In this document: one piece after another, positions 1 through 64,000 of the stretch
Layout: every line of letters begins with the position of its first letter
Position numbering within the stretch: the stretch's first letter is position 1
Origin: a virus
DNA length: 64,000 nucleotides
Reading direction: 5' to 3' (one strand)
Virus record (IMG/VR): IMGVR_UViG_3300026518_000008
Location: 29,164-93,163 of that record
Made by a program: the position numbers and the translations under genes
Notes under the pieces: generated by a model
What the model saw: the letters and a program-made list of their open reading frames with translations, nothing else
Databases searched by the model: none
Told to the model about the DNA's origin: nothing

Positions 1-53
1 GATTCAGTTTCATATGATATACTATCATTATATTTACATATAGGATTATTATC

Positions 54-593
54 ATGAGTGAGTTTACAGAGTATCGCAGACTAGGTTCTGCTTGGGCTAG
101 ACCAGTTACCGCATATGATTGTACTGGAGAGGGAATCGAGAGGCTAGAGTCGATAGGAGTATCTATTTCACCAGCAGATCTTGATGCAGGATCACCTAGA
201 ATTGGTGACATGATATGCATGAATCCATCTAATTATGCAGATCAGTGGCTAGTAACTCACGATTACTTTCAGGAGAACTTCGAGCATATTGCCTCTGGTT
301 CTGATGTATTGCATACAGGATCTCAGATTGGTGTTCGCAGAGGCTCACTTGATTCAGTGAATAGCGAGCGTTTTTACAGAGGGCTACGATTCGAGTTTAG
401 CGGTAGCTCAGATGACTTTATTGAGATATCTACATCTGGAGTTCGTACGCTATTTGGAGCTAATTCACAGATGGCTGACGATGCCTATACTAGATCGCTT
501 GAGGATGCTATTAGAGACTACATATCTCGCGTTGATGCTGGAGAGATACTTTCTACTAACACATATGAGAAATTTAGAGAGCTACTTAGTTAG
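54..593 (+). CDS. phage hypothetical protein
   Basis: 179-aa ORF; AGGA ribosome-binding site (RBS) and TGATATACT extended -10 upstream; no recognisable catalytic motif. Confidence 0.7.
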   Translation: MSEFTEYRRLGSAWARPVTAYDCTGEGIERLESIGVSISPADLDAGSPRIGDMICMNPSNYADQWLVTHDYFQENFEHIASGSDVLHTGSQIGVRRGSLDSVNSERFYRGLRFEFSGSSDDFIEISTSGVRTLFGANSQMADDAYTRSLEDAIRDYISRVDAGEILSTNTYEKFRELLS

Positions 594-985
594 GGTATCA
601 CTTGGTGATACGCATCTAATATCACATCTTCTTCGGCTTTGAAAAATTCAGTGCATCCATCGAATCTTTCTGCTGGTTCGTATCCATATATTTTCAGTAG
701 ATTGTGTATAGCTTTTTCATCTCCATATGGATCTTTTGATTTTCTATCTCGTTTTAGTCTAGACATTGGTACTACTTGATATGACAGATATATACTTCTG
801 AGCACTTGCATGAATCTATCTATACTTGACTTCCCACTAGCCTTTCCTATTTTGTATACTACATCTCCGTCCAGCTTAAATTTCATGCAGTATACTCTCC
901 CCTGGTTCTTAGGCGGTTTATCTGCTCGTCCACTAGCTCTATCTACATATTCTTCACTTGTACCTATCAGATTTGCTATTGACAT
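590..985 (-). CDS. T5orf172/MUG113-type (GIY-YIG-related) domain protein
   Basis: GRVYCM...YKIGK, E..IH and F.GCTEFF pattern typical of the family. Confidence 0.7.
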   Translation of the reverse strand: MSIANLIGTSEEYVDRASGRADKPPKNQGRVYCMKFKLDGDVVYKIGKASGKSSIDRFMQVLRSIYLSYQVVPMSRLKRDRKSKDPYGDEKAIHNLLKIYGYEPAERFDGCTEFFKAEEDVILDAYHQVIP

Positions 986-991
986 ATACTA

Positions 992-1216
992 CTACTGTTC
1001 AGAACCAGTGGTGATGAGCTCAGCTGCTTCAGATGGTACTATCCAGGATATCTCGTTGAGACCTTCAGGTATTGACAGAGACTCACAGTTTGGACAAGTT
1101 AGGATACTTACCAGCAGTGGTTCACCAGATGGAGACTCTATATCTAGCTTTGATATCAGATCTGCTTCCATATCAAATCCTAGACGGCAATGTGGGCACA
1201 CATATATATTACTCAT
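992..1216 (-). CDS. small zinc-ribbon protein
   Basis: CPHC...CPNC; tightly packed in a leftward operon. Confidence 0.65.
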   Translation of the reverse strand: MSNIYVCPHCRLGFDMEADLISKLDIESPSGEPLLVSILTCPNCESLSIPEGLNEISWIVPSEAAELITTGSEQ

Positions 1217-1226
1217 ATTCCATTCC

Positions 1227-1472
1227 TTATAGTATTAGTCCCAGACTCGGACTTTCTTTGAGCAGTTTTGCTTTCTCAACTGCTTCCTGCTCTTGTTGTT
1301 CCAGCCACTTCTGTCTGGCTAGATCATATACCATTCTTACTCCGTTTATTATATCTACTGTTATCCAGCATATATCTTTCCATTCAGAGTCTATGTATGC
1401 CCATCTAGGCAATTCATCCATTTGTTTGAGTAGTCTTGGTTTCATATTGTGGATTATACCACAACATTTCAT
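1227..1472 (-). CDS. hypothetical protein
   Basis: 81-aa ORF packed between co-oriented neighbours. Confidence 0.5.
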   Translation of the reverse strand: MKCCGIIHNMKPRLLKQMDELPRWAYIDSEWKDICWITVDIINGVRMVYDLARQKWLEQQEQEAVEKAKLLKESPSLGLIL

Positions 1473-1478
1473 ATTTGA

Positions 1479-2006
1479 CTAGTCGTCTCGTTTTATCATA
1501 TGTTCTTGATCACAGCTTTGATTCCACTGATAGATTGCTTGCAGTTTTCTTGTTGATATTATCATTAGCTGGTTTGCCATATATTGAGTCTTGTTTAGCT
1601 TTATCGCTAGACCTTTCTCTTTGAGCAGCTTCATACCTTTTCTGAATGCCTGAGCATAAGCATCAGATTCCCAGTATTTTGCTGGTATATAGCTTATTCC
1701 ATCAGAGTACATTTCGTCAGTGATTTCGTCTCGTACCCACCTAGATGTCCGTCTTAGTGTTAGCAGAGCAAAATGCTCACGCTTTGTCATCTCATATGTT
1801 GCCTCTAGAGGGTCTATCGCTTCTAGTCCTGATCTAATATTTTTTGCTCCTGATCCTACCATATAGTATGATATATTTACATCTAATTCTTTTATTATTT
1901 TTACGCCATGACCTTTAGGTATGTCTAAGGTTACATTGTGTATACTTTTATTACTACTCACTAGTAACACCTCGCTATCGGAGATGTCAGTCTCCGATTC
2001 TTTCAT
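1479..2006 (-). CDS. RepL-like winged-helix DNA-binding protein
   Basis: C-terminal AFRKGMKLLKEKGLAIKLNKTQYMAN resembles IKLDTGVYMVNP of the ORF at 2753-3229. Confidence 0.45.
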   Translation of the reverse strand: MKESETDISDSEVLLVSSNKSIHNVTLDIPKGHGVKIIKELDVNISYYMVGSGAKNIRSGLEAIDPLEATYEMTKREHFALLTLRRTSRWVRDEITDEMYSDGISYIPAKYWESDAYAQAFRKGMKLLKEKGLAIKLNKTQYMANQLMIISTRKLQAIYQWNQSCDQEHMIKRDD

Positions 2007-2044
2007 TTTATTTTATCTTCTCATTAATTTTTTTTACATATAAT

Positions 2045-2101
2045 AGTATATCATATTTTTGGTCAACTTCTGACCAAATCGTATATGTTTTTGGTCAACT
2101 T
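2045..2101 (-). promoter_or_regulatory. extended -10 promoter with adjacent palindromic operator-like site
   Basis: Minus-strand ATATGATATACT (2045-2056); inverted repeat TTTGGTCA-N5-TGACCAAA (2058-2078); direct repeat TTTTTGGTCAACTT at 2056 and 2088. Confidence 0.5.
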
Positions 2102-2752
2102 TTGGTTTTGGATATTCCGTGCTACACGATGCTGGGCAGGAATTCCCTATATTATAGAATATATTATAGAACAGCATATCTACGTTCGCATGACTACGCA
2201 TGCTCACAGTTCATCTCTCCGAGGGAGACTGTGGGATACTATTTACCTTATCTATGAGGTATATTCAGAACCAGGGGAGATGGACTACTACAGATTTCAG
2301 AGTTTAGTTATTTAGTGGTCCAGATCTGATTTCAGCTCAGACTGGTATAGGCTGGACATTTTTTGTTTCCAGACTTAATCTGGTCAGCTGGCTATTGACT
2401 TGCCTAGATGTTTGCAGACTTGGATAACATCCTTTACGGATCTTTTGCCTTGTAGCAATAGCAATCGTTGCATCTTTTGTCCATCTCTATACTTAAGTGC
2501 ATTCTATTACACCAGTTGTTACTACTTAGACCGTTAAGATCAACCATATACATACACTTCTTGCAGGCTTGCTTAGTCATGGATTTTCCTTTGACTCACA
2601 GTCGGCTTTGAACCAGTCGCAGTCTTATATTATTGTATCTACTTTGATCTTAGCTTTGGCTTTGGCTCACAGCTAACTTCAGACTTTGTATATGCATTCA
2701 TCTCCCTGGTTCTGACTTATTACAGAGGTAGTCCTTGGTAGGCTGCCGCAGG

Positions 2753-3229
2753 CTAGATGTTCTCTAGATCACTTAGTTGTTCTTTCCATATCATTTGAGC
2801 TTCTTCTCTTTGCTCATTAGATCTGATTCTTTTACCAGTGAATACCATTGGATTCACCATATACACTCCAGTATCTAGTTTGATTGTTAGTCTGTCCGGT
2901 CTCACTTCTTCAGTGCTCTTGAGAAATGTTGTCAGCTTCTGTCTTGATACGTCTAGATCTTTCGCTAGCTTTCCTATGTTTGATATTCGTATTTCATTTT
3001 GCTTGTCTGCCATCTCCAGCAGTATTCTGAATATCCGTATGTCTTTTGATGACTTACAGATTTGTTCTTGTATTTCGAATAGGTTCATTGAGTTTATCCT
3101 TGATGTTAGATTTTTTATGCTATAATATTTTTTAGAAACTTCATGTGTACCACTTATTCGGTGCAGTTCTCCGGTATCTGGATTCATAATATCCAGATCC
3201 ACCTTATATACTTCATTTTTTTCGAGCAT
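2753..3229 (-). CDS. RepL-family winged-helix protein (replication/maintenance or regulator)
   Basis: Helix-turn-helix IGKLAKDLDVSRQKLTTFL followed by the GVYMVNP wing motif; AAGGA RBS. Confidence 0.7.
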   Translation of the reverse strand: MLEKNEVYKVDLDIMNPDTGELHRISGTHEVSKKYYSIKNLTSRINSMNLFEIQEQICKSSKDIRIFRILLEMADKQNEIRISNIGKLAKDLDVSRQKLTTFLKSTEEVRPDRLTIKLDTGVYMVNPMVFTGKRIRSNEQREEAQMIWKEQLSDLENI

Positions 3230-3243
3230 TTCTCATCCTTTAC

Positions 3244-3296
3244 TGACAACTGTCAGTTGTCAAATGTATTATACCAGTTACCACATAGAATGTCAA
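3244..3296 (-). promoter_or_regulatory. consensus sigma70 promoter with downstream palindromic operator
   Basis: Minus-strand TTGACA (3296-3291), 17-nt spacer, TATAAT (3273-3268) with extended TG; perfect inverted repeat TGACAACTG-T-CAGTTGTCA at 3244-3262. Confidence 0.8.
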
Positions 3297-3896
3297 TATG
3301 TCTCGTAGTCATGGTACTTGCAGAGGATTTGGTCTTTGTTGGCTATTTATATAGTCATATAGACTTGGTATAGACTTTGACTCAATTACTATCACTATAC
3401 TTATAACTGTCTTCATATATATATTTATATAGACTACAGATCTTTGGTTCTGAGGTAGAGTCATCATTGTAATTGTTCAGACCGAAGGTCAGGGCCGACC
3501 GCTTTAGGTCACGTGTAGAGGCTTACAAATTTTTTTGTGTGTATATTTTTTTGTGTGTACATGTTAGAATAAAAATTTGTGCGTACATATTGGCAGGGTT
3601 TCGCTTCAGGCACATTTCAGATCAAAGTACCCCCCACTACTATTATTCCCTTCTGCACTCATTTTCACCACCTCATCTACATAGAGTTCGGCTTCTGTCT
3701 TCCTATCTTTGGTTCTTAGTTATTCCTTTCTCTGCACACAGTAATCAGCTCTTGTCCATCCTTTGGTTCTGAGGTATTACCTAGTTGTACTGCTACTATA
3801 GCCTTTCGTGTAATAGATATATGTACATTCATTGTGAATGTATACGACTATCACAATCCAGTACCATCGAGTACATTATTCTGTAGGAGGAATATC

Positions 3897-4262
3897 ATGA
3901 GCTATAATACTCAACAAACTCAAGTCTCTAAAAAGAGCACTCCATTCGTTAAAACATCTAGCGGTCATTCAATAAACTATACAGGTCTAAAGCCTTCTGA
4001 AGGTTTATCTGTGTCTTTAGCTTTATCTGTTGACGCAGACGGCAACACCATTAAGTCTTTGGACAACAATGGTACAGAAACTGTATCATTTCGTAACTCG
4101 TTCTCAGACGGCGACTTGTTTACATATATTCCTGTTGAAGACGTTGGTACTAAGAAGTCAGTGAAGTTGCTTGTCGATTCTAACGGAACTAAGTTTGCAT
4201 CGTTTACTGTGCAGAACACTATCATTATCAATGAGGCGGGTGCTAAACCTGCTTCATTGTAG
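3897..4262 (+). CDS. early hypothetical protein
   Basis: Strong AGGAGG RBS before ATG 3897 (start moved from the ORF-track value 3834). Confidence 0.8.
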   Translation: MSYNTQQTQVSKKSTPFVKTSSGHSINYTGLKPSEGLSVSLALSVDADGNTIKSLDNNGTETVSFRNSFSDGDLFTYIPVEDVGTKKSVKLLVDSNGTKFASFTVQNTIIINEAGAKPASL

Positions 4263-4272
4263 GAGGTGTACT

Positions 4273-4554
4273 ATGCCAGTTGAATTCAGCTTATTTAGTA
4301 TAATCGCTATTGTATTACTATTTTGGTTCGTATGGTCTCAATTGAAGTCCAGCAAAACTATCCAAGTTGTTGCTACTAGCATCCAAGACCAGGTTGAACT
4401 TGGTGCTAAATGGTCTCAGGCAACTATGGTTGACACTGCTTCTAAGTCCAATATGTCTCGTGCAATCGAGCTAACAGAGAAGCGTGATGAGCTTACACAG
4501 CTCAACATCACCAAAGCTTCAGTATCTAAAATCCGTGAAGAGTGGGGTATATAA
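4273..4554 (+). CDS. early membrane-anchored protein
   Basis: AGGAGG RBS, N-terminal hydrophobic helix, C-terminus IREEWGI. Confidence 0.75.
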   Translation: MPVEFSLFSIIAIVLLFWFVWSQLKSSKTIQVVATSIQDQVELGAKWSQATMVDTASKSNMSRAIELTEKRDELTQLNITKASVSKIREEWGI

Positions 4555-4652
4555 TGTATCCTATTATCATATCAGTAGTCCTTATCGGGCTACTAATACT
4601 TATCGGAGTTACTGTATCAAAGTTGGTCGACATGGACTCACATCCATTTTGA
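4554..4652 (+). CDS. 32-aa single-pass membrane peptide
   Basis: TAATG stop/start overlap with the upstream gene; MYPIIISVVLIGLLILIGVTVSK; ends just before a terminator. Confidence 0.5.
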   Translation: MYPIIISVVLIGLLILIGVTVSKLVDMDSHPF

Positions 4653-4660
4653 CTATTTCA

Positions 4661-4695
4661 GCGTCCCTTCGTTGGGATGCTTATCTTTTTCTTTT
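4661..4695 (+). terminator. rho-independent terminator
   Basis: GCGTCCC-TTCGTT-GGGATGC hairpin followed by a T-rich tract. Confidence 0.7.
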
Positions 4696-5180
4696 CCTCT
4701 CTGCACACAGCAGTTATTCGTTTATATATTATGTATCTTTTGATTTCTATATTTCGCTATTTGCTTGAGTTCGTTTATTTTAAGTTCTCCTTTGCACACA
4801 CGGTCGAGAGAACCACAAGAGTACACTACAAGTTTTTTGTGTTTGCAGTTTTCGTCCCTTTCGTGTGTTGGTATTGTTTATTATTTTATTATGTGTTCGT
4901 TGTTCTACCAGTATGTTATCTATGGATAGATATGGTTATATATTTGAACCAGAACCGAACCAATAGAAATTGATATTCACACTCAGAATTGAGTTATTCA
5001 CATGTTATTCACATCTACTTATGTATGTAGAATATGCCGGTATAGAGGGCATTATAGGTCTTTTTCAATTCCTACTCTTACAGCTTCACTTCTACTCCAG
5101 AAACACAAAATGTGAATAACTCTATAAACACAAACGTACATATCTCAACAGAGAACCAACACACACCAAAGGAGACAACA

Positions 5181-5408
5181 ATGGCACTATCATCAACAGC
5201 TAGAGACTTCAGACTAGCATACATTCAATACATGATCTCAGAGGCTATGTCTACAACTAATATCGAGGACCAAGACAAAATAGCTAGAGAGATCCAGGCT
5301 TCATCACTACAATTACCATTCAGAGAATTAGTAGACATGGCCATATACGACGGATTAATCGACTCATTCGATGACATATACACAGAACCAGAGGGAGATA
5401 TACTATGA
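5181..5408 (+). CDS. early hypothetical protein
   Basis: AAGGAG RBS before ATG 5181. Confidence 0.7.
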   Translation: MALSSTARDFRLAYIQYMISEAMSTTNIEDQDKIAREIQASSLQLPFRELVDMAIYDGLIDSFDDIYTEPEGDIL

Positions 5409-5504
5409 TACACAACATAGACACAGTAATAACAGGCTACACAGTTGCAACAGTATTATTCTTAACTACAATATACTTTGCCTATTCACTATAAGGAGAT
5501 AACA

Positions 5505-5711
5505 ATGAACCAGAAACCAATCACAGCTCAAGACAAAGTCACATTAGACATGTACATGGCATACATCCATCCAGACGAGAATTTATTCTCAGACACAGAA
5601 ATTATGGAGTCCATACTTCGTATACAGCAGATAGTTGGAGACAGACTTGAGGTAGACACCATGACTAATGCAGAGCTTTATGCAGCACTAGATATTCTTG
5701 TAGCTGCATAG
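5505..5711 (+). CDS. early hypothetical protein
   Basis: AAGGAG RBS before ATG 5505. Confidence 0.7.
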   Translation: MNQKPITAQDKVTLDMYMAYIHPDENLFSDTEIMESILRIQQIVGDRLEVDTMTNAELYAALDILVAA

Positions 5712-5966
5712 ACCTATGTACACATACAACAATATTCGATTCGCTACCAAGCTGGATCGAGACACATATTATATCCGTATGGAGCTCTACCTCAGAACCA
5801 GAGGCTAGACTACATACCAAATCTTACAACGGGAGGAATTTGATTATGAATTCATTTGACGATCAGTACGACGAAGATTCTAGATTAATCTTTTGTCAAG
5901 GGTAGATACTACCATCATGCTTTGACCTGAAAAGGTCTTCAACTAATTACCATACAGGAGATAGAT

Positions 5967-6203
5967 ATGGAATCATCATTTGCATTTGGAGTAATACTCC
6001 TAGTTCTCGCATACTATGGCCGAAAAATGGCACAATTGTGGATGCAGGACAAAACATCACAACTTGAAGAGGCAGTCATGGAGTCTATGAAGACTCGACA
6101 ACCTCAGACACATCAGCTACATAATGATGTGAAGAAACTAAAATCTGACCAGGACGGCGTATGGACTACAGCCGAAATGATCAGAGAGGAGATGGGGATA
6201 TAG
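5967..6203 (+). CDS. early membrane-anchored protein, probable paralogue of 4273-4554
   Basis: AGGAG RBS, N-terminal transmembrane helix, C-terminus IREEMGI. Confidence 0.75.
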   Translation: MESSFAFGVILLVLAYYGRKMAQLWMQDKTSQLEEAVMESMKTRQPQTHQLHNDVKKLKSDQDGVWTTAEMIREEMGI

Positions 6204-6351
6204 TCCTCATCTCAAATTACATCTATCATGTAGATAGACCAAATTACAATTCCTCCTACAGAATTCTTGGATTCATGATAGATAGACGCAACTACAGTCT
6301 TGGATGTATTGCATCCTAAATATTACATAAATACCATATAAGGAAAACACA

Positions 6352-6981
6352 ATGGCAACTAGAAAATCAAATAAAATAACACAAGTACAAAAGGCTGCGA
6401 ATAGTATAATAGAGTCTCGTAACAAATTCTTACAGACTAATCCATCGGCAATCAATTACAAACTTCGTACTGAGTCTATAGCTAAACTCAAAGAAATCAT
6501 TATGTCAGTTACAGAAATTGCAAACATGGACCAAAGTAAAATCGCTGGTCGTATCACAGCTGCATCATCAGCTCGTAATGAATATGGTCGCGTATCAGGT
6601 TTGATGAACTTGCTTGCAACAATCATCAATTGGCCTTCAGATAGTCGCAAACCAGACGGATTAAACGAAACTCGTCAAGAAATTCTAGATTCACTTGGAA
6701 TGGATTTCACTATTTTCGAGGACTTGAAATCTGCGAAGGGATACCATACTTTCACTACAGACGAGCACTCTATTGAGCCAGGAATAGAACCAGCATTCGA
6801 AGAGTACAATATGCTAGTAGAACTACTTGCTTCTGAACTTGGATTATCGGTAGTAGATGTCAATCTTGACGAAGATAAATGGCACAGAGATGAGGTAAAG
6901 GCTATTGAGTCAGCTCAGTCAGAACTTGATGCTATCACTGCAGAACTTGAGTTACATCAACAACTACATGGAGCAGCATAG
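6352..6981 (+). CDS. hypothetical protein upstream of the RNA polymerase
   Basis: 209-aa ORF with AAGGA RBS. Confidence 0.8.
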   Translation: MATRKSNKITQVQKAANSIIESRNKFLQTNPSAINYKLRTESIAKLKEIIMSVTEIANMDQSKIAGRITAASSARNEYGRVSGLMNLLATIINWPSDSRKPDGLNETRQEILDSLGMDFTIFEDLKSAKGYHTFTTDEHSIEPGIEPAFEEYNMLVELLASELGLSVVDVNLDEDKWHRDEVKAIESAQSELDAITAELELHQQLHGAA

Positions 6982-6995
6982 CTATTCACCACTAC

Positions 6996-7046
6996 AGAAC
7001 CAGAGATAGATTGGACTATTTCCAGTCTTTTCTCTCTGGTTCTTTT
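6996..7046 (+). terminator. long hairpin, probable terminator
   Basis: AGAACCAGAGA...TCTCTGGTTCT outer stem with an AGATTGGA/TCCAGTCT inner stem, then T residues. Confidence 0.5.
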
Positions 7047-7067
7047 GTAACACACTAAGGAGAAAAC

Positions 7068-8897
7068 ATGTTAAAATATATATTAGACAAAGCTCTATCA
7101 GAGTATGTCAAATCATTCATAAGTTGGGGCTCAGATACTACAGAGTCCTTCATTTCATCACTTGACAGATCACTTATATCTGGAGGTACTATATCCACAG
7201 TTCACATGGCTCAGGAACACGACCCAATCATTGTTAAAGATATTACTTATGCATTATCAGATATTGGATTTATCAAATCTTCAGTTCTATCAAAATATGC
7301 ATCAGTAGAGCTTATTGAGTCTAAATTATATGAATATGAATCAAAGTCGGAGATAGACTCGTATAAAGTTCATGAAAGATTCAAGTCTATGATATTGCGT
7401 AGAGATATTGAGCATTATCCAGCTACATTAGTCAGATCCAACGGAGTTATTAAGGAAACTGGACTATCTAGATTAGGCTTTGCTAAAGTAGCGAAGAATG
7501 ACTTTCAATTTGATACCATCAAATTATCAGAGTATAGAGAGCCAATTGTTCAAACTATAGTTAAATCTATACAGAAATCCGTAGAGAAGGGCAATATCAC
7601 AGATAAATTCTTTCTCAACGAGGCTAACTATCAAGTCATAGCAGAACTTGCAGTTGATTACTATATTGCAGATCCATCTCAACGATTCAATCTTGAACAG
7701 AACATCTCAGATAGTCGTGGCAGAGCTACATTTAAGGCTTTGAAACGCATCGGGAATCCTATTCAATTCAAAGATTTCAGAGCATTGCTTATAGTTCCAG
7801 AGCCAACAGTTATCAATGTATTCAGTAGAGATAAACTCAATGACATCTACTATTTTATAGCAGAACTCATTGGAACAGATGCTGATACTGTAGATGGCAA
7901 GTATATAGCAGGTAGAATGGCTTATGAGGCACGATCTCTACCTCAGATAGATCTTACTATGGAACATGACCGTACAGAGCTTCATGAGCTTATATGGCTT
8001 GAGCGTATTTATGACAAACTTGACGAATTAGACATTCAGCGTAGAATATTTTGGGATATACCACTAGAGGTAGACGCTTCTATGTCTATTAATCAGTATG
8101 TAGGAGCACTTACCAATGACGCTAGATTGTTATCTCGTACGAATGTTATCGGAGATACACTTACGGATCCATGGTATATAGAAGGAGTCAAACGCCTTCA
8201 TGGCAAATTTGTTGGAACTCCGGTGTTCTATGGATCATCTCAGGCAGCTACTACTTTGCTTAGAGCAAATGGAGTGACTCCAGACATGGATGAAGTTAGA
8301 GCTATCAATCAGGAATTCCGCAACGGAGCATTCGCGGTTACTAAAGCATTTAAAGATTGCGTCATAGACGGATATTCAAACCATGCACCAGCTATACAGG
8401 TACAAATTGCAGACGACACATTTAATGTTGAATGCAACAAATTTAAAGTAGCTGGATCAACTAGAATATTTACTACGGCATGGGACTCAGACTTGAAGAG
8501 AATCCGCACAGCGGTCACTCATGAACCTATACGCATTCCAGATTACGACAGATTCAAATTGTTTTGGGCTACATGTTTGATTCACAACCTTGATTCACAG
8601 GATTCTAATGCCATTGCACTTGAGATATCTACAGAGTTAGTTGATCATGAGAGTTTATCCAATTGGATTATTACTATACATGACGCAGCTTTAACATTGC
8701 CTGGGACATGTAGAGTTGTTCGTAACAAATATGCAAAACGACTTAAACGAGTCAATACAAACAGAGATGAGATCATATCTAACTTTAGAGCATCTATAGG
8801 TGCAACTAGTATGAAATCAGATGTATCATTTATGAAATTACATAGAATGGTAGAGCAAGCAGATGATGTAGAATTCAACGCATCGGCTATGAAATAA
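7068..8897 (+). CDS. T7-type single-subunit DNA-directed RNA polymerase (compact, RNAP II-like)
   Basis: DSRGR motif; motif A PLEVDASMSINQ; motif B RLHGKFVGTPVFYGS; IHNLDS; motif C ITIHDA. Confidence 0.9.
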   Translation: MLKYILDKALSEYVKSFISWGSDTTESFISSLDRSLISGGTISTVHMAQEHDPIIVKDITYALSDIGFIKSSVLSKYASVELIESKLYEYESKSEIDSYKVHERFKSMILRRDIEHYPATLVRSNGVIKETGLSRLGFAKVAKNDFQFDTIKLSEYREPIVQTIVKSIQKSVEKGNITDKFFLNEANYQVIAELAVDYYIADPSQRFNLEQNISDSRGRATFKALKRIGNPIQFKDFRALLIVPEPTVINVFSRDKLNDIYYFIAELIGTDADTVDGKYIAGRMAYEARSLPQIDLTMEHDRTELHELIWLERIYDKLDELDIQRRIFWDIPLEVDASMSINQYVGALTNDARLLSRTNVIGDTLTDPWYIEGVKRLHGKFVGTPVFYGSSQAATTLLRANGVTPDMDEVRAINQEFRNGAFAVTKAFKDCVIDGYSNHAPAIQVQIADDTFNVECNKFKVAGSTRIFTTAWDSDLKRIRTAVTHEPIRIPDYDRFKLFWATCLIHNLDSQDSNAIALEISTELVDHESLSNWIITIHDAALTLPGTCRVVRNKYAKRLKRVNTNRDEIISNFRASIGATSMKSDVSFMKLHRMVEQADDVEFNASAMK

Positions 8898-8906
8898 GGA
8901 GCAAAC

Positions 8907-9218
8907 ATGCAAATCATTAATTTATGTCCACATACCATCAACGAGACTACTACTGGACGATCTTTCCCACCATCTGGACAGATTGCGAGAGTAAATGCAG
9001 TACAGAGTGAGGTATGTAAACGAAATGGTATACCTGTATACCATACCACATTTGGAGAGATAGCTGGACTTCCAGATAAACAGCCAGATACATTTTACAT
9101 TGTATCTGCTATAGTGCTAAATGCCACAGACAGAACAGATGTCATGGCACCAGGGAATATTCGTAGAGACGAGGATAAACAACCTATAGGTTGTCAAGGA
9201 TTCCGTTTAAATCAGTAG
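8907..9218 (+). CDS. conserved-looking phage hypothetical protein
   Basis: IINLCPHTI...PPSG..ARV...GLP....YIVS pattern; AGGAG RBS. Confidence 0.75.
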   Translation: MQIINLCPHTINETTTGRSFPPSGQIARVNAVQSEVCKRNGIPVYHTTFGEIAGLPDKQPDTFYIVSAIVLNATDRTDVMAPGNIRRDEDKQPIGCQGFRLNQ

Positions 9219-9227
9219 ACATATCAT

Positions 9228-9259
9228 AGCATGAGCCTTCGGGCTTTTGCTTTTTTTTT
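9228..9259 (+). terminator. rho-independent terminator
   Basis: GAGCC-TTCG-GGCTT hairpin with a long T run. Confidence 0.85.
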
Positions 9260-9340
9260 CTTCTCACAGGAGGGATAGAGAATTTATTTCTATTTTTTTT
9301 TCTTAACAGAGAGATAGAATATATTTTATGGAGGTATATC

Positions 9341-9793
9341 ATGTGGTATCAGAAATTATGGATAGCTATACCAATTACTATTGTTATTGCTTTTTTTTTC
9401 TCACTTATTCCTATTGCTATATGGCTTGGTATTTTTTTACTTTTTTATTTTTTTTTTACTAGAAATAATGATAAAAATAGAACAACAGATGAACTCAGAG
9501 AGAAATATAGACAGAATGCGTATGATACAGATAGTTACATTGACTATTCTAGAGTACCATATCAGTATTATGAGGCCTATAAAGATTACCTCAGAACCAG
9601 GGAGTGGCGTTCGCTTAGATTAGAAGTTTTAAACAGAGATTCTTTCAGTTGTGTTAAATGTGGAACAGAAGCTATAGATACTCCATTGCATGTTCACCAT
9701 ATACATTACAGAGGAATAGAGACGATGACATTTACACCAGATCAGCTAATTACCATTTGCCCATCTTGTCACAAATTAGAGCATCAGCATTAG
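9341..9793 (+). CDS. HNH endonuclease with N-terminal membrane anchor
   Basis: RDSFSCVKCG...LHVHHIHY...LITICPSCH; first ~38 aa strongly hydrophobic; GGAGG RBS. Confidence 0.8.
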   Translation: MWYQKLWIAIPITIVIAFFFSLIPIAIWLGIFLLFYFFFTRNNDKNRTTDELREKYRQNAYDTDSYIDYSRVPYQYYEAYKDYLRTREWRSLRLEVLNRDSFSCVKCGTEAIDTPLHVHHIHYRGIETMTFTPDQLITICPSCHKLEHQH

Positions 9794-10048
9794 ATATCAT
9801 TTGTAGTACATTTAACGTACACATAGGATATAGTTTTTAACATACAATACCTTACATGATTAGGAGTTTTTTATGGCTATTTTATCAGTTCAAAGAAAGA
9901 TTATAAAATTGTACTTTAAGGGTACCAGATTAATCAATATTGCAAGCATAGTTGGGCTTAGATTTGATGAGGTAGTAGATTGTATTGATGCATATCTTTT
10001 ACAGTCAGCTAAATATAATCAACATTATATTCCAAAGGAAAATAGACA

Positions 10049-10231
10049 ATGAGCTATATATCTAGAGAGTATGTGCCATCAGCTAGGCAGATGTTTGTTT
10101 TGAACCGTGGTTCTTATATATCTTCTTTAGGAACTACACGGCAACCACTTACTATTAGTAGGGCTATCACATTGCTACGTAAACTTGAGATTGCATACAT
10201 AGAGAACACACTTGGATTGAGGACAGATTAG
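10049..10231 (+). CDS. hypothetical protein
   Basis: AAGGA RBS; abuts the next gene. Confidence 0.55.
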   Translation: MSYISREYVPSARQMFVLNRGSYISSLGTTRQPLTISRAITLLRKLEIAYIENTLGLRTD

Positions 10232-10774
10232 ATGAAATTAACATATAGAGATATGAATCAACTTAGAATAGGAGATATAGTTCAATATATAAATCCTACT
10301 CCAGATGGACCGAATACAGCAGGATTTAAACAAGGAGAGATATATATAGCAGACATTACTCTAAATTATTTCAATGATATAAAGCATATACATATATATG
10401 TTGATCGAGAGAGTAGCATCAATGCTCCAGCGACTAACTTTAGACTTCTCCAGACATATCCTGGTAGCTCAGCAGAGGTGGGAGATCTGTGCATATATAT
10501 GCGACGAGGAAATGGCCGTATTAAATATGGAGAACTATTTATAGTAACACATTTATTCCCAAGAAGTACTGGACATGACGTTGGATATGAACAGGGATTT
10601 TCTTGTGATATATCGTCATGTAGAGTTGTTTGCAGAGCAGCAGATATTGGTGCTACAAGATTAGATAACAACACCACAGAACCAGAGGGAGACGATACTA
10701 TATCTGATGCAGAGACTACACGAGTTACACATCTAACTCATAGAAACATAGGTACTATGTTTTACAAATCTTAG
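10232..10774 (+). CDS. hypothetical protein, repeated beta-domain family
   Basis: Shares F.L..T.P...GD and C-terminal FYK motifs with 11018-11815. Confidence 0.7.
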   Translation: MKLTYRDMNQLRIGDIVQYINPTPDGPNTAGFKQGEIYIADITLNYFNDIKHIHIYVDRESSINAPATNFRLLQTYPGSSAEVGDLCIYMRRGNGRIKYGELFIVTHLFPRSTGHDVGYEQGFSCDISSCRVVCRAADIGATRLDNNTTEPEGDDTISDAETTRVTHLTHRNIGTMFYKS

Positions 10775-10786
10775 AGGAGATTATTT

Positions 10787-11005
10787 ATGTTAGATTATTC
10801 ACAGAGACTTGATCTCATACAACATATGACACATGAGGAGTTACAGGCGTTTGCAGTTACATTATCTTTATCAGATATTAATGGTGACTGGAAGCAGAAA
10901 TTTGAGTCAGCTATTGATAGCAGATTTACTAAGTTGTCACGCATTCATCCATTTAACGCAGAGCATGCAGAGATATCAGCTGGTGAATTTGAATCATCAT
11001 TTTAA
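10787..11005 (+). CDS. hypothetical protein
   Basis: AGGAG RBS; operon packing. Confidence 0.65.
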   Translation: MLDYSQRLDLIQHMTHEELQAFAVTLSLSDINGDWKQKFESAIDSRFTKLSRIHPFNAEHAEISAGEFESSF

Positions 11006-11017
11006 AGGATAATTACT

Positions 11018-11815
11018 ATGAATAAACCAGTTGCAATATATAAACGCAGTGGAGAACCATGGACAGAGATAGAGGCAGAGATTGTTACCAGAAAATATGG
11101 CAGTAATGGTCAGATAGAAATCAGAGATTGGGGGCATATAGATCCAGAAGAAAAATACATGTATGTAGATGAAGATGGATTAATTGCATCATGGGATTAT
11201 ACTAACAATATAACTACAGAGGAATATGATATTAAATCTTTTGAGGATGAGTTGCATCTCCCTGGTTCTGAGACAGCTAGCAATTATGTTACATCAGAAA
11301 TTATTGACGCAAGGGATATCCCAGAGCATTCAGTGGTTTTATGCAATGAAAACAATTCTAATCAATTCATCTCAGGTAGACTTTATGTTACTAGAAATTC
11401 TACATCAAAAGATATAGTGAGGATTGAACTTGATAGTATTGGAGCTTATCTAAATGGATGGGGTCTCAACAAATTTAGACTTGTTAAGACTAGACCAAGT
11501 GATACTATATCGTCTGGAGATAGAGTTATATGCAAGAGAAATATTGGTTCGTTACGATATGGAGATATATTTACAGTAATGTCTGTTTCTGATACAGATT
11601 GCATACATCCTTTCGCAGCAGAGTGCAATTTCAGCAATTATTCACCAAACAGTAGCGAAAGTTGGCATGTAAATAATTTTAGAGCTTTAGTGTATACTGA
11701 CGATACAGTAGAGCATATAGGACAAAATTCAGATATAGACACAGAATATATTCCACCTGTGAAACCACTATATAAATTACAGAAAAGACGAGAGTCTATA
11801 TTCTATAAAGGATAA
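11018..11815 (+). CDS. hypothetical protein, repeated beta-domain family
   Basis: 265-aa ORF with AAGGA RBS; motifs shared with 10232 and 14732. Confidence 0.75.
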   Translation: MNKPVAIYKRSGEPWTEIEAEIVTRKYGSNGQIEIRDWGHIDPEEKYMYVDEDGLIASWDYTNNITTEEYDIKSFEDELHLPGSETASNYVTSEIIDARDIPEHSVVLCNENNSNQFISGRLYVTRNSTSKDIVRIELDSIGAYLNGWGLNKFRLVKTRPSDTISSGDRVICKRNIGSLRYGDIFTVMSVSDTDCIHPFAAECNFSNYSPNSSESWHVNNFRALVYTDDTVEHIGQNSDIDTEYIPPVKPLYKLQKRRESIFYKG

Positions 11816-12814
11816 AATATGCAACACTTAGCTACAATTACATCCATTTCAGACAAAACAGTAACACTTATATATCATTACGGAGGACTTGACTATACAG
11901 TTATGACTCCCAGATTTTTCTGGAAGAAGTCTTCATTAAGTGTTGGCGAGGAACTTGAACTTTTCATTGGAATGCCAAATCAATTTACGAAAGGATAGCA
12001 TTATGAATTCACAAATTTCAAACCTCAGATCAGCTTTACTATGTATTGGATATACTTCCAGACAGGTAGATTTAATTGCTAGAGGAGTGAGGGTTTCTAC
12101 TCTCAGTACAGGAATTGACAAGCCAGAGGATGGACAGTATTTATCTATCTCAGAACCAGAGTCGTAGGACTACCTACTCACATATAACATTATTATACAG
12201 GACATTATTATGACACGCAATTCATTATTTACATTAGCAGGACTATCTACAGTTATGGGATCAGTTGGAGACATACTTATGCCTTCGAATTCTCCACTCA
12301 CACAGGATTCAGCTTCAGCTCTATCAGAGTCACAGCAGAGACATCTTGACTAGGTCAATGCTTCTCGTTCACAGAGACAGATGAGACTCGATAGAGGACA
12401 TCATACAATTGCTATTGGAGAACGACGCTTGTTTCGCAACAAACAAAGAGCATTCAAAGCTTCGAATCGTTATTGTAATAACATTGGATCAGATGGCAGT
12501 ATCGTTTATACTTAGATATTATTGCAGTGCAAAACATCACCGGACTAGAGTGATGGTGTCTTTTTATGACGTCCTTTTAACTCATCACAGGAGCTATGTT
12601 CCTACATAGTACACACATAGTTCACTACTCCAGAGTTGTTAGATGTTTAGTTGAATGGATGGCCTGAATCACCCAGCTGCAGCCAAACTCGTTTAATTCC
12701 CAGATTAATTATGATCTGGGGACTTTATACATAAATTCGGTTATTTATGTATCTGATCATATATTGGAGCTATCTTTGCAGATGGTTCTCATATATTATT
12801 ACAGGAGATTTATT

Positions 12815-13069
12815 ATGAATATTTATTTATGCTCACAGGATGAGAATTGTGATTATGATACTTACGACAGCTTTGTTTGTTATGCAGAAACAGAGGAGGA
12901 AGCCCGGAACCTATATCCTACTAGTCCTGATTACAATACAGAGCCAGAGTGGGATAAAATACCTTATCACTGGGCATCGACACCAGATAATGTTACAGTG
13001 AAATTATTTGGCACAGCACTCCCTGGTTCTGAAGCAGGAGTTATATGTTCATCATTTAACGCAGGGTAG
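12815..13069 (+). CDS. phage hypothetical protein
   Basis: AGGAG RBS; YDTYDSFV..AETEEEAR...SFNAG. Confidence 0.75.
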   Translation: MNIYLCSQDENCDYDTYDSFVCYAETEEEARNLYPTSPDYNTEPEWDKIPYHWASTPDNVTVKLFGTALPGSEAGVICSSFNAG

Positions 13070-13314
13070 CTACCATGCCTTTGATTTTGAACGAGAATAT
13101 TATACTTATATAAAGGAGAAACATATGACAGATACAATTGAAATCGTAGTTATGATAGGAGTTCTTGGTAACTTCATAGTTCAAATATATGACATAATTT
13201 GGTGCAGACATCACGATTGCGGAAGCAAAAACGATTAATTATGATATAGTACAAATTAGATTTATTTAAGGAATTATTATAGAGAACATAATAACTGAAA
13301 ATGAAAATACATTT

Positions 13315-13635
13315 GTGTTAGTAGAAGAATTTGCAAAACGAGAGAAACAAGTATATCCTTCATCAGTAACATATAGAACATACGATAAATACCAGTGCAC
13401 AAATTTCGGAAACGAAACTTTTATACGAAGAGATATAAAAGGAAAAAGAAAACACTGTAGGTGTCAAAATACATTTACAGGAAACGAAAGATTATATTTC
13501 ATATGGAGAAGTATGATGCAGAGATGCGAAAATGAAAAACATCAATCATATGAAAACTATGGAGGAAGAGGTATTTCAGTAGATGAAGATAGCTGGAAAA
13601 ACTTTAAAATCTTTAAAAAATGGTCACTAAAATAG
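13315..13635 (+). pseudogene. truncated HNH homing-endonuclease-like gene
   Basis: RLYFIWRSMMQRC...YENYGGRGISV...W..F..F.KW is the N-terminal part of a common phage HNH family; the ORF stops before the expected catalytic segment. Confidence 0.6.
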
Positions 13636-13806
13636 AAACAACAAACAATAGGTAATATGACATGGCAAATCTATATATTATCAATCAGTTTACTGTTTTA
13701 TTTATATTCATTGTAGCTGTTACAAGTATTTGAATATATATTAATCATTATATAGATGTTCTAATATATAAAATCGTTAGAAAGACAATTAAAAAGGACA
13801 ATAACT

Positions 13807-14646
13807 ATGAAGCAAATAGTAATAGATGAAAATTACGAAGGTGTAATATATAAGGGACATTGGTTTGAATTTGATGGAGATTTAATAATTGATGGTAATG
13901 TGATAATAAAAATAAATCTTCAAATAAATGGTAATCAAACAATAAATGGTAATCAGACAGTACATGGTAATCAAACGATTAAAGGCAACCAAACTATTAA
14001 GGGAAACCAAATAGTAAATGGTGATCAAACGGTTGAAAAAACTCAAGCAGTTAGAGGTAATCAAACGGTAAACGGAAATCAAATAGTTTATGGCTATCAA
14101 ACAGTTGATGGCTATCAAATAATTCGAGGTTATCAAACAGTTAAAAGTAACCAAATAATTAAAGGGTACCAAACAGTTAGTAATGATCAAATAGTAAACG
14201 ATAGTCAAAGGGTTGAAAGAATCCAAATAGTAAATGGTAACCAAATAGTAAATGGTTATCAGACAGTTGGATTAAATCAAACAGTTCGAGGCAACCAAAC
14301 AGTTGAGAGAGATCAAATAGTTAGAGGTCATCAATTCGTAACTGGTTACCAAATAGTAGACGGTAGTCAAATAGTTATAGGTGATCAAGTAGTAAATGGT
14401 GAAATGAAAATTTTAGGTATTAAAACTGCATTCTCTTTATCGTTAATGCAAGACAAATATCAACTACACTTTATGAGTAATTTAATAAAAATTGGTTGTA
14501 AAGAACAATCACCAAAAGAATGGGAAAATTTTACAGATGAAGATATAGCAATAATGGATGAGGGTGCTTTAGATTGGTGGAAAAAATGGAAAACATTTGT
14601 ATTAGTTACTCATAAAGAGTTAGTTAATGTATATAAGACTAAGTAG
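13807..14646 (+). CDS. hexapeptide-repeat (G-N/Y/D-Q-T/I-V-x) beta-helix protein
   Basis: About 26 tandem 6-aa repeats; C-terminal IKIGC...EW..F.D..I..MD..AL.WW..WK domain. Confidence 0.85.
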   Translation: MKQIVIDENYEGVIYKGHWFEFDGDLIIDGNVIIKINLQINGNQTINGNQTVHGNQTIKGNQTIKGNQIVNGDQTVEKTQAVRGNQTVNGNQIVYGYQTVDGYQIIRGYQTVKSNQIIKGYQTVSNDQIVNDSQRVERIQIVNGNQIVNGYQTVGLNQTVRGNQTVERDQIVRGHQFVTGYQIVDGSQIVIGDQVVNGEMKILGIKTAFSLSLMQDKYQLHFMSNLIKIGCKEQSPKEWENFTDEDIAIMDEGALDWWKKWKTFVLVTHKELVNVYKTK

Positions 14647-14731
14647 ACTAGATGATTAGAAATACTATATGTATTTTATATGCATATAATAACGACAATG
14701 AACAATGGTTATATTGAAAAGGAGATACAAA

Positions 14732-16093
14732 ATGAGTAAATACTTATACGGAGACAATAGCAACATAATAGAGGGTAGTGTAGTAGAGTGCTTAATAGAC
14801 TATGATGACAAATTTACTAAAGGTAAACTATATATAGTAAAAAGTATTGTGCCTAAACAAGTAACTGATGACAAAGGATGCATAGACGAATTTTGTTCAT
14901 GGGATCATTTTAAACTAGTGCAAACAGCACCTGGTTCTGAAGTAAAACCAGATGATGATTATATAGAAATAAATAGTCTAAAGATTTTACAGGTATACAA
15001 AATGTATGATGAGTGGGTCACAGGAAATAGTGTACATGGAAAAGGGCCAGCAGAATATCATGAACGTAAAAACATTATCAAGCTATTAAAACAACAATCA
15101 CAAACTAAACGCACTGAATTCATAGAATGTAAGATTAGAGTAACACCTGGTACAGTAGAGGCTATTGCTGCAAAGTTAGATGAATATGGATTATGTAATA
15201 AACCTAAATGCAAAATAACTATATCTGACGATGTAGGAAGTTATTTTATTAATAACACCTACATAGGCTTTAACAGGAACGATAAAGTTGGTGAAAAGTT
15301 CTTCGAAGAACATAGATACAAAGAAGTCTATTGGGTAGATGGTGACTTATCATTTGAAAAACCTTCTATACAATTCACATACCCTATGTGGTTTAAATGG
15401 CACAATTCTCCAAAAGTAGTAAAGTTTACATCTATAGACTGTTATGAAGTAGTAATACCAGCAGAAGATACATATGCTATGGGAGTTGGAGAGATTGATT
15501 CTAACGCGTTGCCTCACACTGAGGACCAATGGGTACAGGTACCTGAACCGATAGCAGACTATGAGTACCCGTTATGGGTTCGCCATAACACAACTGGTAA
15601 TATTTATAAGTATGTGCGTTTGCAAACTTGTATATGGGAATGTTACAACAGTAGATATGAAGGCACAACACCTCATACCAATAACTGCTTTACACAAATA
15701 CCTGAACCAACTCCTAGCCATATACCGTATGAAGCACTACAAGATATTCCAAAGCAAACACCAATAGACTGCGTCTCAGACGCCAACACACCAAACATAA
15801 AGGATAACACAATGGAAACACAAATCACAGTAGCTATGACAGCTAAAGAGTATGCTAAATATAATAAATCTAACAGTACACCAATTAGAGTCAAAACTGA
15901 TTTAGAATTAGCTAAGAAACATTTAACGCAATGGTTCAACGCAAATGGAGCTGCATACCAATCGGCTAGATATCAATCATCTAAATCTGCCGAAAAAGAA
16001 CTACAGAGACCAGACCGCATAGGATGGACTTATCGCACATACACATTATCGGCATCTGAAACTACAGATATACCTACTAAATCATTGATTTAA
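14732..16093 (+). CDS. multi-module hypothetical protein, repeated beta-domain family
   Basis: AAGGAG RBS; internal repeats (YPMWF...PHT...QVPEP and YPLWV...PHT...QIPEP). Confidence 0.75.
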   Translation: MSKYLYGDNSNIIEGSVVECLIDYDDKFTKGKLYIVKSIVPKQVTDDKGCIDEFCSWDHFKLVQTAPGSEVKPDDDYIEINSLKILQVYKMYDEWVTGNSVHGKGPAEYHERKNIIKLLKQQSQTKRTEFIECKIRVTPGTVEAIAAKLDEYGLCNKPKCKITISDDVGSYFINNTYIGFNRNDKVGEKFFEEHRYKEVYWVDGDLSFEKPSIQFTYPMWFKWHNSPKVVKFTSIDCYEVVIPAEDTYAMGVGEIDSNALPHTEDQWVQVPEPIADYEYPLWVRHNTTGNIYKYVRLQTCIWECYNSRYEGTTPHTNNCFTQIPEPTPSHIPYEALQDIPKQTPIDCVSDANTPNIKDNTMETQITVAMTAKEYAKYNKSNSTPIRVKTDLELAKKHLTQWFNANGAAYQSARYQSSKSAEKELQRPDRIGWTYRTYTLSASETTDIPTKSLI

Positions 16094-16103
16094 TGGATAT
16101 GTC

Positions 16104-16349
16104 ATGTCAGTTGTATCAGAAGAATATTCAGACCTAATGCTTGATAGAGCATTTGAGCATAAACTTGAACAACAGGAAGAGAAGTTGCATAATCTTAATA
16201 TGTCATCTGATAGAGAATATGCTATTGAATATGTAATTGATAGATATCAACTTGCAGATTGCAGAGAATCTCTACGGTCAGCTATTGATTATCTTAATTC
16301 TTATGGATATGAATTATCGTTGAATGAACTTTTTGAAGATATATCATGA
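16104..16349 (+). CDS. hypothetical protein
   Basis: 81-aa ORF in operon packing. Confidence 0.6.
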   Translation: MSVVSEEYSDLMLDRAFEHKLEQQEEKLHNLNMSSDREYAIEYVIDRYQLADCRESLRSAIDYLNSYGYELSLNELFEDIS

Positions 16350-16863
16350 AAAGAAAATCATATATCACAAAAGGTAAAATAATTACTTCCTATATAGACA
16401 GAGAGGAGACTTTTGTAGTGATTCGTATACCATCTGGGAAAATCAATACATATTCTACTCGAACAAATGAAAAAGTTAGAGGTAAACATTATGCTTAGAG
16501 ATTGGATTATGCTTACTAGCATATGGTTGTTTGGAGTTGCTGTTGGAACAGCTATGTGGGCTATCATTAATATTGAATATCTCACAAGAATTGCAGTAGA
16601 TATCTATAAAGGATATTTATAGCAATAATTATATAGAGGAATATATATGAAAATAGAGATTACTAGAGACTCAGAGACAGCAAAATGGAAATTCATCTAC
16701 AATGGTGAAACTATAACAGAGCAGAAAACATTATCGAAGTTGCTTCACAAGGCTCACAAATATATGAAGTCACAAGGATTATAGTATGAACATTTTGTTT
16801 TTATTATTACCTATTGTAACAATACTTTTTATAGTATTTATTATCGACGATTAGGATGCTATT

Positions 16864-17706
16864 ATGAACACAACACACACACAGACAATAGCAGGAATTG
16901 CTTATTCAGAACCAGAGGTATGCTTACTTCATTCAACACCACTTGTGAATGCAGAGATTGCAGCTCGTACTGCTTATGATAGTTTTGACTTATCAGAACA
17001 TGAACAGGTTAGAGACTTTAATCATTACGCAGTACCGGATATCCCTGGTTCTAAGTTGTTACATCAGTTATCTCATGTATATTTCCATCATTCTGTATTA
17101 GAGCATATATCATTTACATTTGATATTTCCAATACATCTCGTGGAGTATTGCAAGAGTTATCTAGACACAGAATTGCTTCTTATACTGTGAGGTCTACTA
17201 GATATACGATGAGTAGAATCATTAATCTGTTTCTGGCTGATATGTTACACAACTATTCAAATACACATCCATCAGATTGGTTCCTCTCCGAGGGACTTAA
17301 TCTGAAGTTATTTGTTACCTCAGAACCAGAGTACAATTTTATTCAACTTACAGATATCTGGCAGAAATTAAAATATCAGTGGACACGAATAGGAGAGGAT
17401 GCATTCCTTGATCTATCTACTACAAAATCTATTCGTATTTCTTACGATGAGTATTCGCACAATCATGATCAATTTTATTCAGCAGCTATTCAGGCAAAAC
17501 AGAAGAGAAATGTTGGTGACAATTTCAAACACATAGTAAATGACAATTGGTCTACTGATTTAGTTATGACTATCAACCTCAGATCTCTGAAGAACTTTTT
17601 GGAACTTAGAGATTCTGGTGCTGCTTATTTTCAGATGCAATGGCTAGCAAAAACTATGAAGTCATATATTGATGATAGATATCTATCATTAATTGAGAGG
17701 AAATAG
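16864..17706 (+). CDS. thyX: flavin-dependent thymidylate synthase
   Basis: HHSVLEH; SRGVLQELSRHRIASYTVRSTRY (RHR-x7-S motif); NLRSLKNFLELR. Confidence 0.95.
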   Translation: MNTTHTQTIAGIAYSEPEVCLLHSTPLVNAEIAARTAYDSFDLSEHEQVRDFNHYAVPDIPGSKLLHQLSHVYFHHSVLEHISFTFDISNTSRGVLQELSRHRIASYTVRSTRYTMSRIINLFLADMLHNYSNTHPSDWFLSEGLNLKLFVTSEPEYNFIQLTDIWQKLKYQWTRIGEDAFLDLSTTKSIRISYDEYSHNHDQFYSAAIQAKQKRNVGDNFKHIVNDNWSTDLVMTINLRSLKNFLELRDSGAAYFQMQWLAKTMKSYIDDRYLSLIERK

Positions 17707-17708
17707 AT

Positions 17709-17894
17709 ATGGAATTTTTAGATCTTGCTATCGCTATGTCACTATTTATATCTGGATTCAACTCATCAAGAGTTAATGTGTCTAGTTTTGCCATGGCTAT
17801 ACTTACAGTTGCTTTTGCATTTTCTATGTTTGTTATGTCTGCATTTTTTGCAGATAAATACATTCACTATATTATTACATTATTAGGAGATTAA
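17709..17894 (+). CDS. small membrane protein
   Basis: Hydrophobic 61-aa ORF tightly packed after thyX. Confidence 0.55.
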   Translation: MEFLDLAIAMSLFISGFNSSRVNVSSFAMAILTVAFAFSMFVMSAFFADKYIHYIITLLGD

Positions 17895-17896
17895 TT

Positions 17897-18397
17897 ATGA
17901 TTACACTTACATCAGAGAACATCGAACTGTTAGAACATATATTGAACGAAGGACAAGTCACAGATAATGTCGGAGAGTATCAGAATATAGTATTTGGTAC
18001 AAGAGTAGACGATACTGGTGATTTTTATCGCATAGATACAGATGAGCTTCTTTCTTTTGATATTTATATGACAGATGACAAGAGACGTATTCTAGAGCTT
18101 GAGGCAGAAATTGCACAACTTAAAAGCATACAGGCATCAGTATGCTCTTCAGAGAACAGAAAAACACATATTCGACCTCAAGGTACACATCTGAAATCAG
18201 ACGAGGTATTGCAAATTGAGATGGATATGACGTCTGGAGTAAATAACAGATATATTGCTATTTCATATGGAATATCCGAGGCTACTGCATCTATTATTCG
18301 TAACGGGAAACACAAATTTTCTACATTTGGATTCAATATGGCTCAGAAAATTATGACACCCAGAAAATCTTCAGAGAAGAGTTCAGATGAGCAGTAA
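17897..18397 (+). CDS. protein with C-terminal helix-turn-helix
   Basis: NNRYIAISYGISEATASIIRNGK. Confidence 0.65.
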   Translation: MITLTSENIELLEHILNEGQVTDNVGEYQNIVFGTRVDDTGDFYRIDTDELLSFDIYMTDDKRRILELEAEIAQLKSIQASVCSSENRKTHIRPQGTHLKSDEVLQIEMDMTSGVNNRYIAISYGISEATASIIRNGKHKFSTFGFNMAQKIMTPRKSSEKSSDEQ

Positions 18398-18701
18398 AAT
18401 ACCATTACATCCACTTATCACACCAGGTGACAATCAACACTATAATACTAGGCTTGATGGACAAAATTCTATTCTAGACTTAGAGTTAGAACTTACAGTT
18501 TGCCAGGCTATTGGAGCTTGCCTATGGAACATTCACAAATACTCCACTAGAACAAAAGGTCAGGATGATGCAGATTCTCGTAAGGCTGACAAATACAAAG
18601 AATATCTAGTAGAACTTGATCTGCTTAGTATTGACGGACTTGGATCTTGTAGAGTTATAAAAGCTTGGACTTATGCAGGAAAACAATGGAAATATATTTA
18701 A
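18387..18701 (+). CDS. DUF3310/SaV-like phage protein
   Basis: HY...C..NIHKY..R.KG..D..KA..Y pattern. Confidence 0.6.
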   Translation: MSSKIPLHPLITPGDNQHYNTRLDGQNSILDLELELTVCQAIGACLWNIHKYSTRTKGQDDADSRKADKYKEYLVELDLLSIDGLGSCRVIKAWTYAGKQWKYI

Positions 18702-18712
18702 AGGAACATTAC

Positions 18713-19141
18713 ATGAGAGTTATTATTAACAACGAACATTCAGATAGCGAGATACTACCACCAGAACTGGAGAGTATCATAGGATTTCAATTCGGTGAGG
18801 AAGTAAATATCCCAGTTGCTACATATAACGCTATTTTCAATCTTACATTTACGAATTCAGCTGGAATGCAACAGAACAGATTTAAAATCATAGTTATATC
18901 TATGGATGAATCACCAGAGGAAGTTGAGCAGAAGGCAGAGATAGATGCTGTAACTGCAGCTCAAGAGGAAGAGTTTGAACAGATTGTATTAACTCTTGAC
19001 AAATATGAGGCACTTCTATCAGGAGTTGCTACAGCTCATGCAAAACATGGTATCAGTACAGATTCTGCACCAAATTCTGCTATTGCATTATTTCTTCATC
19101 TAAATTCACCAGAGTTTACTACCTCAGAACCAGAGGAATAG
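18713..19141 (+). CDS. hypothetical protein
   Basis: AAGGA RBS before ATG 18713. Confidence 0.7.
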   Translation: MRVIINNEHSDSEILPPELESIIGFQFGEEVNIPVATYNAIFNLTFTNSAGMQQNRFKIIVISMDESPEEVEQKAEIDAVTAAQEEEFEQIVLTLDKYEALLSGVATAHAKHGISTDSAPNSAIALFLHLNSPEFTTSEPEE

Positions 19142-19144
19142 GAC

Positions 19145-19363
19145 ATGGACTTAATTGATAAAATTCAGGCTAGACGAGATGCGAATGAGATGGACTTTGG
19201 ATCTAAACCAAAGGCTAAACGTAAATCTCCTATTAAAATGGGAGCACAGCATGCTGCTAAGGTAACAGCTGTTAGAGCCGTCAGAGATGCGTTCGGACCT
19301 GGAATTGTTTCTGGTATACTTTCACTTCTTGTTAGAGATCAGATTACTAAGATAGGAAAATAG
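19145..19363 (+). CDS. small basic protein ending in Gly-Lys
   Basis: 72-aa ORF in operon packing. Confidence 0.6.
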   Translation: MDLIDKIQARRDANEMDFGSKPKAKRKSPIKMGAQHAAKVTAVRAVRDAFGPGIVSGILSLLVRDQITKIGK

Positions 19364-19377
19364 CACACTCCTGGTTC

Positions 19378-19577
19378 TGATGGGTTGCAGTAGAAGGCTG
19401 TAATTAAATAGCGTCGCCGACTTAATCGGCGGAGCACCTTGCCCACACTATGTGAGAGATGAGTTATAAGACAGGAATAAAACCGCCTGCAGCTATAAGG
19501 TTCTTAGAAGTTAGCTTATTAAAGTGTAACCGGTCCACTTGTCTCTCATCGCCTGATTCATTTTGCAAAACGCATCA
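19378..19577 (+). ncRNA. putative structured RNA or leader
   Basis: Nested helices, including CGCCGA/TCGGCG (19415-19431) and a 12-bp GTGAGAGATGAG/CTTGTCTCTCAT helix (19452-19463 with 19538-19549). Confidence 0.4.
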
Positions 19578-19632
19578 CAGTCCCGTCCTATATGGACTCA
19601 CATTATATACATACATCTTGAAAGGATATAAT

Positions 19633-20004
19633 ATGTTAAAAGTGAACGAAACACTTAGCATCATGGTTGATGCAAACAAAGACGCTGGAGTTGATTCAGC
19701 AAAAATTATCGCAGGGAATATCCTTAACGATAGAGTGAATACGATTCTTATGAAAAACCTTCCTACTGGCATTAAACTTGTAGCAGGCTCATATCTTGAA
19801 TCTAATGTAGGTAAAGCGATTGTTGCTAACACCGTTGCTGGATTACTTATCCACACTATGCCAGAGAATGAGAAAGTTGCTATTGCCGCTGAGGCGATGA
19901 TTAAATCTGCATCATTAGCACTTGCTAGTTCTTTCAACATCGAAGAAATGATCAACGAGCTTCTTGACGGAGTTCCAGGTCTTACACCAGCTGCAGAGTT
20001 ATAG
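19633..20004 (+). CDS. hypothetical helical protein
   Basis: AAAGGA RBS before ATG 19633 (start moved from 19459). Confidence 0.75.
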   Translation: MLKVNETLSIMVDANKDAGVDSAKIIAGNILNDRVNTILMKNLPTGIKLVAGSYLESNVGKAIVANTVAGLLIHTMPENEKVAIAAEAMIKSASLALASSFNIEEMINELLDGVPGLTPAAEL

Positions 20005-20006
20005 TC

Positions 20007-20123
20007 ATGACTCTCGCAGAACGTCTAGCCGCGAAACAGGCTGAAGCAAAAGCATCAGGTTCAACAGAGATCAAAGTCGTTAAGACTACTTCACTGAAGA
20101 ATAATTCAGAATCAGGTAAATAG
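20007..20123 (+). CDS. 38-aa peptide ending SGK, candidate protein modifier
   Basis: MTLAERLAAKQAEAKASGSTEIKVVKTTSLKNNSESGK; starts 2 nt after the upstream stop and is followed by a terminator; too short for the ORF track. Confidence 0.6.
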   Translation: MTLAERLAAKQAEAKASGSTEIKVVKTTSLKNNSESGK

Positions 20124-20141
20124 CTTTATCTATTTATATAG

Positions 20142-20168
20142 ACCTAGGGTTCTTCCCTGGGTTATTTT
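20142..20168 (+). terminator. rho-independent terminator
   Basis: ACCTAGGG-TTCTT-CCCTGGGT hairpin followed by TATTTT. Confidence 0.6.
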
Positions 20169-20244
20169 ATTCCACACTATTTTTATATATCAACTGATGT
20201 ATTTATTTATTAATATATCATTTTTTATATCAAAGGACACATAT

Positions 20245-21309
20245 ATGTATTTAGTAAAATACTTTAAAGATGAGATAAGACGCAGATATTTTGTTGATAG
20301 TAATAACAATTATGCTGCAAATATGATAGTTGATGAGAGATGTATAGTTTCTACATTATATAGTAGAGATATGGTTCAAAGAGATCACTATGTTATATCA
20401 GAATGGTTTTCTAATAAATATGGAATTAGACAACTTCCATTCAAATTTATGCTTCAGACATTGAATATCAGTGATAAAAAACTAAAATCCCTGGTTCTTG
20501 CAGTGAAACGAAAAAGACTAGAATTTGTTTTTGCAGGATTTGGAGGAACTGGTATGAATACTGCATATTGGTTACAGAAAATTCTTGACCATACAGGAGA
20601 TGTATACTTATTTAATAGCGTACATGTTTACGATGATGACGAGATTGAATTTTCAAATCTTTTTAGATTTCCACAGGATTTATCGTCATGTACAGAGAAC
20701 AAGAAAGCATTTATGTATACTAATAAAAACTCACTTGGTAGAAAGTATTATAAAGTAGCAGATACAATTAAATTTGTAAATCCATCTATTGAATATAGAT
20801 TTGCTAATGTAGAATTATTTGAACACACAGACTATACACATAGACTTTCGTTTGCAGACGATACTATTGTGTATGGAGCACCAGATCTTGCTACTCGAAA
20901 AGATGTTTCTCTTACTAATTGTAGATTCATAGCAGCTACTCATGGGGGAAATTCTTGCTCTATGACAGTACAGCCAGACATTGATGAGAACTTACAGACA
21001 GAGGGATATGGTGTAATACACTTGAACACATTTTTCTGGAATCAACTCGCTATGGCTATTGGACTTTTAGAGTTCCTTGCGGAGGACGATATTCAACAGA
21101 TAGAGACTACTGATATTAATTCAGATGGGACTCCTGTAATGAACCTTGATGGTACTACTTCTACAATACTTGCAGATGTGTCTAAATGGGATCAGGAAGG
21201 GCAAATATTTAAGTTCAGCTTTGAGGATTTTGTTGACTCTGGTTCATTTGGTAAAGCTTCCAGAATTCTTGATTTTAATATTACTAAAGACAATGGAGGA
21301 CGAGTATGA
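20245..21309 (+). CDS. ThiF/MoeB/E1-superfamily adenylyltransferase
   Basis: FVFAGFGGTG nucleotide-binding loop; YDDDEIEFSNLFRF (DxD.vE.SNL.R); VYGAPDLATR (D...R). Confidence 0.85.
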   Translation: MYLVKYFKDEIRRRYFVDSNNNYAANMIVDERCIVSTLYSRDMVQRDHYVISEWFSNKYGIRQLPFKFMLQTLNISDKKLKSLVLAVKRKRLEFVFAGFGGTGMNTAYWLQKILDHTGDVYLFNSVHVYDDDEIEFSNLFRFPQDLSSCTENKKAFMYTNKNSLGRKYYKVADTIKFVNPSIEYRFANVELFEHTDYTHRLSFADDTIVYGAPDLATRKDVSLTNCRFIAATHGGNSCSMTVQPDIDENLQTEGYGVIHLNTFFWNQLAMAIGLLEFLAEDDIQQIETTDINSDGTPVMNLDGTTSTILADVSKWDQEGQIFKFSFEDFVDSGSFGKASRILDFNITKDNGGRV

Positions 21310-22454
21310 TATCATTTCAAAAACAAACAAGCACAATAGATCATGCTATCAAAAACACTGTTTTGGCTAAGTTAAATAGTGTTTTAGAGACATCTATGTC
21401 ACATACAAATCCAGATTTATATAATCCATCATCTAGTCTTGGCAAATCATTGTATCCAGTAGATATGACGCATGGACTTAGTACAGAAATAGGAATGTGG
21501 AGCAATTCCATGAAAGACGAGAGTTCTGTGCTTATTGATGCTATTGGTTCGGATACATTATCTTTTGGACCGGTTACACTGAGCGAGGGATTGTCATTGA
21601 TAAAAAATGAAATTACTTCTGGAACTTTCTATGGTGTAGTAGCTGTTAATAGCTTGACAAATGAACGAATAAATCCACTACATCCACTGATTGCTAAAGA
21701 GATATCTGAGAACTGGGATATTTACAAGGATCAGAAGTTTAATTTTTATATCTTTTCTGGAAATTGGAGGGGAGACCCAGATGCTGACCTTGAGTTATAC
21801 ACAAATAGTATAGTGCAGCTTTTATCAGAATACGGAGAAAGACAACTAATTTCATATGTTTCATCTACACTTGCCGTTGTTAATAATGACATAGAGATAC
21901 CTATAACATCAGATGAAAACGTTCAAGAAATATTGTATAACTACATGGACGGAAAAAGCATAGAATTAGTAGATTCTACATTATTAAAATTACCGAATGG
22001 AAATTCGCCATATTTTATTGTACCAGTGCAAATTGTTAGCGACGGAATTGCTTATCCTTACTATGGAACTTCATTGTTGCAGCAAGACATTCGCAATAGT
22101 GAGGATAGTGAAACAGAAGATCTATGGGGTACAGATTTGTCACCTATGGGATCTGCAAATATTGGAAATAATACAACTAATCCGACAGCATCTGAATTTT
22201 TCTCTGTATGTACTGGAGGACATGGCGTCGACGATTATGGTATGGCTACTATAAATCAGAGCAATCTTCAGTCTCCTATGAATTCTGAATGTTTATCTCC
22301 AGAATGGAGAGAATATGTAGCAGCTTGTCTCAACATTAGCTATGAGATATTTGACTCATTACTAGATTCCACTCCACAAAAAATACTTACTAGAGCAGAT
22401 TTTGATACTATACCAGAATGGTTAGAACATTTATCTACATTACATTTACATTAA
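21306..22454 (+). CDS. putative prokaryotic E2-like conjugating enzyme
   Basis: C-terminal SANI...SVCTG resembles the E2 (H)PNI...VCxG catalytic motif; lies between E1-like and JAB genes with an ATGA overlap. Confidence 0.5.
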   Translation: MISFQKQTSTIDHAIKNTVLAKLNSVLETSMSHTNPDLYNPSSSLGKSLYPVDMTHGLSTEIGMWSNSMKDESSVLIDAIGSDTLSFGPVTLSEGLSLIKNEITSGTFYGVVAVNSLTNERINPLHPLIAKEISENWDIYKDQKFNFYIFSGNWRGDPDADLELYTNSIVQLLSEYGERQLISYVSSTLAVVNNDIEIPITSDENVQEILYNYMDGKSIELVDSTLLKLPNGNSPYFIVPVQIVSDGIAYPYYGTSLLQQDIRNSEDSETEDLWGTDLSPMGSANIGNNTTNPTASEFFSVCTGGHGVDDYGMATINQSNLQSPMNSECLSPEWREYVAACLNISYEIFDSLLDSTPQKILTRADFDTIPEWLEHLSTLHLH

Positions 22455-22466
22455 AGGATTGTACAC

Positions 22467-23750
22467 ATGGCTTATCATATAAATACATCTAGACACAACG
22501 CTACTCCAACTCAGAAGAATGCATCAGTTTGCTCTGTACCAAAGTATGACTTTGTAGGAAAAATTCACACCACATCTACTGGTGATCTTTTTGGAGTGCT
22601 TTTACTACAGCAGGAAACTCTTGACGAGATATTCGAGCAGAGCGGACCACTTGCTGTATCGAATGAATTTCAGTTCCACTATACATCATTAGTTGGGAAA
22701 CTTCAGAACCAGGGGCAGGAGCTCTATATTAGTATTCCACTTGTATGTTACAACTACAAACAGACGGTATCTGGAGCTCACATTGGATTCAACCTTGAGG
22801 ACACTGAGACTATGTCAGATGATACTCTTGAGATCGCACAGATGAAGGCTGCAGAATTTCTTAGTACAGATACTCGTACTCAGATAGAGTCTATCTTTGG
22901 AGAACTTGATTGGCATGTTGCTACACTACAGACTATGCACAGACATCCAGGAGGTTCATCTCAGGGATTCTCAAGTACAGATCTTATGACAGATCCAGAC
23001 AGAGCTGGAATTGTATTTCCACTTAATGAGTCTATTGAGAAATCTATCAGTTTTTCATCTATTATGTATGTGCAGAATGGATCGTGTAGACTTGCTCATA
23101 CTGAGGTTCGTACTGCACTTGGTTCAGCTTCAGAGAAGAGTGGAATACTATACAGCAATGGTAGATCTATTACTATTGTTGCTGGATATGATTCTACGCC
23201 TACAGAGCTTGATACTATGTTTGGCATACCTGGATACACATCTACAGATACTGTATATTTTGATGACATGCCTACCACTACAGATATACCTCAGCAACTT
23301 ACATCTATAATGAGAGAGTCCTCTTTTAGGCCAGAGATATTTATTGATGAAAATCATTTATCCACTGAGACTACTTACTATGGGAAGCAGAGAAAACCTT
23401 TGATTAAACAATCAGAATTTACAAAATCCACAGATAGCTTTCAAAATACTAACCAGCTGAGCTTATTTAGTAGAGGACTTGAAGATGACATCGTATTTGA
23501 TCAAGATGAATTATATGAAGATTATATAGATCCATTAGATCAGGATTCATCTGGAATGTATACACAAAATCCATTTGAGCTTGATCATATGGACAGAGAG
23601 ATACTTACAGATGCACTTAGAGATGAACTTGCAGATATTACATATTGCGGAACCAAGAGTCATGTTTTCACAGAACGAGAGATTGCTCTCAAGCCTGAAC
23701 ATGAGATCTGGAGATTATCCAGAACTCACAAATTACTAAAACCACTATAG
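22467..23750 (+). CDS. JAB/MPN+ metallo-isopeptidase
   Basis: N-terminal NEF glutamate plus HRHPGGSSQGFSSTD (HxHP...FSxxD) at 22938-22982; long acidic C-terminal tail. Confidence 0.85.
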   Translation: MAYHINTSRHNATPTQKNASVCSVPKYDFVGKIHTTSTGDLFGVLLLQQETLDEIFEQSGPLAVSNEFQFHYTSLVGKLQNQGQELYISIPLVCYNYKQTVSGAHIGFNLEDTETMSDDTLEIAQMKAAEFLSTDTRTQIESIFGELDWHVATLQTMHRHPGGSSQGFSSTDLMTDPDRAGIVFPLNESIEKSISFSSIMYVQNGSCRLAHTEVRTALGSASEKSGILYSNGRSITIVAGYDSTPTELDTMFGIPGYTSTDTVYFDDMPTTTDIPQQLTSIMRESSFRPEIFIDENHLSTETTYYGKQRKPLIKQSEFTKSTDSFQNTNQLSLFSRGLEDDIVFDQDELYEDYIDPLDQDSSGMYTQNPFELDHMDREILTDALRDELADITYCGTKSHVFTEREIALKPEHEIWRLSRTHKLLKPL

Positions 23751-23760
23751 GACATATATT

Positions 23761-24651
23761 ATGGCTACAACATTTCAAACATTGTATGGTTCAGATGATT
23801 TGTTTTTTACACCAGAACACCAATTTGGTATACGACGTTCAGAATTAGCTGATGCAACATCTAATTCTGATACAACTACAGAAAATACATCTATTCCTGA
23901 CCCAATTGATACTAACCAATCAGAACCAGGTGAGATGATTCCGTATGACACTTCACGAGATATTACATCATTGATTACAGAATTTCATGATCATCATGAC
24001 AGGCTAGAAGGTGATGCATATGTATTTGATGCAGAGATGCTATCAAATACTAGACTCCAGAATTTCCTTATGACTATTGATCATAGGGCTAGACCAGAAC
24101 AGAGAAAGATTACTATGCCAGATATGAGCAGAATTATTGAGCATGGGCTATCTATGATTGTAGATGGATATGATCAACTTGAGTATAGAGACTGTTCTAA
24201 AGTATTTCATTTTAATAACGGAGATGTACTGCTCAGAGTATCTGGATTCATCAATAGAGCTACTGAAACTATTGAAATTATTCGTTATACGAAGAAATTC
24301 AAAGTAGACCGCATGATTGATGATGTCCAGGCAAGACGAGTATTTGATTATTCGTTATATGCATCAGCATTTCTACTAGCATCAAGATATCCAGCTATTG
24401 GAACTATGATTAAAACAATTCATGAGCATTTTGGTGAATTTCATATCACTGAGCATTTCCCGTATATATCCAGCAATAATACTATTGAGTCAATACTTGA
24501 GGCATATATATCTGATATCAATTCTGGAGAATTGCCACCAGAGTGCGAGGACAAATGGACCACTCGGGCTGGAGTTAATTCTCGTTGTGAGAAATATTGT
24601 TCAGTTAAAGATATTTGTCCATTTTACACTCCTACTCACGCTGGTTCTTAG
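23761..24651 (+). CDS. divergent Cas4/PD-(D/E)XK-like protein, possibly inactive
   Basis: IIEHG, VSGFIN, IIRYTK in place of the catalytic motifs; C-terminal PPEC...RCEKYCSVKDICP cysteine cluster. Confidence 0.5.
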   Translation: MATTFQTLYGSDDLFFTPEHQFGIRRSELADATSNSDTTTENTSIPDPIDTNQSEPGEMIPYDTSRDITSLITEFHDHHDRLEGDAYVFDAEMLSNTRLQNFLMTIDHRARPEQRKITMPDMSRIIEHGLSMIVDGYDQLEYRDCSKVFHFNNGDVLLRVSGFINRATETIEIIRYTKKFKVDRMIDDVQARRVFDYSLYASAFLLASRYPAIGTMIKTIHEHFGEFHITEHFPYISSNNTIESILEAYISDINSGELPPECEDKWTTRAGVNSRCEKYCSVKDICPFYTPTHAGS

Positions 24652-25151
24652 ATAGTACAGCTGGGTGTCGTTTCAGTCGACTTCTTAAGTAGAAAGTGTT
24701 CTCCCCAGCACATGTATTAATTCATTTGCGAGATAATATTCGTATCCTGCTTAGTGTGCGTGGTAGATACACAGAGCATTTTTCCATTTGGCAACTATTT
24801 ACCATTTGGAAGAACACTACAGAACCAGAGTGATGATCATCCCACAGAGAACTCATAGGAGTTTTGTTTGGGTCGATTCATATCAGTCCCTCTAACCTTA
24901 GACAGGAAGAGAAAAGAATATGCGTGTTTAGTATCAGAATTTATGCGTTAAGAAAACTGAGATGTTAATTTGTGATATTGAGTTGTAACTGCAAAACAAA
25001 AATATTAATTGGGAATATTTATATTACTAGAACGAGTCAGTGTGGCATTGCGTCTACACATACAATTCTAGTCTCCAGAAAGATGCCCAGCTGGAGTAGC
25101 GATATGAGTCTATTTATATATACTTAGTATTCGCTATATATTTTTATATAT

Positions 25152-25229
25152 GTCTCAGCTAAACCCACACCTTATTTAAACATAGGATGGATAGCTTACT
25201 GGCAGTGCAAGTCTGTCCTGAGTACACCA
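25152..25229 (+). ncRNA. degenerate tRNA-like element
   Basis: T-arm GGCAG-TGCAAGT-CTGTC, then CTGAGTAC-ACCA, partly complementary to GTCTCAG at 25152; no recognisable D or anticodon arm. Confidence 0.35.
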
Positions 25230-25454
25230 AAGTCTTAATATATAATCTATTCTTGCAGAATACAGATACAACTAAACTGATTATATTTGTGGTAGTAGTA
25301 TGCCGTGAGAATATAAAATATTGCCAATATTAATACTGCTATTAAGTTTTTAGTGTAACAACACGCCTATAACTATAGAACATGAATCATTAGCTTACAC
25401 ATTGGTAAATCGGATCGGTATTTGTGGAACCAAGATTTCCTAAGGAGTGCATCC

Positions 25455-25540
25455 TTGTAGTTAAGACACTGGTTCGAGTCCAGTATGGTTCTCTATAAAC
25501 ACTTTATGTACCATTAGCTCAGTCTGGTAGAGCACTGTTT
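25455..25540 (+). tRNA. tRNA-like halves W (3' half, then 5' half)
   Basis: T-arm ACTGG-TTCGAGT-CCAGT plus ATGGTTC (25468-25491); downstream GTACCAT-TA-GCTC-AGTCTGGTA-GAGC (25508-25533); acceptor strands pair 6 of 7; no encoded CCA. Confidence 0.35.
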
Positions 25541-25546
25541 CTATTA

Positions 25547-25706
25547 GTATAGAACGACGGTTCGAATCCGTCCGGGCCCACCATATGTGCCATTAAATTT
25601 GTATCGGTAGCATTATACGCGAGATAATTCGCAAAGGACCAGAGTTCAATTCTCTGGATGGCACACCACATTAGGGCCCGTAGCATGAGCGGTTCATGCA
25701 CTATAC
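25547..25706 (+). tRNA. permuted tRNA-like gene X (3' half 25547-25583, 5' half 25674-25706)
   Basis: Acceptor CGGGCCC-ACCA pairs 7/7 with downstream GGGCCCG; anticodon-stem strands GTATAG and CTATAC pair 6/6; anticodon not identifiable. Confidence 0.55.
25587..25668 (+). tRNA. atypical tRNA-like gene Z with 13-bp acceptor plus T helix
   Basis: GTGCCAT/ATGGCAC-ACCA; T-arm CCAGAG-TTCAATT-CTCTGG; non-canonical inner hairpins and no clear anticodon. Confidence 0.5.
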
Positions 25707-25764
25707 ATAATTTATTTTAAAAACCAGTGACTAGTATATACAATAGACTTAGCACCATAACCAA

Positions 25765-25840
25765 GTTTTAGGTCGGAAGTTCGAGTCTTCCATCGGGCGC
25801 CATTTATATGCCCGATTAGCTCAGTTGGTAGAGCAGAAAT
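25765..25840 (+). tRNA. permuted tRNA-like gene Y (3' half 25765-25802, 5' half 25810-25840)
   Basis: GTTTT-AGGTC-GGAAG-TTCGAGT-CTTCC-ATCGGGC-GCCA, 7-nt spacer, then GCCCGAT-TA-GCTC-AGTTGGTA-GAGC-A-GAAAT; acceptor pairs 7/7, anticodon stem 5/5 with two G-U pairs. Confidence 0.6.
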
Positions 25841-25852
25841 TTAAACATGAAT

Positions 25853-25895
25853 TACAGGGACAAATACGGTATATTTTGTCCCTGTACCTTTTTTT
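25853..25895 (+). terminator. rho-independent terminator closing the tRNA-like cluster
   Basis: 12-bp perfect stem TACAGGGACAAA/TTTGTCCCTGTA followed by a T run. Confidence 0.85.
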
Positions 25896-25948
25896 AGAGA
25901 ACTCACGGAGTTTTCTCAAATTAGGTACAGCACAATAAAGGAATTAGA

Positions 25949-27241
25949 ATGAGACAAGATATAGAGGAACGCATTAATGCTACTAAAGTTCCATACAAAA
26001 TATATGCAGAGTTTGTCGAAGACAAAGCTGCAGAACAATTTGCAAATTGCCTAGAGCAGGAGTCTGTAGTGCAAGGAGCTCTCATGCCAGACACACATGC
26101 CGGTTACGTTGCACCTATCGGTTCTGTACTAGCTACAAATGGTACTATTTTCCCATCTTTCGTTGGATACGACATCGGATGCGGCATGAGCTCTATCCGT
26201 ACTAATATCCAATACAAATCAGTCTCAACAGAACAACTAGAGGCTATTAAAAATCAGATTCTTAGAGATATTCCTATTGGTTTTGAGAGACATTCTAAAC
26301 CTAAGACACATATCGTAGAAAGATTTCCTATGACACCTTTTGCAAAGGACGTGTTACGCACCACTGGTTCTTATCAGTTAGGCACACTTGGCGGAGGGAA
26401 TCATTTCCTTGAAATAGGATATGACAATGACGAATATTTAAATATAGTTGTTCACTCAGGTTCGCGTGGTGTTGGACATAAAATTGCCACTAAATATATG
26501 AAAGAGGCTGCAATTCAATCAGTAGACGAATCTAGATATAGAAAAGAATTTGATGAGAAAAATAAAGCTTGGCTAAATAAAATTTTAAACAGCAAATCAT
26601 CTCCAGCTAATGACAAATTACAGGATAGATACGACAAAGCTAAAACTGAATTTACTTATCGTCGCACCAGAGCTAGAGTATCGAATATTGAGGATGCGTA
26701 TCCATTAGATAACACATCAGAACCAGGGATGGGATACATGCAGGATATGAACATGGCATTGGAATTTGCTTTAGAGAATAGAGAGCTAATGATAGGTAGA
26801 TCAGTAGCTGCTATTGCTAAAGTTCTTGGCCAGGATATTTCTACTTCTCGCTTTATCAATCGAAATCATAACCATGCAGAACTAGTAGATGGTAGATGGA
26901 TACATCGCAAGGGAGCCACTCAGGCTGCAGATGGTATGATTGGAGTTATACCAGGAAACATGGTAGATGGCTCGTTCATAGTTAGATGTAGAGGTAGCTC
27001 AGATTCTATGAATTCATCATCTCATGGAGCAGGTAGAGTTTTATCTAGACGAAAAGCCAAGGATACTCTTGACCTAGAGGAGTTTATTTCTAGCACAGCT
27101 CACCTAATAGCGAACCATTCTGATTCAAACCTAGACGAATCTCCACTTGCATACAAAAATATTTTTGATGTAATGGAACAGCAGTCAGACTTGGTTAAGA
27201 CACTAGACAGAATTGTACCAATTATAAACATTAAAGGGTGA
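25949..27241 (+). CDS. rtcB: RtcB RNA ligase
   Basis: MPDTHAG, VGYDIGCG, GTLGGGNHFLE, HSGSRG, HNHA, HRKGAT, SHGAGR, DESPLAYK, C-terminal NIKG. Confidence 0.97.
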   Translation: MRQDIEERINATKVPYKIYAEFVEDKAAEQFANCLEQESVVQGALMPDTHAGYVAPIGSVLATNGTIFPSFVGYDIGCGMSSIRTNIQYKSVSTEQLEAIKNQILRDIPIGFERHSKPKTHIVERFPMTPFAKDVLRTTGSYQLGTLGGGNHFLEIGYDNDEYLNIVVHSGSRGVGHKIATKYMKEAAIQSVDESRYRKEFDEKNKAWLNKILNSKSSPANDKLQDRYDKAKTEFTYRRTRARVSNIEDAYPLDNTSEPGMGYMQDMNMALEFALENRELMIGRSVAAIAKVLGQDISTSRFINRNHNHAELVDGRWIHRKGATQAADGMIGVIPGNMVDGSFIVRCRGSSDSMNSSSHGAGRVLSRRKAKDTLDLEEFISSTAHLIANHSDSNLDESPLAYKNIFDVMEQQSDLVKTLDRIVPIINIKG

Positions 27242-27245
27242 AATT

Positions 27246-29303
27246 ATGATAGACAACAGAATAGAAACAATTACACATACGAACGCACCAATCCAGGATT
27301 TTAGTATAGCAATGAACGCAAGCATGTTTCAGATGTTAACAAAAAATGTTTACACCAATGTTATTGCTGCAGTAATCAGAGAATGGAGCACCAATGCTAT
27401 TGACGCATGTATTGCAGCTGGAGTTTCACCACGATTTGATGTACATCTTCCTACGATAGCATCACAAGTTTTTTCAGTTAGAGATTTTGGTACTGGTCTA
27501 TCATCAGATGATGTACACGGACTGTTTTCAGCTCTTGGAGCATCTACAAAACGTGAGTCAAATCAATATAACGGTACTTTTGGAATTGGCCGTATGGCTG
27601 GACTAGCATACACTGATATGTTTACTATTGAATCATTTTTCAATGGAACATTATCTACATATGTTGTATCTATACAAGATGGAATTCCGAATATGATATC
27701 TATCAATGATACAGATACAGATCTTCCAAATGGAATGAGATTATCTATTGATGTTAGAGAGTATGATATAGATAGGTTTACTAGTGAAGCTAGAGATATA
27801 TATCAGTATTTTGACACTAGACCAGATACGAATATCCAGCTTGAATATCAAGATTATTCATCAAATCTATCAGGAGATGGATGGTACATTATTAATACAA
27901 ACGTTAGAAATTACAATCTTAATTTAGTTATGGGAAATGTTTTATATACTGTATCAACATCGCAACTTAATAAAGAAGCTAGAGATGTTCTTGAAATACA
28001 TGGCTTAGTGCTAGATGTACCTATTGGATCCGTATCTATTACTCCTGGTAGAGAATCGTTGAATCTTGATAATACTACTATTACATATTTAAACAATAGT
28101 TGCAAACATGTAATAGATCAATACGAAGAACAGTTGACTAATTTAATATGCAGTTTCGACAAAGACTTTGACAAAATTATTGCATATAGCAAATATATAA
28201 CAAGGCTTGGATGGAACTTGCAAAATAGATTTAAAAATATTAGTATAGACTACAGCACACTCTATGTTAAAAACAACTGTTTGCGTTCAATAAATATGGA
28301 AGTAGGTGTGTATTATTTTAAAAATGGATTTAAGAATATTAAATCAGTAAATGAATATATACACATAACGAATAGCACTATATTCTGCATTGCAGATACA
28401 AGAATACATATTGTTGAATCTATTAAAAAATATCTATTAGAAACAAATAATAATTTTGTAGATGTATATATAGTAAAGCCAAATAGGTGGAGTAGTGATC
28501 CAGAGGACATTAAGTCTCATGTTCAATCATCTATAGAATTATTTGATGAAATTGGAATAAAGAATTACTTTAAAACATCTGACTACTCAGTGGAGAATAT
28601 ACAACGCAAGAAGTCAGGTAAAATTTCAACTATAGATTTCATGTTTGAAAACAAATATGATACAGAACCTATATCTAAAAAAGGAGTAGAGATATTATCT
28701 ATAGATACTGGACCATTCTATTATATAGAAACTTCTGGATTTAAACCTATTAGTATGACTCCAGATGAATTATCATTGCATATGAGAGCTGCTAAATTTT
28801 ATGATAACATAAATTCTACAAATACACGAATAGTTGGTGTGCCAAAATCAGCATTACGAAATACTGTTGATGACGATAGATTCATTCCATTGGCTGGAGC
28901 ACTTGATGATATATTTTCAGAAATGACTATGCCTAAATATTTTAACGATATTGGACATGAGAATTCGTTTATCCTATATGATAACAGAATACATAGATAT
29001 ACAAATCTAAATTTGCCAGATGAACTTATTGAGTTTATTACTGAGCACAAAAAATTCTTTGAACAAAACAGACAATGTATATTACCTGCAAATGCTGTTG
29101 GGATTAAGGATAGATTTGGATGCAATGTATCATCTCCTAATTCTAAGTTGTCACTTGAGGACGTGATGGAGAAATATCCATTATTTATGTATATACTTGA
29201 TACATTCTATAGAGATGGTTTGTATTTATCTATGGAACAGATAGAAAACTATGTACAGACTATATATGAAGCAGGAGACGAAGATGAGCAAAATGACCAA
29301 TAA
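27246..29303 (+). CDS. rIIA: rIIA-like protein (GHKL ATPase N-terminus)
   Basis: IREWSTNAIDA, VRDFGTG, STKRESN...GTFGIG, PGRESL. Confidence 0.85.
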   Translation: MIDNRIETITHTNAPIQDFSIAMNASMFQMLTKNVYTNVIAAVIREWSTNAIDACIAAGVSPRFDVHLPTIASQVFSVRDFGTGLSSDDVHGLFSALGASTKRESNQYNGTFGIGRMAGLAYTDMFTIESFFNGTLSTYVVSIQDGIPNMISINDTDTDLPNGMRLSIDVREYDIDRFTSEARDIYQYFDTRPDTNIQLEYQDYSSNLSGDGWYIINTNVRNYNLNLVMGNVLYTVSTSQLNKEARDVLEIHGLVLDVPIGSVSITPGRESLNLDNTTITYLNNSCKHVIDQYEEQLTNLICSFDKDFDKIIAYSKYITRLGWNLQNRFKNISIDYSTLYVKNNCLRSINMEVGVYYFKNGFKNIKSVNEYIHITNSTIFCIADTRIHIVESIKKYLLETNNNFVDVYIVKPNRWSSDPEDIKSHVQSSIELFDEIGIKNYFKTSDYSVENIQRKKSGKISTIDFMFENKYDTEPISKKGVEILSIDTGPFYYIETSGFKPISMTPDELSLHMRAAKFYDNINSTNTRIVGVPKSALRNTVDDDRFIPLAGALDDIFSEMTMPKYFNDIGHENSFILYDNRIHRYTNLNLPDELIEFITEHKKFFEQNRQCILPANAVGIKDRFGCNVSSPNSKLSLEDVMEKYPLFMYILDTFYRDGLYLSMEQIENYVQTIYEAGDEDEQNDQ

Positions 29304-29934
29304 AATTAGGGTTAAATTTACATTATCTAGCAATAATGTTATTGTATTCATTGACGGAACTAAATTTTATTCAGATACATCACATAACAATTTCAAAAAT
29401 ATAACAGAGCTACTGTCAGACTGGAGAGAGACTAAAAAAAAAGTCAGTAAACTTAGATCATTATTTATTGTTCCAGAGGATGTATCTAGATATATTGGTA
29501 CGGAATTACAATTAGATCACCTTATGAATCTTATTTTTAGAGGAATTGTTCTTCCACAATATTTTTATAAACTTGTACTGTATATGATTGCAAATGATTT
29601 TGATATTGGTATACTCATTAGATTACTTAACAATATATGGATATCAGATGCAGACACACACATTGTGTTACAGTTTATAGATAGAAGACATATGGCAATT
29701 ACGCCAGATGGATGTTTTCTTGAAAAAACACATAATGGAAAAAATATGATTGTAGAAAAAATAAATCCATTAGATATTACACGATGTAATAGAGAAATAT
29801 TAGAAGCATCAAGCACGCAGTTTATTGCTTGTTGTGAATCATACGACGATATAGACATTTATAACAAACCATCAGTTATTATTGATGACAACTATGATAA
29901 TTTATACAAAATTTACACAGGAGATATATTATGA
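29284..29934 (+). CDS. rIIB: rIIB-like protein (short)
   Basis: Overlaps the rIIA end; ITPDGCFL and KINPLD motifs. Confidence 0.6.
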   Translation: MSKMTNKIRVKFTLSSNNVIVFIDGTKFYSDTSHNNFKNITELLSDWRETKKKVSKLRSLFIVPEDVSRYIGTELQLDHLMNLIFRGIVLPQYFYKLVLYMIANDFDIGILIRLLNNIWISDADTHIVLQFIDRRHMAITPDGCFLEKTHNGKNMIVEKINPLDITRCNREILEASSTQFIACCESYDDIDIYNKPSVIIDDNYDNLYKIYTGDIL

Positions 29935-30290
29935 TTATATACAGACACATTCGTAGAAAGAGTTGTGATTTTTTCGACACAAAAGAGTATACGATTGCAG
30001 CAGAACTTAGAGACGGAGCATACTATATCGGCATTGCTACATGTTCACCACGAGATACATATTGCAAAAAAACTGGACGAGAGATTGCTAGATCTAGACT
30101 TAAGTCATCAGAGCAGAAGATCACACTTGATGACCTCAAATTGGAGGTAGATATTTCAGAGTGCAATATATTTACACATGAGTATACCAGCAATTTCATT
30201 GGATCACTATCTATAGAGGATTTCTCTATACACCATGTCTTATCACTTGCTCATGATACATTTATTGATAACAACAGTAGTGTATTATGA
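29931..30290 (+). CDS. phage hypothetical protein
   Basis: GIATCSPRDTYCKKTGREIA.SR pattern; ATGA overlap. Confidence 0.7.
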   Translation: MIIYRHIRRKSCDFFDTKEYTIAAELRDGAYYIGIATCSPRDTYCKKTGREIARSRLKSSEQKITLDDLKLEVDISECNIFTHEYTSNFIGSLSIEDFSIHHVLSLAHDTFIDNNSSVL

Positions 30291-31183
30291 AAAAACCTAT
30301 AAACAATTATGAGACAGGAGATGGTATCATTCCAGATGGAATGATAAAACTAAGTCCTTCAAGATTTGAGAGATTCTTCTCGAAACCACATGAGTGGTTC
30401 AGAGAATTGATCATGCAGGAGGGTGGGTTCGATGGTAATTCTGGGTCCAACATTGGGAATATTATCCATGCTACTGCAGAGGCAGAGGCTACAGGTCAGA
30501 CACTTACTGATGACGAGATTCAGGAGTTCATAGACAGCTTGCCAGAGTTAGTTGACGAGAAACATCCATGGATGAATCTTGAGCATCATGTCATTAGAGC
30601 AGCTTATCCAGACATGCAGGAGCTTATTCGCGAGTTTGTAAGAGAGAATCTACCTACATCTACAGAGGGATATATCTGGAGACAGATTACTCCACGAATT
30701 GTAGTTGCTGGTTCTTACGATGCATACAGAGTGAATCCTATGACAGGAAATTATATTGTGACCGACTACAAGACTACTGGAGAGAAATTACCTCCGAAGT
30801 CAATGAGTTACTCTCACAAATTGCAGCTTTATATGTATGCTTGGATGCTTCGCAAACAGGGCATTATGGTAGACGCTATCGAAATAGTATATATTACTAG
30901 ATTCCATTCAGGGGCACCAGCTAAAATTTCAGAGAAGACAGGGAAACTTGGAAAGCCTGGAAGAGATTATCCAGCTACGCTTACACCGATTATGTACGAA
31001 TTTACAGACAGAGATATGACTTTTATATCTGACTTGATAAAACTTGGAGCTGAGTCACTTGAGTATTTCATTGATCATCCAGAGGCAGCATACATTATTT
31101 TTCGAGACTACCGTCTCAAAGGAACAGACTTCTCCAGATACTTGACAGATATAGTGGACGGCGGAGTTTACGACGATTTTTAG
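30287..31183 (+). CDS. PD-(D/E)XK exonuclease (Cas4/RecB-like)
   Basis: LSPSR, GNIIH, GSYDA, VTDYKTT, QLYMYAW. Confidence 0.85.
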   Translation: MKKPINNYETGDGIIPDGMIKLSPSRFERFFSKPHEWFRELIMQEGGFDGNSGSNIGNIIHATAEAEATGQTLTDDEIQEFIDSLPELVDEKHPWMNLEHHVIRAAYPDMQELIREFVRENLPTSTEGYIWRQITPRIVVAGSYDAYRVNPMTGNYIVTDYKTTGEKLPPKSMSYSHKLQLYMYAWMLRKQGIMVDAIEIVYITRFHSGAPAKISEKTGKLGKPGRDYPATLTPIMYEFTDRDMTFISDLIKLGAESLEYFIDHPEAAYIIFRDYRLKGTDFSRYLTDIVDGGVYDDF

Positions 31184-31193
31184 AGGAGACATT

Positions 31194-31928
31194 ATGTCAG
31201 ACACATCAGATATATATAAGAGTAGCTTTGAAGGACTATTTCATTTACCACAGGCACCAAATGAAAAGATTCTTCTAGCTTCTGAACTAGGATCAGAGCT
31301 TCTTGTCTCATATTTACGCAGAACCAGCGGAGGGGAATATTTACAACATTTCTCAGACATGTTTACACAAGTTTTGAGAAATGCTACTGGATATAATTGC
31401 TCATGGTTTTCAACTAAGCTAGAGAATGGTTGGGATATTCAGTCAGAGATCAGTTACCTAAATCACGATGAAAAAGTTGCATGCCTTTCAATTGTACTAT
31501 CCACGAATCGTATACTTGAGCTTCAGAAGGCAGATACATCTCATCCCCTGGTTCTGGAGTTATCAGTAATGAGATACATAGCTGACAAATATAAGACTAC
31601 AAATTCATCAGTGTACAAATTCATCATCATAGCTTTTGATAGACTATATACTGATTACAAATCTATGCCTACTCAGGCTATCACATATATAGAGCCAGAG
31701 TTACTTAGTATTGCAGAGACAGAGAATAGACTCATTGAGTATACTGACCAACTTCAACACTACATTGATACATGCACACTTCCACCTCGTTGCACAGATA
31801 TCAAATGGCATAGACGTCGAGGGAAATCCATCAATATGACTTGTCAGAGATGTCCAGTCAGGAATTCATGTCCGCATACGAATTCATTTACACACACCAA
31901 TGCTACATTGGATAATATTATTTTTTAG
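31194..31928 (+). CDS. divergent Cas4-like protein, possibly inactive
   Basis: C-terminal PPRC...CQRCPVRNSCP; catalytic D/DxK not evident. Confidence 0.5.
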   Translation: MSDTSDIYKSSFEGLFHLPQAPNEKILLASELGSELLVSYLRRTSGGEYLQHFSDMFTQVLRNATGYNCSWFSTKLENGWDIQSEISYLNHDEKVACLSIVLSTNRILELQKADTSHPLVLELSVMRYIADKYKTTNSSVYKFIIIAFDRLYTDYKSMPTQAITYIEPELLSIAETENRLIEYTDQLQHYIDTCTLPPRCTDIKWHRRRGKSINMTCQRCPVRNSCPHTNSFTHTNATLDNIIF

Positions 31929-31939
31929 GGAGATCCATT

Positions 31940-32347
31940 ATGGACCAATTACCAGAACATGTACTAAAGAACAAAGAGAGACAGAAATTTGACTCAGTAA
32001 AACACAAGATTCGCATTATGCAGGCTTTCGTTGATGGCAGGCATATTATTTGCAAATCTAGAGAGACTCTTGAGTCATCTCCAGACAGAACACCATCATG
32101 GAATTGGGAGACGCATTCATATATGATTGCACACGACAACTACTCTCCGAGAGGCACTATTTACCCTACCGATTATGATACTCCAGAACCAGTGGTGATG
32201 GATCTTGACCAGAGATATGAGCTTCCAGATGAGTTACCTGTTGTTTCTTCATCTAAGACATTGGATGAGAGATTTGCAGAGATTGATAGAGAGTACAATT
32301 CTAGACAGATTGGATTCTGGTCTACAGTTAGATCATTTTTTTCATAG
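31940..32347 (+). CDS. phage hypothetical protein
   Basis: IMQAFVDG...PSWNW...Y pattern; GGAG RBS. Confidence 0.7.
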   Translation: MDQLPEHVLKNKERQKFDSVKHKIRIMQAFVDGRHIICKSRETLESSPDRTPSWNWETHSYMIAHDNYSPRGTIYPTDYDTPEPVVMDLDQRYELPDELPVVSSSKTLDERFAEIDREYNSRQIGFWSTVRSFFS

Positions 32348-32356
32348 GAGACTCAT

Positions 32357-35137
32357 ATGAGCACTTTTACTTTACGTCCTCACCAGCAACATGCTGTAGA
32401 TGAAACAATTGCAGAACTTGCATTTGGATCATCTGAGGTAGTTATTGATGCACCGACATCTTTTGGGAAAGAGCAACCATATACAGAGCCTGTTCTTACT
32501 CCAGATGGATTTATCCCGATGGGTCAGCTTTCAGTTGGCAGCAGGGTTATTGGTTCAGATGGGCAGCCAATCCTTATCACTCATATACATGAGCAGGGAT
32601 GGAAAGATGTGTACGAGATATCATTTCGAGACGGTAGCTCAGTACGTTGTGGACTTGATCATTTATGGAGAATATCTAAATATGAGAAGAGACAGCAGGA
32701 TGGCATTTCAGAGTCATATTTGAAGTATGACACGAAATCTATTTCAGAATTGTTGAATTATTCAGAGAATTCCCAGCGTAGATTTTTTGTAGATTTACCT
32801 TCTCCTGTTCTCACTGGGCACAGTGATTTACCTATTGACCCATATGCACTTGGATTATTGCTTGGAGATGGATCTTTTACATGTAGCACTATTGGTTTCT
32901 CAAATAGAGATGAGCATATCATAGATGCACTTTTTGATGCTATTCCTTCCAGAGACAAACTTGGATATATAGGTTTTAGAGACGATGGATCTAAGGTTGA
33001 TATGAATATTATCAGCAGAACATCTGGAAAGACCAGGAGCGATACTTCACTTATTCTTGAGTCACTAGAATTGCTTGGAAAGAAGTCTACAGAGAAATTT
33101 ATTCCAAATCAGTATATGACCTCTTCATATATAGATCGTATGAAATTACTACAGGGTCTTATTGATACAGATGGCCACTGGCAGACAGGCACTCTGAATG
33201 AATATTCATCTTCGTCTAGAGAGCTTGCATATGGAGTAGTTGATCTAGCTAGAAGTCTTGGCATATATGTTACTATATCAGACAGAATCCCGGTCTTTAA
33301 AGATACGAATGGACAGAAAAAGAATGGTTCTAGAAATTATAGAGTATTTTTAAATTTTGCTCGAACCAAGAAATCTATTATATCTATTAGATCGTTAGGA
33401 TACAGAGAGAATAGTAGATGTATTACAGTGGATAGCACAGATCACCTATATATCACTAAAGATTTCACACTTACCCACAACTCGTCAGTAATTGCTGGAC
33501 TTTGTCGAGATATGGATGCAGAGGATATAGTTATCCTTGTCAATATTACAGAGCTTATAGATCAGATAGCTGAGCACTTAGATTATTTAGGACTGAGTTA
33601 TTCTATCTTGAAGGCTGGACGAGAGTCAGAGTTTGTACACGGATCACGTATACATATTGCTATGTCTCAAACATTGTTTTCACGCATTGACAAGATTGAC
33701 TTATCTTGTGATGTCATCATACAGGATGAGGTTCACAAGGAGTTTTCTACGAATCGCACGCAGACTATTCTTGACAAATTACAGCCTGATTCTCGTATTG
33801 GATTATCAGCTACACCATACGATGCCAAGAATTTCAAACTTGGAGATTCTACTATTATACAGACATTATCTGTTCAACAGTTGCAGGATGATGGATATTT
33901 AACACCAGTAAGATATTTTATTCCTAAATGGTCAGAGCAGGTTGATTATTCGTCAGTTAAATCCACAGGAGCAGACTATACTATATCAAAACTAGATGAG
34001 AAAATTGCTACTCATCAGCATATAGAGCAGTCATTACGTTCTATGAACTTACTCGATGCAAAATCGAAGAAAACTATTGTCTTCTGTTCATCTATAGAAC
34101 AGTGTGAGTTAGTTACAGCAGCCATGAGAGCAGATGGATATGCAGTTGAGCAGGTTCACTCTAAACAGAGCAAACAGGACAATGAGAATATCATTTCAGC
34201 TTTCAGAGATTGCACATTATATACACCTGGAGTTAAGGCCAGACAAAATGATGCAGAGCGAACACTATTTGAACAGGATAACATTCACTCTGGTTCTGAG
34301 GTGTCAGCACTAGTATCAGTGTCAAAACTTTCTACAGGTTTCGATGTCAAGGATATTCAGCTTGGAGTATTGATGAGACCTACTAAGGTATTATCTCTAT
34401 TTATCCAGCAGGTAGGTAGGCTAATTCGTACAGCACCAGGAAAAAAATATGCAGAATTATTAGATCTTGCTCAATGTACATCCAGATTTGGATTTCACAC
34501 GACACAGTTTACTCCGCTGGAGCATTCTGGAAACATAGATCTTGATAGAACACGCAAATTATTATCTGACTCAGAGATGGAACTCAAACATCTTGCTCAG
34601 ACTCTACCAGATGATGGAGATGAGTTACAGGAATTTGATTTTGAGAAATACGCACTCAGTATTCAGAAACTAGCTGCCAAAGAGAAATTGCTTCTTGAGA
34701 AAAAGAACGATATAACTACTTGGACTATGAAAGAGTTAGCCTCAACTTATGACTACACTGATAATATACAAACAGTAATTGCTATTGGTGCAGAGATTTA
34801 TACACGCAAGTTTGGATCTCCTATATCTAAGAAGGGATATGCATATAGCTATGATCCAGAATGGATATCAGAAGGAGCATTAGTCGCATTCTCTAAATAC
34901 CCAGAAAAGAAGAGACAGTGGCTCAAGGCTTACAAGACTAGGTGTCGCAATATTATTAAGCAGGAGAAGAATTTCAATTCGTTGAAATTCTTTATAGATT
35001 GGTTAGTTGAGAGATACGAATCAGAGCTTATCCGATATGAGACAGATGACTATACAGATACATCAACACCTCAGAACCAGAGCTATGGATATCTTCCACC
35101 AGCTATTGAGATTGATGATGATGAGATTCCTTTCTGA
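32357..35137 (+). CDS. superfamily 2 (DExH) helicase with intein
   Basis: LRPHQ, APTSFGK|S, DEVH, GLSATP, GFD, QQVGRLIR; C-terminal DDDEIPF tail. Confidence 0.92.
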   Translation: MSTFTLRPHQQHAVDETIAELAFGSSEVVIDAPTSFGKEQPYTEPVLTPDGFIPMGQLSVGSRVIGSDGQPILITHIHEQGWKDVYEISFRDGSSVRCGLDHLWRISKYEKRQQDGISESYLKYDTKSISELLNYSENSQRRFFVDLPSPVLTGHSDLPIDPYALGLLLGDGSFTCSTIGFSNRDEHIIDALFDAIPSRDKLGYIGFRDDGSKVDMNIISRTSGKTRSDTSLILESLELLGKKSTEKFIPNQYMTSSYIDRMKLLQGLIDTDGHWQTGTLNEYSSSSRELAYGVVDLARSLGIYVTISDRIPVFKDTNGQKKNGSRNYRVFLNFARTKKSIISIRSLGYRENSRCITVDSTDHLYITKDFTLTHNSSVIAGLCRDMDAEDIVILVNITELIDQIAEHLDYLGLSYSILKAGRESEFVHGSRIHIAMSQTLFSRIDKIDLSCDVIIQDEVHKEFSTNRTQTILDKLQPDSRIGLSATPYDAKNFKLGDSTIIQTLSVQQLQDDGYLTPVRYFIPKWSEQVDYSSVKSTGADYTISKLDEKIATHQHIEQSLRSMNLLDAKSKKTIVFCSSIEQCELVTAAMRADGYAVEQVHSKQSKQDNENIISAFRDCTLYTPGVKARQNDAERTLFEQDNIHSGSEVSALVSVSKLSTGFDVKDIQLGVLMRPTKVLSLFIQQVGRLIRTAPGKKYAELLDLAQCTSRFGFHTTQFTPLEHSGNIDLDRTRKLLSDSEMELKHLAQTLPDDGDELQEFDFEKYALSIQKLAAKEKLLLEKKNDITTWTMKELASTYDYTDNIQTVIAIGAEIYTRKFGSPISKKGYAYSYDPEWISEGALVAFSKYPEKKRQWLKAYKTRCRNIIKQEKNFNSLKFFIDWLVERYESELIRYETDDYTDTSTPQNQSYGYLPPAIEIDDDEIPF
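32471..33481 (+). mobile_element. class 3 intein with LAGLIDADG homing endonuclease (337 aa)
   Basis: Starts EQP (no Cys/Ser1) and ends THN|S; WCT triplet (HLW, RCITV, YIT); LGLLLGDG and LQGLIDTDG. Confidence 0.92.
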
Positions 35138-35208
35138 TTCACTTTTGATTAAGCATTATCTCAGCTACATATTATTATACTTCTATCCCATTTTACACGA
35201 GGACACAC

Positions 35209-37347
35209 ATGAGTGATTTATATCCACACTTACAGAACGATTTTCGACCAAAATCAATATCTATGATGTTTGACTATTTCCAAGACATGGCAGAATACAA
35301 TTTCATACCAGAACTACTCGAATCTACATTATTCTTCAATACAGCTTGTGCATTACAGTTAAAGAATACTCGTATTACGAGAGAGACAAACAAGGGTACT
35401 AAATATATTATACCGAATTTCATGTCTATTGTACTTGGTGCACCAGGAATTGGCAAGGACTTCTCTCTTGAGCTTACATCAGAGCCATATCAAGGAATGT
35501 TTGACAGCTTTATTGCGAGAGCAGAGGCTTTTATTATGAATCCAAATAATAGGAACGAGAGAAATGAACTTGAAAAGAGGTACATTAAAATATCGAACAT
35601 CTATCAGACAGTATCATCGTCTGGTCAGGCACTACAGAAGTCAGCTCAGGTTATTAGTGATCTAGGCTTTGGATCAGTCAACGTCACAACTACAGAGCTT
35701 GGCGATGACCTAGGACAGATAGGCGAGATATTCACAAAACTCAAACAGGCTTATGATTCAGGAGTCTCAGAGGGAGCATCTATTGTTTCAGATGGAGGAG
35801 ACAACTACTTCACTGTTAAAAACATTGCATACAATTCAATGCTAATGGGCTCACCTGCAAAATTCGTACTCAAACCACAGCTTAAGGATGATTTGCTTTC
35901 CCATTATGTGTCAGGCGTAGCTAGACGATTTTTTATATTCCATAACGATGATTTTCGAAAATCAGAGAATAGAAATCAGTATTTCGAGCAGATGCTTAAT
36001 ACAGAGATTACGCATGTCCAGAATTTTTTCCATGAATTGAGATCTCACATCAATCATACTAGAGAGATAGTATTGCCACCAGATGTCAGAAAGTATCTTG
36101 TAGATTGGGACATAGAGAAAGAGATTATGCGTGAGAACTCTGAGTCACTAATATCAGATGACATAGGTTCACCACGAAAAATAGAAAGACTTGCAGGAAT
36201 CATTGCAATGCTAGACTTATCAGATACTATTACATTTGAGCATATGCAGTATGCTATTGATTATTCCTCTAGAGTAGATACTACAGCAGAGGAATCTGTA
36301 AAGATTAAACCGACTTATGAGCAGATTTACGATTTACTAGCAAAGAGAGGATTTGTTTCTCGTACAGAACTTATTAAAGAGATACGTGGATTGAATATGC
36401 GTACACTTGATGACGAGATGTCACTTGCTACAGAATTTGCAAATGAACTTGGAAATTCTATTCTTGAGAAACAGTATGATGGTATTGTAAAATACAGACT
36501 TGAGATACTTACTGAGACAAAACTCAACGGTATCATTATATCTACGAATGATGATCCACGACCAACTATTGCTATAAATTGGAAACGCAAACAGGGAGCA
36601 TTTGAAGGATTACACAAAATTGTATGTTCTAATCTACGATATTCTGCAGGAACATTTGAGAATGGGCACATTACAGATAAAAATTATCTACCAGAGCAGA
36701 ATCTTATTATTATTGATGTAGACGATGGACTTAGCATAGAGGATACTAAAAATCTTTTTAAAGGAACAAAATATCTTATTGCTACTACGAAGTCCCATCA
36801 AATAGAAAAGAATGGTATAGTTTGTGATAGATTTAGATTGATACTTCCAACTATATCAAAATTCCATCTTAAACCAACTGTATATGCAGAGACATATCTT
36901 AATATTCTTTCCTCTCTTGGAATGTCAGCAGCGGATACAAAATGCCAGAATGCCAGTAGATGGTATTATGGTGTCGAGGATGCAAAATATTGGTACAATC
37001 CAGATCCTGATGCAGAAATGATTGATATACGCCCATTTATCAAAGACTCGTCAGAGAATCATACTGGAGCTAGTAATGTCGACAAATTCATTGCATCTAG
37101 TCGTGCAGATGGACTTTCTCATGGAGAGGATCAGGCTAGACTTGATGGAGCTTATCGCTGGTTCTTGAGTAGAACTACTACTGGTACACGTAATGATATG
37201 ATATTTTCTTTTGGATGTATGGTAAAGGAACAATATCAATCAGTTTCATATGAGTCTGAAGTTCGTAAATTCAACAGTATGATTTCTGATTCATTACGAG
37301 AGTCAGAGATTGCTACTATATTAAATTCTATATCTAGGAGGATATAA
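35209..37347 (+). CDS. P-loop NTPase/helicase fused to a C-terminal AEP-type primase(-polymerase)
   Basis: N-terminal GAPGIGKD; C-terminal IIIDVDDG, TTKSHQ, RFRLILP, DTKC...SR and a PriCT-like GTRND...L.ESE...I..S. Confidence 0.8.
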   Translation: MSDLYPHLQNDFRPKSISMMFDYFQDMAEYNFIPELLESTLFFNTACALQLKNTRITRETNKGTKYIIPNFMSIVLGAPGIGKDFSLELTSEPYQGMFDSFIARAEAFIMNPNNRNERNELEKRYIKISNIYQTVSSSGQALQKSAQVISDLGFGSVNVTTTELGDDLGQIGEIFTKLKQAYDSGVSEGASIVSDGGDNYFTVKNIAYNSMLMGSPAKFVLKPQLKDDLLSHYVSGVARRFFIFHNDDFRKSENRNQYFEQMLNTEITHVQNFFHELRSHINHTREIVLPPDVRKYLVDWDIEKEIMRENSESLISDDIGSPRKIERLAGIIAMLDLSDTITFEHMQYAIDYSSRVDTTAEESVKIKPTYEQIYDLLAKRGFVSRTELIKEIRGLNMRTLDDEMSLATEFANELGNSILEKQYDGIVKYRLEILTETKLNGIIISTNDDPRPTIAINWKRKQGAFEGLHKIVCSNLRYSAGTFENGHITDKNYLPEQNLIIIDVDDGLSIEDTKNLFKGTKYLIATTKSHQIEKNGIVCDRFRLILPTISKFHLKPTVYAETYLNILSSLGMSAADTKCQNASRWYYGVEDAKYWYNPDPDAEMIDIRPFIKDSSENHTGASNVDKFIASSRADGLSHGEDQARLDGAYRWFLSRTTTGTRNDMIFSFGCMVKEQYQSVSYESEVRKFNSMISDSLRESEIATILNSISRRI

Positions 37348-37814
37348 TGAGGTTACAAAATTTATGCACAATAGAGGATGATACATTGTCTGGACCTATG
37401 AGTCCTATACTGCTTATGCAGGAAGCAACACGTCAGATGGATGATAAATACAGAGGAATTTGCAGAGTACATTGGGATGACGACAGATACATGCAGTTAG
37501 TTGATGAGGATTCAGGATTAGATACAGTAATTTATCTCTCTGGTTCTGATGAGAACATACGATTGTCAATGTTCGTTGATACAGGCATAGGAGCTGTTCC
37601 GGTAGCTATTCACTTTATTGGAGATGAGACTATCTTTACTCCAGTATATACAGATGATACTACACTTATTCATCCACCAGAACAAGACATACTAAATGTA
37701 TTCAAATCTGTTTCTGACGACATGTCAGTTATTATTCCTATACAGCAGGATCATACACTATCAGAAAAAAAACATAAAAATGACTTTAGATGGTATCCAT
37801 TTGGAAAACATTAG
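37347..37814 (+). CDS. hypothetical protein
   Basis: TAATG overlap with the primase gene; AGGAGG RBS. Confidence 0.75.
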   Translation: MRLQNLCTIEDDTLSGPMSPILLMQEATRQMDDKYRGICRVHWDDDRYMQLVDEDSGLDTVIYLSGSDENIRLSMFVDTGIGAVPVAIHFIGDETIFTPVYTDDTTLIHPPEQDILNVFKSVSDDMSVIIPIQQDHTLSEKKHKNDFRWYPFGKH

Positions 37815-38180
37815 AAATCTATATAGAATTACTATTTACCCTAACTATTGGTTTACTACAGAACCAGTGGTGGAGTAGATATATTACTTTCCATTAAGGC
37901 TAGTTATTTCATTTTTTTTTAAAATGTTTTCCTTTTTCACTAGTCTTACTGGAGACTAATCACCTCCATGGCTTGATACACCAGAAGGTATCCCCATGAT
38001 GTACGTGGTAACTCATTTATGCATTTAGTGAGCTATAATCACTTTTGGCCTATGATGCTACACAGCAGATAGTTGAGCCATGATCAACTACATTGTGCAG
38101 TCTAGATTGATTATCTAGGCGTATTTTATTCATCAATAGAAAAGCATCAAAGCTTTATGATATTGAGAGAGGAGCCTATT

Positions 38181-38855
38181 ATGGCTATAGTAACGAGTAT
38201 TGCTGGACCAAGTGGTTCAGGCAAGACCAGATCTCTGAAAAACCTAAATTGGGACGAGACGTTCGTCATTAGACCAAACAAGAAACCTTTGTCTTTTCCT
38301 AGATCACATTTAGTTGTGAAACCGTGGGACAAGGAATCGAAGACTGGTCAATTTGCTTATGTAGATAGTTACGCTCAGGCAGAAGCTATTATTACTAAGC
38401 TACCTGGATATGGGAAGAAATGCATCATCATAGATGATTCTACCCACTTCATGACAGATCAGTTTATGTCTACCATTGGAGAGAAAGGTTATGACAAATT
38501 TAATGAGATGGCATTCAACTATTATCACTTAGTGAAAACAGCAGAAGCTCTCCCTGACGACGTCAGAGTATATCTAATTAACCATGTTGAGCTAGATCAG
38601 AACGGTAATACTAAGATCAAAACCATTGGGAAAATGTTAGACGAGAAGGTAGATATACCATCTTTTATTACAGTTTGTCTTGGCGCTATGAGAACAGCAG
38701 ACGGATGGAGATTTCGTACACAGACTACTGGTAGAGATTTTTTCAAAACACCAGAGGAAATGTTTTCAGAAGAGTTGATCGAGAACGATCTTAAATTCGT
38801 AGATGATACGATCAAAGAATACTACGGAATCGTAGATACATCAGCAGGAGATTGA
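38181..38855 (+). CDS. AAA ATPase (Sak4/AAA_24-like recombination protein)
   Basis: GPSGSGKT, IIIDD, KIKTIGKMLD; adjacent to an SSB-like gene. Confidence 0.85.
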   Translation: MAIVTSIAGPSGSGKTRSLKNLNWDETFVIRPNKKPLSFPRSHLVVKPWDKESKTGQFAYVDSYAQAEAIITKLPGYGKKCIIIDDSTHFMTDQFMSTIGEKGYDKFNEMAFNYYHLVKTAEALPDDVRVYLINHVELDQNGNTKIKTIGKMLDEKVDIPSFITVCLGAMRTADGWRFRTQTTGRDFFKTPEEMFSEELIENDLKFVDDTIKEYYGIVDTSAGD

Positions 38856-38856
38856 T

Positions 38857-39069
38857 ATGATTATCAGTTTATCGACCGAGGAAATTACCTCATTAGTAAA
38901 GAGCCATATCTCTGAAATGGGCATCAAGGGAAACCTAGATGTATCATTTAAGAGCAGCAGAAGTGGTACAGTAGATGCTAGTATAGAGATTACTACAGCA
39001 TCAGTAGAAGCAGAGTCAGTTGTATCTGACACAGCTACAGAGCCATCATATGACTCTTTGATCAAATAG
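38857..39069 (+). CDS. hypothetical protein
   Basis: 70-aa ORF with AGGAG RBS, tight packing. Confidence 0.65.
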   Translation: MIISLSTEEITSLVKSHISEMGIKGNLDVSFKSSRSGTVDASIEITTASVEAESVVSDTATEPSYDSLIK

Positions 39070-39081
39070 AAAGGATCAACA

Positions 39082-39732
39082 ATGTTAACAGATTTAATTG
39101 GAACTAGTAAGGAAGCATTAGACAACGCAACAGGTGAAGTAGGAAAGGATTTTAAACCTTTTCCAGCAGGAGTATATAGAGGAAAAATAAAATCTATCCA
39201 GGTCTATACGAACAATTTCGGTTCAAACTCTATGAGATACACAGTTACTATCACGAACGCAGACGGAGAAGAACGTGATGTTCAGCACATCAATGACATA
39301 AACTCCAAACTAAAAGATGATAAAGACAATGGTGGATATGCAAATCGTTTCAAACAGTACATGTATGCTACAAATACAGCTGATTCAGACTTATCTAAGG
39401 CTAAAGGAGAGGGAACTATCAACTCATTTGGTAAAGAGTATAAGTATGATGTTATCAATGGTATGAACGACAAGCCACTTCTAGTTGAGTTGCTTTTACG
39501 CAATGATACGAACAAGGCAGAAGGACAGCCATTCAAATACAGCAATGCTATTGCAAATGTACTTGCTACAGATGGGACTGATGCATCTGGTGATGATAAA
39601 AAAACTGAGTTCGCAGAGAAATGTGAGAAAACTCCAGTAGTTGATTATGCAGGATATATCAAAGGTGGAGCTAAGGCTTCTACTACTGCTTCTGATGAGC
39701 AAAAGGCTGCAGCTGCAGATTCTGATTTCTAG
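39082..39732 (+). CDS. single-stranded DNA-binding protein (DUF669-like)
   Basis: FKPFPAGVYRGKI start, acidic C-terminus ending DSDF, position after the AAA ATPase. Confidence 0.7.
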   Translation: MLTDLIGTSKEALDNATGEVGKDFKPFPAGVYRGKIKSIQVYTNNFGSNSMRYTVTITNADGEERDVQHINDINSKLKDDKDNGGYANRFKQYMYATNTADSDLSKAKGEGTINSFGKEYKYDVINGMNDKPLLVELLLRNDTNKAEGQPFKYSNAIANVLATDGTDASGDDKKTEFAEKCEKTPVVDYAGYIKGGAKASTTASDEQKAAAADSDF

Positions 39733-39743
39733 AGGATACAAAC

Positions 39744-40181
39744 ATGAGCACCTCCGTTACAGGAGATCTGCTCTTCAAAACAGTTGTTCCACTAGCTAAA
39801 TTCAAGAGCAGATCTAAGAAGACTGGTAAAACTACAGAACAGCTATGTACATTGAACAATTACTCCAGATGGGGTAGATTTGGAAAGGCCGAGATTAAGG
39901 CTCAGTACAAATCACTCATACAGGAATTTTTCATACCAGAACCAGACGATAATGCAGAGCCATTAGGTAGCATCACTTTGGTTTATTCTATACTTAGACA
40001 CAATAAACGCAAGATTGATTCTGATAACATCATTCACAATATCAAATGGATCTCAGACCTATTACAGGACATGGGATGGATATCAGATGATGACCAGGTT
40101 ACACTTGTTATCAGACCATCTATTTACATACAAGGCTTATCTGAGACTCAGTTTCAGCTTATGGCATACATTAGTGACTAG
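39744..40181 (+). CDS. RusA-like Holliday junction resolvase
   Basis: RKIDSDN...K.ISDLL...GWISDDD. Confidence 0.8.
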   Translation: MSTSVTGDLLFKTVVPLAKFKSRSKKTGKTTEQLCTLNNYSRWGRFGKAEIKAQYKSLIQEFFIPEPDDNAEPLGSITLVYSILRHNKRKIDSDNIIHNIKWISDLLQDMGWISDDDQVTLVIRPSIYIQGLSETQFQLMAYISD

Positions 40182-40440
40182 ATTTGAACCAGAGCATACC
40201 TCTGGTTCTTGTGTAGACATATATATAGGACAGGAACTTATCTATTCATAGATAATTATGTAGCTTTTCACATTTCATACAATGGAGTTACATATTGTAG
40301 AACCATTCCATTTGAAGATGATATTACTAAGTTTTCAGCACTCATAGATATATCTAGAGACAAACATATCATAGATAGAGCATCTAGATCTAAACACATT
40401 TTATAATCATATAGAATACACAAATTATAGGGAGCCACAG

Positions 40441-42990
40441 ATGGCACTTACCACAGAACAACAGGACGCGGTAGATTTATTCCAGCATCCAGATACCAAG
40501 ATTTTACTTATTGATTCGGTAGCGGGATCTGGTAAACAGCAACCACTTACATCTCGAATTCTTACTCCATCAGGATGGACTACTATGGGAGATATCTCTA
40601 TAGGAGACATTATATCTAGCCAAGACGGTACTACTACGGAAGTAACACACATTCATCCTCAGGGGTTAAATCGAGTATATGTAGTTCATTTTATGGATGG
40701 CACTAGCGTAGAGTGTGGAGACAATCACATATGGAAGGTTTGGTCTATCCATTCACAGAAGTATTTAGAGCTTACTACTACAGAGCTAATGTCTAGGAAA
40801 CTGAAAGCAGTCAGTAGATCTTATATATACAGCACACCTCTTCCAGAGCCAGTGGAGCATCCAGAGCAGGATTTTCAGATTCATCCATATTTACTTGGGG
40901 CACTTATCGCAGATGGAGGCCTAGCAGCGAAACAGATCACTTTTCACACTAGTACAGAGGATAAATCTTTTGCATTAGAGAAAATTGGTCCATTACTGCC
41001 AGACGGAGTATCATTTGGATTATTTACTCAGACAAGCGAACATGGATATTCATATCGTATCAGACAGCCTATGCGAGATATTATCTCAGAGCTAGAGCTC
41101 AATGTATATTCCAGGGATAGATTCATTCCTGATGAGTACCTATTTTCATCTATTCAGCAGAGGAGAGACCTTCTTGCCGGACTAATGGATGCAGATGGAT
41201 CAGCTTCTTTGGGACGAAACAGAGTCACGTATTCTACATCATCTCTCCGACTAGCACAGGACATCATTAGCTTAGTCCAATCGTTAGGAGGATTAGCTAA
41301 ATTTGGGAAACCGGACTTTAGGAAATCTAATCCAAACTATACTGTATCGATTAAATTCAATTCATATAACCCATTCACATTACCTAGAAAGCGTGATAGA
41401 ATTTCACCTAGAATTCAGAATAGAGCGAAGAAATCTATCGTCAGCATAGAGGAAACTGATCGTTTTGTTGAGCAACAGTGTATCACCGTAGCTAATCCAG
41501 ATGGGTTATATATTACAGATCACTACACAGTTACTCATAACTCCTATACCTTAGAGGATATCGCAGCATTACCAGAGGTTAACTCAGGAATATGTATTGT
41601 TTACAACAAATCAGTTGCTGACGAGAATAAACTTTCTTTTCCATCTTATTTTCAGTCATCGACTATTCATTCACTTGCCTATCAGCACACGGTTAGAGCT
41701 TTTGGACTATCAGTTGGATTCTTCAATGCACGTGATGTTAAAGAGAAAGTCAGGTGGGAATACAAATCTGCTACAGTAGAGGCATTGCGAGGATTTTGTC
41801 TATCTAGACATCTCAAAGTTTCAGATTATTGTAGTGAGCAGCGTATAATTCCAGTAGTAGAGGACATGGTTACGAAATATATCAAACTCATGAAGGATGG
41901 TAAAATCCCAGCTACTCATGATTTTTATATGAAATATTTTCATATGCTTCTTGCGAATAACATTATACAGATTCCAGAGGTAGATGCATTGCTTCTTGAC
42001 GAATGTCAGGATAGCTTTGCTACTACTATCGAGATATTTAAACTTATTCCTGCTAGGAAAAAAGTTGCAGTTGGAGATCAGAGACAGGCATTATATTCCT
42101 TCAATAATTGTATCAATGGTTTCGAGGTGCTTGAGTCAGAACCAGGGGTGAGACTTTCTAATCTTACGAAGACTTTCCGAGTGAACGATGATGATGCACA
42201 GCTAGTACAGGATTTCATGCGACGACATTTGCATCAGCCAGACTACAGCTTCCGTGGGAATCATTATGATGACACAACTATCAAATCTAGAGCATTTCTT
42301 ACGAAGAACAATTCTGCCCTTATTGGGAAAATGATTGATCTTATGGACGAAGGTAGAGGCTTCAACTTATTGAGACCACCGAAGGCTATATTTGAACTTG
42401 TTATTATAATGCTTACTCTGAAACGTGGAGGTTTTATTCCGAATCCTGAGTTTAGACATTTACAGGACGATGTAGATGTGTGGTATGGATCAGAGTCTAT
42501 ACATATTGATTATAGATCTCCTATCGCATATATCGCCAGCATTCATAGCGATGATATACCTATTAAAACTGCAGTTAGACTTATTGCTGAGCATGGAGCG
42601 AAGACTATTTTTAAGGTATTTGACTATGCCAAACGTCAGTATGGTACGAAGAATCATGAGTGGACGCTATCTACCGTATTCACATCTAAGGGATTTACTT
42701 TTGACTATGTAGAGATCTCAGATGACATGAATATGGCTTTTGCTAAGGCTTATACTGAACATCATGAAGGGAAATTGTCAGAGTCTGGATTCAATGATAT
42801 ACTATATCAATACTATGTTATATGCACTAGACATCGTCATGAACTCATAAATGCAGTACATCTAGGAGGAGAGATTCCTTCTACCACAGATTACTATTTA
42901 CCCGACCTCGCATCTGATCAGAACCAGGAGGATGAGGATACTACAGATTCACAGTTTGCCAATGTTTTGGCCAATTTTCATTCAGTATAG
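40441..42990 (+). CDS. superfamily 1 (UvrD-like) helicase with intein
   Basis: LTTEQ, VAGSGK|S, TIHSLA, LDECQD, VGDQRQALY, LTKTFR, SKG.TFD, YVICTR. Confidence 0.92.
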   Translation: MALTTEQQDAVDLFQHPDTKILLIDSVAGSGKQQPLTSRILTPSGWTTMGDISIGDIISSQDGTTTEVTHIHPQGLNRVYVVHFMDGTSVECGDNHIWKVWSIHSQKYLELTTTELMSRKLKAVSRSYIYSTPLPEPVEHPEQDFQIHPYLLGALIADGGLAAKQITFHTSTEDKSFALEKIGPLLPDGVSFGLFTQTSEHGYSYRIRQPMRDIISELELNVYSRDRFIPDEYLFSSIQQRRDLLAGLMDADGSASLGRNRVTYSTSSLRLAQDIISLVQSLGGLAKFGKPDFRKSNPNYTVSIKFNSYNPFTLPRKRDRISPRIQNRAKKSIVSIEETDRFVEQQCITVANPDGLYITDHYTVTHNSYTLEDIAALPEVNSGICIVYNKSVADENKLSFPSYFQSSTIHSLAYQHTVRAFGLSVGFFNARDVKEKVRWEYKSATVEALRGFCLSRHLKVSDYCSEQRIIPVVEDMVTKYIKLMKDGKIPATHDFYMKYFHMLLANNIIQIPEVDALLLDECQDSFATTIEIFKLIPARKKVAVGDQRQALYSFNNCINGFEVLESEPGVRLSNLTKTFRVNDDDAQLVQDFMRRHLHQPDYSFRGNHYDDTTIKSRAFLTKNNSALIGKMIDLMDEGRGFNLLRPPKAIFELVIIMLTLKRGGFIPNPEFRHLQDDVDVWYGSESIHIDYRSPIAYIASIHSDDIPIKTAVRLIAEHGAKTIFKVFDYAKRQYGTKNHEWTLSTVFTSKGFTFDYVEISDDMNMAFAKAYTEHHEGKLSESGFNDILYQYYVICTRHRHELINAVHLGGEIPSTTDYYLPDLASDQNQEDEDTTDSQFANVLANFHSV
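40537..41541 (+). mobile_element. class 3 intein with LAGLIDADG homing endonuclease (335 aa)
   Basis: Starts QQP and ends THN|S; WCT triplet (HIW, QCITV, YIT); LGALIADG and LAGLMDADG. Confidence 0.92.
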
Positions 42991-43000
42991 GAAATATATT

Positions 43001-43321
43001 ATGACAGATAGATTATTGACATTAGACGAATGGGTTGATGAGTTTCAACCTATTCAGGGGACAGAGGGAGAGTTGTTCTTCTCTACATATGGAGAGTTTA
43101 TAGAAGAACTCAAATCTAGAGCAGATGAAATTGCTGCTCAGCATGGGACTAGAGAACATCAACACATATGGACTAGAGTAGACGGAGATTCAGGAAGACT
43201 TATTCTTTTGAATGGATGGCATACAGTGAATAGACTTGACTATTGTCTATCAGAACTTCCTTGGGGAGATGGTACAGATACTGACAGAGATGTTTATATC
43301 GAGGTAACTTATGAGGAATAG
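43001..43321 (+). CDS. phage hypothetical protein
   Basis: AGGA RBS; HIWT.VDGD....NGWH.VNR. Confidence 0.7.
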   Translation: MTDRLLTLDEWVDEFQPIQGTEGELFFSTYGEFIEELKSRADEIAAQHGTREHQHIWTRVDGDSGRLILLNGWHTVNRLDYCLSELPWGDGTDTDRDVYIEVTYEE

Positions 43322-43458
43322 TTTATGATATGTGAGAATTGTGGAAAATACAATATTTACGCACAGGAATATTGTACTAATTGTGGTTTTGACTTACATT
43401 TTGGCATCCTGTCCACACCAGGTATTAGTCCATCTATTTTTTTACGAAAGGATTATTT

Positions 43459-43725
43459 ATGGCAAACATAAACAAATCGGCTTTAGCCAAATTATCAGGC
43501 GTATCAGTTTCTGACATTGAGTCAGTATTTTCACATATTGTTGCTTCAGTTTCTAATGGTGACGAGGTATCTATTCCAAAATTTGGTAAATTTATCTCTG
43601 CATTGCAGAAAGGTAGGACTGGTACAGTTCCAGGAACCACAAAGACTTATACTACATCAGACTCTAGAGTACCGAAGTTTAGACCTTCTAGCTCATTTAA
43701 AGAGTATATTGCATATGGTGCTTAA
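43459..43725 (+). CDS. hup: HU/IHF-family histone-like DNA-binding protein
   Basis: NKSAL...GDEVSIPKFGKF...RTG..P.T....VPKFRPS. Confidence 0.92.
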   Translation: MANINKSALAKLSGVSVSDIESVFSHIVASVSNGDEVSIPKFGKFISALQKGRTGTVPGTTKTYTTSDSRVPKFRPSSSFKEYIAYGA

Positions 43726-43782
43726 TTATATATACAGGTTGGATGAGATATACTTCTCGTCCGCTTTCACAAAGGAACATAT

Positions 43783-46020
43783 ATGAATGTTACGAAACAT
43801 GATGGTTCATCAGAGCCATTAGATATTAACAAACTTACAAATAGTCTTGAATGGGCAGGAGATGGCTTACAGGTATCTATGTCTGATGTAGAGATGTCTA
43901 TGAATTTACATTTCTATGATGGAATTACTACCTCTGATATCCTAGATACTACTATCAAGACGTGTAGAGACTTATCTAGTCTAAAATCACCAGATTACGA
44001 CACTATGGGTGCTAGACTTGTTATGCAGAAACTGTATAAGGCTGCGTATCAGTCTACTACTCCAGTATCACTTATGGATTATCTAGACCAGATGATATCA
44101 GATGGATTTTATTCAGATGCAGTAACTGATTCATTTACAGAACTAGAGATTGATGTACTTAGTAGATACCTTGACAATGGTAGAGATTTTACATTTACTT
44201 TATCTGGTATAGAGAAATTTATTGACTCATATTTTATTAGAGGATGCAACGAGACACCACAGATGTTGTTTATGGCAGTTGCTATGGACACATTCAGAGA
44301 CTATCATACAGATAGACTTGACTATATCAAATTGCTTTATGACAAGTTATCTCGATTTGAGATTTCACTTCCATCACCTGAGATGACAGCATTGCGTACA
44401 GATTCCACTGATTACGCTTCATGTATCATTATTCGTTTTGGAGATATGATTCGTTCATGGACTGAGGGAAAATCAGCACTTATAAAACATACAGTTGCTT
44501 CAGCTGGAATTGGAGTAGATATTGCAGATGTGGCATCTGCAGGCGACCTTGTTAAGGATGGGAAGATTGTTCACTCTGGCAAGGTAAAACTTATGAGATC
44601 TTTAGACGCTGATATTCAGACTAGTTCTCAGATGAATCGAAGAGGACAAGCAGTCACATATGTTAACCTATTTGATCCAGAGATTCGTCATGTCTTATCT
44701 CTGAAATCACCTCGTACAGCTATTGAACAAAGAATTCAGGATCTGAAGCATGGTATCAAGATCTCAGGCTATCTCTATCATCGTATGGCACATGATATGC
44801 CTATATATTTATTCAGCTCTAGACAGTTTCCAGATGTACACAATTCATTTGGAACTAAGGATTCTCAGGAGTTTCAGATTGCATATGAGGCAGCTATTGA
44901 TACTGCACTTGCAGATAATCCTCTACACCCTTACATCTCTGGTTCTGAATTGATGGAACTATTTGCCTCAGAGAGATTTGAGAATGGTATATACTATATT
45001 ATGAATGTCGACCACTCGAATACGAATTCATCTTGGAAGAAAATTGTCCGTCAGGCAAATATCTGTGTTGAGTTCCTGTCGCCTATAGAGCCTATTGACG
45101 AGCAGTTTCCAGACAGACCAGACATTGGTGTTTGTGTATTATCTAACATCAATCAGGCTACTATATCTATTGAACAATTACCAGAGGCTTGTGATCTACT
45201 TGTTCGCATGCAGTCACATATTATGCTTCGTCAGGAGCATCCTACTTCTCAGGCTAACGCTTATGTTAAGACATATAGAGATATTGGTATTGGATTTGGT
45301 AGTCATGCCCATTGGCTTGCTAAGAATGGATGGAAATATGGTGAGCAAGATGCACTAGAGGCTCACTATCATTGGATGGAGGCATTTCAGTATCACCTTA
45401 TGCTTTCTAGTACATATCTTGCTGAGGAGCTTGGTAGAGCACCAGGATTTGCAGATACTACATATTCTGATTTAGTGATGCCACATGATCGTTGCAGTCA
45501 GTCAGCTATGGCAGAGCTATTTCCAGATGGAATTGAGTTGAGACAGGATTGGGATTACCTCAGAACCAGGATAGGGAGATTTGGCATGTTCAATTGTGGA
45601 TTCTCTATGGTCCCACCGGGTGAGACTAGTTCGATCATTGGAAACATGACATCAGGACTTGAGCCTATCAGAGACTTGATGACTATTAAATCTGGAAAAT
45701 CTATATCTATTAAACAGATTGCTCCAGGATATCCAGAGTTTTCCCAGTCATATGATACAGCTTTTGATAGAGAAATCACACAGGATTACTTACGACATGT
45801 AGCAGTAACACAGATGTGGATTGATAAATCTATTTCTGCAAATACATACTACAATCCAGAGCTATATCCAAATGGAAAAGTTCCAATAAAAACACTGATA
45901 AGAGATATATACTTTGGATATAAACTAGGTATGAAGACATTTTATTACAACAACGTAAAATCTCCAGATGAATTTACTATAGAACAGCATGCATGTGCAG
46001 GCGGAGGATGTGAGTTATGA
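43783..46020 (+). CDS. nrdA: class Ia ribonucleotide reductase alpha subunit
   Basis: ATP cone (VTKHDG), ETPQ, ASC, ANICVE, VCVL, PGETSS, KTFYY, C-terminal CAGGGC. Confidence 0.97.
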   Translation: MNVTKHDGSSEPLDINKLTNSLEWAGDGLQVSMSDVEMSMNLHFYDGITTSDILDTTIKTCRDLSSLKSPDYDTMGARLVMQKLYKAAYQSTTPVSLMDYLDQMISDGFYSDAVTDSFTELEIDVLSRYLDNGRDFTFTLSGIEKFIDSYFIRGCNETPQMLFMAVAMDTFRDYHTDRLDYIKLLYDKLSRFEISLPSPEMTALRTDSTDYASCIIIRFGDMIRSWTEGKSALIKHTVASAGIGVDIADVASAGDLVKDGKIVHSGKVKLMRSLDADIQTSSQMNRRGQAVTYVNLFDPEIRHVLSLKSPRTAIEQRIQDLKHGIKISGYLYHRMAHDMPIYLFSSRQFPDVHNSFGTKDSQEFQIAYEAAIDTALADNPLHPYISGSELMELFASERFENGIYYIMNVDHSNTNSSWKKIVRQANICVEFLSPIEPIDEQFPDRPDIGVCVLSNINQATISIEQLPEACDLLVRMQSHIMLRQEHPTSQANAYVKTYRDIGIGFGSHAHWLAKNGWKYGEQDALEAHYHWMEAFQYHLMLSSTYLAEELGRAPGFADTTYSDLVMPHDRCSQSAMAELFPDGIELRQDWDYLRTRIGRFGMFNCGFSMVPPGETSSIIGNMTSGLEPIRDLMTIKSGKSISIKQIAPGYPEFSQSYDTAFDREITQDYLRHVAVTQMWIDKSISANTYYNPELYPNGKVPIKTLIRDIYFGYKLGMKTFYYNNVKSPDEFTIEQHACAGGGCEL

Positions 46021-47135
46021 TTTTTACAGATAAACCTATTGATTTTACCAAAGAACCATTATTTTTTGGCTCTGGACGAAATATTGCCAGAGTAGATCTT
46101 GATGTATTTCCAGAGATTAGATCACTCTACGAGAAACTCAGAGCCCAGCTTTGGTTTCCTACAGATTTCTCACTGAAACAAGATGCGATTGATTATGTTA
46201 CGATGTCCAAGGACAAGCAGTTGCTTTTTCTGAAGAATTTGAAATTTCAGACGCTTCTTGATTCACTTGCTACTCGTACTGTACTTGAGATATTCATGCC
46301 TATGACTACAAATCCTCAGCTTGAGGAGTGGTGGGTTCTGCATGGCTTCACTGAGTCTATTCACAGCAACAGCTATGCTGAGATCATCAAGGCTCTTCCA
46401 GTAGACGCTAGAGCGATCTTTGATGATATCATGATTAATCCAGCTATACTCAGCAGAGCAGAGAAGATTGTTGCTATATTCAATCATACAGTTACATTAA
46501 ATGCAGTTTATGCTACTGATAAAGCTTCTGATGGACTACATCTATTGAAATACAACACCGATGAGCACAAAAGATCTTTTCTTCTTTCTATATACGCGTT
46601 GAATATACTTGAGGGAGGGCTATTCCAGTCATCTTTCATTACATCATTTGCATTTGCAGAGAATGGACTCATGGAGGGTACATCAAAGATTATTGCTAAG
46701 ATTTCGAATGACGAAGGAGTTCATTGTGAACTTTCTTTCTATAGTCTCCAGCAATTATCTACTGATACTGCATGGTCACATATATTTCATGATGTTAGAG
46801 ATGATGCTATACAGATGTATAGAGATGTTTATTCAGCAGACCTTGAATGGGTAGATTATCTATTTCCAGACGGATCACAGATGTTAGGATTGAATGCTAA
46901 AATTTTGAAACAGTATATTGCGTTCAATATGAATAACTTAGTTAGTGTAGTTGGATTTGAGCCATTCCTTGAACAGATATTCAATCCTGTTACATGGTCT
47001 TCAAAATATACTGACATCTCGAAACAACAGATTGCACAGAATGAGTCAGACGGGAACTCATATCTTCTAGGAGTTATCGACAAAGACATGTCTAGAGACG
47101 ATTGGTCGGATATTACAGACATAATGGGATATTGA
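46017..47135 (+). CDS. nrdB: class Ia ribonucleotide reductase beta subunit
   Basis: QTLLDS, ESIHSNSY, LEG..F..SF, DEGVH. Confidence 0.97.
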   Translation: MIFTDKPIDFTKEPLFFGSGRNIARVDLDVFPEIRSLYEKLRAQLWFPTDFSLKQDAIDYVTMSKDKQLLFLKNLKFQTLLDSLATRTVLEIFMPMTTNPQLEEWWVLHGFTESIHSNSYAEIIKALPVDARAIFDDIMINPAILSRAEKIVAIFNHTVTLNAVYATDKASDGLHLLKYNTDEHKRSFLLSIYALNILEGGLFQSSFITSFAFAENGLMEGTSKIIAKISNDEGVHCELSFYSLQQLSTDTAWSHIFHDVRDDAIQMYRDVYSADLEWVDYLFPDGSQMLGLNAKILKQYIAFNMNNLVSVVGFEPFLEQIFNPVTWSSKYTDISKQQIAQNESDGNSYLLGVIDKDMSRDDWSDITDIMGY

Positions 47136-47282
47136 TATGACTGATACAGAGATTAGCATATTTTTATTCATTACGACTGCACTTTTTTTAATTATATTAG
47201 TTGTAGGATTTATCCTATATTTAGAACATAGACTCAGCACACATTGGAATGAGTCTACACATACACACACTAGGAATTTATT

Positions 47283-47714
47283 ATGAAAAAACATGATAGA
47301 CAAAAAATTGAGGCAATAAATGCATTGTTTAGCTTACTTTCTGACGCAGATACAGATGCAGATACAGATAAACTATCATCTAGATCAGATGAATCAGAGA
47401 TGACTTCTGAGGATTACATTAGATCTAAAAATGGAGAACATCAAGATTCTGATGATTGTCATGATGCATACGAATCTGGTTTTGCAGATGGAGTTGATTG
47501 TGTTGTTAATGATATGACTCGATACAATACAACACATACACTTCGAGATAAAATTCTTTATGAGATTTGGAAAAATGTTGGCAACGTACATCCATCTGAG
47601 ACAAAATTACTTGCAGAGTCATTATTGATTCTTTCTCAGTCAGATGCAATCAACGACTATTCACCATCCGTCCCCACTGGTTCTGATTGTGATGATACAG
47701 ATGAACAATCATGA
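47283..47714 (+). CDS. acidic hypothetical protein
   Basis: 143-aa ORF with AGGA RBS. Confidence 0.6.
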   Translation: MKKHDRQKIEAINALFSLLSDADTDADTDKLSSRSDESEMTSEDYIRSKNGEHQDSDDCHDAYESGFADGVDCVVNDMTRYNTTHTLRDKILYEIWKNVGNVHPSETKLLAESLLILSQSDAINDYSPSVPTGSDCDDTDEQS

Positions 47715-48190
47715 CATCTCCGTATTCAGTATTTCAGTCTATTTATGACTGGAATCAGCAGGCTAGACTTCTCAATAATGCATACTCAGATACACTTGAA
47801 TCTGGATTTCAGATTGAGGAGGCACTTGAAGGATTCAGCGATTTATCGGAGTTAACTGCTTGTTTTAGTCACATATCAGATGCACATCCAGACAGTGGTC
47901 CTAGAGAACTTTCTCAGATCATTATGAAACTACTTCAGAACCAGGGAGATGAGATATCTGATGTAGACAGGTTTGACAAACATGTTGATGGAATAATATA
48001 CCACTTTGGATCTCTATTTAAACTTAGACTTACAACAACTTCAATTCTTGAGGGGATTGCAGTTGTTATTGATGCTAATCAACAGAAACTTAAGTCGAAA
48101 AGATCAGCTTCAGATGGCAAACTATTGAAATCAGCAGATTTTGTTGGACCAGAGCCTGAGCTTCAGGCCATCTTAGATTGTAGGGAATAG
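47711..48190 (+). CDS. MazG-like / all-alpha NTP pyrophosphatase
   Basis: IEEALE, D..VD.I, V.DAN.QKL...DGKLLK...FVGPE. Confidence 0.7.
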   Translation: MTSPYSVFQSIYDWNQQARLLNNAYSDTLESGFQIEEALEGFSDLSELTACFSHISDAHPDSGPRELSQIIMKLLQNQGDEISDVDRFDKHVDGIIYHFGSLFKLRLTTTSILEGIAVVIDANQQKLKSKRSASDGKLLKSADFVGPEPELQAILDCRE

Positions 48191-48192
48191 AT

Positions 48193-48435
48193 ATGGAGCA
48201 TTTTATTATTGGATTTGCAGTATTCTTCAATGGTGCAGTCATTCTTATGAAACTAAATCTTGCTAGATATTTTGACGCAGCATTTGACACAGCATTCTTA
48301 GTTGCGTTGAGCTATGTATTTGGGGGCAGTTTTGATGGTCTTGTTGCATCTACAGTTGCATCTGCATTAATGTCTATATTTCTATTCTTTTATCGTCCAA
48401 AATTTTTGGACGAAATTAGGAGGGAGCTTAGTTAG
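48193..48435 (+). CDS. small multi-pass membrane protein
   Basis: Two to three hydrophobic segments and a charged C-terminus; last gene of the rightward arm. Confidence 0.6.
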   Translation: MEHFIIGFAVFFNGAVILMKLNLARYFDAAFDTAFLVALSYVFGGSFDGLVASTVASALMSIFLFFYRPKFLDEIRRELS

Positions 48436-51400
48436 TATCTCAGTATATGAGGTACTATAGTACGCTCTACAGTATCCATTATTGGAGGCATATAGAATAG
48501 ATGAGTTGGGCCTTTTACAATTATTGATTTTTCTGCTATATCATCTGGATCATAGCCTATTGTTTCATCCATTAATTCCTGTCCCAATAATGCCATTAGG
48601 AATCTTACAGGTCTTTCTGTTACTCCATCTTTTATTACTTTCTGTATTCTCCATGCGTATTTCGTGAACATTGCTAGTCCCATGTCGTTTGCATATTGCA
48701 CTAGAGCACTATCTGGCTTTGTATAGTTTATGAACGCTTCTCGTATATTTACCATGAGCCTAGCTTTCATTTCATTCAGCTCTTTTGTATTCATTTTTCT
48801 ATTATTCTTTGTATAAAATCTTCTTTGAGCTCTTTCTTGTTCTAGATAGTATTGTGCATATCTTGCTACAAAATCTGACTTTTGAGTTCCATGCATCATT
48901 GCTTTAAACACCCATGTTTTCTCAGTTAGAAACATCCAGTTTCCAGCAAATTTTAATATCTCTGGAGCTCCTTCGAATTTCTCTCCCATAGCATTTACTA
49001 TTCTTGAGCTTGACTTCATATCTTCTAGGTTTGCATCTTCTGCGATTGGCTGGTACAGTCCCTCTTCTATCAGTTCATGAGCAGCATTTTCTTTCATATC
49101 TGACTTTAGCCTCATCATCTCTTTCATTTCAGCACTAGTTGCTATTCCAGAGTCTATTTTTGCTTGTAGTTTTACTACTTCTGCATTTGCTTTTGTATAC
49201 TCATTTATAGCTTTGAGACCATCTAATTGTAGTTTTGCTATAGCTATTGGACTATGTCCAAGTTGCACACTATACATCAGATTCGATATTATATTATTCA
49301 GTAGGACTCCTGGGGTTCTTATTATTATATCCACTTTAGATATAGCTACTATCTCCTTCCATATTTCCTCAGCCAATTTTATCATTGTTTTTATCACCCT
49401 AGGCATCATATTTACACCTTTGGCATCTATTATGCTAAGATCTCTTACACCGAATATATCCAGCAGCATATCTTGTCTTACATGCAGTCCTTTTTTGTAT
49501 ATTATATTTCCGCCTTCATCTGTTTCTTCCATTTTATCTATCTGCTTTTTTATGTCCGTAGGTAGAGCATTATATATTTTTCTTATCGATTCATCATTTG
49601 AGTACTTACTTACTTTTATATAGTTGTGTCCATTTCTACCAGCTTTATATCCAGTATAATTTTCTTCCATATCTAGCTTCATTTCTTCAAATGCTATTTG
49701 ATTGATCTTCCTTGACTCTTCCATATCCGTCTCATGAGACCATATTCTTCCTACGCTCTCACCTATGCTTTGTTTTAGAGATAGATTTGTTTCTTTGAAT
49801 TCTGTTCCTATTTCATACCTCATATCTACTAGGCTTCCATATTCGTCATATACTGCTCTTGATAGATTATCTGATTCTAGTATTCCTATAGCGTTTCCAT
49901 TCATCATGCTTTCTACGTCGCTATTTATATCCATTGATGCTTTTGCTTTAGCTTGTTTTATTTTATTTTGTATATTATTATCACCACTCTTTAGTAGTAT
50001 CTCATATATTCCTATCCCGCCATCTTTGTCATCCGTGAACCTAACTGTACTACGGTTTAGGTTTTGGAGATGGTGTAGCCCATTGACATATATTGCCATT
50101 TCTCCCGTTGATGTGTCCCAGCTATCTTTTCCTAACTTCTCTCTCAACGTGTATCCGTTTCTTTCCATTCTACTTTTATCTTTTATACTTGCTATTTGTA
50201 CTGTTTTAAAATCATCTAACGTATCTCTTGAATATCCTTTTTTGTATCTCGCTATTCCTACAGCTTCGTATCTTCTTTTTGCCCCAGCTCTTGTTGATTT
50301 TATTGTATTTTCTACAGCTTCTCCATCTGATTTTATCAGCTCTGCAGTTCTCTGATTTACGCTTGGATCTGTATATTTTATATATTCCAGTGTTGCCAAT
50401 TGATCTACTAGTATTTCTATTTGCTTCTGGGTTTCACCGCCTCTACTTTGATATTTTGTTCCATGCATTTTTGATATTGCTTCTGCATTTATATGCTGTG
50501 CCTTTTTTGATTTTCCTGTCAGCATATACTTGCCTAGCCCATGTGCTTGTGCTATATAGTAGTTTGCTTTTCTTTTATTACTTGATATATCTTTTATTTT
50601 TTTCTGTATTTCTATTGCCATATTCCTTCTTGCTACATCATCACTCAGTATGTTCTCTACTTCGTCTATTCCTATTTGTTCAGATAATGCTCCTATATCA
50701 CCTTTTACTATTGTCCCATATAGAGCTTTCTTATCACTATTTTTCAGCTTCTTACTGAATTGTTCTGTTATTAATGCAGATATTGTTAATGCTTGATCTT
50801 CACGATGCTTATCTACTTGCAGTGACGCCAGCATCATTTTTTGCCATTTCTCAGAATACTGATCTATATCTCTAAAATGTCTCATTAGAGTTTGTATCGT
50901 TCCCTCTTCTTTCATCCCGAACATATGCATTATCTGAGTTAGTTCTCCAGTTAATGCTGGATTTGTTGTCAGCTGATACCAGTTTGCAGCTATCCATTTC
51001 ATTTGCTTCCATTTTGGTGCAGTTGGACTTGGTCTCTCAGTTAGAGCAGCTCTCTTTGCTGCATTCTCACCTTTGTGTTGCCATTTTATGAATCTATCTT
51101 GGATATTGTCTATAGCTGTAGTTATCTTTCCAATTCTATTCTCATTTAGCTTTTTCATTGCTACATTGTTTGCAGCTGATAGCTCATTGAACAGTTTCAT
51201 TGCAAGAGCATCACCTTTCATTCCTGGTTTAATATTGTACGCCTTATCCAGAACCAGGGAGATTAGTCTATGTAGATACTCTACTATTGTATCATATATA
51301 CTCATACCTTTTGTATCTACTTTGTCTCTCTTTACATCTATTTCAGATAGTGCTTTCATTACCTTTTCATTTGTTACCGAATGTACTACGAACTCTTCTA

Positions 51401-52457
51401 GTGAGTGTTCGCTACTATTTAGATAGTGCCATAGTGCTTCGGCTTGTCTATATTCAGCTTTATAGTTTATATTCACATCTGACATCAGCATCTCTGGAGT
51501 TATATACTTCATTGTTTTTCGTCTTAGTTTTATTAGTTCTGTTTTTATATGCTTTATTCCAGGTATATCACTTGCTAGAGCATATCCTATTGCCCCATGT
51601 CCTAATTCATGAGCATATGTTTCTGCTGCAGATTTCGTTCCATTTATTACAGGTCTTTCTTGAGTTAGCGAGAGATATATCCCTGGTTCTGAGTCGACTC
51701 TTATTGCACCTTTATTTTGTACTTGGATTGGATTATTGTCTATCATTACTGGCATATTTGGTATTACTTTTGATAGCATTGACGTCATATTCGATACGAA
51801 TTCTCGCAGATACTTCTCATGAGATTCATTTTCTCCAGTGCTGTCTAGTTCTATTAACTTGTCCATTACTTTATTCAACTTCTCTGGATCATTTATGTAT
51901 TCACTATTCAGTATTGTATCGAATGTTGTGTCGTGCACCCATCCAGTTCCGTCTTGACTTGGATCCGACATTCTAAATCTTTTTAGATCTTCTATATTCC
52001 ACTGAGATTTTGCACCATTTTTCCCATATCCATTTGAGTCTACATGTATATTTTTCTTTTTTCCACCAGGAGTTACATAGTCTATTTCGTATCCACCATC
52101 CATATCAGGTTGCACCATTGTTACCAATTGTACATCTTCACGCTTGTTGTCTCCAGTGTAGTATTGTCTTCTCACAGATATTGCTTCAGGGGCTTCACCG
52201 AGCTTTTCCTCATTCATTATATCTTCTGCTTGTGCATATTCTTCACTTGGGTTATTTCCACGATACATGCTTACACCTTGTTGTGAGGGATTACTATTTA
52301 CCTCACTTACTTGCTTATTCAGAACCAGTGGAGGTAGTTTTTTCATGAGTTCTGCTTTCTTCTCATTTATGTACAGCAGCTCCTCTGGAGTTGCATGTTT
52401 TGCTAATTTTGTCAGTTGGTTCATTGTGTATCTTATCCCGCAGCTTGCATTACTCAT
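48432..52457 (-). CDS. virion protein resembling the C-terminal domain of N4-type virion RNA polymerase, with a zincin-like HExxH motif
   Basis: AHELGH...EEFV; only one Cys; GGAG RBS before ATG 52457, 1 nt after the polymerase stop; homology inferred from position, size and recalled motifs. Confidence 0.65.
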   Translation of the reverse strand: MSNASCGIRYTMNQLTKLAKHATPEELLYINEKKAELMKKLPPLVLNKQVSEVNSNPSQQGVSMYRGNNPSEEYAQAEDIMNEEKLGEAPEAISVRRQYYTGDNKREDVQLVTMVQPDMDGGYEIDYVTPGGKKKNIHVDSNGYGKNGAKSQWNIEDLKRFRMSDPSQDGTGWVHDTTFDTILNSEYINDPEKLNKVMDKLIELDSTGENESHEKYLREFVSNMTSMLSKVIPNMPVMIDNNPIQVQNKGAIRVDSEPGIYLSLTQERPVINGTKSAAETYAHELGHGAIGYALASDIPGIKHIKTELIKLRRKTMKYITPEMLMSDVNINYKAEYRQAEALWHYLNSSEHSLEEFVVHSVTNEKVMKALSEIDVKRDKVDTKGMSIYDTIVEYLHRLISLVLDKAYNIKPGMKGDALAMKLFNELSAANNVAMKKLNENRIGKITTAIDNIQDRFIKWQHKGENAAKRAALTERPSPTAPKWKQMKWIAANWYQLTTNPALTGELTQIMHMFGMKEEGTIQTLMRHFRDIDQYSEKWQKMMLASLQVDKHREDQALTISALITEQFSKKLKNSDKKALYGTIVKGDIGALSEQIGIDEVENILSDDVARRNMAIEIQKKIKDISSNKRKANYYIAQAHGLGKYMLTGKSKKAQHINAEAISKMHGTKYQSRGGETQKQIEILVDQLATLEYIKYTDPSVNQRTAELIKSDGEAVENTIKSTRAGAKRRYEAVGIARYKKGYSRDTLDDFKTVQIASIKDKSRMERNGYTLREKLGKDSWDTSTGEMAIYVNGLHHLQNLNRSTVRFTDDKDGGIGIYEILLKSGDNNIQNKIKQAKAKASMDINSDVESMMNGNAIGILESDNLSRAVYDEYGSLVDMRYEIGTEFKETNLSLKQSIGESVGRIWSHETDMEESRKINQIAFEEMKLDMEENYTGYKAGRNGHNYIKVSKYSNDESIRKIYNALPTDIKKQIDKMEETDEGGNIIYKKGLHVRQDMLLDIFGVRDLSIIDAKGVNMMPRVIKTMIKLAEEIWKEIVAISKVDIIIRTPGVLLNNIISNLMYSVQLGHSPIAIAKLQLDGLKAINEYTKANAEVVKLQAKIDSGIATSAEMKEMMRLKSDMKENAAHELIEEGLYQPIAEDANLEDMKSSSRIVNAMGEKFEGAPEILKFAGNWMFLTEKTWVFKAMMHGTQKSDFVARYAQYYLEQERAQRRFYTKNNRKMNTKELNEMKARLMVNIREAFINYTKPDSALVQYANDMGLAMFTKYAWRIQKVIKDGVTERPVRFLMALLGQELMDETIGYDPDDIAEKSIIVKGPTHLFYMPPIMDTVERTIVPHILRY

Positions 52458-52458
52458 A

Positions 52459-55400
52459 CTATTCTCCACATTTCTTAGCTAGGTTTATATTTTTGCTTTT
52501 CGCTAGTTTTTGTATTATATCTTCTTTCTGCTTACCGTCTACTTGCGTACCTTTAGTTTTGTATCCAGTATTTTCTGTAAATACGAATTGCATTACATTG
52601 AGATTCTGTTTTGCCATATTATCTCTATTGCCTTGTATTTCTTTTGAGCTTTCTTCCATTATGCTGAGATGTTTTGCTACAGATTTTGATTTCCATTTTA
52701 CTTTTTTTCCACTATCGTCTATCCAGAATATTTTCTTTCCGCCAGTTGACTTTAGATTATCTTTTGCATTATCTGAGTTTATTTTTGCCAGTGGATTTAT
52801 TTTCTGCTCATGTGTTCCGTGCTTTTGCATATATTCACTATGTGCGATTATTGACTCTTTTAATGCATTTTTACTAGCTTCATACATGTTATATTGACTA
52901 TTCAGCACGCTGAACCACTTGTTTAGACTTCGTACTGCTGAGTGCATATTTGTCACGCCTCCTACAGCTGCATCGAATACTGGATTGATTCCATCGTTCT
53001 CATTGATTGTCATTGCCATATTTGCACCATCTATTGTCTGAGTTAGTCCTACTGCTGCTGCTGACATTGCTTCTGCTAGAGTTCTCTCTATCGACTGTAT
53101 GTTTATTGATGCTTGTTCTTCTCCTATGAGCTTTACATTTACATCTCTCATATCCTCTCTTGATTTTATCATTGAGTTGAATATTGCCACACCATCTTCT
53201 CTGCTAGTTGATAGTGGTCCAGCTACAATTGGGAATATCGCTCTTATTTCTGGTCTATTTGTTATTTTTTCTAGTTGAGCTATTGATATGTTTCCGCCTT
53301 TGCCTATTTCCATTTCTAGCACTTCCATATACATTCTCATTTGATATTTCGATGCATCATTCATTTGATTACTGTATTCAGCTGCTTGTCCTAGCTCAGA
53401 TTCTAATATCTCCGTGATTGCTTCTCCATATGTACTTCTTACTATTAATTCTAGTCTTTCTGCCAGCGGATACGATAGATTTGATTTGTCGCTATCTATT
53501 GAGTTGTTTCTCAGGAATTCTCTATATTCATTGTGATGACTTTCTGGTATTCCTAGCGAATTCATTATTATTTTTCCTTGCTTGCTTTCATTTACTATAT
53601 CATCTGGTACATTTTTCATCATTACTCTTGCTAGTGATTTTATTATTGAGTTCATTCCAGCTGAGTAGTTAAACGTCATGAACGGATCTTTTAGCAGCTC
53701 TCTCATTGATGAGTCTATTTCATCTACTATCTTTTCTTCGACTACATCAGAACCAGGGATGTAGGGTATTAGTGCATCGAGTTGTTTTTCGAATCCTTCA
53801 TATTCTTCTGTGTCTCCATTCTCTAATCCTTCAGCTCTTCTTTTTTTTATCCATGCTTTACCATTTGCTATTATATCTTTTATTGCTAATAGCTTTTGAG
53901 CAAGTCCTTCGTAACTATCCAGCTGACCAGGTCTTGACAGTATATCATTCGTACTCATCCCTGGTTCTGCATCAGCGTCTACTATTCCTACGCGTTTCTG
54001 CCATTCGCCATCTTCATCTTCTACCATACCTTGTGCTACTTTGATTGCAAATCCATTTGTCTTTCCATCTACTTCTAGCACTAGATTTGTATTGAACTTT
54101 CCATCTTCTTGCATCTGATATGCTTGTACTGCATTTAGTGCTGACATTATATGTCCTAGGTGATCTACTTTTATCTTCACTATTTCATTATTGTGTTTTA
54201 TCCCTATAGATTTTTCTCCAGATTTTATCGCAGACATTACTGTGCTTCGTAGTTTTTTTGCGGGTATGTCTAGTATTTGCTCTGCCAGTTCTTCTCTTTT
54301 TTTTGTTTCGATTCCATCTACTTTTATTCCGAACGCTTGACCTATGCCATAGAGGAATGCTTCTCTATGTTCATTGTTTGACATATCAGCTTCTGCGTAG
54401 CTCTCTTTTCCAGTTACTAGCCATCTTTGTATATGTTTTTGAGATTGAGGATCCAGTATATTGCCATCTAGGAACATTCTATTTGTTTTTGACACGAACC
54501 AGTCGAAATATATTTCATTATCTATTTCTCCAGATTCTATCTTTTGATATACTTCCTCTAGTCCATTCCATTCATTTTCCAGCTGGAAGTTCTTGCCTTT
54601 TTGTGCTTCTATTGTATCATGAGAGTATTTTTTTGATTTTTTCATTTGATCTACATTTTTCCACCCCATTATCTCTAGAGCTTTTTCTTTTCCTATCTCC
54701 ATTAGGTTTTGCATGCCGTTCATATCTATATTGTATTCTTGATTTGTTTGTTTGTTTACAGATTCTTGCATTGCAGGATATACATCAGAGTGAGGATTGT
54801 TTTTTACTTTTGATACATGATTTGTCATATCCTTTTTCTTTGTTCTATATGTTTTTATCATTTTGTCTACGCCAACTTCTGTGTCTAGTCTTTCTAGCTT
54901 TCTTTTTGCTAGCTTTGTCTCTCCTATCATATTGTATTCATCTGATATTTTTACCATAGGCATACTTGCATCTTTATTTATGGCATCTATTTCTTTTTTA
55001 CTTTTTCCTTGTAGTTGAGCTATATATTTTGCATTTACACTGCTTTGACTATGCTGTTTTATTTTACCTAGTGCTCTCATATTTTGGAACACCATCTCGC
55101 CTAGACCTTGTTTTATTGCTATGTAGTCTGCATTTTTTCCATTTGGATTCTGTATTATCCCTAGTTGTTTCATTATTGATTCACCAGCACTATTCGTGAA
55201 ATACTTCAGTGGAATTCCTTGTCCTAGAGTTTCCATTATATCTGCAGTTATATTTTCTTCATTTATACCATAGTAGCTAGCTATATCTTTAGGTCTTGCC
55301 ATTTGTATTCTACTCATGTTATTTGCTAGTATGTCTTGGGTTACTGTTGCTATTGCTCCTACTACATTCCAGTTCAAATCTCCGCTTGCATTATACAGTA

Positions 55401-58400
55401 GTGCTATCGCTGGATTGTCATACAGGGCGAATTTTGGATCTTGTATTTTTACGTCTTTGTTTGGAGTTATTCTTGGAGCAGGTATACTTTGTAGTAGATT
55501 GTTTCCAGTGATTACTGATTCTGACCATATCATACTATTTTCACCATGCTCAGCTATATTTATTGATCCTAGTGATGACTTACTTTTTCCTTCTTTAGTT
55601 GTTATCATATCAGGTATATATATATTTCTAGTCGTACGAATGTAGTTTCCATTTTTATCTTTTATGTATTGTCCATTTTTATCTTTTTCTCTGACAGACA
55701 TAGTTTTTTGTGCATCTCCATAATTATTTATTACTACAGAGTTTAGTCCAGTTGTCTTTTGACTATCTATCAGATCTTGTGTCTTGTACACTTTTCCTAT
55801 TTCTGCTTTGAGCTCTTTGACTCTTTTTATCATCTTGTCACGAGTTTTGAACAGTTTTGGTTTTGACTTTTGTATTGCATCTCTAGTATTTTTATTTGCT
55901 TTTTGTCTTGCATAGTCCATAGCTCGTTTTGAATTTATTGTTGCTTGTTTTTGTTGTATGTCTTTTATTCTTGCATTGATTTCATCTACTATTTTTTGTT
56001 GAGCTTTTGCTTTTTTGAGTATATTTCGTAGTTGTCCAGCTTTATCAGTGAATGCTTTCCATGCTTTATATCTTCCATCTTTTGTGAGCAGATCGTTTAG
56101 ATGTGCATATATCTCTTTTCCTAGTTTTTTTCCTAGTTGCGTTATTCTATCAGCTAGAGTATTGATTGACTTTGATTCATCATTTATTTCATTTGCTTTT
56201 TCTTGATTGAATCCTTTCATCATTCGCTTTGTATGGTTGTCCCATTTTAACATTGCTTTTTTTGCTTGATTCTTTATTGATTTGAGCTTTATTTTTTCTT
56301 TTTCCAGCTTTTTTATTTCAGCTTTATATTCATCGCTCAGCTTTTTTTGCTTTTCTTTGAATTCAGATTTTGCTTCTTTGCTATTTAGTCTTTCATATAT
56401 CTTCTGAGCATCTTCCAATAGTGAGTCTATCTGTGTATTTTTTGACTCTAGAGTTTTTCGTATCACCTCATGCTCTTTTTCTATTTTCTTTTCCAGCTCA
56501 TTTATTTCTTTGATTCTTTCTTCTGCTTTACTTAGTTCTACCTTTGGTTCTTCGGTTGGTTTAGTTTTAGTTTCTGTTTCAGTATCATTATTTGCTTCAT
56601 CTTTTATTTCTGTATTTATATCTGATTTTGTATCTGATTTTGTATCTTGATTGATTACTTCAGAACCAGAGGCACGAGGTATCATTCCAGTTGTGTCGCC
56701 TTCCATCTCTTCTAGCATTGGATTTGATTCTTGAGCAGTTGTTCTACCTTCGTATTTGTATCCCTGGTTCTGAGGTGATACTTCTTTTTTCGCATCATTA
56801 TCTTCTTTGTTGCTTATGTCGAGCTTGTCATGATTTACTGCTGATAGCATTAGGTCTTGCTCTTCTTTTAGTGCATTTATTACATTTTGCACAGAGCTAT
56901 TGCTTGCCCCTATACCTGCAGCCATCATTTGCCTAGTTGCTTCTTTTTTATTTGCAGTGCTTTGTTTTTTGTCAGTGCTATACAGCTCAGAGCTTAGATC
57001 AAGATCTGGAGATATCTTTCCTTCTTCTTGAGCTATTTTCATGTCTCCTATTGTTATAGTTCCATTTTGAGATACATAGTCAGACCCCAGTTGATCATGT
57101 GCTAGATCAGTCAGTGTTTCTCTCGCATTTAGTTGGAATTCTCCTTGATTTTTTCCATATATATCTTGATTTGAATATTGAGTTTTTATCATTGAGTCTT
57201 TAGACAGAGCATGATTGCTTTTATATATATCTATTGCATTTTGTATTTTTGGATTTTTAGACTTTGTTATTTTCATATACTCATATGGTTTTAGTCTATG
57301 TTCTTCTGCCATTGCTATTTGTAGTGCATTCTTATATGGTATTTGAGCTGCTTTTGCGAATGCCACTATATTATCATTCACTACGCTTTTTGCTTCTTCT
57401 TGGGCAGCAATGAGTTTATTGGTCTTATCTTGTTGAACACCAGCGAACCTATGCATTTCAGATTTCCACTTATTCTTTTCGTCTTCAGTTTCTGACTCCA
57501 TCATATTTTTATAGTAGTCAATATATCCTAGTCTATTTTCTCTTTTGAATCCATCAACTTCTACACGTTTTCCTACTTGTCTCATATCTTCTCTTAGGCC
57601 GACATATTTTTTTGCCATCTCCACAGAATTGTTGTATTCTTCTTCTTTCATACCGTTTTTTAGTGCGAACGATTTAAACTCATCCGTATCTATACTTTTT
57701 AGCTCTTCTCTTGTTCCCATTCCTAGCATTGCTTTACGTATTATATTGTCTGTTTCTCTAGGAGTTGCACCTTTTAGTATTTTGTTTATTTCTTCATAGT
57801 CTCCATGTGCAGTATTGTATGCAGCTTCTGCAACATATGGCATTGTTACACTATTGTCTACTCTATTTTTTATTCTGAGTAGTGCATCTTTTTCTGGACC
57901 ATCTTCCATTGCTACTATTTTTTGTTTGAGCTCTCTACTCTTTTTGAATCCCTCTAGTGGATCAGTTTGCCCAATAGATTCCATATCATATATATCTTTT
58001 CTTGTCTGATTTCCTAGATTTGACATTTGTAGATTGTCATCTTCTTCTATTGTTTGAGTATTTATTGCTGCTTGAGCTTGTTCTTCATTGTATTTTTCTC
58101 TTTCTTCTTGATTCATATTTGCTATCTTATCTTCTTGTGCATTTTTCTTTTTTTTGTCATTCATGTCTTTAACTGCTGGTATTACTTCTGCACCACCAGA
58201 TATTATTGCACCTGGACCCATTGCTGCTCCGAATGATTGGAACATCTCTCTTCCTAGTGTTCCATCGTAGAGTTCTTTTTCTGCATTTGTTCCAAATTTT
58301 TCACTGAATGATTGCACTATCTGCTGAGCTGTTTCAGTTATGCCTTCATATCCAGCCTTGCCAGATACCTTGAGTGCTTTTTGTGCGAATGTTTTTACTA

Positions 58401-59934
58401 GAGCTTTTGCCGACTTCTCTGTTCCATTTTCTATTACATTTCCTATTAGCTTTTGGACATAGTTTGTGTTTCCTATTAGCTCGTCTACACCTATTTTTTC
58501 TAGCCCCATTTGTAGAGCAGCTCCTACGCCAGCTTGCAGTCTTTTTAAATAGCCTATATCTGATTTACTTGTGTTTTTTTGTACTTCAGACATTGATTCA
58601 TTTGCCATACCTATTGTGGTTATTGCCATTCCGACTGGATTTCTTGTAGCTATCATATATACTGCACTTTCAGCAGCCCATTCTGGCCCTGCAGTTATCA
58701 TACCTTTCACTAGAGATCCTGCAGCATTCATAATATTTTCTGTATTTGGATTTTCAATCATTTTGTCATATGATTTTCCTAGGTCTTCTGTTGCTAGATT
58801 TGTTCTTGTATTATCATATCCATATTCTTGTGGAGTTTTATATTTGTCAGCCCATATAAAATCTCCATTTTTGACATATCCTTTTAATTCTTTATCCAGT
58901 ATTGCGTTTCTTTCTGCTTCAGTTCTATTTGGGTTATATACTTCATCAATATTTTTTCCTATCCTTATACCAGCATCAACTATTGCATCTCCGAATTCTG
59001 CTGCAGTTCTTCCTACGCCGAATTGTAGAGCATCTACTAGATTGCCTACCCTTGAACTACTTTGTACAGTATCTTTGAGCTGCATTTGTCTTAATTGCTC
59101 ATCCGTGTACCCTGACATACTCCCTGCGTTGTTTACTTCAGAACCAGGGATGTTGTTTCTTGCTTTATCTGGAGTAAGATTCATTCTAGGATCTATTGCA
59201 TGTTCTTGAGTTACATTTTCTCCAGCATTATTTCCTAGGCTTGCCATACTTCTGTTTGATCCAGATGCTAGCCCTTGATATAGGTTTGATTGTATTGGTA
59301 TGTCTAGAGGTATATATTGTTTTTGCCCATATTCATCCACAGTATTTCCAGTTAGATTCACTGGTTCTGCATTAGGTATGAATGGTGCCATCCATCTTTC
59401 TGTTCCAGCATCTTCTTTTGTTCTTGCTAGGTCTGATAGCTTTTGTATTGTTTGCATATTTGAGACATCAGACAGATCTTGATTCGTTACTTGGTCTATC
59501 GGCTTGCCTACTATGTCTGCTACTTGTTGTAGCTGTCCAGTTTTCCATCTACTTTTTGCTATCTCTTCTTTTGGAGTGTTGCTTCTTTCTGTTGTTATAT
59601 CGTATGTTCCATCTTTATTTTTATTATATAGATAGTGATATCCCTCTATTGCATCATAGTCATATGCATTTGGAGCAGTCACTTCCCTAGTTGATTTTCT
59701 TCTTTCTCCATCTATCTCTTGACTCTTTAGATATGGAGTATCTGCATCTGTCATCCCAGTCAGAGTATCTGGAGTCCAATTTGCTTTAGTCCTATCTGCA
59801 TCTGTCGCCAGAGCATCTACTTTTGATTTATTTAGGTTTTGTGCTTTTGATGATGATACTGGTGCTTCATTTAGAGCATCAATTGTCGTATCTACATTTC
59901 TTTGTAGGAGTTGTGCCAGAGAGTAATTTGCCAT
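52459..59934 (-). CDS. virion-encapsidated single-subunit RNA polymerase (N4 vRNAP-like), 2491 aa
   Basis: NRM...DPQ; motif A LEVDGKTNG; motif B RELLKDPFMTFNYSAG; IDG; motif C PVFDA; one Cys in the whole chain. Confidence 0.9.
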   Translation of the reverse strand: MANYSLAQLLQRNVDTTIDALNEAPVSSSKAQNLNKSKVDALATDADRTKANWTPDTLTGMTDADTPYLKSQEIDGERRKSTREVTAPNAYDYDAIEGYHYLYNKNKDGTYDITTERSNTPKEEIAKSRWKTGQLQQVADIVGKPIDQVTNQDLSDVSNMQTIQKLSDLARTKEDAGTERWMAPFIPNAEPVNLTGNTVDEYGQKQYIPLDIPIQSNLYQGLASGSNRSMASLGNNAGENVTQEHAIDPRMNLTPDKARNNIPGSEVNNAGSMSGYTDEQLRQMQLKDTVQSSSRVGNLVDALQFGVGRTAAEFGDAIVDAGIRIGKNIDEVYNPNRTEAERNAILDKELKGYVKNGDFIWADKYKTPQEYGYDNTRTNLATEDLGKSYDKMIENPNTENIMNAAGSLVKGMITAGPEWAAESAVYMIATRNPVGMAITTIGMANESMSEVQKNTSKSDIGYLKRLQAGVGAALQMGLEKIGVDELIGNTNYVQKLIGNVIENGTEKSAKALVKTFAQKALKVSGKAGYEGITETAQQIVQSFSEKFGTNAEKELYDGTLGREMFQSFGAAMGPGAIISGGAEVIPAVKDMNDKKKKNAQEDKIANMNQEEREKYNEEQAQAAINTQTIEEDDNLQMSNLGNQTRKDIYDMESIGQTDPLEGFKKSRELKQKIVAMEDGPEKDALLRIKNRVDNSVTMPYVAEAAYNTAHGDYEEINKILKGATPRETDNIIRKAMLGMGTREELKSIDTDEFKSFALKNGMKEEEYNNSVEMAKKYVGLREDMRQVGKRVEVDGFKRENRLGYIDYYKNMMESETEDEKNKWKSEMHRFAGVQQDKTNKLIAAQEEAKSVVNDNIVAFAKAAQIPYKNALQIAMAEEHRLKPYEYMKITKSKNPKIQNAIDIYKSNHALSKDSMIKTQYSNQDIYGKNQGEFQLNARETLTDLAHDQLGSDYVSQNGTITIGDMKIAQEEGKISPDLDLSSELYSTDKKQSTANKKEATRQMMAAGIGASNSSVQNVINALKEEQDLMLSAVNHDKLDISNKEDNDAKKEVSPQNQGYKYEGRTTAQESNPMLEEMEGDTTGMIPRASGSEVINQDTKSDTKSDINTEIKDEANNDTETETKTKPTEEPKVELSKAEERIKEINELEKKIEKEHEVIRKTLESKNTQIDSLLEDAQKIYERLNSKEAKSEFKEKQKKLSDEYKAEIKKLEKEKIKLKSIKNQAKKAMLKWDNHTKRMMKGFNQEKANEINDESKSINTLADRITQLGKKLGKEIYAHLNDLLTKDGRYKAWKAFTDKAGQLRNILKKAKAQQKIVDEINARIKDIQQKQATINSKRAMDYARQKANKNTRDAIQKSKPKLFKTRDKMIKRVKELKAEIGKVYKTQDLIDSQKTTGLNSVVINNYGDAQKTMSVREKDKNGQYIKDKNGNYIRTTRNIYIPDMITTKEGKSKSSLGSINIAEHGENSMIWSESVITGNNLLQSIPAPRITPNKDVKIQDPKFALYDNPAIALLYNASGDLNWNVVGAIATVTQDILANNMSRIQMARPKDIASYYGINEENITADIMETLGQGIPLKYFTNSAGESIMKQLGIIQNPNGKNADYIAIKQGLGEMVFQNMRALGKIKQHSQSSVNAKYIAQLQGKSKKEIDAINKDASMPMVKISDEYNMIGETKLAKRKLERLDTEVGVDKMIKTYRTKKKDMTNHVSKVKNNPHSDVYPAMQESVNKQTNQEYNIDMNGMQNLMEIGKEKALEIMGWKNVDQMKKSKKYSHDTIEAQKGKNFQLENEWNGLEEVYQKIESGEIDNEIYFDWFVSKTNRMFLDGNILDPQSQKHIQRWLVTGKESYAEADMSNNEHREAFLYGIGQAFGIKVDGIETKKREELAEQILDIPAKKLRSTVMSAIKSGEKSIGIKHNNEIVKIKVDHLGHIMSALNAVQAYQMQEDGKFNTNLVLEVDGKTNGFAIKVAQGMVEDEDGEWQKRVGIVDADAEPGMSTNDILSRPGQLDSYEGLAQKLLAIKDIIANGKAWIKKRRAEGLENGDTEEYEGFEKQLDALIPYIPGSDVVEEKIVDEIDSSMRELLKDPFMTFNYSAGMNSIIKSLARVMMKNVPDDIVNESKQGKIIMNSLGIPESHHNEYREFLRNNSIDSDKSNLSYPLAERLELIVRSTYGEAITEILESELGQAAEYSNQMNDASKYQMRMYMEVLEMEIGKGGNISIAQLEKITNRPEIRAIFPIVAGPLSTSREDGVAIFNSMIKSREDMRDVNVKLIGEEQASINIQSIERTLAEAMSAAAVGLTQTIDGANMAMTINENDGINPVFDAAVGGVTNMHSAVRSLNKWFSVLNSQYNMYEASKNALKESIIAHSEYMQKHGTHEQKINPLAKINSDNAKDNLKSTGGKKIFWIDDSGKKVKWKSKSVAKHLSIMEESSKEIQGNRDNMAKQNLNVMQFVFTENTGYKTKGTQVDGKQKEDIIQKLAKSKNINLAKKCGE

Positions 59935-59962
59935 AGGTTTTTCCTCGAGTTATATTATGGAT

Positions 59963-59971
59963 ATTATACCA
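59963..59971 (-). promoter_or_regulatory. extended -10 promoter
   Basis: Minus-strand TGGTATAAT about 30 nt upstream of the vRNAP start, followed by a GAGGA RBS. Confidence 0.6.
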
Positions 59972-59991
59972 CAATACCTTGAGGACTGGCT

Positions 59992-61707
59992 TTATCTTAT
60001 TATTGGATTTCTTTTTTTTGCTTTCACTTGAGTCATTTTTTCTATTGCTTGATCTATTGACATCAGTGGATTAATTTTCATTATAGCATCTATTGTTTTC
60101 TTTTCATCTTCTGTAGCATCTTCGTTGAGCCATTTTAGTCTTTGTTTTTGTGTCATCTTTGCTTTTTCTAGTTTAGCATTTTCTTGTGACATTTTACTAA
60201 ATATTCCTCCATACTGTCCACTATTTTTCATTTCTTCTATTTTTGGCATGTCTGGTACTATACTATTTATAAATTTCGCAATTTTTTCTTTCCCTGATGT
60301 ATGTTCTTCTTTCGGAACATCTCTGAATCCATCCAGAGAGAATGGATCTAGTGGCTTTGATATTGAATCTGGACTATTGTTTGTTACGTACTGTGCTTCA
60401 GTCGTATTTTTATTTGTTTCTGATGGATCATTATTTACATTACCGTCTTTTACTTCAGAACCAGGGATAGATGGGTTTTTCTTGCCTGTTGATGAGTTTG
60501 TTAGTATAGACATTAGTTCATCATATGCTTCTTGCTTTGGAGTCTTTCTTGTTGCATATTTTGCATTTACTGCCTTTATTGCTTTTCCTCTTTTTTTCAG
60601 CAGACTGGACAGCTTATTTTCTTGACTAGATACATTTCCTGGTATTATTTTCACACCAGTTTTTGATCTTGCTTGATACCCGTTATTTTTTAGTGTATTG
60701 ATATAGTTATTTTGATTTATCGCATCCCACTTTGCTTTTGCTTTACTGTCTGATGTATTGACATTATTTTCTTTGAACTTATCTAGTCTATCATTCATTA
60801 TATTTAGACCATCTGCTTTTGTTATCCAGCTACCATTGTCATTTTGTAGTGCATATTGGAATGCCTGATCTATCTGCTCTGGAGACCATTTTTGTTTCAC
60901 AGCTAGATTATTTATTTTATCAGATACTTCATTATATCCAATACCTGACCAGTCAGTTGTTTTTGATAGTATACCCTTCCATTTTTGATCTAGTAGTTTT
61001 CTGTCTATATCTGGGTTTCCAGTGTATCGTATTGATTTTCCAGCACCTTTTCCGTTTCCACTACTTTTTGCTGCATATGATGTAGATTTCAGAGCTTTAT
61101 CTGTTACTGAACCTTTGTTTATCAGAGATGCTTGTTTATTTGTTATATAATCTATATTTTCTAGCTCTGTTTTTTGTTGAGCAGCTAGGAGTGCCTTTCT
61201 GTTTGCATCTTTTATTACAGCAGCATCGTATCCTGTTTTTGCTAGAGTATATGCATCTTTATTTCCAGAGTTTAGAGCAGCAGTGAGTTTATACGCAGAG
61301 GATTGCAGATCATTTTCGTTCGTTAGTGCATCTAGCTTTCCACTTTTTAGTATTGCGTTTCCTAGTCCTGTCTCATCTACTTTTGGACCAGTTCCATTAT
61401 CACTAGATACTAGAGCAGCATTAATTGCATTTCCATACTGTTCAGCTTTTGAGTCAGCTCCTAGTAGTATATCTCTCACTTCTTGCTGATGTTTTTGTCT
61501 CAGCAGTTCTGGCTGGGCTAGACTCTTCTCTCTGTACGCTACATCTTCATCTCGTTTTTGTTGTGCTAGTGTAAATCTTTCTTTGTCTAGTCTTCTCGCA
61601 TCTATGTTTCTGAAACTATTCATTGCTGTTTGGAACATTATTGCAGGAGAATTATATGCATTTTGCACATTTGGTGCGTTAAAACTATATGGCTGATTTA
61701 TACTCAT
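59992..61707 (-). CDS. internal virion/ejection protein
   Basis: Cys-free, K/N/Q-rich 571 aa directly upstream of the vRNAP gene. Confidence 0.65.
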   Translation of the reverse strand: MSINQPYSFNAPNVQNAYNSPAIMFQTAMNSFRNIDARRLDKERFTLAQQKRDEDVAYREKSLAQPELLRQKHQQEVRDILLGADSKAEQYGNAINAALVSSDNGTGPKVDETGLGNAILKSGKLDALTNENDLQSSAYKLTAALNSGNKDAYTLAKTGYDAAVIKDANRKALLAAQQKTELENIDYITNKQASLINKGSVTDKALKSTSYAAKSSGNGKGAGKSIRYTGNPDIDRKLLDQKWKGILSKTTDWSGIGYNEVSDKINNLAVKQKWSPEQIDQAFQYALQNDNGSWITKADGLNIMNDRLDKFKENNVNTSDSKAKAKWDAINQNNYINTLKNNGYQARSKTGVKIIPGNVSSQENKLSSLLKKRGKAIKAVNAKYATRKTPKQEAYDELMSILTNSSTGKKNPSIPGSEVKDGNVNNDPSETNKNTTEAQYVTNNSPDSISKPLDPFSLDGFRDVPKEEHTSGKEKIAKFINSIVPDMPKIEEMKNSGQYGGIFSKMSQENAKLEKAKMTQKQRLKWLNEDATEDEKKTIDAIMKINPLMSIDQAIEKMTQVKAKKRNPIIR

Positions 61708-61722
61708 GTCTTTTCCTTTTGC

Positions 61723-62304
61723 TTATGCTTGTGCGAATGCAGCATTTGCTGCTTTTGATACTCTTTGTCTTCTTTTATATTCTGCATCGTTCATTGAATA
61801 CTGTTGTTCTAGATTTTTTCTTTGATCATCTGACGTTTTTTTGTTGCTATTTATCATTTGATTTGTGAAATACAGTCCACCAATTCCACTAGCTATGTCT
61901 ACTGCATTTCCTAGATTGTCCATTGAGAACATACTGCTTTTACCTCCACTATCTGTAGTTCCATCAGATAGAGACTTTCCTAGACCTTCAAGTTCTCCTT
62001 GGTTCATTCCGTTTACTGAATTTGCAAATTCAGGATTATTCATATAGTTATCAGATAACTCTTGTGTAGTCATTGCTCTTGAGCCGCCATAAAAATTCCC
62101 TACTGTAGCAACTGGATGACTTCCTCCAGATATAGATGGATTTGTACTAAAATATGATCTATCTGTATTGTATCCTTTATACTCACCATGTCTATCGTTT
62201 TGTGCAATAAAATAATCAGATATATCTTTATCACTATATCCTCTCATTTTCATATTATTAATCAAATCACTAGTTCCTGTGTTCGTATCATCTATGCTTT
62301 CCAT
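61723..62304 (-). CDS. small internal virion/pilot protein
   Basis: Cys-free; Gly-rich hydrophobic segment (LGNAVDIASGIGGLY) followed by a Q/N-rich helix. Confidence 0.6.
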   Translation of the reverse strand: MESIDDTNTGTSDLINNMKMRGYSDKDISDYFIAQNDRHGEYKGYNTDRSYFSTNPSISGGSHPVATVGNFYGGSRAMTTQELSDNYMNNPEFANSVNGMNQGELEGLGKSLSDGTTDSGGKSSMFSMDNLGNAVDIASGIGGLYFTNQMINSNKKTSDDQRKNLEQQYSMNDAEYKRRQRVSKAANAAFAQA

Positions 62305-62340
62305 ATCTTTTTCCTTTTCTATGCTAATTTTATTGCAGCC

Positions 62341-62352
62341 ATTATATCATAT
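62341..62352 (-). promoter_or_regulatory. extended -10 promoter
   Basis: Minus-strand ATATGATATAAT upstream of the gene starting at 62304. Confidence 0.55.
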
Positions 62353-62382
62353 TTTTACTTTATCCCTGGTTCTGGAGTATGG

Positions 62383-63996
62383 CTAGAAATACTTGTGTGT
62401 TGCTCCATCTATGAGACCTTGTGTCATGTTGTATGGTACTTGGTCCATCTTCTCATTTATTTCTAGGAAATTATATGATTCGAAATTCCATTTTGTAACT
62501 GCATATTTCATTGCAGTTGGCATCTTATCCATCATGAGCTTTTGTTGATTAACCTTTTCTTGCATCTCACTTACTTTTTTATTATTGCTTTGCATTTGTT
62601 GTTTAGCTACATAGTCATAGATTTTCGATGAATAGTTGATAGTAGTAGATACTAGCTCTAGCGTACTCATTTCTGCATATTTTTCTAGTATAGCATCTAC
62701 ACCTTTATCTACTAAATTGTTTAGGATTTCATTTAGTCCTAGGAATGCACCTACATACCCTACAATTGTTAGCATGTCTCCATACATTGCTGCTGCATTT
62801 GGATTACCATATTCTGCTTCATTATATGTTAAAACTCCGAGAGATATGCTTACAGCTAGAGCGAGATATGCATATGCTGCTGCAACTTCAGGAGAAGTAG
62901 CTCCATCTGATAGTACAGTTGCTATTATAGCTATGAATAACAACAATATTCCTAACACCTGTTTCCATGGAGCTACTGGAGTTTTTTCGTAGTCAGTACC
63001 AATCATTTTCCCTACTTCATCAGAAAATTTAACTCCATTATGGTTTATCTTAGTTGCTTGACTTATCACTGCAGGTAGGCTATCTAGATATGATTTTCTC
63101 ACATATTGATTTACTATTGTATATGAATCGCTCATCTCATCATCACCATATTCTCTTGATTGTACGAATTTTTTTGAGTCTATTATATCATTTGACACTA
63201 GAGAGTACACTTCATTTTTTTGTTTAGTTAGTGCATACTCGTAGTTTACTCTAGTTGTACCTCCATATCCATCATCTTCTGTAATTGTAACTGCTTTTTG
63301 ATTATTAGTTCTAGTCTCTATTGCAATTGACACATTATAGTTTGATTTGAGTGAGTAGTCTATCGTAAACGAGTACCATTGTCCATATTTATTTTTGTCC
63401 TTTAGTGTACCATCACTATTCATTATTGCACCACGACCATTTGCATTTATATTTATATCATAGATCTCTTCATCGACATCTAGTAATGCCAGCCACTGAT
63501 CGTTATACTTCATATCATAGTCTATCTTTTCTACATTTGTTGTGTTGAGTTTATTCTTCAGTATTGCTATCTGATCTTTTGATTCTATATTTCTGTACAG
63601 ATCTATATCTGTATCTTTGAATGTGAATATTCTTTTTTTTGTAGTTGAGTATCTATTTACTACCGTAGTTATTTCTGCTATTGACGCATCTTGATGTGTC
63701 TTCCATGGTACTATTTTGTACCATAGCTGACTAACTCCTTTTAGACCACCATTTTCACTTTTCGCATTTATTTTATCTACACTTACACCTATAAGTTTAT
63801 ATATTTTTTTTGCTTGATCTGTCTCTACAGCAGAGCCTTTTCCATTGCTACCATTCCAGAATACGAATATGCTCATTACTTCCACATCAGAACCAGTGGG
63901 GAGTCCAGTAGCATCAGTATCTGGTACTAACATTGTTGGCCATGTACGCATGAACTCACGCTTAAATTTATTACCTCTTTTGTACCTAGAGAGCAC
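62383..63996 (-). CDS. virion protein with transmembrane segments, probably truncated at the window edge
   Basis: Frame is open almost to the window end; several hydrophobic helices in the C-terminal third. Confidence 0.65.
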   Translation of the reverse strand: MLSRYKRGNKFKREFMRTWPTMLVPDTDATGLPTGSDVEVMSIFVFWNGSNGKGSAVETDQAKKIYKLIGVSVDKINAKSENGGLKGVSQLWYKIVPWKTHQDASIAEITTVVNRYSTTKKRIFTFKDTDIDLYRNIESKDQIAILKNKLNTTNVEKIDYDMKYNDQWLALLDVDEEIYDININANGRGAIMNSDGTLKDKNKYGQWYSFTIDYSLKSNYNVSIAIETRTNNQKAVTITEDDGYGGTTRVNYEYALTKQKNEVYSLVSNDIIDSKKFVQSREYGDDEMSDSYTIVNQYVRKSYLDSLPAVISQATKINHNGVKFSDEVGKMIGTDYEKTPVAPWKQVLGILLLFIAIIATVLSDGATSPEVAAAYAYLALAVSISLGVLTYNEAEYGNPNAAAMYGDMLTIVGYVGAFLGLNEILNNLVDKGVDAILEKYAEMSTLELVSTTINYSSKIYDYVAKQQMQSNNKKVSEMQEKVNQQKLMMDKMPTAMKYAVTKWNFESYNFLEINEKMDQVPYNMTQGLIDGATHKYF

Positions 63997-64000
63997 AGGA

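What the first reader, a model, noticed from the sequence alone, without database searches (positions are those of the whole stretch)
295..63896. Asymmetric motif CAGAACCAG repeated at least 47 times and imprinted on protein sequences
Seen (start positions, counted by eye). Plus strand: 1000, 2266, 5383, 5793, 6995, 9592, 10677, 12151, 16907, 17321, 19125, 22704, 23921, 24820, 26718, 31319, 32184, 35072, 37859, 39937, 42137, 42919, 45561, 47936, 51249, 52320, 53748, 56661, 59139, 60456, 63888. Minus strand: 295, 2706, 11262, 13023, 14931, 19371, 31548, 34290, 37540, 44939, 47677, 51683, 53961, 56764, 59361, 62366. At about 35% GC, chance expectation is roughly 0.2 copies. Flanks are also biased (ACNT before, NG after). 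It occurs in several reading frames (SEPE/TEPE, PGSE/SGSD, QNQ, LRTR, LVL) and between genes, so selection acts on the DNA, and orientation does not follow transcription. Inference: a genome-wide binding or identity code at about one site per 1.4 kb. Options include Chi-like protection from host nucleases, loading sites for a phage DNA-binding or packaging/ejection protein, self-marking that spares phage DNA from phage nucleases, or priming sites.
Basis: seen in the sequence. Interest (0 to 1): 0.85.

Follow-up and report, generated by a model that had tools for sequence, protein, structure and literature searches.

The report
N4-family phage genome-wide DNA word
A 9-letter DNA word (CAGAACCAG) is written about every 1.2-1.5 kb, on both strands and through genes, in this N4-like phage; related words mark coliphage N4 and many relatives but not their hosts, so it is probably a phage-read replication signal, perhaps where the phage primase-helicase starts work.

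Summary

- **DNA-level selection.** The excess survives a protein-preserving synonymous-codon shuffle (62 against 14.8). Sites lie in all frames, sense and antisense, and between genes. Flank preferences cover about 20 bp and show no hairpin covariation.
- **Conservation and spacing.** All 7 aligned sites are kept in a relative of 73% nucleotide identity (baseline 11%, P=2e-7). Spacing on each strand is more even than chance (CV 0.57 and 0.53, P<0.00025).
- **Phage identity.** The genome is an N4-like podophage, not crAss-like.
- **A family signal.** Words with a shared RACCA core are the top over-represented words in coliphage N4 (GA[A/G]CCAG, 141 against 49 under codon shuffle), PhAPEC5, a Pseudomonas Litunavirus and about 15 metagenomic relatives. 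T7, a 50 kb E. coli sample and the non-phage contigs of a Sulfurimonas MAG show no excess.
- **Reading.** A host Chi or uptake signal is disfavoured. My best guess (about 0.4) is a recognition or initiation site for the gp43-like protein (MCM-like helicase, winged helix, AEP primase, PriCT-1). Function is not shown.

This scan found the same family signature before on another genome (e1-3437665). My literature searches found no published description.

The parts
295..303 (-). CAGAACCAG site
   Evidence: exact match
902..910 (-). variant site AAGAACCAG
   Evidence: core AGAACCAG
1000..1008 (+). CAGAACCAG site
2266..2274 (+). CAGAACCAG site
2706..2714 (-). CAGAACCAG site (intergenic)
5383..5391 (+). 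CAGAACCAG site
5793..5801 (+). CAGAACCAG site
6785..6793 (+). variant site TAGAACCAG
6995..7003 (+). CAGAACCAG site (intergenic; 40 bp from a facing variant site)
7036..7044 (-). variant site AAGAACCAG (intergenic)
9592..9600 (+). CAGAACCAG site
10677..10685 (+). CAGAACCAG site
11262..11270 (-). CAGAACCAG site
12151..12159 (+). CAGAACCAG site
13023..13031 (-). CAGAACCAG site
14931..14939 (-). CAGAACCAG site
16907..16915 (+). CAGAACCAG site
17045..17053 (-). variant site TAGAACCAG
17321..17329 (+). CAGAACCAG site
19125..19133 (+). CAGAACCAG site
19371..19379 (-). CAGAACCAG site (intergenic)
20491..20499 (-). variant site AAGAACCAG
22704..22712 (+). CAGAACCAG site
23921..23929 (+). CAGAACCAG site
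24641..24649 (-). variant site AAGAACCAG
24820..24828 (+). CAGAACCAG site (intergenic)
26364..26372 (-). variant site AAGAACCAG
26718..26726 (+). CAGAACCAG site
30708..30716 (-). variant site AAGAACCAG
31319..31327 (+). CAGAACCAG site
31548..31556 (-). CAGAACCAG site
32184..32192 (+). CAGAACCAG site
34290..34298 (-). CAGAACCAG site
35072..35080 (+). CAGAACCAG site, conserved in L001
35209..37347 (+). gp43-like gene, the candidate reader: MCM-like AAA+ helicase, winged helix, AEP primase, PriCT-1
37158..37166 (-). variant site AAGAACCAG, conserved in L001
37540..37548 (-). CAGAACCAG site
37859..37867 (+). CAGAACCAG site (intergenic)
39937..39945 (+). CAGAACCAG site, conserved in L001
40202..40210 (-). 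variant site AAGAACCAG (intergenic), conserved in L001
42137..42145 (+). CAGAACCAG site, conserved in L001
42919..42927 (+). CAGAACCAG site
44939..44947 (-). CAGAACCAG site, conserved in L001
45561..45569 (+). CAGAACCAG site, conserved in L001
47677..47685 (-). CAGAACCAG site
47936..47944 (+). CAGAACCAG site
51249..51257 (+). CAGAACCAG site
51683..51691 (-). CAGAACCAG site
52320..52328 (+). CAGAACCAG site
53748..53756 (+). CAGAACCAG site (in vRNAP gene, antisense)
53961..53969 (-). CAGAACCAG site (in vRNAP gene, sense)
56661..56669 (+). CAGAACCAG site
56764..56772 (-). CAGAACCAG site
59139..59147 (+). CAGAACCAG site
59361..59369 (-). CAGAACCAG site
60456..60464 (+). CAGAACCAG site
62366..62374 (-). 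CAGAACCAG site (intergenic)
63888..63896 (+). CAGAACCAG site

Best explanation
CAGAACCAG with its roughly 20-bp biased flanks is this lineage's version of a recognition word (shared core RACCA, usually preceded by GA or AG) that runs through the N4-like phages. It is read on the DNA itself by a phage-encoded replication protein.

The most likely reader is the gp43-like protein, which carries an MCM-like AAA+ helicase, a winged-helix domain, an AEP primase and a PriCT-1 helix bundle in one chain.

Inferred mechanism: the primosome recognises the complementary strand 5'-CTGGTTCT-3' as template, or the duplex word through the winged helix. It then starts a primer there whose first bases would be 5'-A(A)CCAG, running into the purine-rich, C-poor downstream flank. 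Sites of each orientation serve forks moving in one direction. Selection therefore keeps a site about every 2 kb on one strand and every 3 kb on the other, and keeps the density while individual sites turn over.

Shown: DNA-level selection, conservation, per-strand regular spacing, presence across the family with lineage variants, no excess in the two host-side samples tested, and the domain make-up of gp43.

For: **Selection on the DNA.**
- 47 sites in the window against 0.3 expected; 62 in the genome against 14.8 under a protein-preserving shuffle.
- Sites occur in all frames, on both transcription strands and between genes.
- Flank preferences are the same in every frame and strongest in intergenic sites. 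They show no pairing covariation.

**Purifying selection.**
- 7/7 aligned sites are kept in L001 at 73% identity against an 11.2% baseline, P=2e-7. 3/5 are kept in G001:C18 against 6.5%.

**Strand-specific regular spacing.**
- + strand: n=45, CV 0.57. - strand: n=31, CV 0.53. Both P<0.00025. Pooled CV 0.78.
- Weaker A/T-prefixed variants lie mostly on the poorer - strand: 9 of 10 in the window, 11 of 14 in the genome.

**Read by the phage, not the host.**
- Related words are the top over-represented words in N4 (GARCCAG, 141 against 49.4 +/- 5.5), PhAPEC5 (105 against 37.8), Pae575P-3 (AARCCAA, 105 against 29.9) and about 15 metagenomic relatives. These span three gp43 clades only 20-27% identical to each other.
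- GAACCAG observed/expected is 0.9 in T7 and 0.23 in 50 kb of E. coli.
- In the Sulfurimonas MAG G001, 24 of 33 copies lie on 3 contigs, two of them shown to be phage (C66 and C18). A reversed control word occurs 9 times.

**The candidate reader.**
- Residues 13-362 are MCM-like (Z 16.6, rmsd 4.0-4.3, 285 aligned) and 367-434 are a winged helix (Z about 9).
- Residues 435-620 have an AEP fold: Foldseek S-2L PrimPol E 9e-5, RepB' E 5e-3; VIA Z 7.0 and 5.7. DxD and H are invariant.
- PriCT_1 is found by Pfam.
- PriCT-1/helix-bundle domains are needed for template recognition in the pRN1 primase and are reported to bind DNA (PMC2965215, PMC5862659).
- Flanking sequence changes T7 primase binding up to 10-fold (PMC6136900).

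**Other points that fit.**
- In N4, PhAPEC5 and Pae575 the one tolerated substitution in the core is mainly A<->G at a single position, which fits a purine initiating nucleotide.
- The phage in G001 shares the word with G000 and has a 76% identical gp43, but only a 51% identical portal and a vRNAP 27% identical over the part that aligned. L014, also with a portal about 50% identical, uses TGAACCA.
Against: - There is no biochemical evidence here that gp43 primes, or that anything starts at these sites.
- Known primase words are 3-5 nt and only weakly enriched. The T7 words TGGTC, GGGTC and GTGTC have O/E 1.1-1.6.
- A 9-bp invariant core with about 20 bp of flank preference on both sides looks as much like a duplex-binding site as like a template start.
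- Orientation is mixed everywhere with a uniform 1.5-2:1 excess on one strand and no switch point. That does not match a single bidirectional origin.
- Per-strand regular spacing is clear only in the G000 lineage. In N4 and PhAPEC5 it is marginal (P about 0.06).
- All core genes share the phage phylogeny, so the comparative data cannot single out gp43. The module argument from G001 rests on one case.
- No DNA polymerase A domain was found in G000, so its replication apparatus is incompletely known.
Confidence: 0.4

Rival explanations
1. Chi-like or self-marking signal for a phage-encoded helicase-nuclease. N4-like phages carry a PD-(D/E)XK exonuclease, a Sak4-like annealing protein and helicases. 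The word would attenuate degradation or start recombination on phage DNA while host DNA, which lacks the word, is degraded.
For: - The word is asymmetric, present in both orientations and evenly spaced on each strand.
- It shows no excess in the host-side samples tested.
- G000 encodes a PD-(D/E)XK nuclease next to its helicases.
- The reverse complement CTGGTTCTG shares CTGGT with E. coli Chi GCTGGTGG (own knowledge).
Against: - No phage-encoded Chi system is known to me.
- There is no polarity toward the genome ends or any switch point.
- Density of 1 per 0.5-1.5 kb is several times higher than Chi in E. coli.
- The A/G tolerance at one core position has no obvious meaning in this model.
Confidence: 0.15
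2. Binding sites on duplex DNA for an architectural, packaging or ejection protein (a nucleoid-like protein, an internal virion protein or the terminase) that organises the genome in the capsid or during entry.
For: - The recognition surface is long, about 20 bp with flanks on both sides.
- Sites are spread evenly over the whole genome: every tenth of the genome holds 6-10.
Against: - Regular spacing is stronger per strand than pooled. That is unexpected if only occupancy of the duplex matters.
- The phage in G001 keeps the word although its portal is only 51% identical and its vRNAP only 27% identical over the aligned part.
- No conserved sequence-specific architectural protein is known in the family.
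- No HU-like protein was found in the proteins I scanned.
Confidence: 0.1
3. Start or loading sites on single-stranded DNA for the phage's small T7-like RNA polymerase (N4 RNAPII, gp15/gp16, with its ssDNA-binding cofactor). It would act as a primase for DNA synthesis, or make short transcripts, as mitochondrial RNA polymerase does.
For: - N4 RNAPII works on single-stranded templates, is recruited by an ssDNA-binding protein and recognises specific template-strand sequences (PMC4496689, PMC7145618).
- It is a core gene of the family.
Against: - Mapped middle promoters are described as AT-rich (PMC4496689). The word is not AT-rich and is as often antisense as sense to genes.
- A dedicated AEP primase is present.
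Confidence: 0.08
4. Site-specific single-strand nicks, as in T5 and some Pseudomonas phages, made by a phage nickase at the word.
For: - The word is asymmetric and occurs on both strands.
- The G000 contig begins exactly at GAACCAG.
- An HNH protein is present.
Against: - Only one contig end coincides with the word. Other related contigs do not end at it.
- Dozens to more than 100 nicks per genome would be far more than in known nicked phages (own knowledge).
- No conserved nickase is known in the family.
Confidence: 0.06
5. A host-derived signal (the host's Chi, an uptake sequence or another host protein's site) copied by the phage.
For: Frame accommodation in coding DNA resembles that of USS/DUS. 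The host of G000 is unknown, so its genome could not be tested directly.
Against: - The same core occurs in phages of E. coli, Pseudomonas and marine hosts.
- GAACCAG is 3 against 13 expected in 50 kb of E. coli, while N4 has 110.
- The non-phage contigs of MAG G001 show no excess over a control word.
Confidence: 0.03
6. No function: a by-product of codon, dipeptide or mutational bias, or a decayed repeat family or miniature mobile element.
For: The AD45-P1 word GAACTAG turned out to be largely of this kind: 42 of 64 copies sit in one sense frame.
Against: - For G000, N4, PhAPEC5, Pae575 and L033 the excess survives protein-preserving shuffles and fills all frames plus intergenic DNA.
- The core is sharply defined with few one-mismatch copies.
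- Sites are conserved above background.
- Sites unique to one phage arise by substitutions, not by insertions.
Confidence: 0.02

Closest known systems
Primase recognition sequences: T7 gp4 5'-(G/T)(G/T)GTC-3', T4 gp61 GTT/GCT, pRN1 ORF904 GTG, RSF1010 RepB' ssiA/ssiB
   Same: - An asymmetric word read on one strand, usable in either orientation and independent of transcription.
- The complement CTGGTT(C) contains GTT, or GCT in the A->G variants, and would template a primer starting pppAC/pppGC like T4 primers, and ACCA like a T7 primer (own knowledge).
- The phage encodes an AEP primase with a helix-bundle (PriCT-1) module of the type needed for template recognition in pRN1 (PMC2965215).
- Flanks matter for T7 primase too (PMC6136900).
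   Different: - Known phage primase words are 3-5 nt and barely enriched (T7 O/E 1.1-1.6).
- Here the invariant core is 7-9 nt with flank preferences over about 20 bp, enriched 4- to 200-fold, conserved in place and evenly spaced.
- No priming has been shown at these sites.
Chi sites (E. coli GCTGGTGG and the species-specific Chi of other bacteria)
   Same: Short asymmetric over-represented word, species-specific variants, tolerated inside genes.
   Different: Chi is a property of the host genome, is read by host RecBCD/AddAB and is co-oriented with replication. This word showed no excess in the host-side samples tested and has no polarity switch.
DNA uptake sequences (Neisseria DUS, Pasteurellaceae USS) and their 'dialects'
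   Same: - A 9-12 bp word about once per kb, in both orientations and fitted into benign reading frames.
- Related lineages carry variant words that differ at a few positions.
   Different: DUS/USS mark bacterial chromosomes for uptake by competent cells. This word marks lytic phage genomes and, in the samples tested, not their hosts.
Phage P4 alpha protein (primase, helicase, winged-helix origin binder) and its TGTTCACC iterons
   Same: One polypeptide combines primase, helicase and a winged-helix DNA-binding domain that recognises an 8-bp word (reference 28 cited in PMC4889955; own knowledge).
   Different: P4 iterons are clustered in ori and crr. Here sites are dispersed over the whole genome. 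The domain order and helicase class (MCM-like) also differ.
FtsK-orienting polar sequences (KOPS) and SpoIIIE SRS
   Same: Asymmetric 8-mers spread over a genome and read by a translocase.
   Different: KOPS are strongly polar toward dif. This word is mixed in orientation everywhere.

Membership tests
Primase recognition/initiation site | Primer synthesis starts at the word on the template strand | not testable with these tools
   Needs primase assays or mapping of nascent-strand 5' ends.
Primase recognition/initiation site | Word acts at DNA level, in either orientation, independent of genes | tested here: met
   30 sense, 35 antisense, 11 intergenic; survives the synonymous shuffle.
Primase recognition/initiation site | The replicon encodes a primase with a template-recognition module | tested here: met
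   The gp43-like protein has an AEP fold with DxD and H, plus PriCT_1, plus a winged helix.
Primase recognition/initiation site | Spacing per strand compatible with lagging-strand fragment lengths | tested here: met
   Mean gap is 2.1 kb on + and 3.0 kb on -, more regular than chance (CV 0.57 and 0.53, P<0.00025). The Okazaki length of 1-2 kb is from general knowledge.
Primase recognition/initiation site | Orientation matches fork direction from a known origin | tested here: inconclusive
   Uniform + excess and no switch point. The origin and replication mode of these phages are not known to me.
Chi site | Over-represented in the host chromosome | tested here: not met
   E. coli 50 kb sample: 3 against 13 expected, while N4 has 110. 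The non-phage contigs of MAG G001 show no excess over a control word. The host of G000 itself is unknown.
Chi site | Orientation polarity relative to replication or DNA ends | tested here: not met
   The +/- ratio is similar in all ten tenths of the genome.
DNA uptake sequence (DUS/USS) | Marks the chromosome of a naturally competent host | tested here: not met
   Same host-side tests as for Chi.
Structured RNA or DNA hairpin | Flanks pair and covary around the loop | tested here: not met
   Paired counts equal those expected under independence at all 13 registers tried.
Repeat or miniature mobile element | Copies are insertions that share extended sequence | tested here: not met
   Only about 20 bp of degenerate flank is shared. 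Sites unique to one phage differ from the homologous position by substitutions.
N4-like phages (Schitoviridae-type) | Giant virion RNA polymerase, N4-type portal, major capsid protein and gp43-like primase in the N4 gene layout | tested here: met
   2491-aa ORF beside a 1345-aa ORF on the late strand. Portal is 57.8% identical to Alteromonas phage AD45-P1 and matches 665 N4-like records. Gene families.
Archaeo-eukaryotic primase (AEP) superfamily, for the gp43-like protein | AEP fold with catalytic DxD and His motifs | tested here: met
   Foldseek S-2L PrimPol E 9e-5, probability 1.0. VIA Z 7.0, rmsd 3.7, 140 aligned; RepB' Z 5.7. D503, D505 and H530 are invariant in 27 sequences. The Z values are modest.

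The most novel reading that the evidence does not exclude
The word is a replication identity code. The N4-family primosome (gp43) loads or primes only on DNA that carries its own variant of the word. Phage DNA is therefore copied in preference to host DNA. Changes in the word, together with gp43, make related co-infecting phages mutually incompatible for replication, much as DUS variants limit exchange between Neisseria species.
Probability: 0.2. Interest if true: 0.85.

Novelty: new variant of a known kind. Interest (0 to 1): 0.72.

Why it matters
Genome-wide functional words (Chi, DUS/USS, KOPS) are known for bacterial chromosomes. An equivalent written through a whole lytic-phage family, with lineage-specific variants, does not seem to be described. 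My literature searches found nothing, although the searchable library is limited.

Coliphage N4 carries it too (GA[A/G]CCAG, about one per 500 bp), so the function can be tested directly in a classic laboratory system.

It would explain how N4-type replication, whose initiation is poorly understood, is directed to phage DNA.

Practically, the word is a simple sequence marker for spotting N4-like contigs in metagenomes and MAG bins. In G001, the three contigs that hold 24 of its 33 copies include both contigs shown to be phage.

Tried and rejected
- **Hairpin or structured RNA.** No covariation between the flanks.
- **crAss-like phage.** This was my first guess from the genome size and giant polymerase. 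The portal search placed it among N4-like phages.
- **Host signal.**
  - The first genome-contig scan, with NrdA, found nothing.
  - The second scan found the Sulfurimonas MAG contig, which allowed the host-side test.
- **Literature.**
  - Raw-motif searches return only primers.
  - Targeted searches on N4, over-represented motifs, primase and origin gave no description of the word.
- **Alteromonas phages as variants of the same signal.**
  - AD45-P1's GAACTAG is 42/64 in one sense frame, so it is probably codon-level.
  - R22Y and PT11-V19 have AACTAC at only 2x. I did not test its reading frames.
  - I do not count either case.
- **High-GC relatives** (L042, L045-47, L051) show no clear word.
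- **Specificity-determining residues in gp43.** Not attempted beyond the identity matrix, because the sample is too small.
- **Pairing of facing sites.** Only a weak excess.
- Contigs of the graded gp43 relatives P0002-P0027 could be reached only through the search for related loci.
- **gp43 by sequence alone.** PDB sequence searches for gp43 and for the 609-aa protein gave nothing.

Full report
**1. The observation.** The window is bases 29164-93163 of a single 93,163-bp contig with 35.8% G+C. The contig is an IMG/VR virus record classed linear and 85% complete. The whole genome has 62 copies, 42 on + and 20 on -.

The invariant core is the 8-mer AGAACCAG, with 76 copies. The base before it is C 62 times, A 11, T 3 and never G. 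All one-mismatch variants of the 9-mer together number only 44, so the word is sharply defined and is not a decaying repeat.

The flanks are biased over about 20 bp: G-poor YYACYT before the word and C-poor RGRDRD after it.

**2. Selection is on the DNA.** Using my own ORF calls (93% coding), the 76 core sites are 30 sense, 35 antisense and 11 intergenic.
- Two frames dominate: S/T-E-P-E/G for sense sites and P/S-G-S-E/D for antisense sites. Every possible frame is used.
- The one frame that a T before the word would turn into a TGA stop is used only by A-prefixed variants.
- The flank preferences are the same in each frame class and strongest in intergenic sites: A at -4 in 10/11, C at -3 in 10/11, G at +10 in 10/11.
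- None of 13 pairing registers between the flanks shows more pairs than independence predicts, so this is not a hairpin.
- A synonymous-codon shuffle that keeps every protein gives 14.8 +/- 2.5 copies (max 21). About 9 of these are unshuffled non-coding sites. Observed is 62. A within-gene codon shuffle gives 9.3.

**3. Conservation.**
- A metagenomic relative (L001, collinear, 73% nucleotide identity) has 18 core sites in 16.3 kb.
- All 7 G000 sites that fall in aligned blocks are intact in L001, against 11.2% for all 8-mers (P=2e-7).
- Against a more distant relative (G001:C18, 70% identity) 3 of 5 are kept, against 6.5% (P=0.002).
- Sites unique to one phage differ from the other by substitutions, not insertions. 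So sites are also gained and lost.

**4. Spacing.**
- Every tenth of the genome holds 6-10 sites with a similar +/- ratio. There is no switch point.
- On each strand separately the sites are much more evenly spaced than chance. On + there are 45 sites, mean gap 2.1 kb, CV 0.57. On - there are 31 sites, mean gap 3.0 kb, CV 0.53. Both have P<0.00025.
- The pooled set is less regular (CV 0.78, P=0.016).
- The weaker A/T-prefixed variants sit mostly on the poorer - strand: 9 of 10 in the window and 11 of 14 in the genome. Including them improves the regularity there.
- This points to a strand-specific function with a spacing requirement.
- There is a weak excess of close facing pairs (+ then - within 300 bp: 9 against 4.5, P=0.024). 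The same direction appears in N4 and L033, but I treat it as suggestive only.

**5. What the genome is.** It is not crAss-like.
- The portal is 57.8% identical to that of Alteromonas phage vB_AmaP_AD45-P1 and matches 665 N4-like records.
- The layout is N4-like: replication genes on +, and a 2491-aa virion RNA polymerase and structural genes on -.
- It encodes RIIA, class Ia RNR, ThyX, RtcB, a PD-(D/E)XK nuclease and two helicases interrupted by LAGLIDADG inteins.

**6. The word is a family signature with lineage variants.** An order-3 Markov ranking of all 7- and 8-mers gave the top words below.

| Genome or locus | Top word | Count |
|---|---|---|
| L028 and G001:C66 (gp43 76% identical to G000) | (C)AGAACCAG | 8 in 18.7 kb (L028); 23 in 40 kb (C66) |
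| L037 (gp43 26% identical) | AGAACCAG | 20 per 22 kb |
| L029, L030, L038 | AGAACCAC | 6, 17 and 23 per locus |
| L031 | GAACCACA | 14 per 12.8 kb |
| L033 | AGAACCAA and AGTACCAA | 34 and 23 per 22 kb |
| L032 | AGTACCAG | 14 per 22 kb |
| L034 | AGAGCCAG | 7 per 9.3 kb |
| L014/L015 | TGAACCA | 22-23 per about 11.5 kb |
| L049, L052/L053, L002/L003 | TGAACCA | 18-37 per locus |
| Coliphage N4 | GAACCAG | 110 per 70 kb (29 expected); GAGCCAG also enriched |
| Phage PhAPEC5 | GAACCAG | 77 (24.7 expected) |
| Pseudomonas phage Pae575P-3 | AAGCCAA and AAACCAA | 67 and 38 per 50 kb |

- Weaker signals of the same type are seen in a Vibrio and an Acinetobacter phage (AAACCA, about 2x).
- Protein-preserving shuffles confirm the excess, and all six frames plus intergenic DNA are used. 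N4 GARCCAG is 141 against 49.4 +/- 5.5. PhAPEC5 is 105 against 37.8. Pae575 is 105 against 29.9. L033 is 57 against 12.2.
- These phages fall in three deep gp43 clades, only 20-27% identical to one another. The word changes within each clade.
- Between N4 and PhAPEC5 (71% identity) only 35-40% of sites are in the same place, against 15.6% for all 7-mers. The density is the same in both. So density is what is kept.
- The shared core is RACCA.
- In N4, PhAPEC5 and Pae575 the one tolerated core substitution is mainly A<->G at a single position.
- I exclude AD45-P1's GAACTAG because 42 of 64 copies sit in one sense frame.
- High-GC relatives showed no clear word.

**7. Not a host signal.**
- GAACCAG has observed/expected 3.8 in N4, 0.9 in T7 and 0.23 (3 against 13) in a 50-kb sample of E. 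coli K-12.
- A close relative of G000 lies in a MAG labelled Sulfurimonas sp. (G001, 1.7 Mb). 24 of its 33 CAGAACCAG copies are on three contigs, and a reversed control word occurs 9 times.
- Two of those contigs are shown to be phage. C66 carries the vRNAP and portal homologues, and C18 is the gp43 contig. The third, C20, has 6 copies but I did not examine it.
- The remaining 9 copies match the control word's count, so the rest of the MAG shows no excess.
- The true host of G000 is unknown. The MAG binning is only a lead.

**8. The candidate reader.** The 'primase' (window 35209-37347, N4 gp43-like) was modelled from 27 homologues (pLDDT 82.8).
- Residues 13-362 match MCM AAA+ helicase modules (Z 16.6, rmsd 4.0-4.3 A, 285 residues aligned).
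- Residues 367-434 are a winged-helix domain (Z about 9).
- The C-terminal 278 residues, modelled alone (pLDDT 84), match AEP primases. Foldseek gives S-2L PrimPol E 9e-5 and RepB' E 5e-3. VIA gives Z 7.0 and 5.7, with many other AEPs at Z 4.3-5.
- DxD (D503, D505) and H530 are invariant.
- The protein ends in a Pfam PriCT_1 domain.
- N4 gp43 has a weak DUF3987 hit plus PriCT_1.
- The pRN1 primase needs its helix-bundle domain for template binding and faithful primer synthesis (PMC2965215). That domain is classed as PriCT-1, and PriCT domains are reported to bind DNA; winged helices in such proteins are proposed origin binders (PMC5862659).
- Flanking context changes T7 primase binding up to 10-fold (PMC6136900).

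**9. Mechanism (inference).** The complement 5'-CTGGTTC-3' contains GTT, or GCT in the A->G variants. These are the trinucleotides used by T4 primase (own knowledge). A primer started there would read 5'-A(A)CCAG and run into the purine-rich, C-poor flank.

Sites of each orientation would serve forks moving in one direction. That fits the per-strand regular spacing at Okazaki-like distances.

One comparative hint favours the replication module. The G001 phage shares G000's word and has a 76% identical gp43, but only a 51% identical portal and a vRNAP 27% identical over the part that aligned. L014, with a similarly distant portal, uses TGAACCA.

Points against this reading:
- Known primase words are short and hardly enriched (T7 O/E 1.1-1.6).
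- The long two-sided flanks would also suit a duplex binder.
- There is no orientation switch.
- Nothing here shows priming.

I put this reading at about 0.4. The rivals are a phage-encoded Chi-like system, an architectural or packaging protein, the ssDNA-dependent RNAPII (whose promoters are described as AT-rich, PMC4496689), and nicking. They are listed with their tests.

**10. Comparison and novelty.** The word behaves like Chi, DUS/USS or KOPS in being a selected genome-wide word with lineage variants. It differs in that it belongs to a lytic phage family and, in the samples tested, not to the hosts, and it lacks the polarity of Chi or KOPS.

It may work like a primase recognition sequence, but it is far longer and far more strongly selected than any I know.

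My literature searches found no description. An earlier follow-up in this scan (e1-3437665) reported the same family signature on another genome with the same primase guess. That is agreement between AI notes, not independent evidence, though I re-derived it here from the sequences.

Noticed in passing
window 32357-35137 and 40441-42990: Both large helicase genes (SF2 ResIII/Helicase_C type and UvrD type) carry LAGLIDADG homing-endonuclease domains. These are probably inteins, and they explain the spurious 'terminase' PHROG hits.
   Followed up: partly
whole genome G000: No family-A DNA polymerase domain was found anywhere in the 93 kb contig, although N4-like phages normally encode one. The contig gap lies in the late region and not the replication module. 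The 609-aa (window 7068-8897) and 462-aa (window 14705-16093) proteins have no Pfam match; only the 609-aa one was also searched against the PDB, also without a match.
   Followed up: partly
G000:C1:1-11 (outside the window): The contig starts exactly at GAACCAGTGGG. Joining the contig ends creates an extra core site with a G prefix that is never seen elsewhere. Other related contigs do not end at the word. This could be chance, or a hint of breaks at the word.
   Followed up: partly
window 6995-7044: Two facing sites (CAGAACCAG on +, AAGAACCAG on -) lie 40 bp apart in the intergenic gap just upstream of the 609-aa gene. Genome-wide there is a weak excess of close facing pairs, also seen in N4 and L033.
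   Followed up: partly
L018 (Alteromonas phage vB_AmeP_PT11-V19, first 50 kb): A different, longer repeated word, about CTGTTGATCCTGTTG, occurs 14-17 times in 50 kb (O/E above 40). CCCGGG is also 7-fold enriched. I did not analyse where the copies lie.
   Followed up: no
L016+L017 (Alteromonas phage AD45-P1): GAACTAG is 3.9-fold enriched, but 42 of 64 copies are in one sense frame (GAA CTA G). This is a codon-pair effect rather than a DNA signal.
   Followed up: yes
L026 (E. coli K-12 1,000,001-1,050,000): GAACCAG is about 4-fold under-represented in this host sample (3 against 13 expected). I did not test whether E. coli avoids the N4 word genome-wide.
   Followed up: no
L019+L020 (coliphage N4): TGACCCA is also enriched (43 copies). 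Unlike GAACCAG, it follows the transcribed strand: 13/3 in the + gene half and 3/24 in the - gene half. It is therefore a different, transcription-linked signal.
   Followed up: no
G001 (MAG 'Sulfurimonas sp. D96SM.bin.28'), contigs C18, C20, C66: About 88 kb of an N4-like phage closely related to G000 is binned inside a Sulfurimonas MAG. This is a host lead, or a binning artefact.
   Followed up: partly
window 20007-27241: An E1/E2/JAB-like gene trio, and a tRNA-like array next to RtcB, were noted by earlier readers of this genome. RtcB is the only part of this stretch with nucleotide similarity to cultured phages.
   Followed up: no

Follow-up and report, generated by a model that had tools for sequence, protein, structure and literature searches.

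A short peptide gene strictly linked to an E1-like gene in uncultured phages is a candidate precursor of a non-beta-grasp modifier

The peptide gene and its surroundings

The DNA analyzed here, a stretch of 64,000 nucleotides that we call the window, comes from a virus record of 93 kb in IMG/VR (IMGVR_UViG_3300026518_000008) that is ~85% complete. The wider surroundings of the genes described below are devoted to phage replication and nucleotide metabolism and include genes for ThyX-like and RtcB proteins, primase, ribonucleotide reductase, and helicases that carry LAGLIDADG inserts. Within the window, a short open reading frame (ORF) on the plus strand at 20007-20123 is a candidate precursor gene for a modifier peptide, an assignment based on the ORF itself, its orthologues, and profile searches. 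Downstream of it on the same strand are four tightly packed genes (20245-21309, 21306-22454, 22467-23750, and 23761-24651). The thresholds of Pfam, PHROG, PADLOC, and NCBIfam were reached neither by the peptide, for which Pfam returned no match, nor by the products of these four genes (20245-24651).

The ORF at 20007-20123 is predicted to encode a peptide of 38 amino acids that ends in ...NSESG-K and is followed by a TAG stop codon. The peptide begins with an amphipathic helix-like segment, continues through a middle rich in Thr and Ser into ...SLKNNSESG, and ends with a Lys. The 93-kb record contains one copy of this gene. Its ATG lies 2 nt past the TAG stop codon (20002-20004) of a 123-aa gene at 19633-20004, making coupling to that gene plausible. 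The Shine-Dalgarno sequence of the window peptide is weak and most homologues have AGGAG-type sites located 6-10 nt ahead of the ATG. A preliminary description of this DNA, made from the letters of the sequence, had singled out this ORF as a possible minimal protein tag. Its coordinates, 38-aa sequence, Gly-Lys end, and position just past the upstream stop codon were all borne out by our analysis.

The gene that precedes the peptide (19633-20004, plus strand) encodes a stand-alone DUF7566 C-terminal domain of 123 aa (Pfam DUF7566, E 2e-22). This protein is homologous to the C-terminal third of the product of a 332-aa gene found in T5-like phages, where that gene lies in the left-end region adjoining A1/A2. 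Whether the 123-aa gene has any link to the tagging system proposed below is uncertain. We considered whether the 270-nt gap before position 19633 could mark an intron or a split gene and rejected this reading: the alignment with the T5-like homologue begins at the Met of the 123-aa ORF, the ORFs upstream have no similarity, and Rfam yielded nothing. We likewise rejected read-through of a TAG codon joining 18665-19141 to 19145-19363. These two ORFs share a frame in the window and are in different frames in a related locus (L036).

The last of the four downstream genes (23761-24651, plus strand) encodes a protein of 296 aa with a C-terminal Cys cluster that BLASTP identified as a relative of Cas4-like PD-(D/E)XK nucleases. 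The match (E 2e-5) was to a protein from another locus (L009) that itself matches PDDEXK_1. In nine other loci a reverse transcriptase gene takes the place of the 296-aa gene. This nuclease relative probably does not belong to the proposed tagging system.

Conservation of the peptide and of its C-terminal Gly

The gene at 20245-21309 encodes an E1-like protein that is described in the next section. A protein search identified 15 further homologues of this protein with 31-83% identity, and pattern scans seeded with an alignment of the E1-like proteins (alignment A1) led to nine viral loci, 24 metagenomic loci, and one locus binned with a metagenome-assembled genome (MAG). All of the loci come from uncultured, probably related phages; the contig of the MAG-binned locus was grouped with a Sulfurimonas MAG. 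Using tblastn, we found that the gene order of E1-like, 382-aa protein, and JAB-like protein is kept throughout the loci. Gene calling and clustering revealed, in locus after locus, an ORF of 36-54 aa directly upstream of the E1-like gene. We built a peptide profile from twelve of these ORFs and ran it against the six-frame translation of all loci. It detected one copy of the peptide at that place in every locus with enough upstream DNA, and the peptide of one further locus (L034) was added by inspection. The resulting count is 26 distinct loci plus the window, with L006 and L020 being the same contig. The loci that do not contain the peptide ORF are all truncated at or within the E1-like gene.

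These results bear directly on the preliminary description, which had proposed a search upstream of homologous E1 genes for a short ORF with a conserved penultimate Gly and had named the absence of such an ORF or Gly from homologous loci as evidence against its idea. We observed the opposite. The ORF was present in 26 of 26 distinct loci with upstream DNA, and the Gly of the penultimate region is invariant in an alignment of the peptides (alignment A4). The E1-like proteins encoded next to these peptides are only ~31-52% identical among the relatives that bear the peptide. Pairwise dN/dS values of the peptide ORFs ranged from 0.09 to 0.74. The peptide ORF is under purifying selection and is strictly linked to the E1-like gene. 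As judged from sequence comparison, the ORF at 20007-20123 is a real, translated, and selected gene because its position is conserved, its homologues have AGGAG-type sites, and its dN/dS values are in this range.

The genes upstream of the peptide vary. In the window and in L036 this gene encodes the DUF7566 C-terminal domain, and elsewhere the peptide is preceded by genes for small proteins of families F5/F35 or for a protein of 176-206 aa. Three loci (L010, L011, and L034) have a tRNA gene between the peptide and the E1-like gene, and in two others (L013 and L015) the peptide ORF and the E1-like gene are separated by gaps of 278-417 nt. In L009 the genes for the 72-aa protein, the DUF7566 C-terminal domain, and the nuclease are located downstream of the JAB-like gene and the peptide is still ahead of the E1-like gene. 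Because the upstream genes vary, and because of this arrangement in L009, we conclude that the peptide is tied to the E1-like gene and not to its upstream neighbor. Across the loci the neighbors include DUF7566C, F5/F35, F14, tRNA, and reverse transcriptase or nuclease genes, and the order of peptide to E1-like gene is never broken.

The interval between the peptide and E1-like genes contains, at 20141-20173 on the plus strand, a hairpin and then a U-rich run, as determined from a terminator scan, folding, and the position of the hairpin in relatives. The hairpin (20141-20163) has a stem of 9 bp and is followed in the terminator scan by UUAUUUUAUU; its folding energy is -15 kcal/mol (z = -3.0 versus shuffles). 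This agrees with the terminator that the preliminary description had placed between the peptide and the enzyme genes. A GC-rich hairpin is found 3-20 nt past the peptide stop codon in ~19 of 22 loci. The hairpin sequences are unrelated from locus to locus and what is kept is the structure and its position. The element at 20141-20173 is a probable partial terminator or 3' stabilizer that would set the stoichiometry of peptide to enzymes, and it may instead act as an attenuator. The earlier suggestion that a terminator here would favor an excess of peptide gains support, because a hairpin directly 3' of the stop codon is kept in position, though not in sequence, in most loci. The arrangement supports a model in which the peptide transcript would be made or stabilized in excess over the transcripts of the enzymes.

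Alignment of 21 peptides (alignment A4) showed that the only invariant residues are Met1 and Gly37 and that the Ser before the Gly is near-invariant. In the window peptide the invariant Gly is Gly37 and the tail that follows it is a single Lys. Members of the family share a common plan: they begin with an amphipathic stretch, pass through a middle that is rich in Thr and Ser and contains a short strand-like V-x-V element, and continue into the motif K-x-K-S-x-S-G and a tail. When we searched the peptide profile against a database of 1.84 billion sequences, one for each 50%-identity cluster of ~15 billion proteins, we obtained 85 clusters at E <= 1e-3. Nearly all of these were 36-50 aa long with end-to-end matches. 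A recurrence in 26 distinct loci and 85 clusters goes well past anything that chance would produce. Among the 79 single-unit forms the tail past the SG was never zero and ranged from 1 to 12 residues. It was one residue long in 37, two in 7, three in 23, and 4-12 in the other 12. The first residue of the tail is highly variable (it is Asn in six of the 79), and the commonest endings are KSGSG, TSKSG, and KSKSG.

Three clusters of this search are head-to-tail precursors, one with two units (P0019), one with two diverged units (P0065), and one with three diverged units (P0022). In each of them every unit ends at SG and the next unit begins directly after it. A two-unit ORF in L019 was left out as evidence; it has no ATG and its units are near-identical in DNA, so that it could have arisen by recent duplication or as an artifact of assembly. 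The combination of a Gly that never varies, a tail that is always present but free in sequence, and polyubiquitin-like concatenation is the pattern that would be expected of a modifier precursor that a peptidase cuts so as to bare a C-terminal Gly.

The peptides of this family, at 36-54 aa, are too short for a beta-grasp fold. According to the preliminary description, a true ubiquitin-like (Ubl) gene elsewhere in the genome would have argued against its proposal. Searches of the 93-kb record, which is ~85% complete, with ThiS, ubiquitin, and Prok_Ub profiles yielded nothing, and no beta-grasp Ubl was found in it. The small F5/F35 proteins encoded at some loci were rejected as candidates for a Ubl: no C-terminal Gly is conserved among them, and they are missing from the window, L036, L004, L013, and L015. 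Two alternative substrates that had been suggested earlier did not hold up either. The 72-aa ORF at 19145-19363 ends in Gly-Lys in the window, and this end is absent from its homologues in L036 and L009. The C-terminus of the E1-like protein (NGGRV) keeps its GG only in the four closest homologues and was rejected as a substrate; the other ~20 E1-like C-termini are unrelated.

Predicted functions of the downstream genes

The first gene downstream of the hairpin (20245-21309, plus strand) encodes an E1-like protein of 354 aa counted from the ATG at 20245, a predicted adenylating enzyme as judged from alignment, modeling, and fold searches. The protein contains the motif GFGGTG, an arginine-finger motif (SNLFR), and Cys238. 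In alignment A1 (16 homologues) the invariant residues include G98, G100, and G101 of GxGGxG, N138 and R141 of SNLxR, and C238. An AlphaFold model of the protein had a pLDDT of 85. Foldseek searches with this model recovered ThiF (best E 8.5e-6), MccB, UBA7, Uba4, PaaA, Cap2, and Atg7. With VIA-align the Cap2 of Enterobacter gave the best match, through its E1 domain (Z 11.0, 183 residues, rmsd 3.4), and other matches included the bacterial E1-E2-Ubl complex 8tyz/8tz0 (Z 10.2-10.4), MccB (Z 9.5), and ThiF (Z 9.4); 196 chains had Z >= 8 and the top 50 all belonged to the E1 superfamily. Matches by sequence were few. Pfam ThiF did not match the window protein and was sub-threshold in 3 of 16 homologues (best E 0.0069), sequence and profile searches of the PDB recovered no E1, DNA and protein searches of GenBank phages found nothing, and a single-sequence pattern search of IMG/VR also found nothing. 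The structural model shows a predicted E1 adenylation-domain fold for the product of 20245-21309, which by sequence belongs to a very divergent branch.

The second gene (21306-22454, plus strand) starts within an overlap with the stop codon of the E1-like gene, so that the E1-like protein and the Cys protein are encoded by separate ORFs. Its 382-aa product is a candidate E2-like carrier with a large insert, based on alignment and a structural model. The invariant residues in an alignment of 18 homologues (alignment A3) are N123, H126, P251, Y253, G254, N285, C302, G304, and S323. The Cys at position 302 sits in the sequence SVCTG. There is no His-Pro-Asn (HPN) motif in the 382-aa protein and the invariant N285 (in SANI) is located 17 residues ahead of the Cys. 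The model had a pLDDT of 74 and its order of structural elements fits a UBC domain with an insert of ~180 residues. UBC-type E2 chains made up most of the top matches, at weak scores (Foldseek E 0.27-1.8; by VIA, Z 3.2-4.2 over 93-124 residues with an rmsd of 3.6-5.5). In a wide VIA search with the whole 382-aa model, the long N-terminal helix dominated and the best Z was 4.8. The only clear structural relative was an uncharacterized phage protein in BFVD. The protein belongs to no HMM family in Pfam, PADLOC, or NCBIfam, and sequence and profile searches of the PDB found nothing. A search for Prok-E2_B reference sequences returned a single genome, which is not enough to compare profiles.

The third gene (22467-23750, plus strand) encodes a protein of 427 aa in which alignment revealed a JAMM/JAB-type metal-site motif, E67 ... 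H158-x-H160 ... S169-x-x-D172. In an alignment of its homologues (alignment A2) E67, H158, H160, and D172 are invariant and S169 is nearly so. The spacing of the motif is the canonical x7 in the homologue from L006, and the window protein has one extra residue. Matches to Pfam Prok-JAB were sub-threshold only, occurring in 3 of 18 members with a best E of 0.013. Comparison with 23 bona fide Prok-JAB proteins using hhalign aligned 19 columns around the motif with a probability of 0.6%. Sequence and profile searches of the PDB with this protein found nothing, and a search of the ESM Atlas gave scores of ~0.8, which is chance level, for a model with a pTM of 0.20. On the strength of its motif the protein is a candidate peptidase that might both process the precursor and remove conjugates.

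Both assignments had been taken for granted in the preliminary description and are weaker than it assumed. For the E2-like protein the invariant Cys302 speaks for the assignment, whereas the similarity to UBC domains is weak and no canonical HPN motif is present. For the JAB-like protein the JAMM motif is invariant, but the matches to the family profile stay below threshold.

A proposed tagging pathway, its alternatives, and its relatives

The reading that we favor, and regard as reasonably probable for the path as a whole, is that the 38-aa peptide is a precursor from which a short modifier without a beta-grasp fold is made, and that this modifier serves the operon of E1-like, Cys, and JAB-like proteins. 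The peptide would be made in excess, with the hairpin past its stop codon attenuating read-through into the enzyme genes. The JAB-like metallopeptidase would then cut after Gly37, taking off the Lys tail or, in relatives with tandem precursors, separating the units. The exposed carboxylate of the Gly would be adenylated by the E1-like enzyme and the acyl group passed to a thioester on Cys238 of this enzyme, on Cys302 of the 382-aa protein, or on both. In the last step an amine of a target protein or molecule from host or phage would receive the peptide, an attachment that the JAB-like enzyme might also reverse. We infer each of the chemical steps (cleavage by the JAB-like protein, adenylation, and conjugation to lysine) as well as the E2 and JAB roles and the target. 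Neither an E3 nor a target could be identified. We offer more tentatively the wider proposal that large uncultured phages encode a complete ubiquitin-style system, with modifier, protease, E1, and Cys carrier, that may attach a non-beta-grasp tag of ~37-45 residues, made as single or tandem precursors, to host or phage proteins in the course of infection.

A point in favor of the tagging path is that Cap2, the nearest solved relative of the E1-like protein, activates a substrate without a ubiquitin fold. The substrate of Cap2, the E1 of type II CBASS, has no beta-grasp and ends in one conserved residue, Gly or Ala, that is preceded by a variable residue; Cap3, a JAB protein, cuts a linear cGAS-cGAS fusion at the conserved residue (PMC10097602).

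One alternative, which we consider unlikely, is that the peptide is the precursor of a ribosomally synthesized and modified peptide (RiPP) or becomes attached to something other than a protein (a nucleotide, a lipid, or a small amine, for example), with the E1-like protein acting as MccB does on MccA or PaaA on PaaP. These systems also pair a short ribosomal peptide with an E1-like enzyme, and MccB and PaaA are among the fold matches reported above; the model of the E1-like protein matches MccB (Z 9.5), PaaA, and AclA about as well as it does ThiF. The tandem forms are compatible with this alternative too, as multi-core precursors are also found among RiPPs. MccB is reported to activate the C-terminus of a peptide as its native reaction (PMC11118369), the E2-like assignment of the 382-aa protein is weak, and non-protein targets were left open in the study of cGAS conjugation (PMC10097602). 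However, the chemistry of MccB needs a C-terminal Asn in MccA, from which the N-P bond is formed by way of a succinimide, and PaaP uses internal Glu residues, whereas the peptides described here have a conserved Gly with a disposable tail. The microcin C and pantocin A systems work without an E2-like or JAB partner and yield an antibiotic that is exported; in the phage operon there are Cys and JAMM proteins, and no exporter, immunity, or tailoring genes were recognized in it. A protein with an invariant Cys and a JAMM protein fit a thioester relay and an isopeptidase better than they fit a RiPP route.

It is also unlikely, in our estimate, that the peptide is a small phage protein with a function of its own, for instance a host-takeover factor, that is syntenic with the E1-like gene by descent. 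All of the loci are on apparently related contigs of large phages with a similar context of replication and nucleotide metabolism, and because the phages are related part of the synteny could reflect common descent. Against this, the neighboring genes vary and yet the order of peptide to E1-like gene is unbroken. An invariant Gly, a variable tail, and head-to-tail repeats are moreover what is predicted for a substrate that is processed and activated at its C-terminus, as in the tagging path.

That the peptide is a sulfur carrier seems quite improbable. Here the JAB-like protein would trim the precursor, the E1-like protein would adenylate the Gly, and a thiocarboxylate would donate sulfur, as in systems of the ThiS/MoaD-JAB-E1 type. 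In fold, the E1-like protein is just as close to ThiF (Z 9.4), and prokaryotic gene clusters containing a small Gly-ended protein, a JAB, and an E1 have been linked to sulfur transfer with the JAB proposed to free the C-terminus (PMC1779556). But a peptide of 36-54 aa cannot adopt a beta-grasp fold, the genes nearby included no recognizable rhodanese, desulfurase, or sulfur-acceptor enzyme, and known sulfur-carrier systems offer no role for the additional conserved Cys protein.

Finally, the ORF does have the anatomy of an attenuator (a short ORF upstream of an operon with a hairpin within 3-20 nt), but it is very improbable that it is a leader peptide whose translation, together with the hairpin, attenuates read-through to the enzymes and whose product is functionless, given that conservation is at the amino acid level (dN/dS < 1 and an invariant Gly whose distance to the stop codon varies), that multi-unit forms exist, that no run of a single regulatory codon was seen and a non-exhaustive search found no alternative anti-terminator pairing, and that a tRNA gene (L010, L011, and L034) or a gap of 278-417 nt (L013 and L015) separates the ORF from the E1-like gene in some loci.

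In the favored tagging reading, the operon resembles a ubiquitin-type pathway and is a member of no curated family, be it CBASS, Bil, Bub, Pup, or microcin C. It is not CBASS because there is no CD-NTase, not Bil or Bub because there is no beta-grasp modifier, not Pup because there is no GG-Q/E end, and not microcin C because there is no C-terminal Asn. Type II CBASS nevertheless has parallels. It applies an E1/E2/JAB-type set of enzymes to a substrate without a ubiquitin fold, as the E1-like protein and the candidate E2-like and JAB-like proteins would here, and the model of the E1-like protein is structurally closest to the E1 domain of Cap2. In CBASS, however, the substrate is the tail of the CD-NTase itself, whereas here it would be a free peptide of 37-45 residues. 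Cap2 is a fusion of E1 and E2 and the phage operon has separate genes for the E1-like and Cys proteins. Type II CBASS includes a CD-NTase and an effector, neither of which is present here, and there was no PADLOC match. CBASS also belongs to host defense islands, in contrast to the phage-encoded genes described here, whose primary product always extends beyond the Gly.

In ubiquitin and its relatives the parallels concern the precursor. Polyubiquitin and the precursors of eukaryotic Ubls are made as head-to-tail units or with a C-terminal tail, and the units end at the Gly that is activated. In addition, basic residues are found shortly before the Gly in both cases (K-x-K-S-x-S-G in the phage family and LRLRGG in ubiquitin). 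Ubiquitin differs in having a Gly-Gly end and a beta-grasp fold, as opposed to units of 36-50 residues that end in a single Gly after Ser. Pup is likewise small and probably largely unfolded; it ends in GG-Q/E, is ligated through the side chain of its glutamate, and is handled by the glutamine-synthetase-like enzymes PafA and Dop. The phage peptides have instead S-G with a variable tail, and the enzymes encoded beside them are of the E1, JAMM, and Cys-protein types. The bacterial Bil and Bub operons (PMC10557695; PMC11601596) are reported to combine E1 and E2 enzymes with a peptidase, of the JAB type or another, and with a modifier whose C-terminus is bared by cleavage, all of which is similar to the path proposed here. 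Their modifiers are folded beta-grasp Ubls, unlike the non-beta-grasp peptide, and no relationship at the HMM level was found. Bub is also reported to use oxyesters (PMC11601596).

In the literature that we searched, which lay outside subscription journals, no phage operon that pairs E1/E2/JAB genes with a peptide modifier is described. If the tagging reading is true, this would be the first E1/E2-type pathway with a free, unfolded peptide as its modifier and a phage counterpart to Bil, Bub, and CBASS. To our knowledge, the modifiers known from ubiquitin-type chemistry, in which an E1 adenylates a C-terminal Gly and thioesters then relay it, all have a beta-grasp fold, except in CBASS, where an enzyme's tail takes this part. 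A gene-encoded free peptide of ~40 residues acting as the tag would show that the beta-grasp fold is dispensable, and such a minimal tagging system would be usable as a tool for ATP-driven ligation of peptides. The reading also raises the question of what a lytic phage gains from such a system, be it host takeover, protection from the ubiquitin-like defenses of the host, or control of its replication module. The family is directly testable because it comprises four small genes that can be co-expressed in a laboratory host.

Small proteins encoded ahead of the peptide gene

In many of the related phage loci that carry homologous E1 genes, a small protein of 80-114 aa belonging to cluster F5 or F35 is encoded just ahead of the gene for the candidate modifier peptide. 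Examples, with coordinates within each locus, are L023:5966-6301, L025:3824-4078, L003:5540-5785, L006:6491-6748, L007:6192-6461, and L014:3243-3512. The N-terminus of these proteins is an amphipathic helix followed by a Lys-rich linker, similar to the N-terminus of the peptide, and the remainder after the linker is a small α/β domain. There is no conserved C-terminal Gly in the F5/F35 proteins. The helix may be a docking element common to these proteins and the peptide, or the F5/F35 proteins may themselves be a target.

The window contains a stand-alone gene (19633-20004) encoding a 123-aa protein that matches the C-terminal third of DUF7566, which we call DUF7566C. Full-length DUF7566 homologues are 332 aa long and are found in 476 phage records at approximately 34% identity; T5-like phages encode them beside A1 and A2, in the left-end region. 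The DUF7566C gene is one of a block of three genes that change position together, the other two encoding a protein of 114-158 aa and a Lys-rich protein of 68-72 aa. This block is located upstream of the peptide gene in the window (18665-20004) and in L036 (2989-4180). In L009 (10837-12627) its position is instead downstream of the JAB-like gene, and a gene for a Cas4-like nuclease follows it immediately. The three-gene block may be tied functionally to the operon of the E1-like and JAB-like genes, for instance as an adaptor or a target.

Non-coding sequence and the surroundings of the peptide gene

A stretch of 270 nt with no credible ORF (19364-19632) separates the 72-aa gene from the DUF7566C gene. 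It has a GC-rich inverted repeat near 19413-19436 and no match in Rfam. This stretch is probably a terminator and promoter region. A second, longer stretch of approximately 1.25 kb upstream of rtcB (24658-25950) also has no ORFs, and searches of it with ARAGORN and Rfam returned no match.

In three loci, a candidate tRNA-like gene separates the peptide gene from the E1 gene (L010:1737-1861, L011:6671-6795, and L034:438-531), a call based on the intergenic fold and the T-arm sequence. An ORF at L019:269-499 that has no ATG is comprised of two near-identical peptide units and is flanked both before and after by an identical hairpin sequence, GTCACTGCGGTGAC. This ORF is an assembly artefact or a recent duplication.

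E1 size and the genes downstream of the operon

Many distant E1 homologues, including those of L003, L008, L013, L015, L021, and L022, reach 480-686 aa owing to 130-330 additional residues at the N-terminus. This extension, in which no family was recognised, is missing from the E1-like protein of the window.

Directly after the JAB-like gene, nine related loci (L005, L007, L008, L021-L025, and L027) encode a small reverse transcriptase, 247-331 aa in length, as at L008:10436-11185 (Pfam RVT_1, E = 4.9e-20). In the window, L036, L004, and L009, a Cas4-like PD-(D/E)XK nuclease is encoded nearby in its place, with other genes intervening between it and the JAB-like gene in L004 and L009. A gene for a UvrD-like helicase and one for a family A DNA polymerase come next. 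The reverse transcriptase adjoining the operon sits inside the phage replication module. Two helicase genes of the window, 32357-35137 and 40441-42990 (ResIII/Helicase_C and UvrD-like), contain LAGLIDADG homing-endonuclease domains, suggesting that both carry inteins.

What the first reader, a model, noticed from the sequence alone, without database searches (positions are those of the whole stretch)
25455..27241. Permuted, daisy-chained tRNA halves immediately upstream of an RtcB RNA ligase
Seen: read linearly, these tRNA-like units have mismatched acceptor stems, but each 3' half pairs with a 5' half further downstream. Y: 3' half 25765-25802 (ATCGGGC-GCCA) with 5' half 25810-25840 (GCCCGAT), acceptor 7/7 and anticodon stem GAAAT/GTTTT. 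X: 3' half 25547-25583 (CGGGCCC-ACCA) with 5' half 25674-25706 (GGGCCCG), acceptor 7/7 and CTATAC/GTATAG 6/6. W is weaker (6/7). The order is 3'W-5'W-3'X-[Z]-5'X-3'Y-5'Y, all broken at the anticodon loop, then a terminator and rtcB. Established: permuted tRNA genes are known in some algae and archaea and mature by cleavage and ligation; RtcB joins 2',3'-cyclic phosphate to 5'-OH ends. I am not aware of phage examples. Inference: the transcript folds into tRNA bodies linked through their anticodon loops. These could be resolved and ligated by RtcB (perhaps after a host anticodon nuclease cuts), supply repair halves, or act as anticodon-less decoys.
Basis: partly seen in the sequence, partly recalled or inferred. 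Interest (0 to 1): 0.9.

Follow-up and report, generated by a model that had tools for sequence, protein, structure and literature searches.

The report
Phage tRNA look-alike RNAs beside RtcB
Just upstream of a phage RNA-ligase gene lie RNAs shaped like tRNAs written back to front and lacking an anticodon. They match the tRNA-like part of known bacterial and phage "Y RNAs" rather than split tRNA genes waiting to be ligated, but here they lack the usual Ro60 partner protein and its binding site.

Summary
X (25547-25583 + 25674-25706) and Y (25765-25840) each have a T arm and a 7/7 Watson-Crick acceptor stem that only closes in 3'-half-then-5'-half order. Each also has an encoded NCCA and a D arm. 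A degenerate linear tRNA-like element, Z, sits inside X's acceptor loop. A terminator and an intact rtcB follow.

W is ambiguous. Its 3' strand pairs better with an upstream strand (7/7 with one G-U) than with the proposed downstream partner (6/7), and decayed duplicates lie upstream.

[quoted passage not shown] 2014). I found it beside Ro60/TROVE genes in about 20 phage contigs. Some copies have a built-in CCA, and one contig carries RtcB and Ro60 together.

This window fails the other Y RNA criteria. It has no Ro60 gene in 93 kb, no Ro60-binding handle and no DUF7873 partner. Nothing supports RtcB-dependent maturation into decoding tRNAs.

Best reading: anticodon-less tRNA mimics, probably cut by RNase P. 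This is a new variant of a known kind. This scan has noted similar RNAs on other DNA many times. No relatives' DNA or reads could be fetched, so conservation, expression and assembly remain untested.

The parts
24652..25366 (+). Upstream non-coding stretch of unknown nature between the 296-aa ORF and the tRNA-like array
   Evidence: Only ORFs of 51 aa or fewer. Not significantly structured: z = -1.6, 2 of 20 shuffles as stable. No Rfam hit. No Ro60-handle motifs.
25367..25415 (+). Decayed duplicate: a remnant like the start of X's 3' part (25367-81), then a 5'-half-like piece 'U5' (acceptor strand GAATCAT 25384-90, TA, degenerate D arm)
   Evidence: Direct repeats D2 and D3. GAATCAT pairs 7/7 (one G-U) with ATGGTTC 25485-91 at pair probability 0.68.
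25468..25491 (+). '3' W': T arm ACTGG-TTCGAGT-CCAGT plus acceptor 3' strand ATGGTTC, with no CCA. Its partner strand is ambiguous.
   Evidence: Sub-threshold YrlA hit 25465-25533 at 30 bits. R1 scores 36 bits.
25508..25540 (+). '5' W': GTACCAT, TA, D arm GCTCAGTCTGGTAGAGC, A, CTGTT. It pairs only 6/7 with 25485-91.
   Evidence: It shares the leader-plus-acceptor repeat TATG..TTAG with Z and Y (D1).
25547..25583 (+). X, 3' part: closing-helix strand GTATAG, 3-nt variable region, T arm GACGG-TTCGAAT-CCGTC, acceptor strand CGGGCCC, ACCA
   Evidence: 7/7 Watson-Crick with 25674-80 at pair probability about 1.0. R1 scores 17.1 bits with a 96-nt insertion.
25587..25668 (+). Z: linear tRNA-like element nested in X's acceptor loop. 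It has a 7/7 acceptor stem, a 6-bp T arm, ACCA, a degenerate D region, and a 4-bp stem with a 6-nt loop in place of an anticodon arm.
   Evidence: Not called by ARAGORN or by the Rfam tRNA model.
25674..25706 (+). X, 5' part: GGGCCCG, TA, D arm GCATGAGCGGTTCATGC, A, closing-helix strand CTATAC
25707..25764 (+). 58-nt A+T-rich spacer between X and Y, containing sigma-70-like hexamers (25716-25744)
   Evidence: The promoter-like count is no higher than in shuffles, so it is only a lead.
25765..25840 (+). Y: compact permuted tRNA body. In order: GTTTT, AGGTC, T arm, ATCGGGC, G-CCA, TTTATAT, GCCCGAT, TA, canonical D arm, A, GAAAT.
   Evidence: Acceptor 7/7 at pair probability about 1.0. YrlA scores 33.9 bits, E 4.7e-5. 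R1 scores 45.5 bits over model positions 36-111 only.
25854..25895 (+). Intrinsic terminator: 11-12-bp hairpin followed by a run of seven T
   Evidence: Sequence; folds. Missed by the simple scanner, probably because the loop is 10 nt.
25949..27241 (+). rtcB, a 430-aa RNA ligase for 3'-phosphate or 2',3'-cyclic phosphate ends with 5'-OH ends
   Evidence: Pfam RtcB 4.7e-81. PHROG tRNA splicing ligase 3.6e-104. Metal-binding and HGAGR motifs align with P. horikoshii RtcB.

Best explanation
The locus encodes a non-coding RNA (or a few processed RNAs) built from tRNA mimics of the YrlA / Y RNA type. They are not tRNA genes in pieces.

Two units are clean, X and Y. Each is a tRNA body in circularly permuted order: short closing helix, T arm, 7-bp acceptor stem, D arm, closing helix. 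Neither has an anticodon loop. X carries a third, linear and degenerate tRNA-like element (Z) inside its acceptor loop. W and the sequence upstream of it are decayed duplicates.

Shown here: the structures, their statistical support, their likeness to Ro60-linked phage Y RNAs, and the absence of Ro60, of any Ro60 handle and of DUF7873.

Inferred, processing: each acceptor stem is followed by N-CCA, a short A/U-rich linker and a G+1 preceded by U or A. Host RNase P therefore most likely cuts 5' of 25587, 25674 and 25810, and perhaps 25508. The 3' ends would then be trimmed to CCA. This would release Z and leave X and Y as nicked tRNA bodies with natural ends, as shown experimentally for M. smegmatis YrlA.

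Inferred, function: these anticodon-less bodies compete for, or tether, proteins that recognise the tRNA elbow and acceptor end. Candidates include host tRNA-targeting nucleases or other tRNA-modifying toxins. RtcB would act in parallel by resealing cleaved RNAs. RtcB is not needed to make the mimics.

Confidence is about 0.6 for the class and non-decoding nature, and about 0.3 for the decoy or competitor role specifically.
For: - Topology and stems.
- Strong structure: z = -5.3.
- Rfam YrlA is the best family hit for W and Y, covering the tRNA-like domain only.
- A covariance model (R1) built from 18 Ro60-linked phage Y RNAs (23 of 27 pairs covary) aligns Y, W and X over exactly the tRNA-like domain.
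- The same topology lies upstream of TROVE/Ro60 genes in about 20 phage loci.
- Variants with NCCA plus a linker in the acceptor loop occur in full Y RNAs in contigs that carry a TROVE gene: L100, L242, L270, L322.
- L190 carries DUF7873, Y-like RNAs, tRNAs, RtcB and Ro60 in one orientation.
- Literature: YrlA mimics tRNA, and M. smegmatis YrlA has a 7-bp acceptor stem, is cut by RNase P and gains CCA in vivo (PMC4201824). Salmonella has an rsr-yrlBA-rtcBA operon, and the YrlA tRNA-like domain has been proposed as a competitive inhibitor of an anticodon nuclease (PMC7790460).
- No canonical anticodon loop in any unit.
- rtcB looks catalytically intact and lies among rII-type genes.
Against: - No close relative's DNA could be examined, so there is no conservation or covariation evidence for this particular locus.
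- No expression or processing data.
- The defining Y RNA features are missing: Ro60 gene, Ro60-binding handle and Rfam threshold score.
- Sub-threshold YrlA and R1 hits also arise at ordinary tandem tRNA junctions, so the model scores alone prove little.
- W and the upstream copies are decayed, so the whole array could be drifting.
- The decoy role is conjecture.
Confidence: 0.6

Rival explanations
1. True permuted or split tRNA genes. The transcript folds into linked tRNA bodies, an endonuclease opens the links, and RtcB seals the anticodon loops to give functional tRNAs or spare halves for repair.
For: X and Y keep all four arms and an encoded NCCA. Joining their halves in silico gives ARAGORN tRNA calls at every register (24 of 24), whereas the linear reading gives none. 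rtcB lies 54 nt beyond the terminator.
Against: - Ro60-linked Y RNA modules pass the same joining test, many at 24 of 24, so the test does not discriminate.
- No flank gives a canonical loop with U33 and a purine at 37.
- The flanks of Y form a 4x4 internal loop, not a bulge-helix-bulge motif (by inspection).
- No tRNA-splicing endonuclease in 93 kb.
- Y's anticodon-like stem has pair probability of about 0.
- The nearest RtcB homologues lack any such array.
- The same topology in other phages is sealed by tetraloops and sits beside Ro60 without RtcB.
Confidence: 0.07
2. Non-functional debris. Tandemly duplicated tRNA genes lost their outer halves, so the 3' half of one copy and the 5' half of the next are complementary by descent, not by selection.
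For: - The encoded CCA, short spacer and next 5' end look exactly like a tandem tRNA gene junction.
- There is clear segmental duplication and decay: repeats D1-D3, a truncated copy at 25367-25415, an ambiguous W and a degenerate Z.
- No relatives are available to show conservation.
Against: - All helices of X, Y and Z are intact, including the T arms, and Y keeps the D-arm tertiary positions, while neighbouring copies have decayed.
- The same permuted design occurs at least twice in a row and ends at a terminator.
- This topology is a recurrent, covarying RNA class in many unrelated phages.
Confidence: 0.2
3. Genuine Y RNAs that bind a Ro60/Rsr protein, supplied by the host or by the unsampled 15% of the phage genome, through a divergent binding site.
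For: The tRNA-like domain is as in Ro60-linked Y RNAs. The genome record is estimated to be 85% complete. L190 holds a tRNA-like-only RNA (1322-1397) beside RNAs that carry the handle, RtcB and Ro60.
Against: - No TROVE match in 93 kb.
- No GNCGAA-type, GGYGUAG..UUGUUCC-type or ACAGCAA-type handle anywhere in 24652-25900.
- A hairpin at 24657-24716 that looked handle-like by eye scores only 3.2 bits.
Confidence: 0.1
4. Assembly chimera of tRNA genes from a metagenome.
For: The record is an uncultured-virus contig, and the reads could not be inspected.
Against: A chimera would have to create two perfect permuted units, a nested element and a terminator, all within one orientation-consistent 450-nt stretch. 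Comparable units also exist in many independent assemblies.
Confidence: 0.03

Closest known systems
YrlA-type bacterial and phage Y RNAs (Rfam RF02553; Chen et al. 2014, PMC4201824)
   Same: A circularly permuted tRNA-like domain in the order T arm, closed acceptor-like stem, D arm, held by a short helix where the anticodon arm would be. It is non-decoding, and family members are already reported in 22 phages.
   Different: No Ro60 gene within 4 kb or anywhere in the 93-kb record. No Ro60-binding motif. Scores are 30-34 bits against a gathering score of 69. There are several units in one array, an encoded NCCA, and a tRNA-like element nested in the acceptor loop.
Mycobacterium smegmatis YrlA (PMC4201824)
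   Same: A 7-bp acceptor stem that makes the RNA an RNase P substrate. The RNA exists in vivo as two pieces, one ending in CCA.
   Different: There the CCA is added after transcription and the RNA binds Rsr. Here CCA is encoded, and neither Rsr nor its site is present.
Salmonella rsr-yrlBA-rtcBA RNA repair operon (Hughes et al. 2020, PMC7790460)
   Same: tRNA-mimic RNAs encoded directly upstream of rtcB on the same strand. A decoy role against an anticodon nuclease has been proposed for the tRNA-like domain.
   Different: No rsr, rtcA or rtcR here. The context is a phage locus (rIIA/rIIB-like genes downstream), and a terminator separates the RNAs from rtcB.
Permuted tRNA genes of Cyanidioschyzon merolae and some archaea
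   Same: The 3' half is encoded upstream of the 5' half, with the acceptor ends joined by a short linker that RNase P and 3' processing can open.
   Different: Those genes rebuild a real anticodon loop. They do so through a bulge-helix-bulge motif, a splicing endonuclease and a ligase. Here there is no definable anticodon loop, no such motif and no endonuclease gene.
Other phage permuted tRNA mimics noted earlier by this scan (DUF7873-linked double mimic; Ro60-like RNAs with an ACAGCAA handle; stand-alone CCA-type mimic)
   Same: A permuted tRNA body, often inside phage tRNA clusters and sometimes with a built-in CCA. I saw such units independently in L236, L237, L245, L274 and L190.
   Different: This genome has no DUF7873 gene and no ACAGCAA handle. 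The upstream 296-aa protein has only three homologues in 5.8 billion proteins.

Membership tests
YrlA / Y RNA (RF02553) | tRNA-like domain in the order T arm, closed acceptor-like stem, D arm | tested here: met
   X and Y close 7/7, with T and D arms at tRNA spacing. Aligned by the Rfam YrlA model and by my model R1.
YrlA / Y RNA (RF02553) | Score at or above the Rfam gathering threshold (69 bits) | tested here: not met
   33.9 and 30 bits, over model positions 23-86 only.
YrlA / Y RNA (RF02553) | Ro60-binding module: GNCGAAN0-1G motif near the 5' end, or in phage relatives GGYGUAG...UUGUUCC | tested here: not met
   No motif in 24652-25900. R1 matches only positions 36-111. nhmmer with HMMs of the 5' and 3' handles found nothing in 93 kb.
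YrlA / Y RNA (RF02553) | Ro60/TROVE gene within about 4 kb on the same strand | tested here: not met
   No TROVE match in the whole 93-kb record by profile or tblastn. The record is estimated 85% complete, and the host is unknown.
YrlA / Y RNA (RF02553) | Physical binding to Ro60/Rsr | not testable with these tools
   Needs co-immunoprecipitation.
Permuted tRNA genes (algal/archaeal type) | 3' half upstream of the 5' half, with complementary acceptor strands | tested here: met
   X and Y. W is ambiguous.
Permuted tRNA genes (algal/archaeal type) | Joining restores a canonical anticodon arm, via a bulge-helix-bulge junction and a splicing endonuclease | tested here: not met
   No flank gives U33 and a purine at 37. 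Y's stem has pair probability of about 0. No tRNA_int_endo gene. The ARAGORN joining test does not discriminate.
Two-piece (permuted) tmRNA | tRNA-like domain plus a tag reading frame, at family score | tested here: not met
   tmRNA_permuted scores 23 bits against 47. ARAGORN finds none at default settings, and only implausible tags at relaxed settings.
DUF7873-associated double tRNA-mimic RNA (class noted earlier by this scan) | DUF7873 gene directly upstream of the RNA | tested here: not met
   No DUF7873 in the genome. The upstream protein is unrelated to it. L190 does have DUF7873.
Ro60-like partner RNAs with a stem-NN-ACAGCAA handle (class noted earlier by this scan) | ACAGCAA handle upstream of the tRNA-like part | tested here: not met
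   No ACAGCA, CAGCAA or AGCAA in 24652-25900 on the + strand. ACAGCAA is visible in L236 and L237, and a TCAGCAA variant in L245.
RtcB RNA ligase | RtcB domain with metal-binding residues and the HGAGR guanylylation motif | tested here: met
   Pfam 4.7e-81. The alignment to PH1602 keeps MPDxHxGY, GYDIGCG, GNHF, HSGSRGxGH and SSHGAGR.

The most novel reading that the evidence does not exclude
X and Y are working split tRNAs. After RNase P opens the acceptor ends, a host or phage nuclease cuts the inter-unit links. RtcB then seals the anticodon loops, producing decoding tRNAs or ready-made replacement halves for tRNAs cut by host anticodon nucleases. This would be a bacterial-virus counterpart of permuted tRNA gene maturation.
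Probability: 0.06. Interest if true: 0.9.

Novelty: new variant of a known kind. Interest (0 to 1): 0.45.

Why it matters
What the tRNA-like domain of bacterial Y RNAs does has been an open question since 2014. Here that domain stands alone, without Ro60 or its binding site, multiplied and next to an RNA-repair ligase in a phage. That suggests the domain has a job of its own, and it offers a small, testable system: RNase P processing, protein partners, and protection against tRNA-targeting defences.

The result also warns annotators. Such units look like broken or permuted tRNAs and escape tRNA finders and Rfam thresholds.

Tried and rejected
- Relatives of the locus:
  - blastn of the region against phage records gave no match.
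  - Both flanking proteins gave no related viral loci, and the upstream 296-aa protein gave no match in phage records either.
  - An exact-acceptor pattern gave none.
- RtcB-anchored comparison: 160 viral and metagenome loci, best 60% identity. None shares the array, and only L190 has modules.
- A hairpin at 24657-24716 looked by eye like a mini Y RNA handle. I rejected it: 3.2 bits, E 1.8, and no nhmmer hit.
- Covariance-model scores as proof of class: rejected, because tandem tRNAs score equally well.
- The joined-halves ARAGORN test as proof of true tRNAs: rejected, because Ro60-linked Y RNAs also pass.
- Permuted tmRNA: rejected.
- DUF7873 partner, ACAGCAA handle, splicing endonuclease and CCA-adding enzyme: all absent.
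- Burroughs and Aravind 2016 could not be read because it is not held.
Full report
**What is there**

The window is part of a 93,163-bp uncultured-virus record estimated 85% complete. Between a 296-aa ORF of unknown function (23761-24651) and rtcB (25949-27241; Pfam RtcB 4.7e-81) lies 1.3 kb with no ORF longer than 60 aa, and none above 51 aa on the + strand. ARAGORN and Rfam at gathering thresholds find nothing in the whole window. The last 480 nt (25421-25897) are strongly structured: z = -5.3, with 0 of 100 shuffles as stable. The first 770 nt are not: z = -1.6.

**Checking the observation**

- Y (25765-25840) is a compact, near-perfect tRNA body in permuted order. It reads GTTTT, AGGTC, T arm, ATCGGGC, G-CCA, the 7-nt linker TTTATAT, GCCCGAT, TA, a canonical D arm, A, GAAAT.
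- X is split around a nested element. Its 3' part is GTATAG, T arm, CGGGCCC and ACCA (25547-83). Z follows (25587-25668). Its 5' part is GGGCCCG, TA, D arm, A and CTATAC (25674-25706).
- In the thermodynamic ensemble the X, Y and Z acceptor helices have pair probability of about 1.0.
- A 12-bp hairpin with a seven-U tail (25854-95) follows, and then rtcB.

Chance can be judged empirically.
- Among 140 viral sites of the form T loop-NCCA-linker-D arm, acceptor complementarity peaks at 3 of 7.
- A separate group of ten sites reaches 7 of 7. Of the nine distinct sites among them, none is a tandem duplicate of a called tRNA; in one, L334, the D arm belongs to a called tRNA-Ala.
- About 0.9 Mb of other RtcB loci yielded only one comparable module.

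Three caveats apply.
- Y's 'anticodon stem' is negligible thermodynamically.
- X's stem (0.3) competes with a local hairpin (0.4).
- W is not a secure unit. Its 3' strand ATGGTTC pairs 7/7 (one G-U) with an upstream strand GAATCAT (25384-90) at probability 0.68. The proposed permuted pairing reaches only 0.15.

Direct repeats show that 25367-25415 is a truncated duplicate of the X-3'/Z-5' junction. They also show that the W, Z and Y 5' halves share the leader TAT|G. The array therefore has a history of segmental duplication and decay. X with Z nested in it, and Y, are the intact parts.

**What it is**

A permissive Rfam scan gave YrlA (Y RNA-like, RF02553) as the best family for Y (33.9 bits, E 4.7e-5) and W (30 bits). 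The hits cover only the tRNA-like part of the model.

YrlA RNAs are bacterial and phage partners of Ro60/Rsr. Their effector domain is a tRNA mimic laid out as T arm, closed 'acceptor' stem and D arm. The M. smegmatis RNA has a 7-bp acceptor stem, is cut by RNase P and receives CCA in vivo (PMC4201824).

To test the link, I scanned viral contigs for the T loop-CCA-linker-D arm pattern. Of the first 37 hits, 36 were ordinary tandem tRNAs with 5 of 7 pairs or fewer. One, L100, was a 7/7 unit with GCCA and a 13-nt linker. It lies 800 nt upstream of a TROVE/Ro60 gene, with two more such modules beside it.

Thirty-six phage Ro60 loci then gave about 20 modules of this topology, all on the Ro60 strand. 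Most have the acceptor stem sealed by a tetraloop. Eighteen of them align into a family with a conserved handle (GGYGUAG...GUUACUUC...UUGUUCC), and 23 of 27 pairs covary.

The model built from that family (R1) hits Y at 45.5 bits, W at 36 bits and X at 17.1 bits with a 96-nt insertion. The matches cover only model positions 36-111, the tRNA-like domain.

The handle is absent.
- No GNCGAA-type, GGYGUAG-type, UUGUUCC-type or ACAGCAA-type motif occurs in 24652-25900.
- HMMs of the two handle halves find nothing in the genome.
- No TROVE gene exists in the 93 kb.

Model scores must be read with care. Tandem tRNA junctions score as high, and sub-threshold YrlA hits ring in 9 of 14 control genomes. 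The class assignment therefore rests on acceptor closure plus the absence of the missing halves, not on the bit scores.

**Relation to RtcB**

RtcB is common in phages (701 phage records) and often sits near tRNA clusters; 16 of 42 loci had tRNAs within 3 kb. Of 160 RtcB loci, only L190 has Ro60 nearby. That metagenome contig carries DUF7873, Y-like RNAs, tRNAs, RtcB and Ro60 in one orientation. One of its RNAs matches R1 over the tRNA-like domain only, as in this window.

The nearest RtcB homologues (L166 at 60%, L001 at 56%, L068 at 53%) have protein genes, not tRNA-like RNAs, upstream. Adjacency is thus consistent with a shared theme (tRNA and RNA repair, as in Salmonella rsr-yrlBA-rtcBA; PMC7790460) but is not shown to be obligatory. 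The window's RtcB keeps all catalytic motifs and is followed by rIIA/rIIB-like genes.

**Testing the split-tRNA idea**

Joining the halves in silico makes ARAGORN call a tRNA for X and Y at every register (24 of 24) and never for W. Ro60-linked Y RNA modules pass the same test, many at 24 of 24, so the test cannot separate true permuted tRNAs from mimics.

Several points count against maturation into decoding tRNAs.
- No flank provides a canonical anticodon loop.
- Z has a 4-bp stem with a 6-nt loop in place of an anticodon arm.
- Y's flanks form a symmetric internal loop rather than a bulge-helix-bulge.
- No splicing endonuclease or CCA-adding enzyme is encoded.
- The phage has two ordinary tRNAs elsewhere, on the other strand.

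**Most likely mechanism**

What is shown is a set of anticodon-less tRNA bodies with intact elbow and acceptor features.

What is inferred is processing by the host's tRNA machinery. The N-CCA, A/U linker and G+1 junctions are textbook RNase P and 3'-trimming sites. The primary transcript would therefore probably be cut 5' of 25587, 25674 and 25810. That would release Z and leave X and Y as nicked two-piece bodies, as seen for M. smegmatis YrlA.

The function is also inferred: competition for, or tethering of, tRNA-binding factors in the RNA-damage conflict in which RtcB works. This echoes the decoy proposal of Hughes et al. 2020. None of the acceptor stems shows an anticodon-independent identity feature such as G3:U70 or a long variable arm. 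Charging therefore seems unlikely, though this is inference only.

**Earlier notes of this scan**

This scan has recorded similar RNAs more than 200 times on other DNA. The classes are DUF7873-linked, ACAGCAA-handle-linked, stand-alone CCA-type and tRNA-in-tRNA. I tested the transferable claims here.
- DUF7873 is absent.
- The ACAGCAA handle is absent.
- The upstream protein is nearly an orphan, with only three homologues.

This locus therefore belongs to the bare, partner-less end of that spectrum.

**Limits**

As a result, assembly, expression and conservation in the one known close relative (P0001, 96% identical) remain untested.

**Verdict**

The locus is a new variant of a known kind and is of moderate interest.

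Noticed in passing
window 24846-24868 and 25897-25918: A roughly 20-nt direct repeat, AGAGAACTCA(TA/C)GGAGTTTT, which is itself a small hairpin. It occurs only twice in the 93-kb genome (0.03 expected in the window) and brackets the non-coding region plus the tRNA-like array. It could be a pair of regulatory hairpins or the scar of an inserted cassette.
   Followed up: partly
L100:5700-5870: A run of truncated tRNA-like pieces (T arm plus acceptor strand plus CCA or CA), some pairing in permuted or nested order. They lie between a 22-tRNA array and the Ro60-linked Y RNAs of this phage contig.
   Followed up: no
L190:329-5635: A metagenome contig with DUF7873, three Y-like RNAs (one full, one tRNA-like only, one handle-only mini RNA at 1715-1788), tRNAs, RtcB and Ro60, all in one orientation, with a NADAR gene downstream. 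This looks like a compact phage-type RNA-repair island.
   Followed up: partly
L236, L237/L273, L245, L274 (positions): Permuted tRNA mimics with GCCA plus a linker in viral contigs that show no TROVE or RtcB. L274 and L236 lie next to called tRNA genes. L236 and L237 show an ACAGCAA motif and L245 a TCAGCAA variant about 30 nt upstream of the T arm. All four share AAGCCG before the T arm.
   Followed up: partly
window 20197-23750: Three tightly linked ORFs with no Pfam or PHROG match in my scans. First-stage notes call them E1-like, E2-like and JAB-like. I did not examine them.
   Followed up: no
window 27246-29934: rIIA-like (685 aa, PHROG 8.6e-94) and rIIB-like (227 aa) genes directly downstream of rtcB, followed by a PD-(D/E)XK exonuclease gene at 30287-31183.
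   Followed up: no
genome C1:26865-27027 (minus strand; outside the window): The phage's only canonical tRNAs, Gln(UUG) and Ser(GCU), sit in tandem on the opposite strand. Their junction gives a false-positive hit with the Y RNA model.
   Followed up: yes
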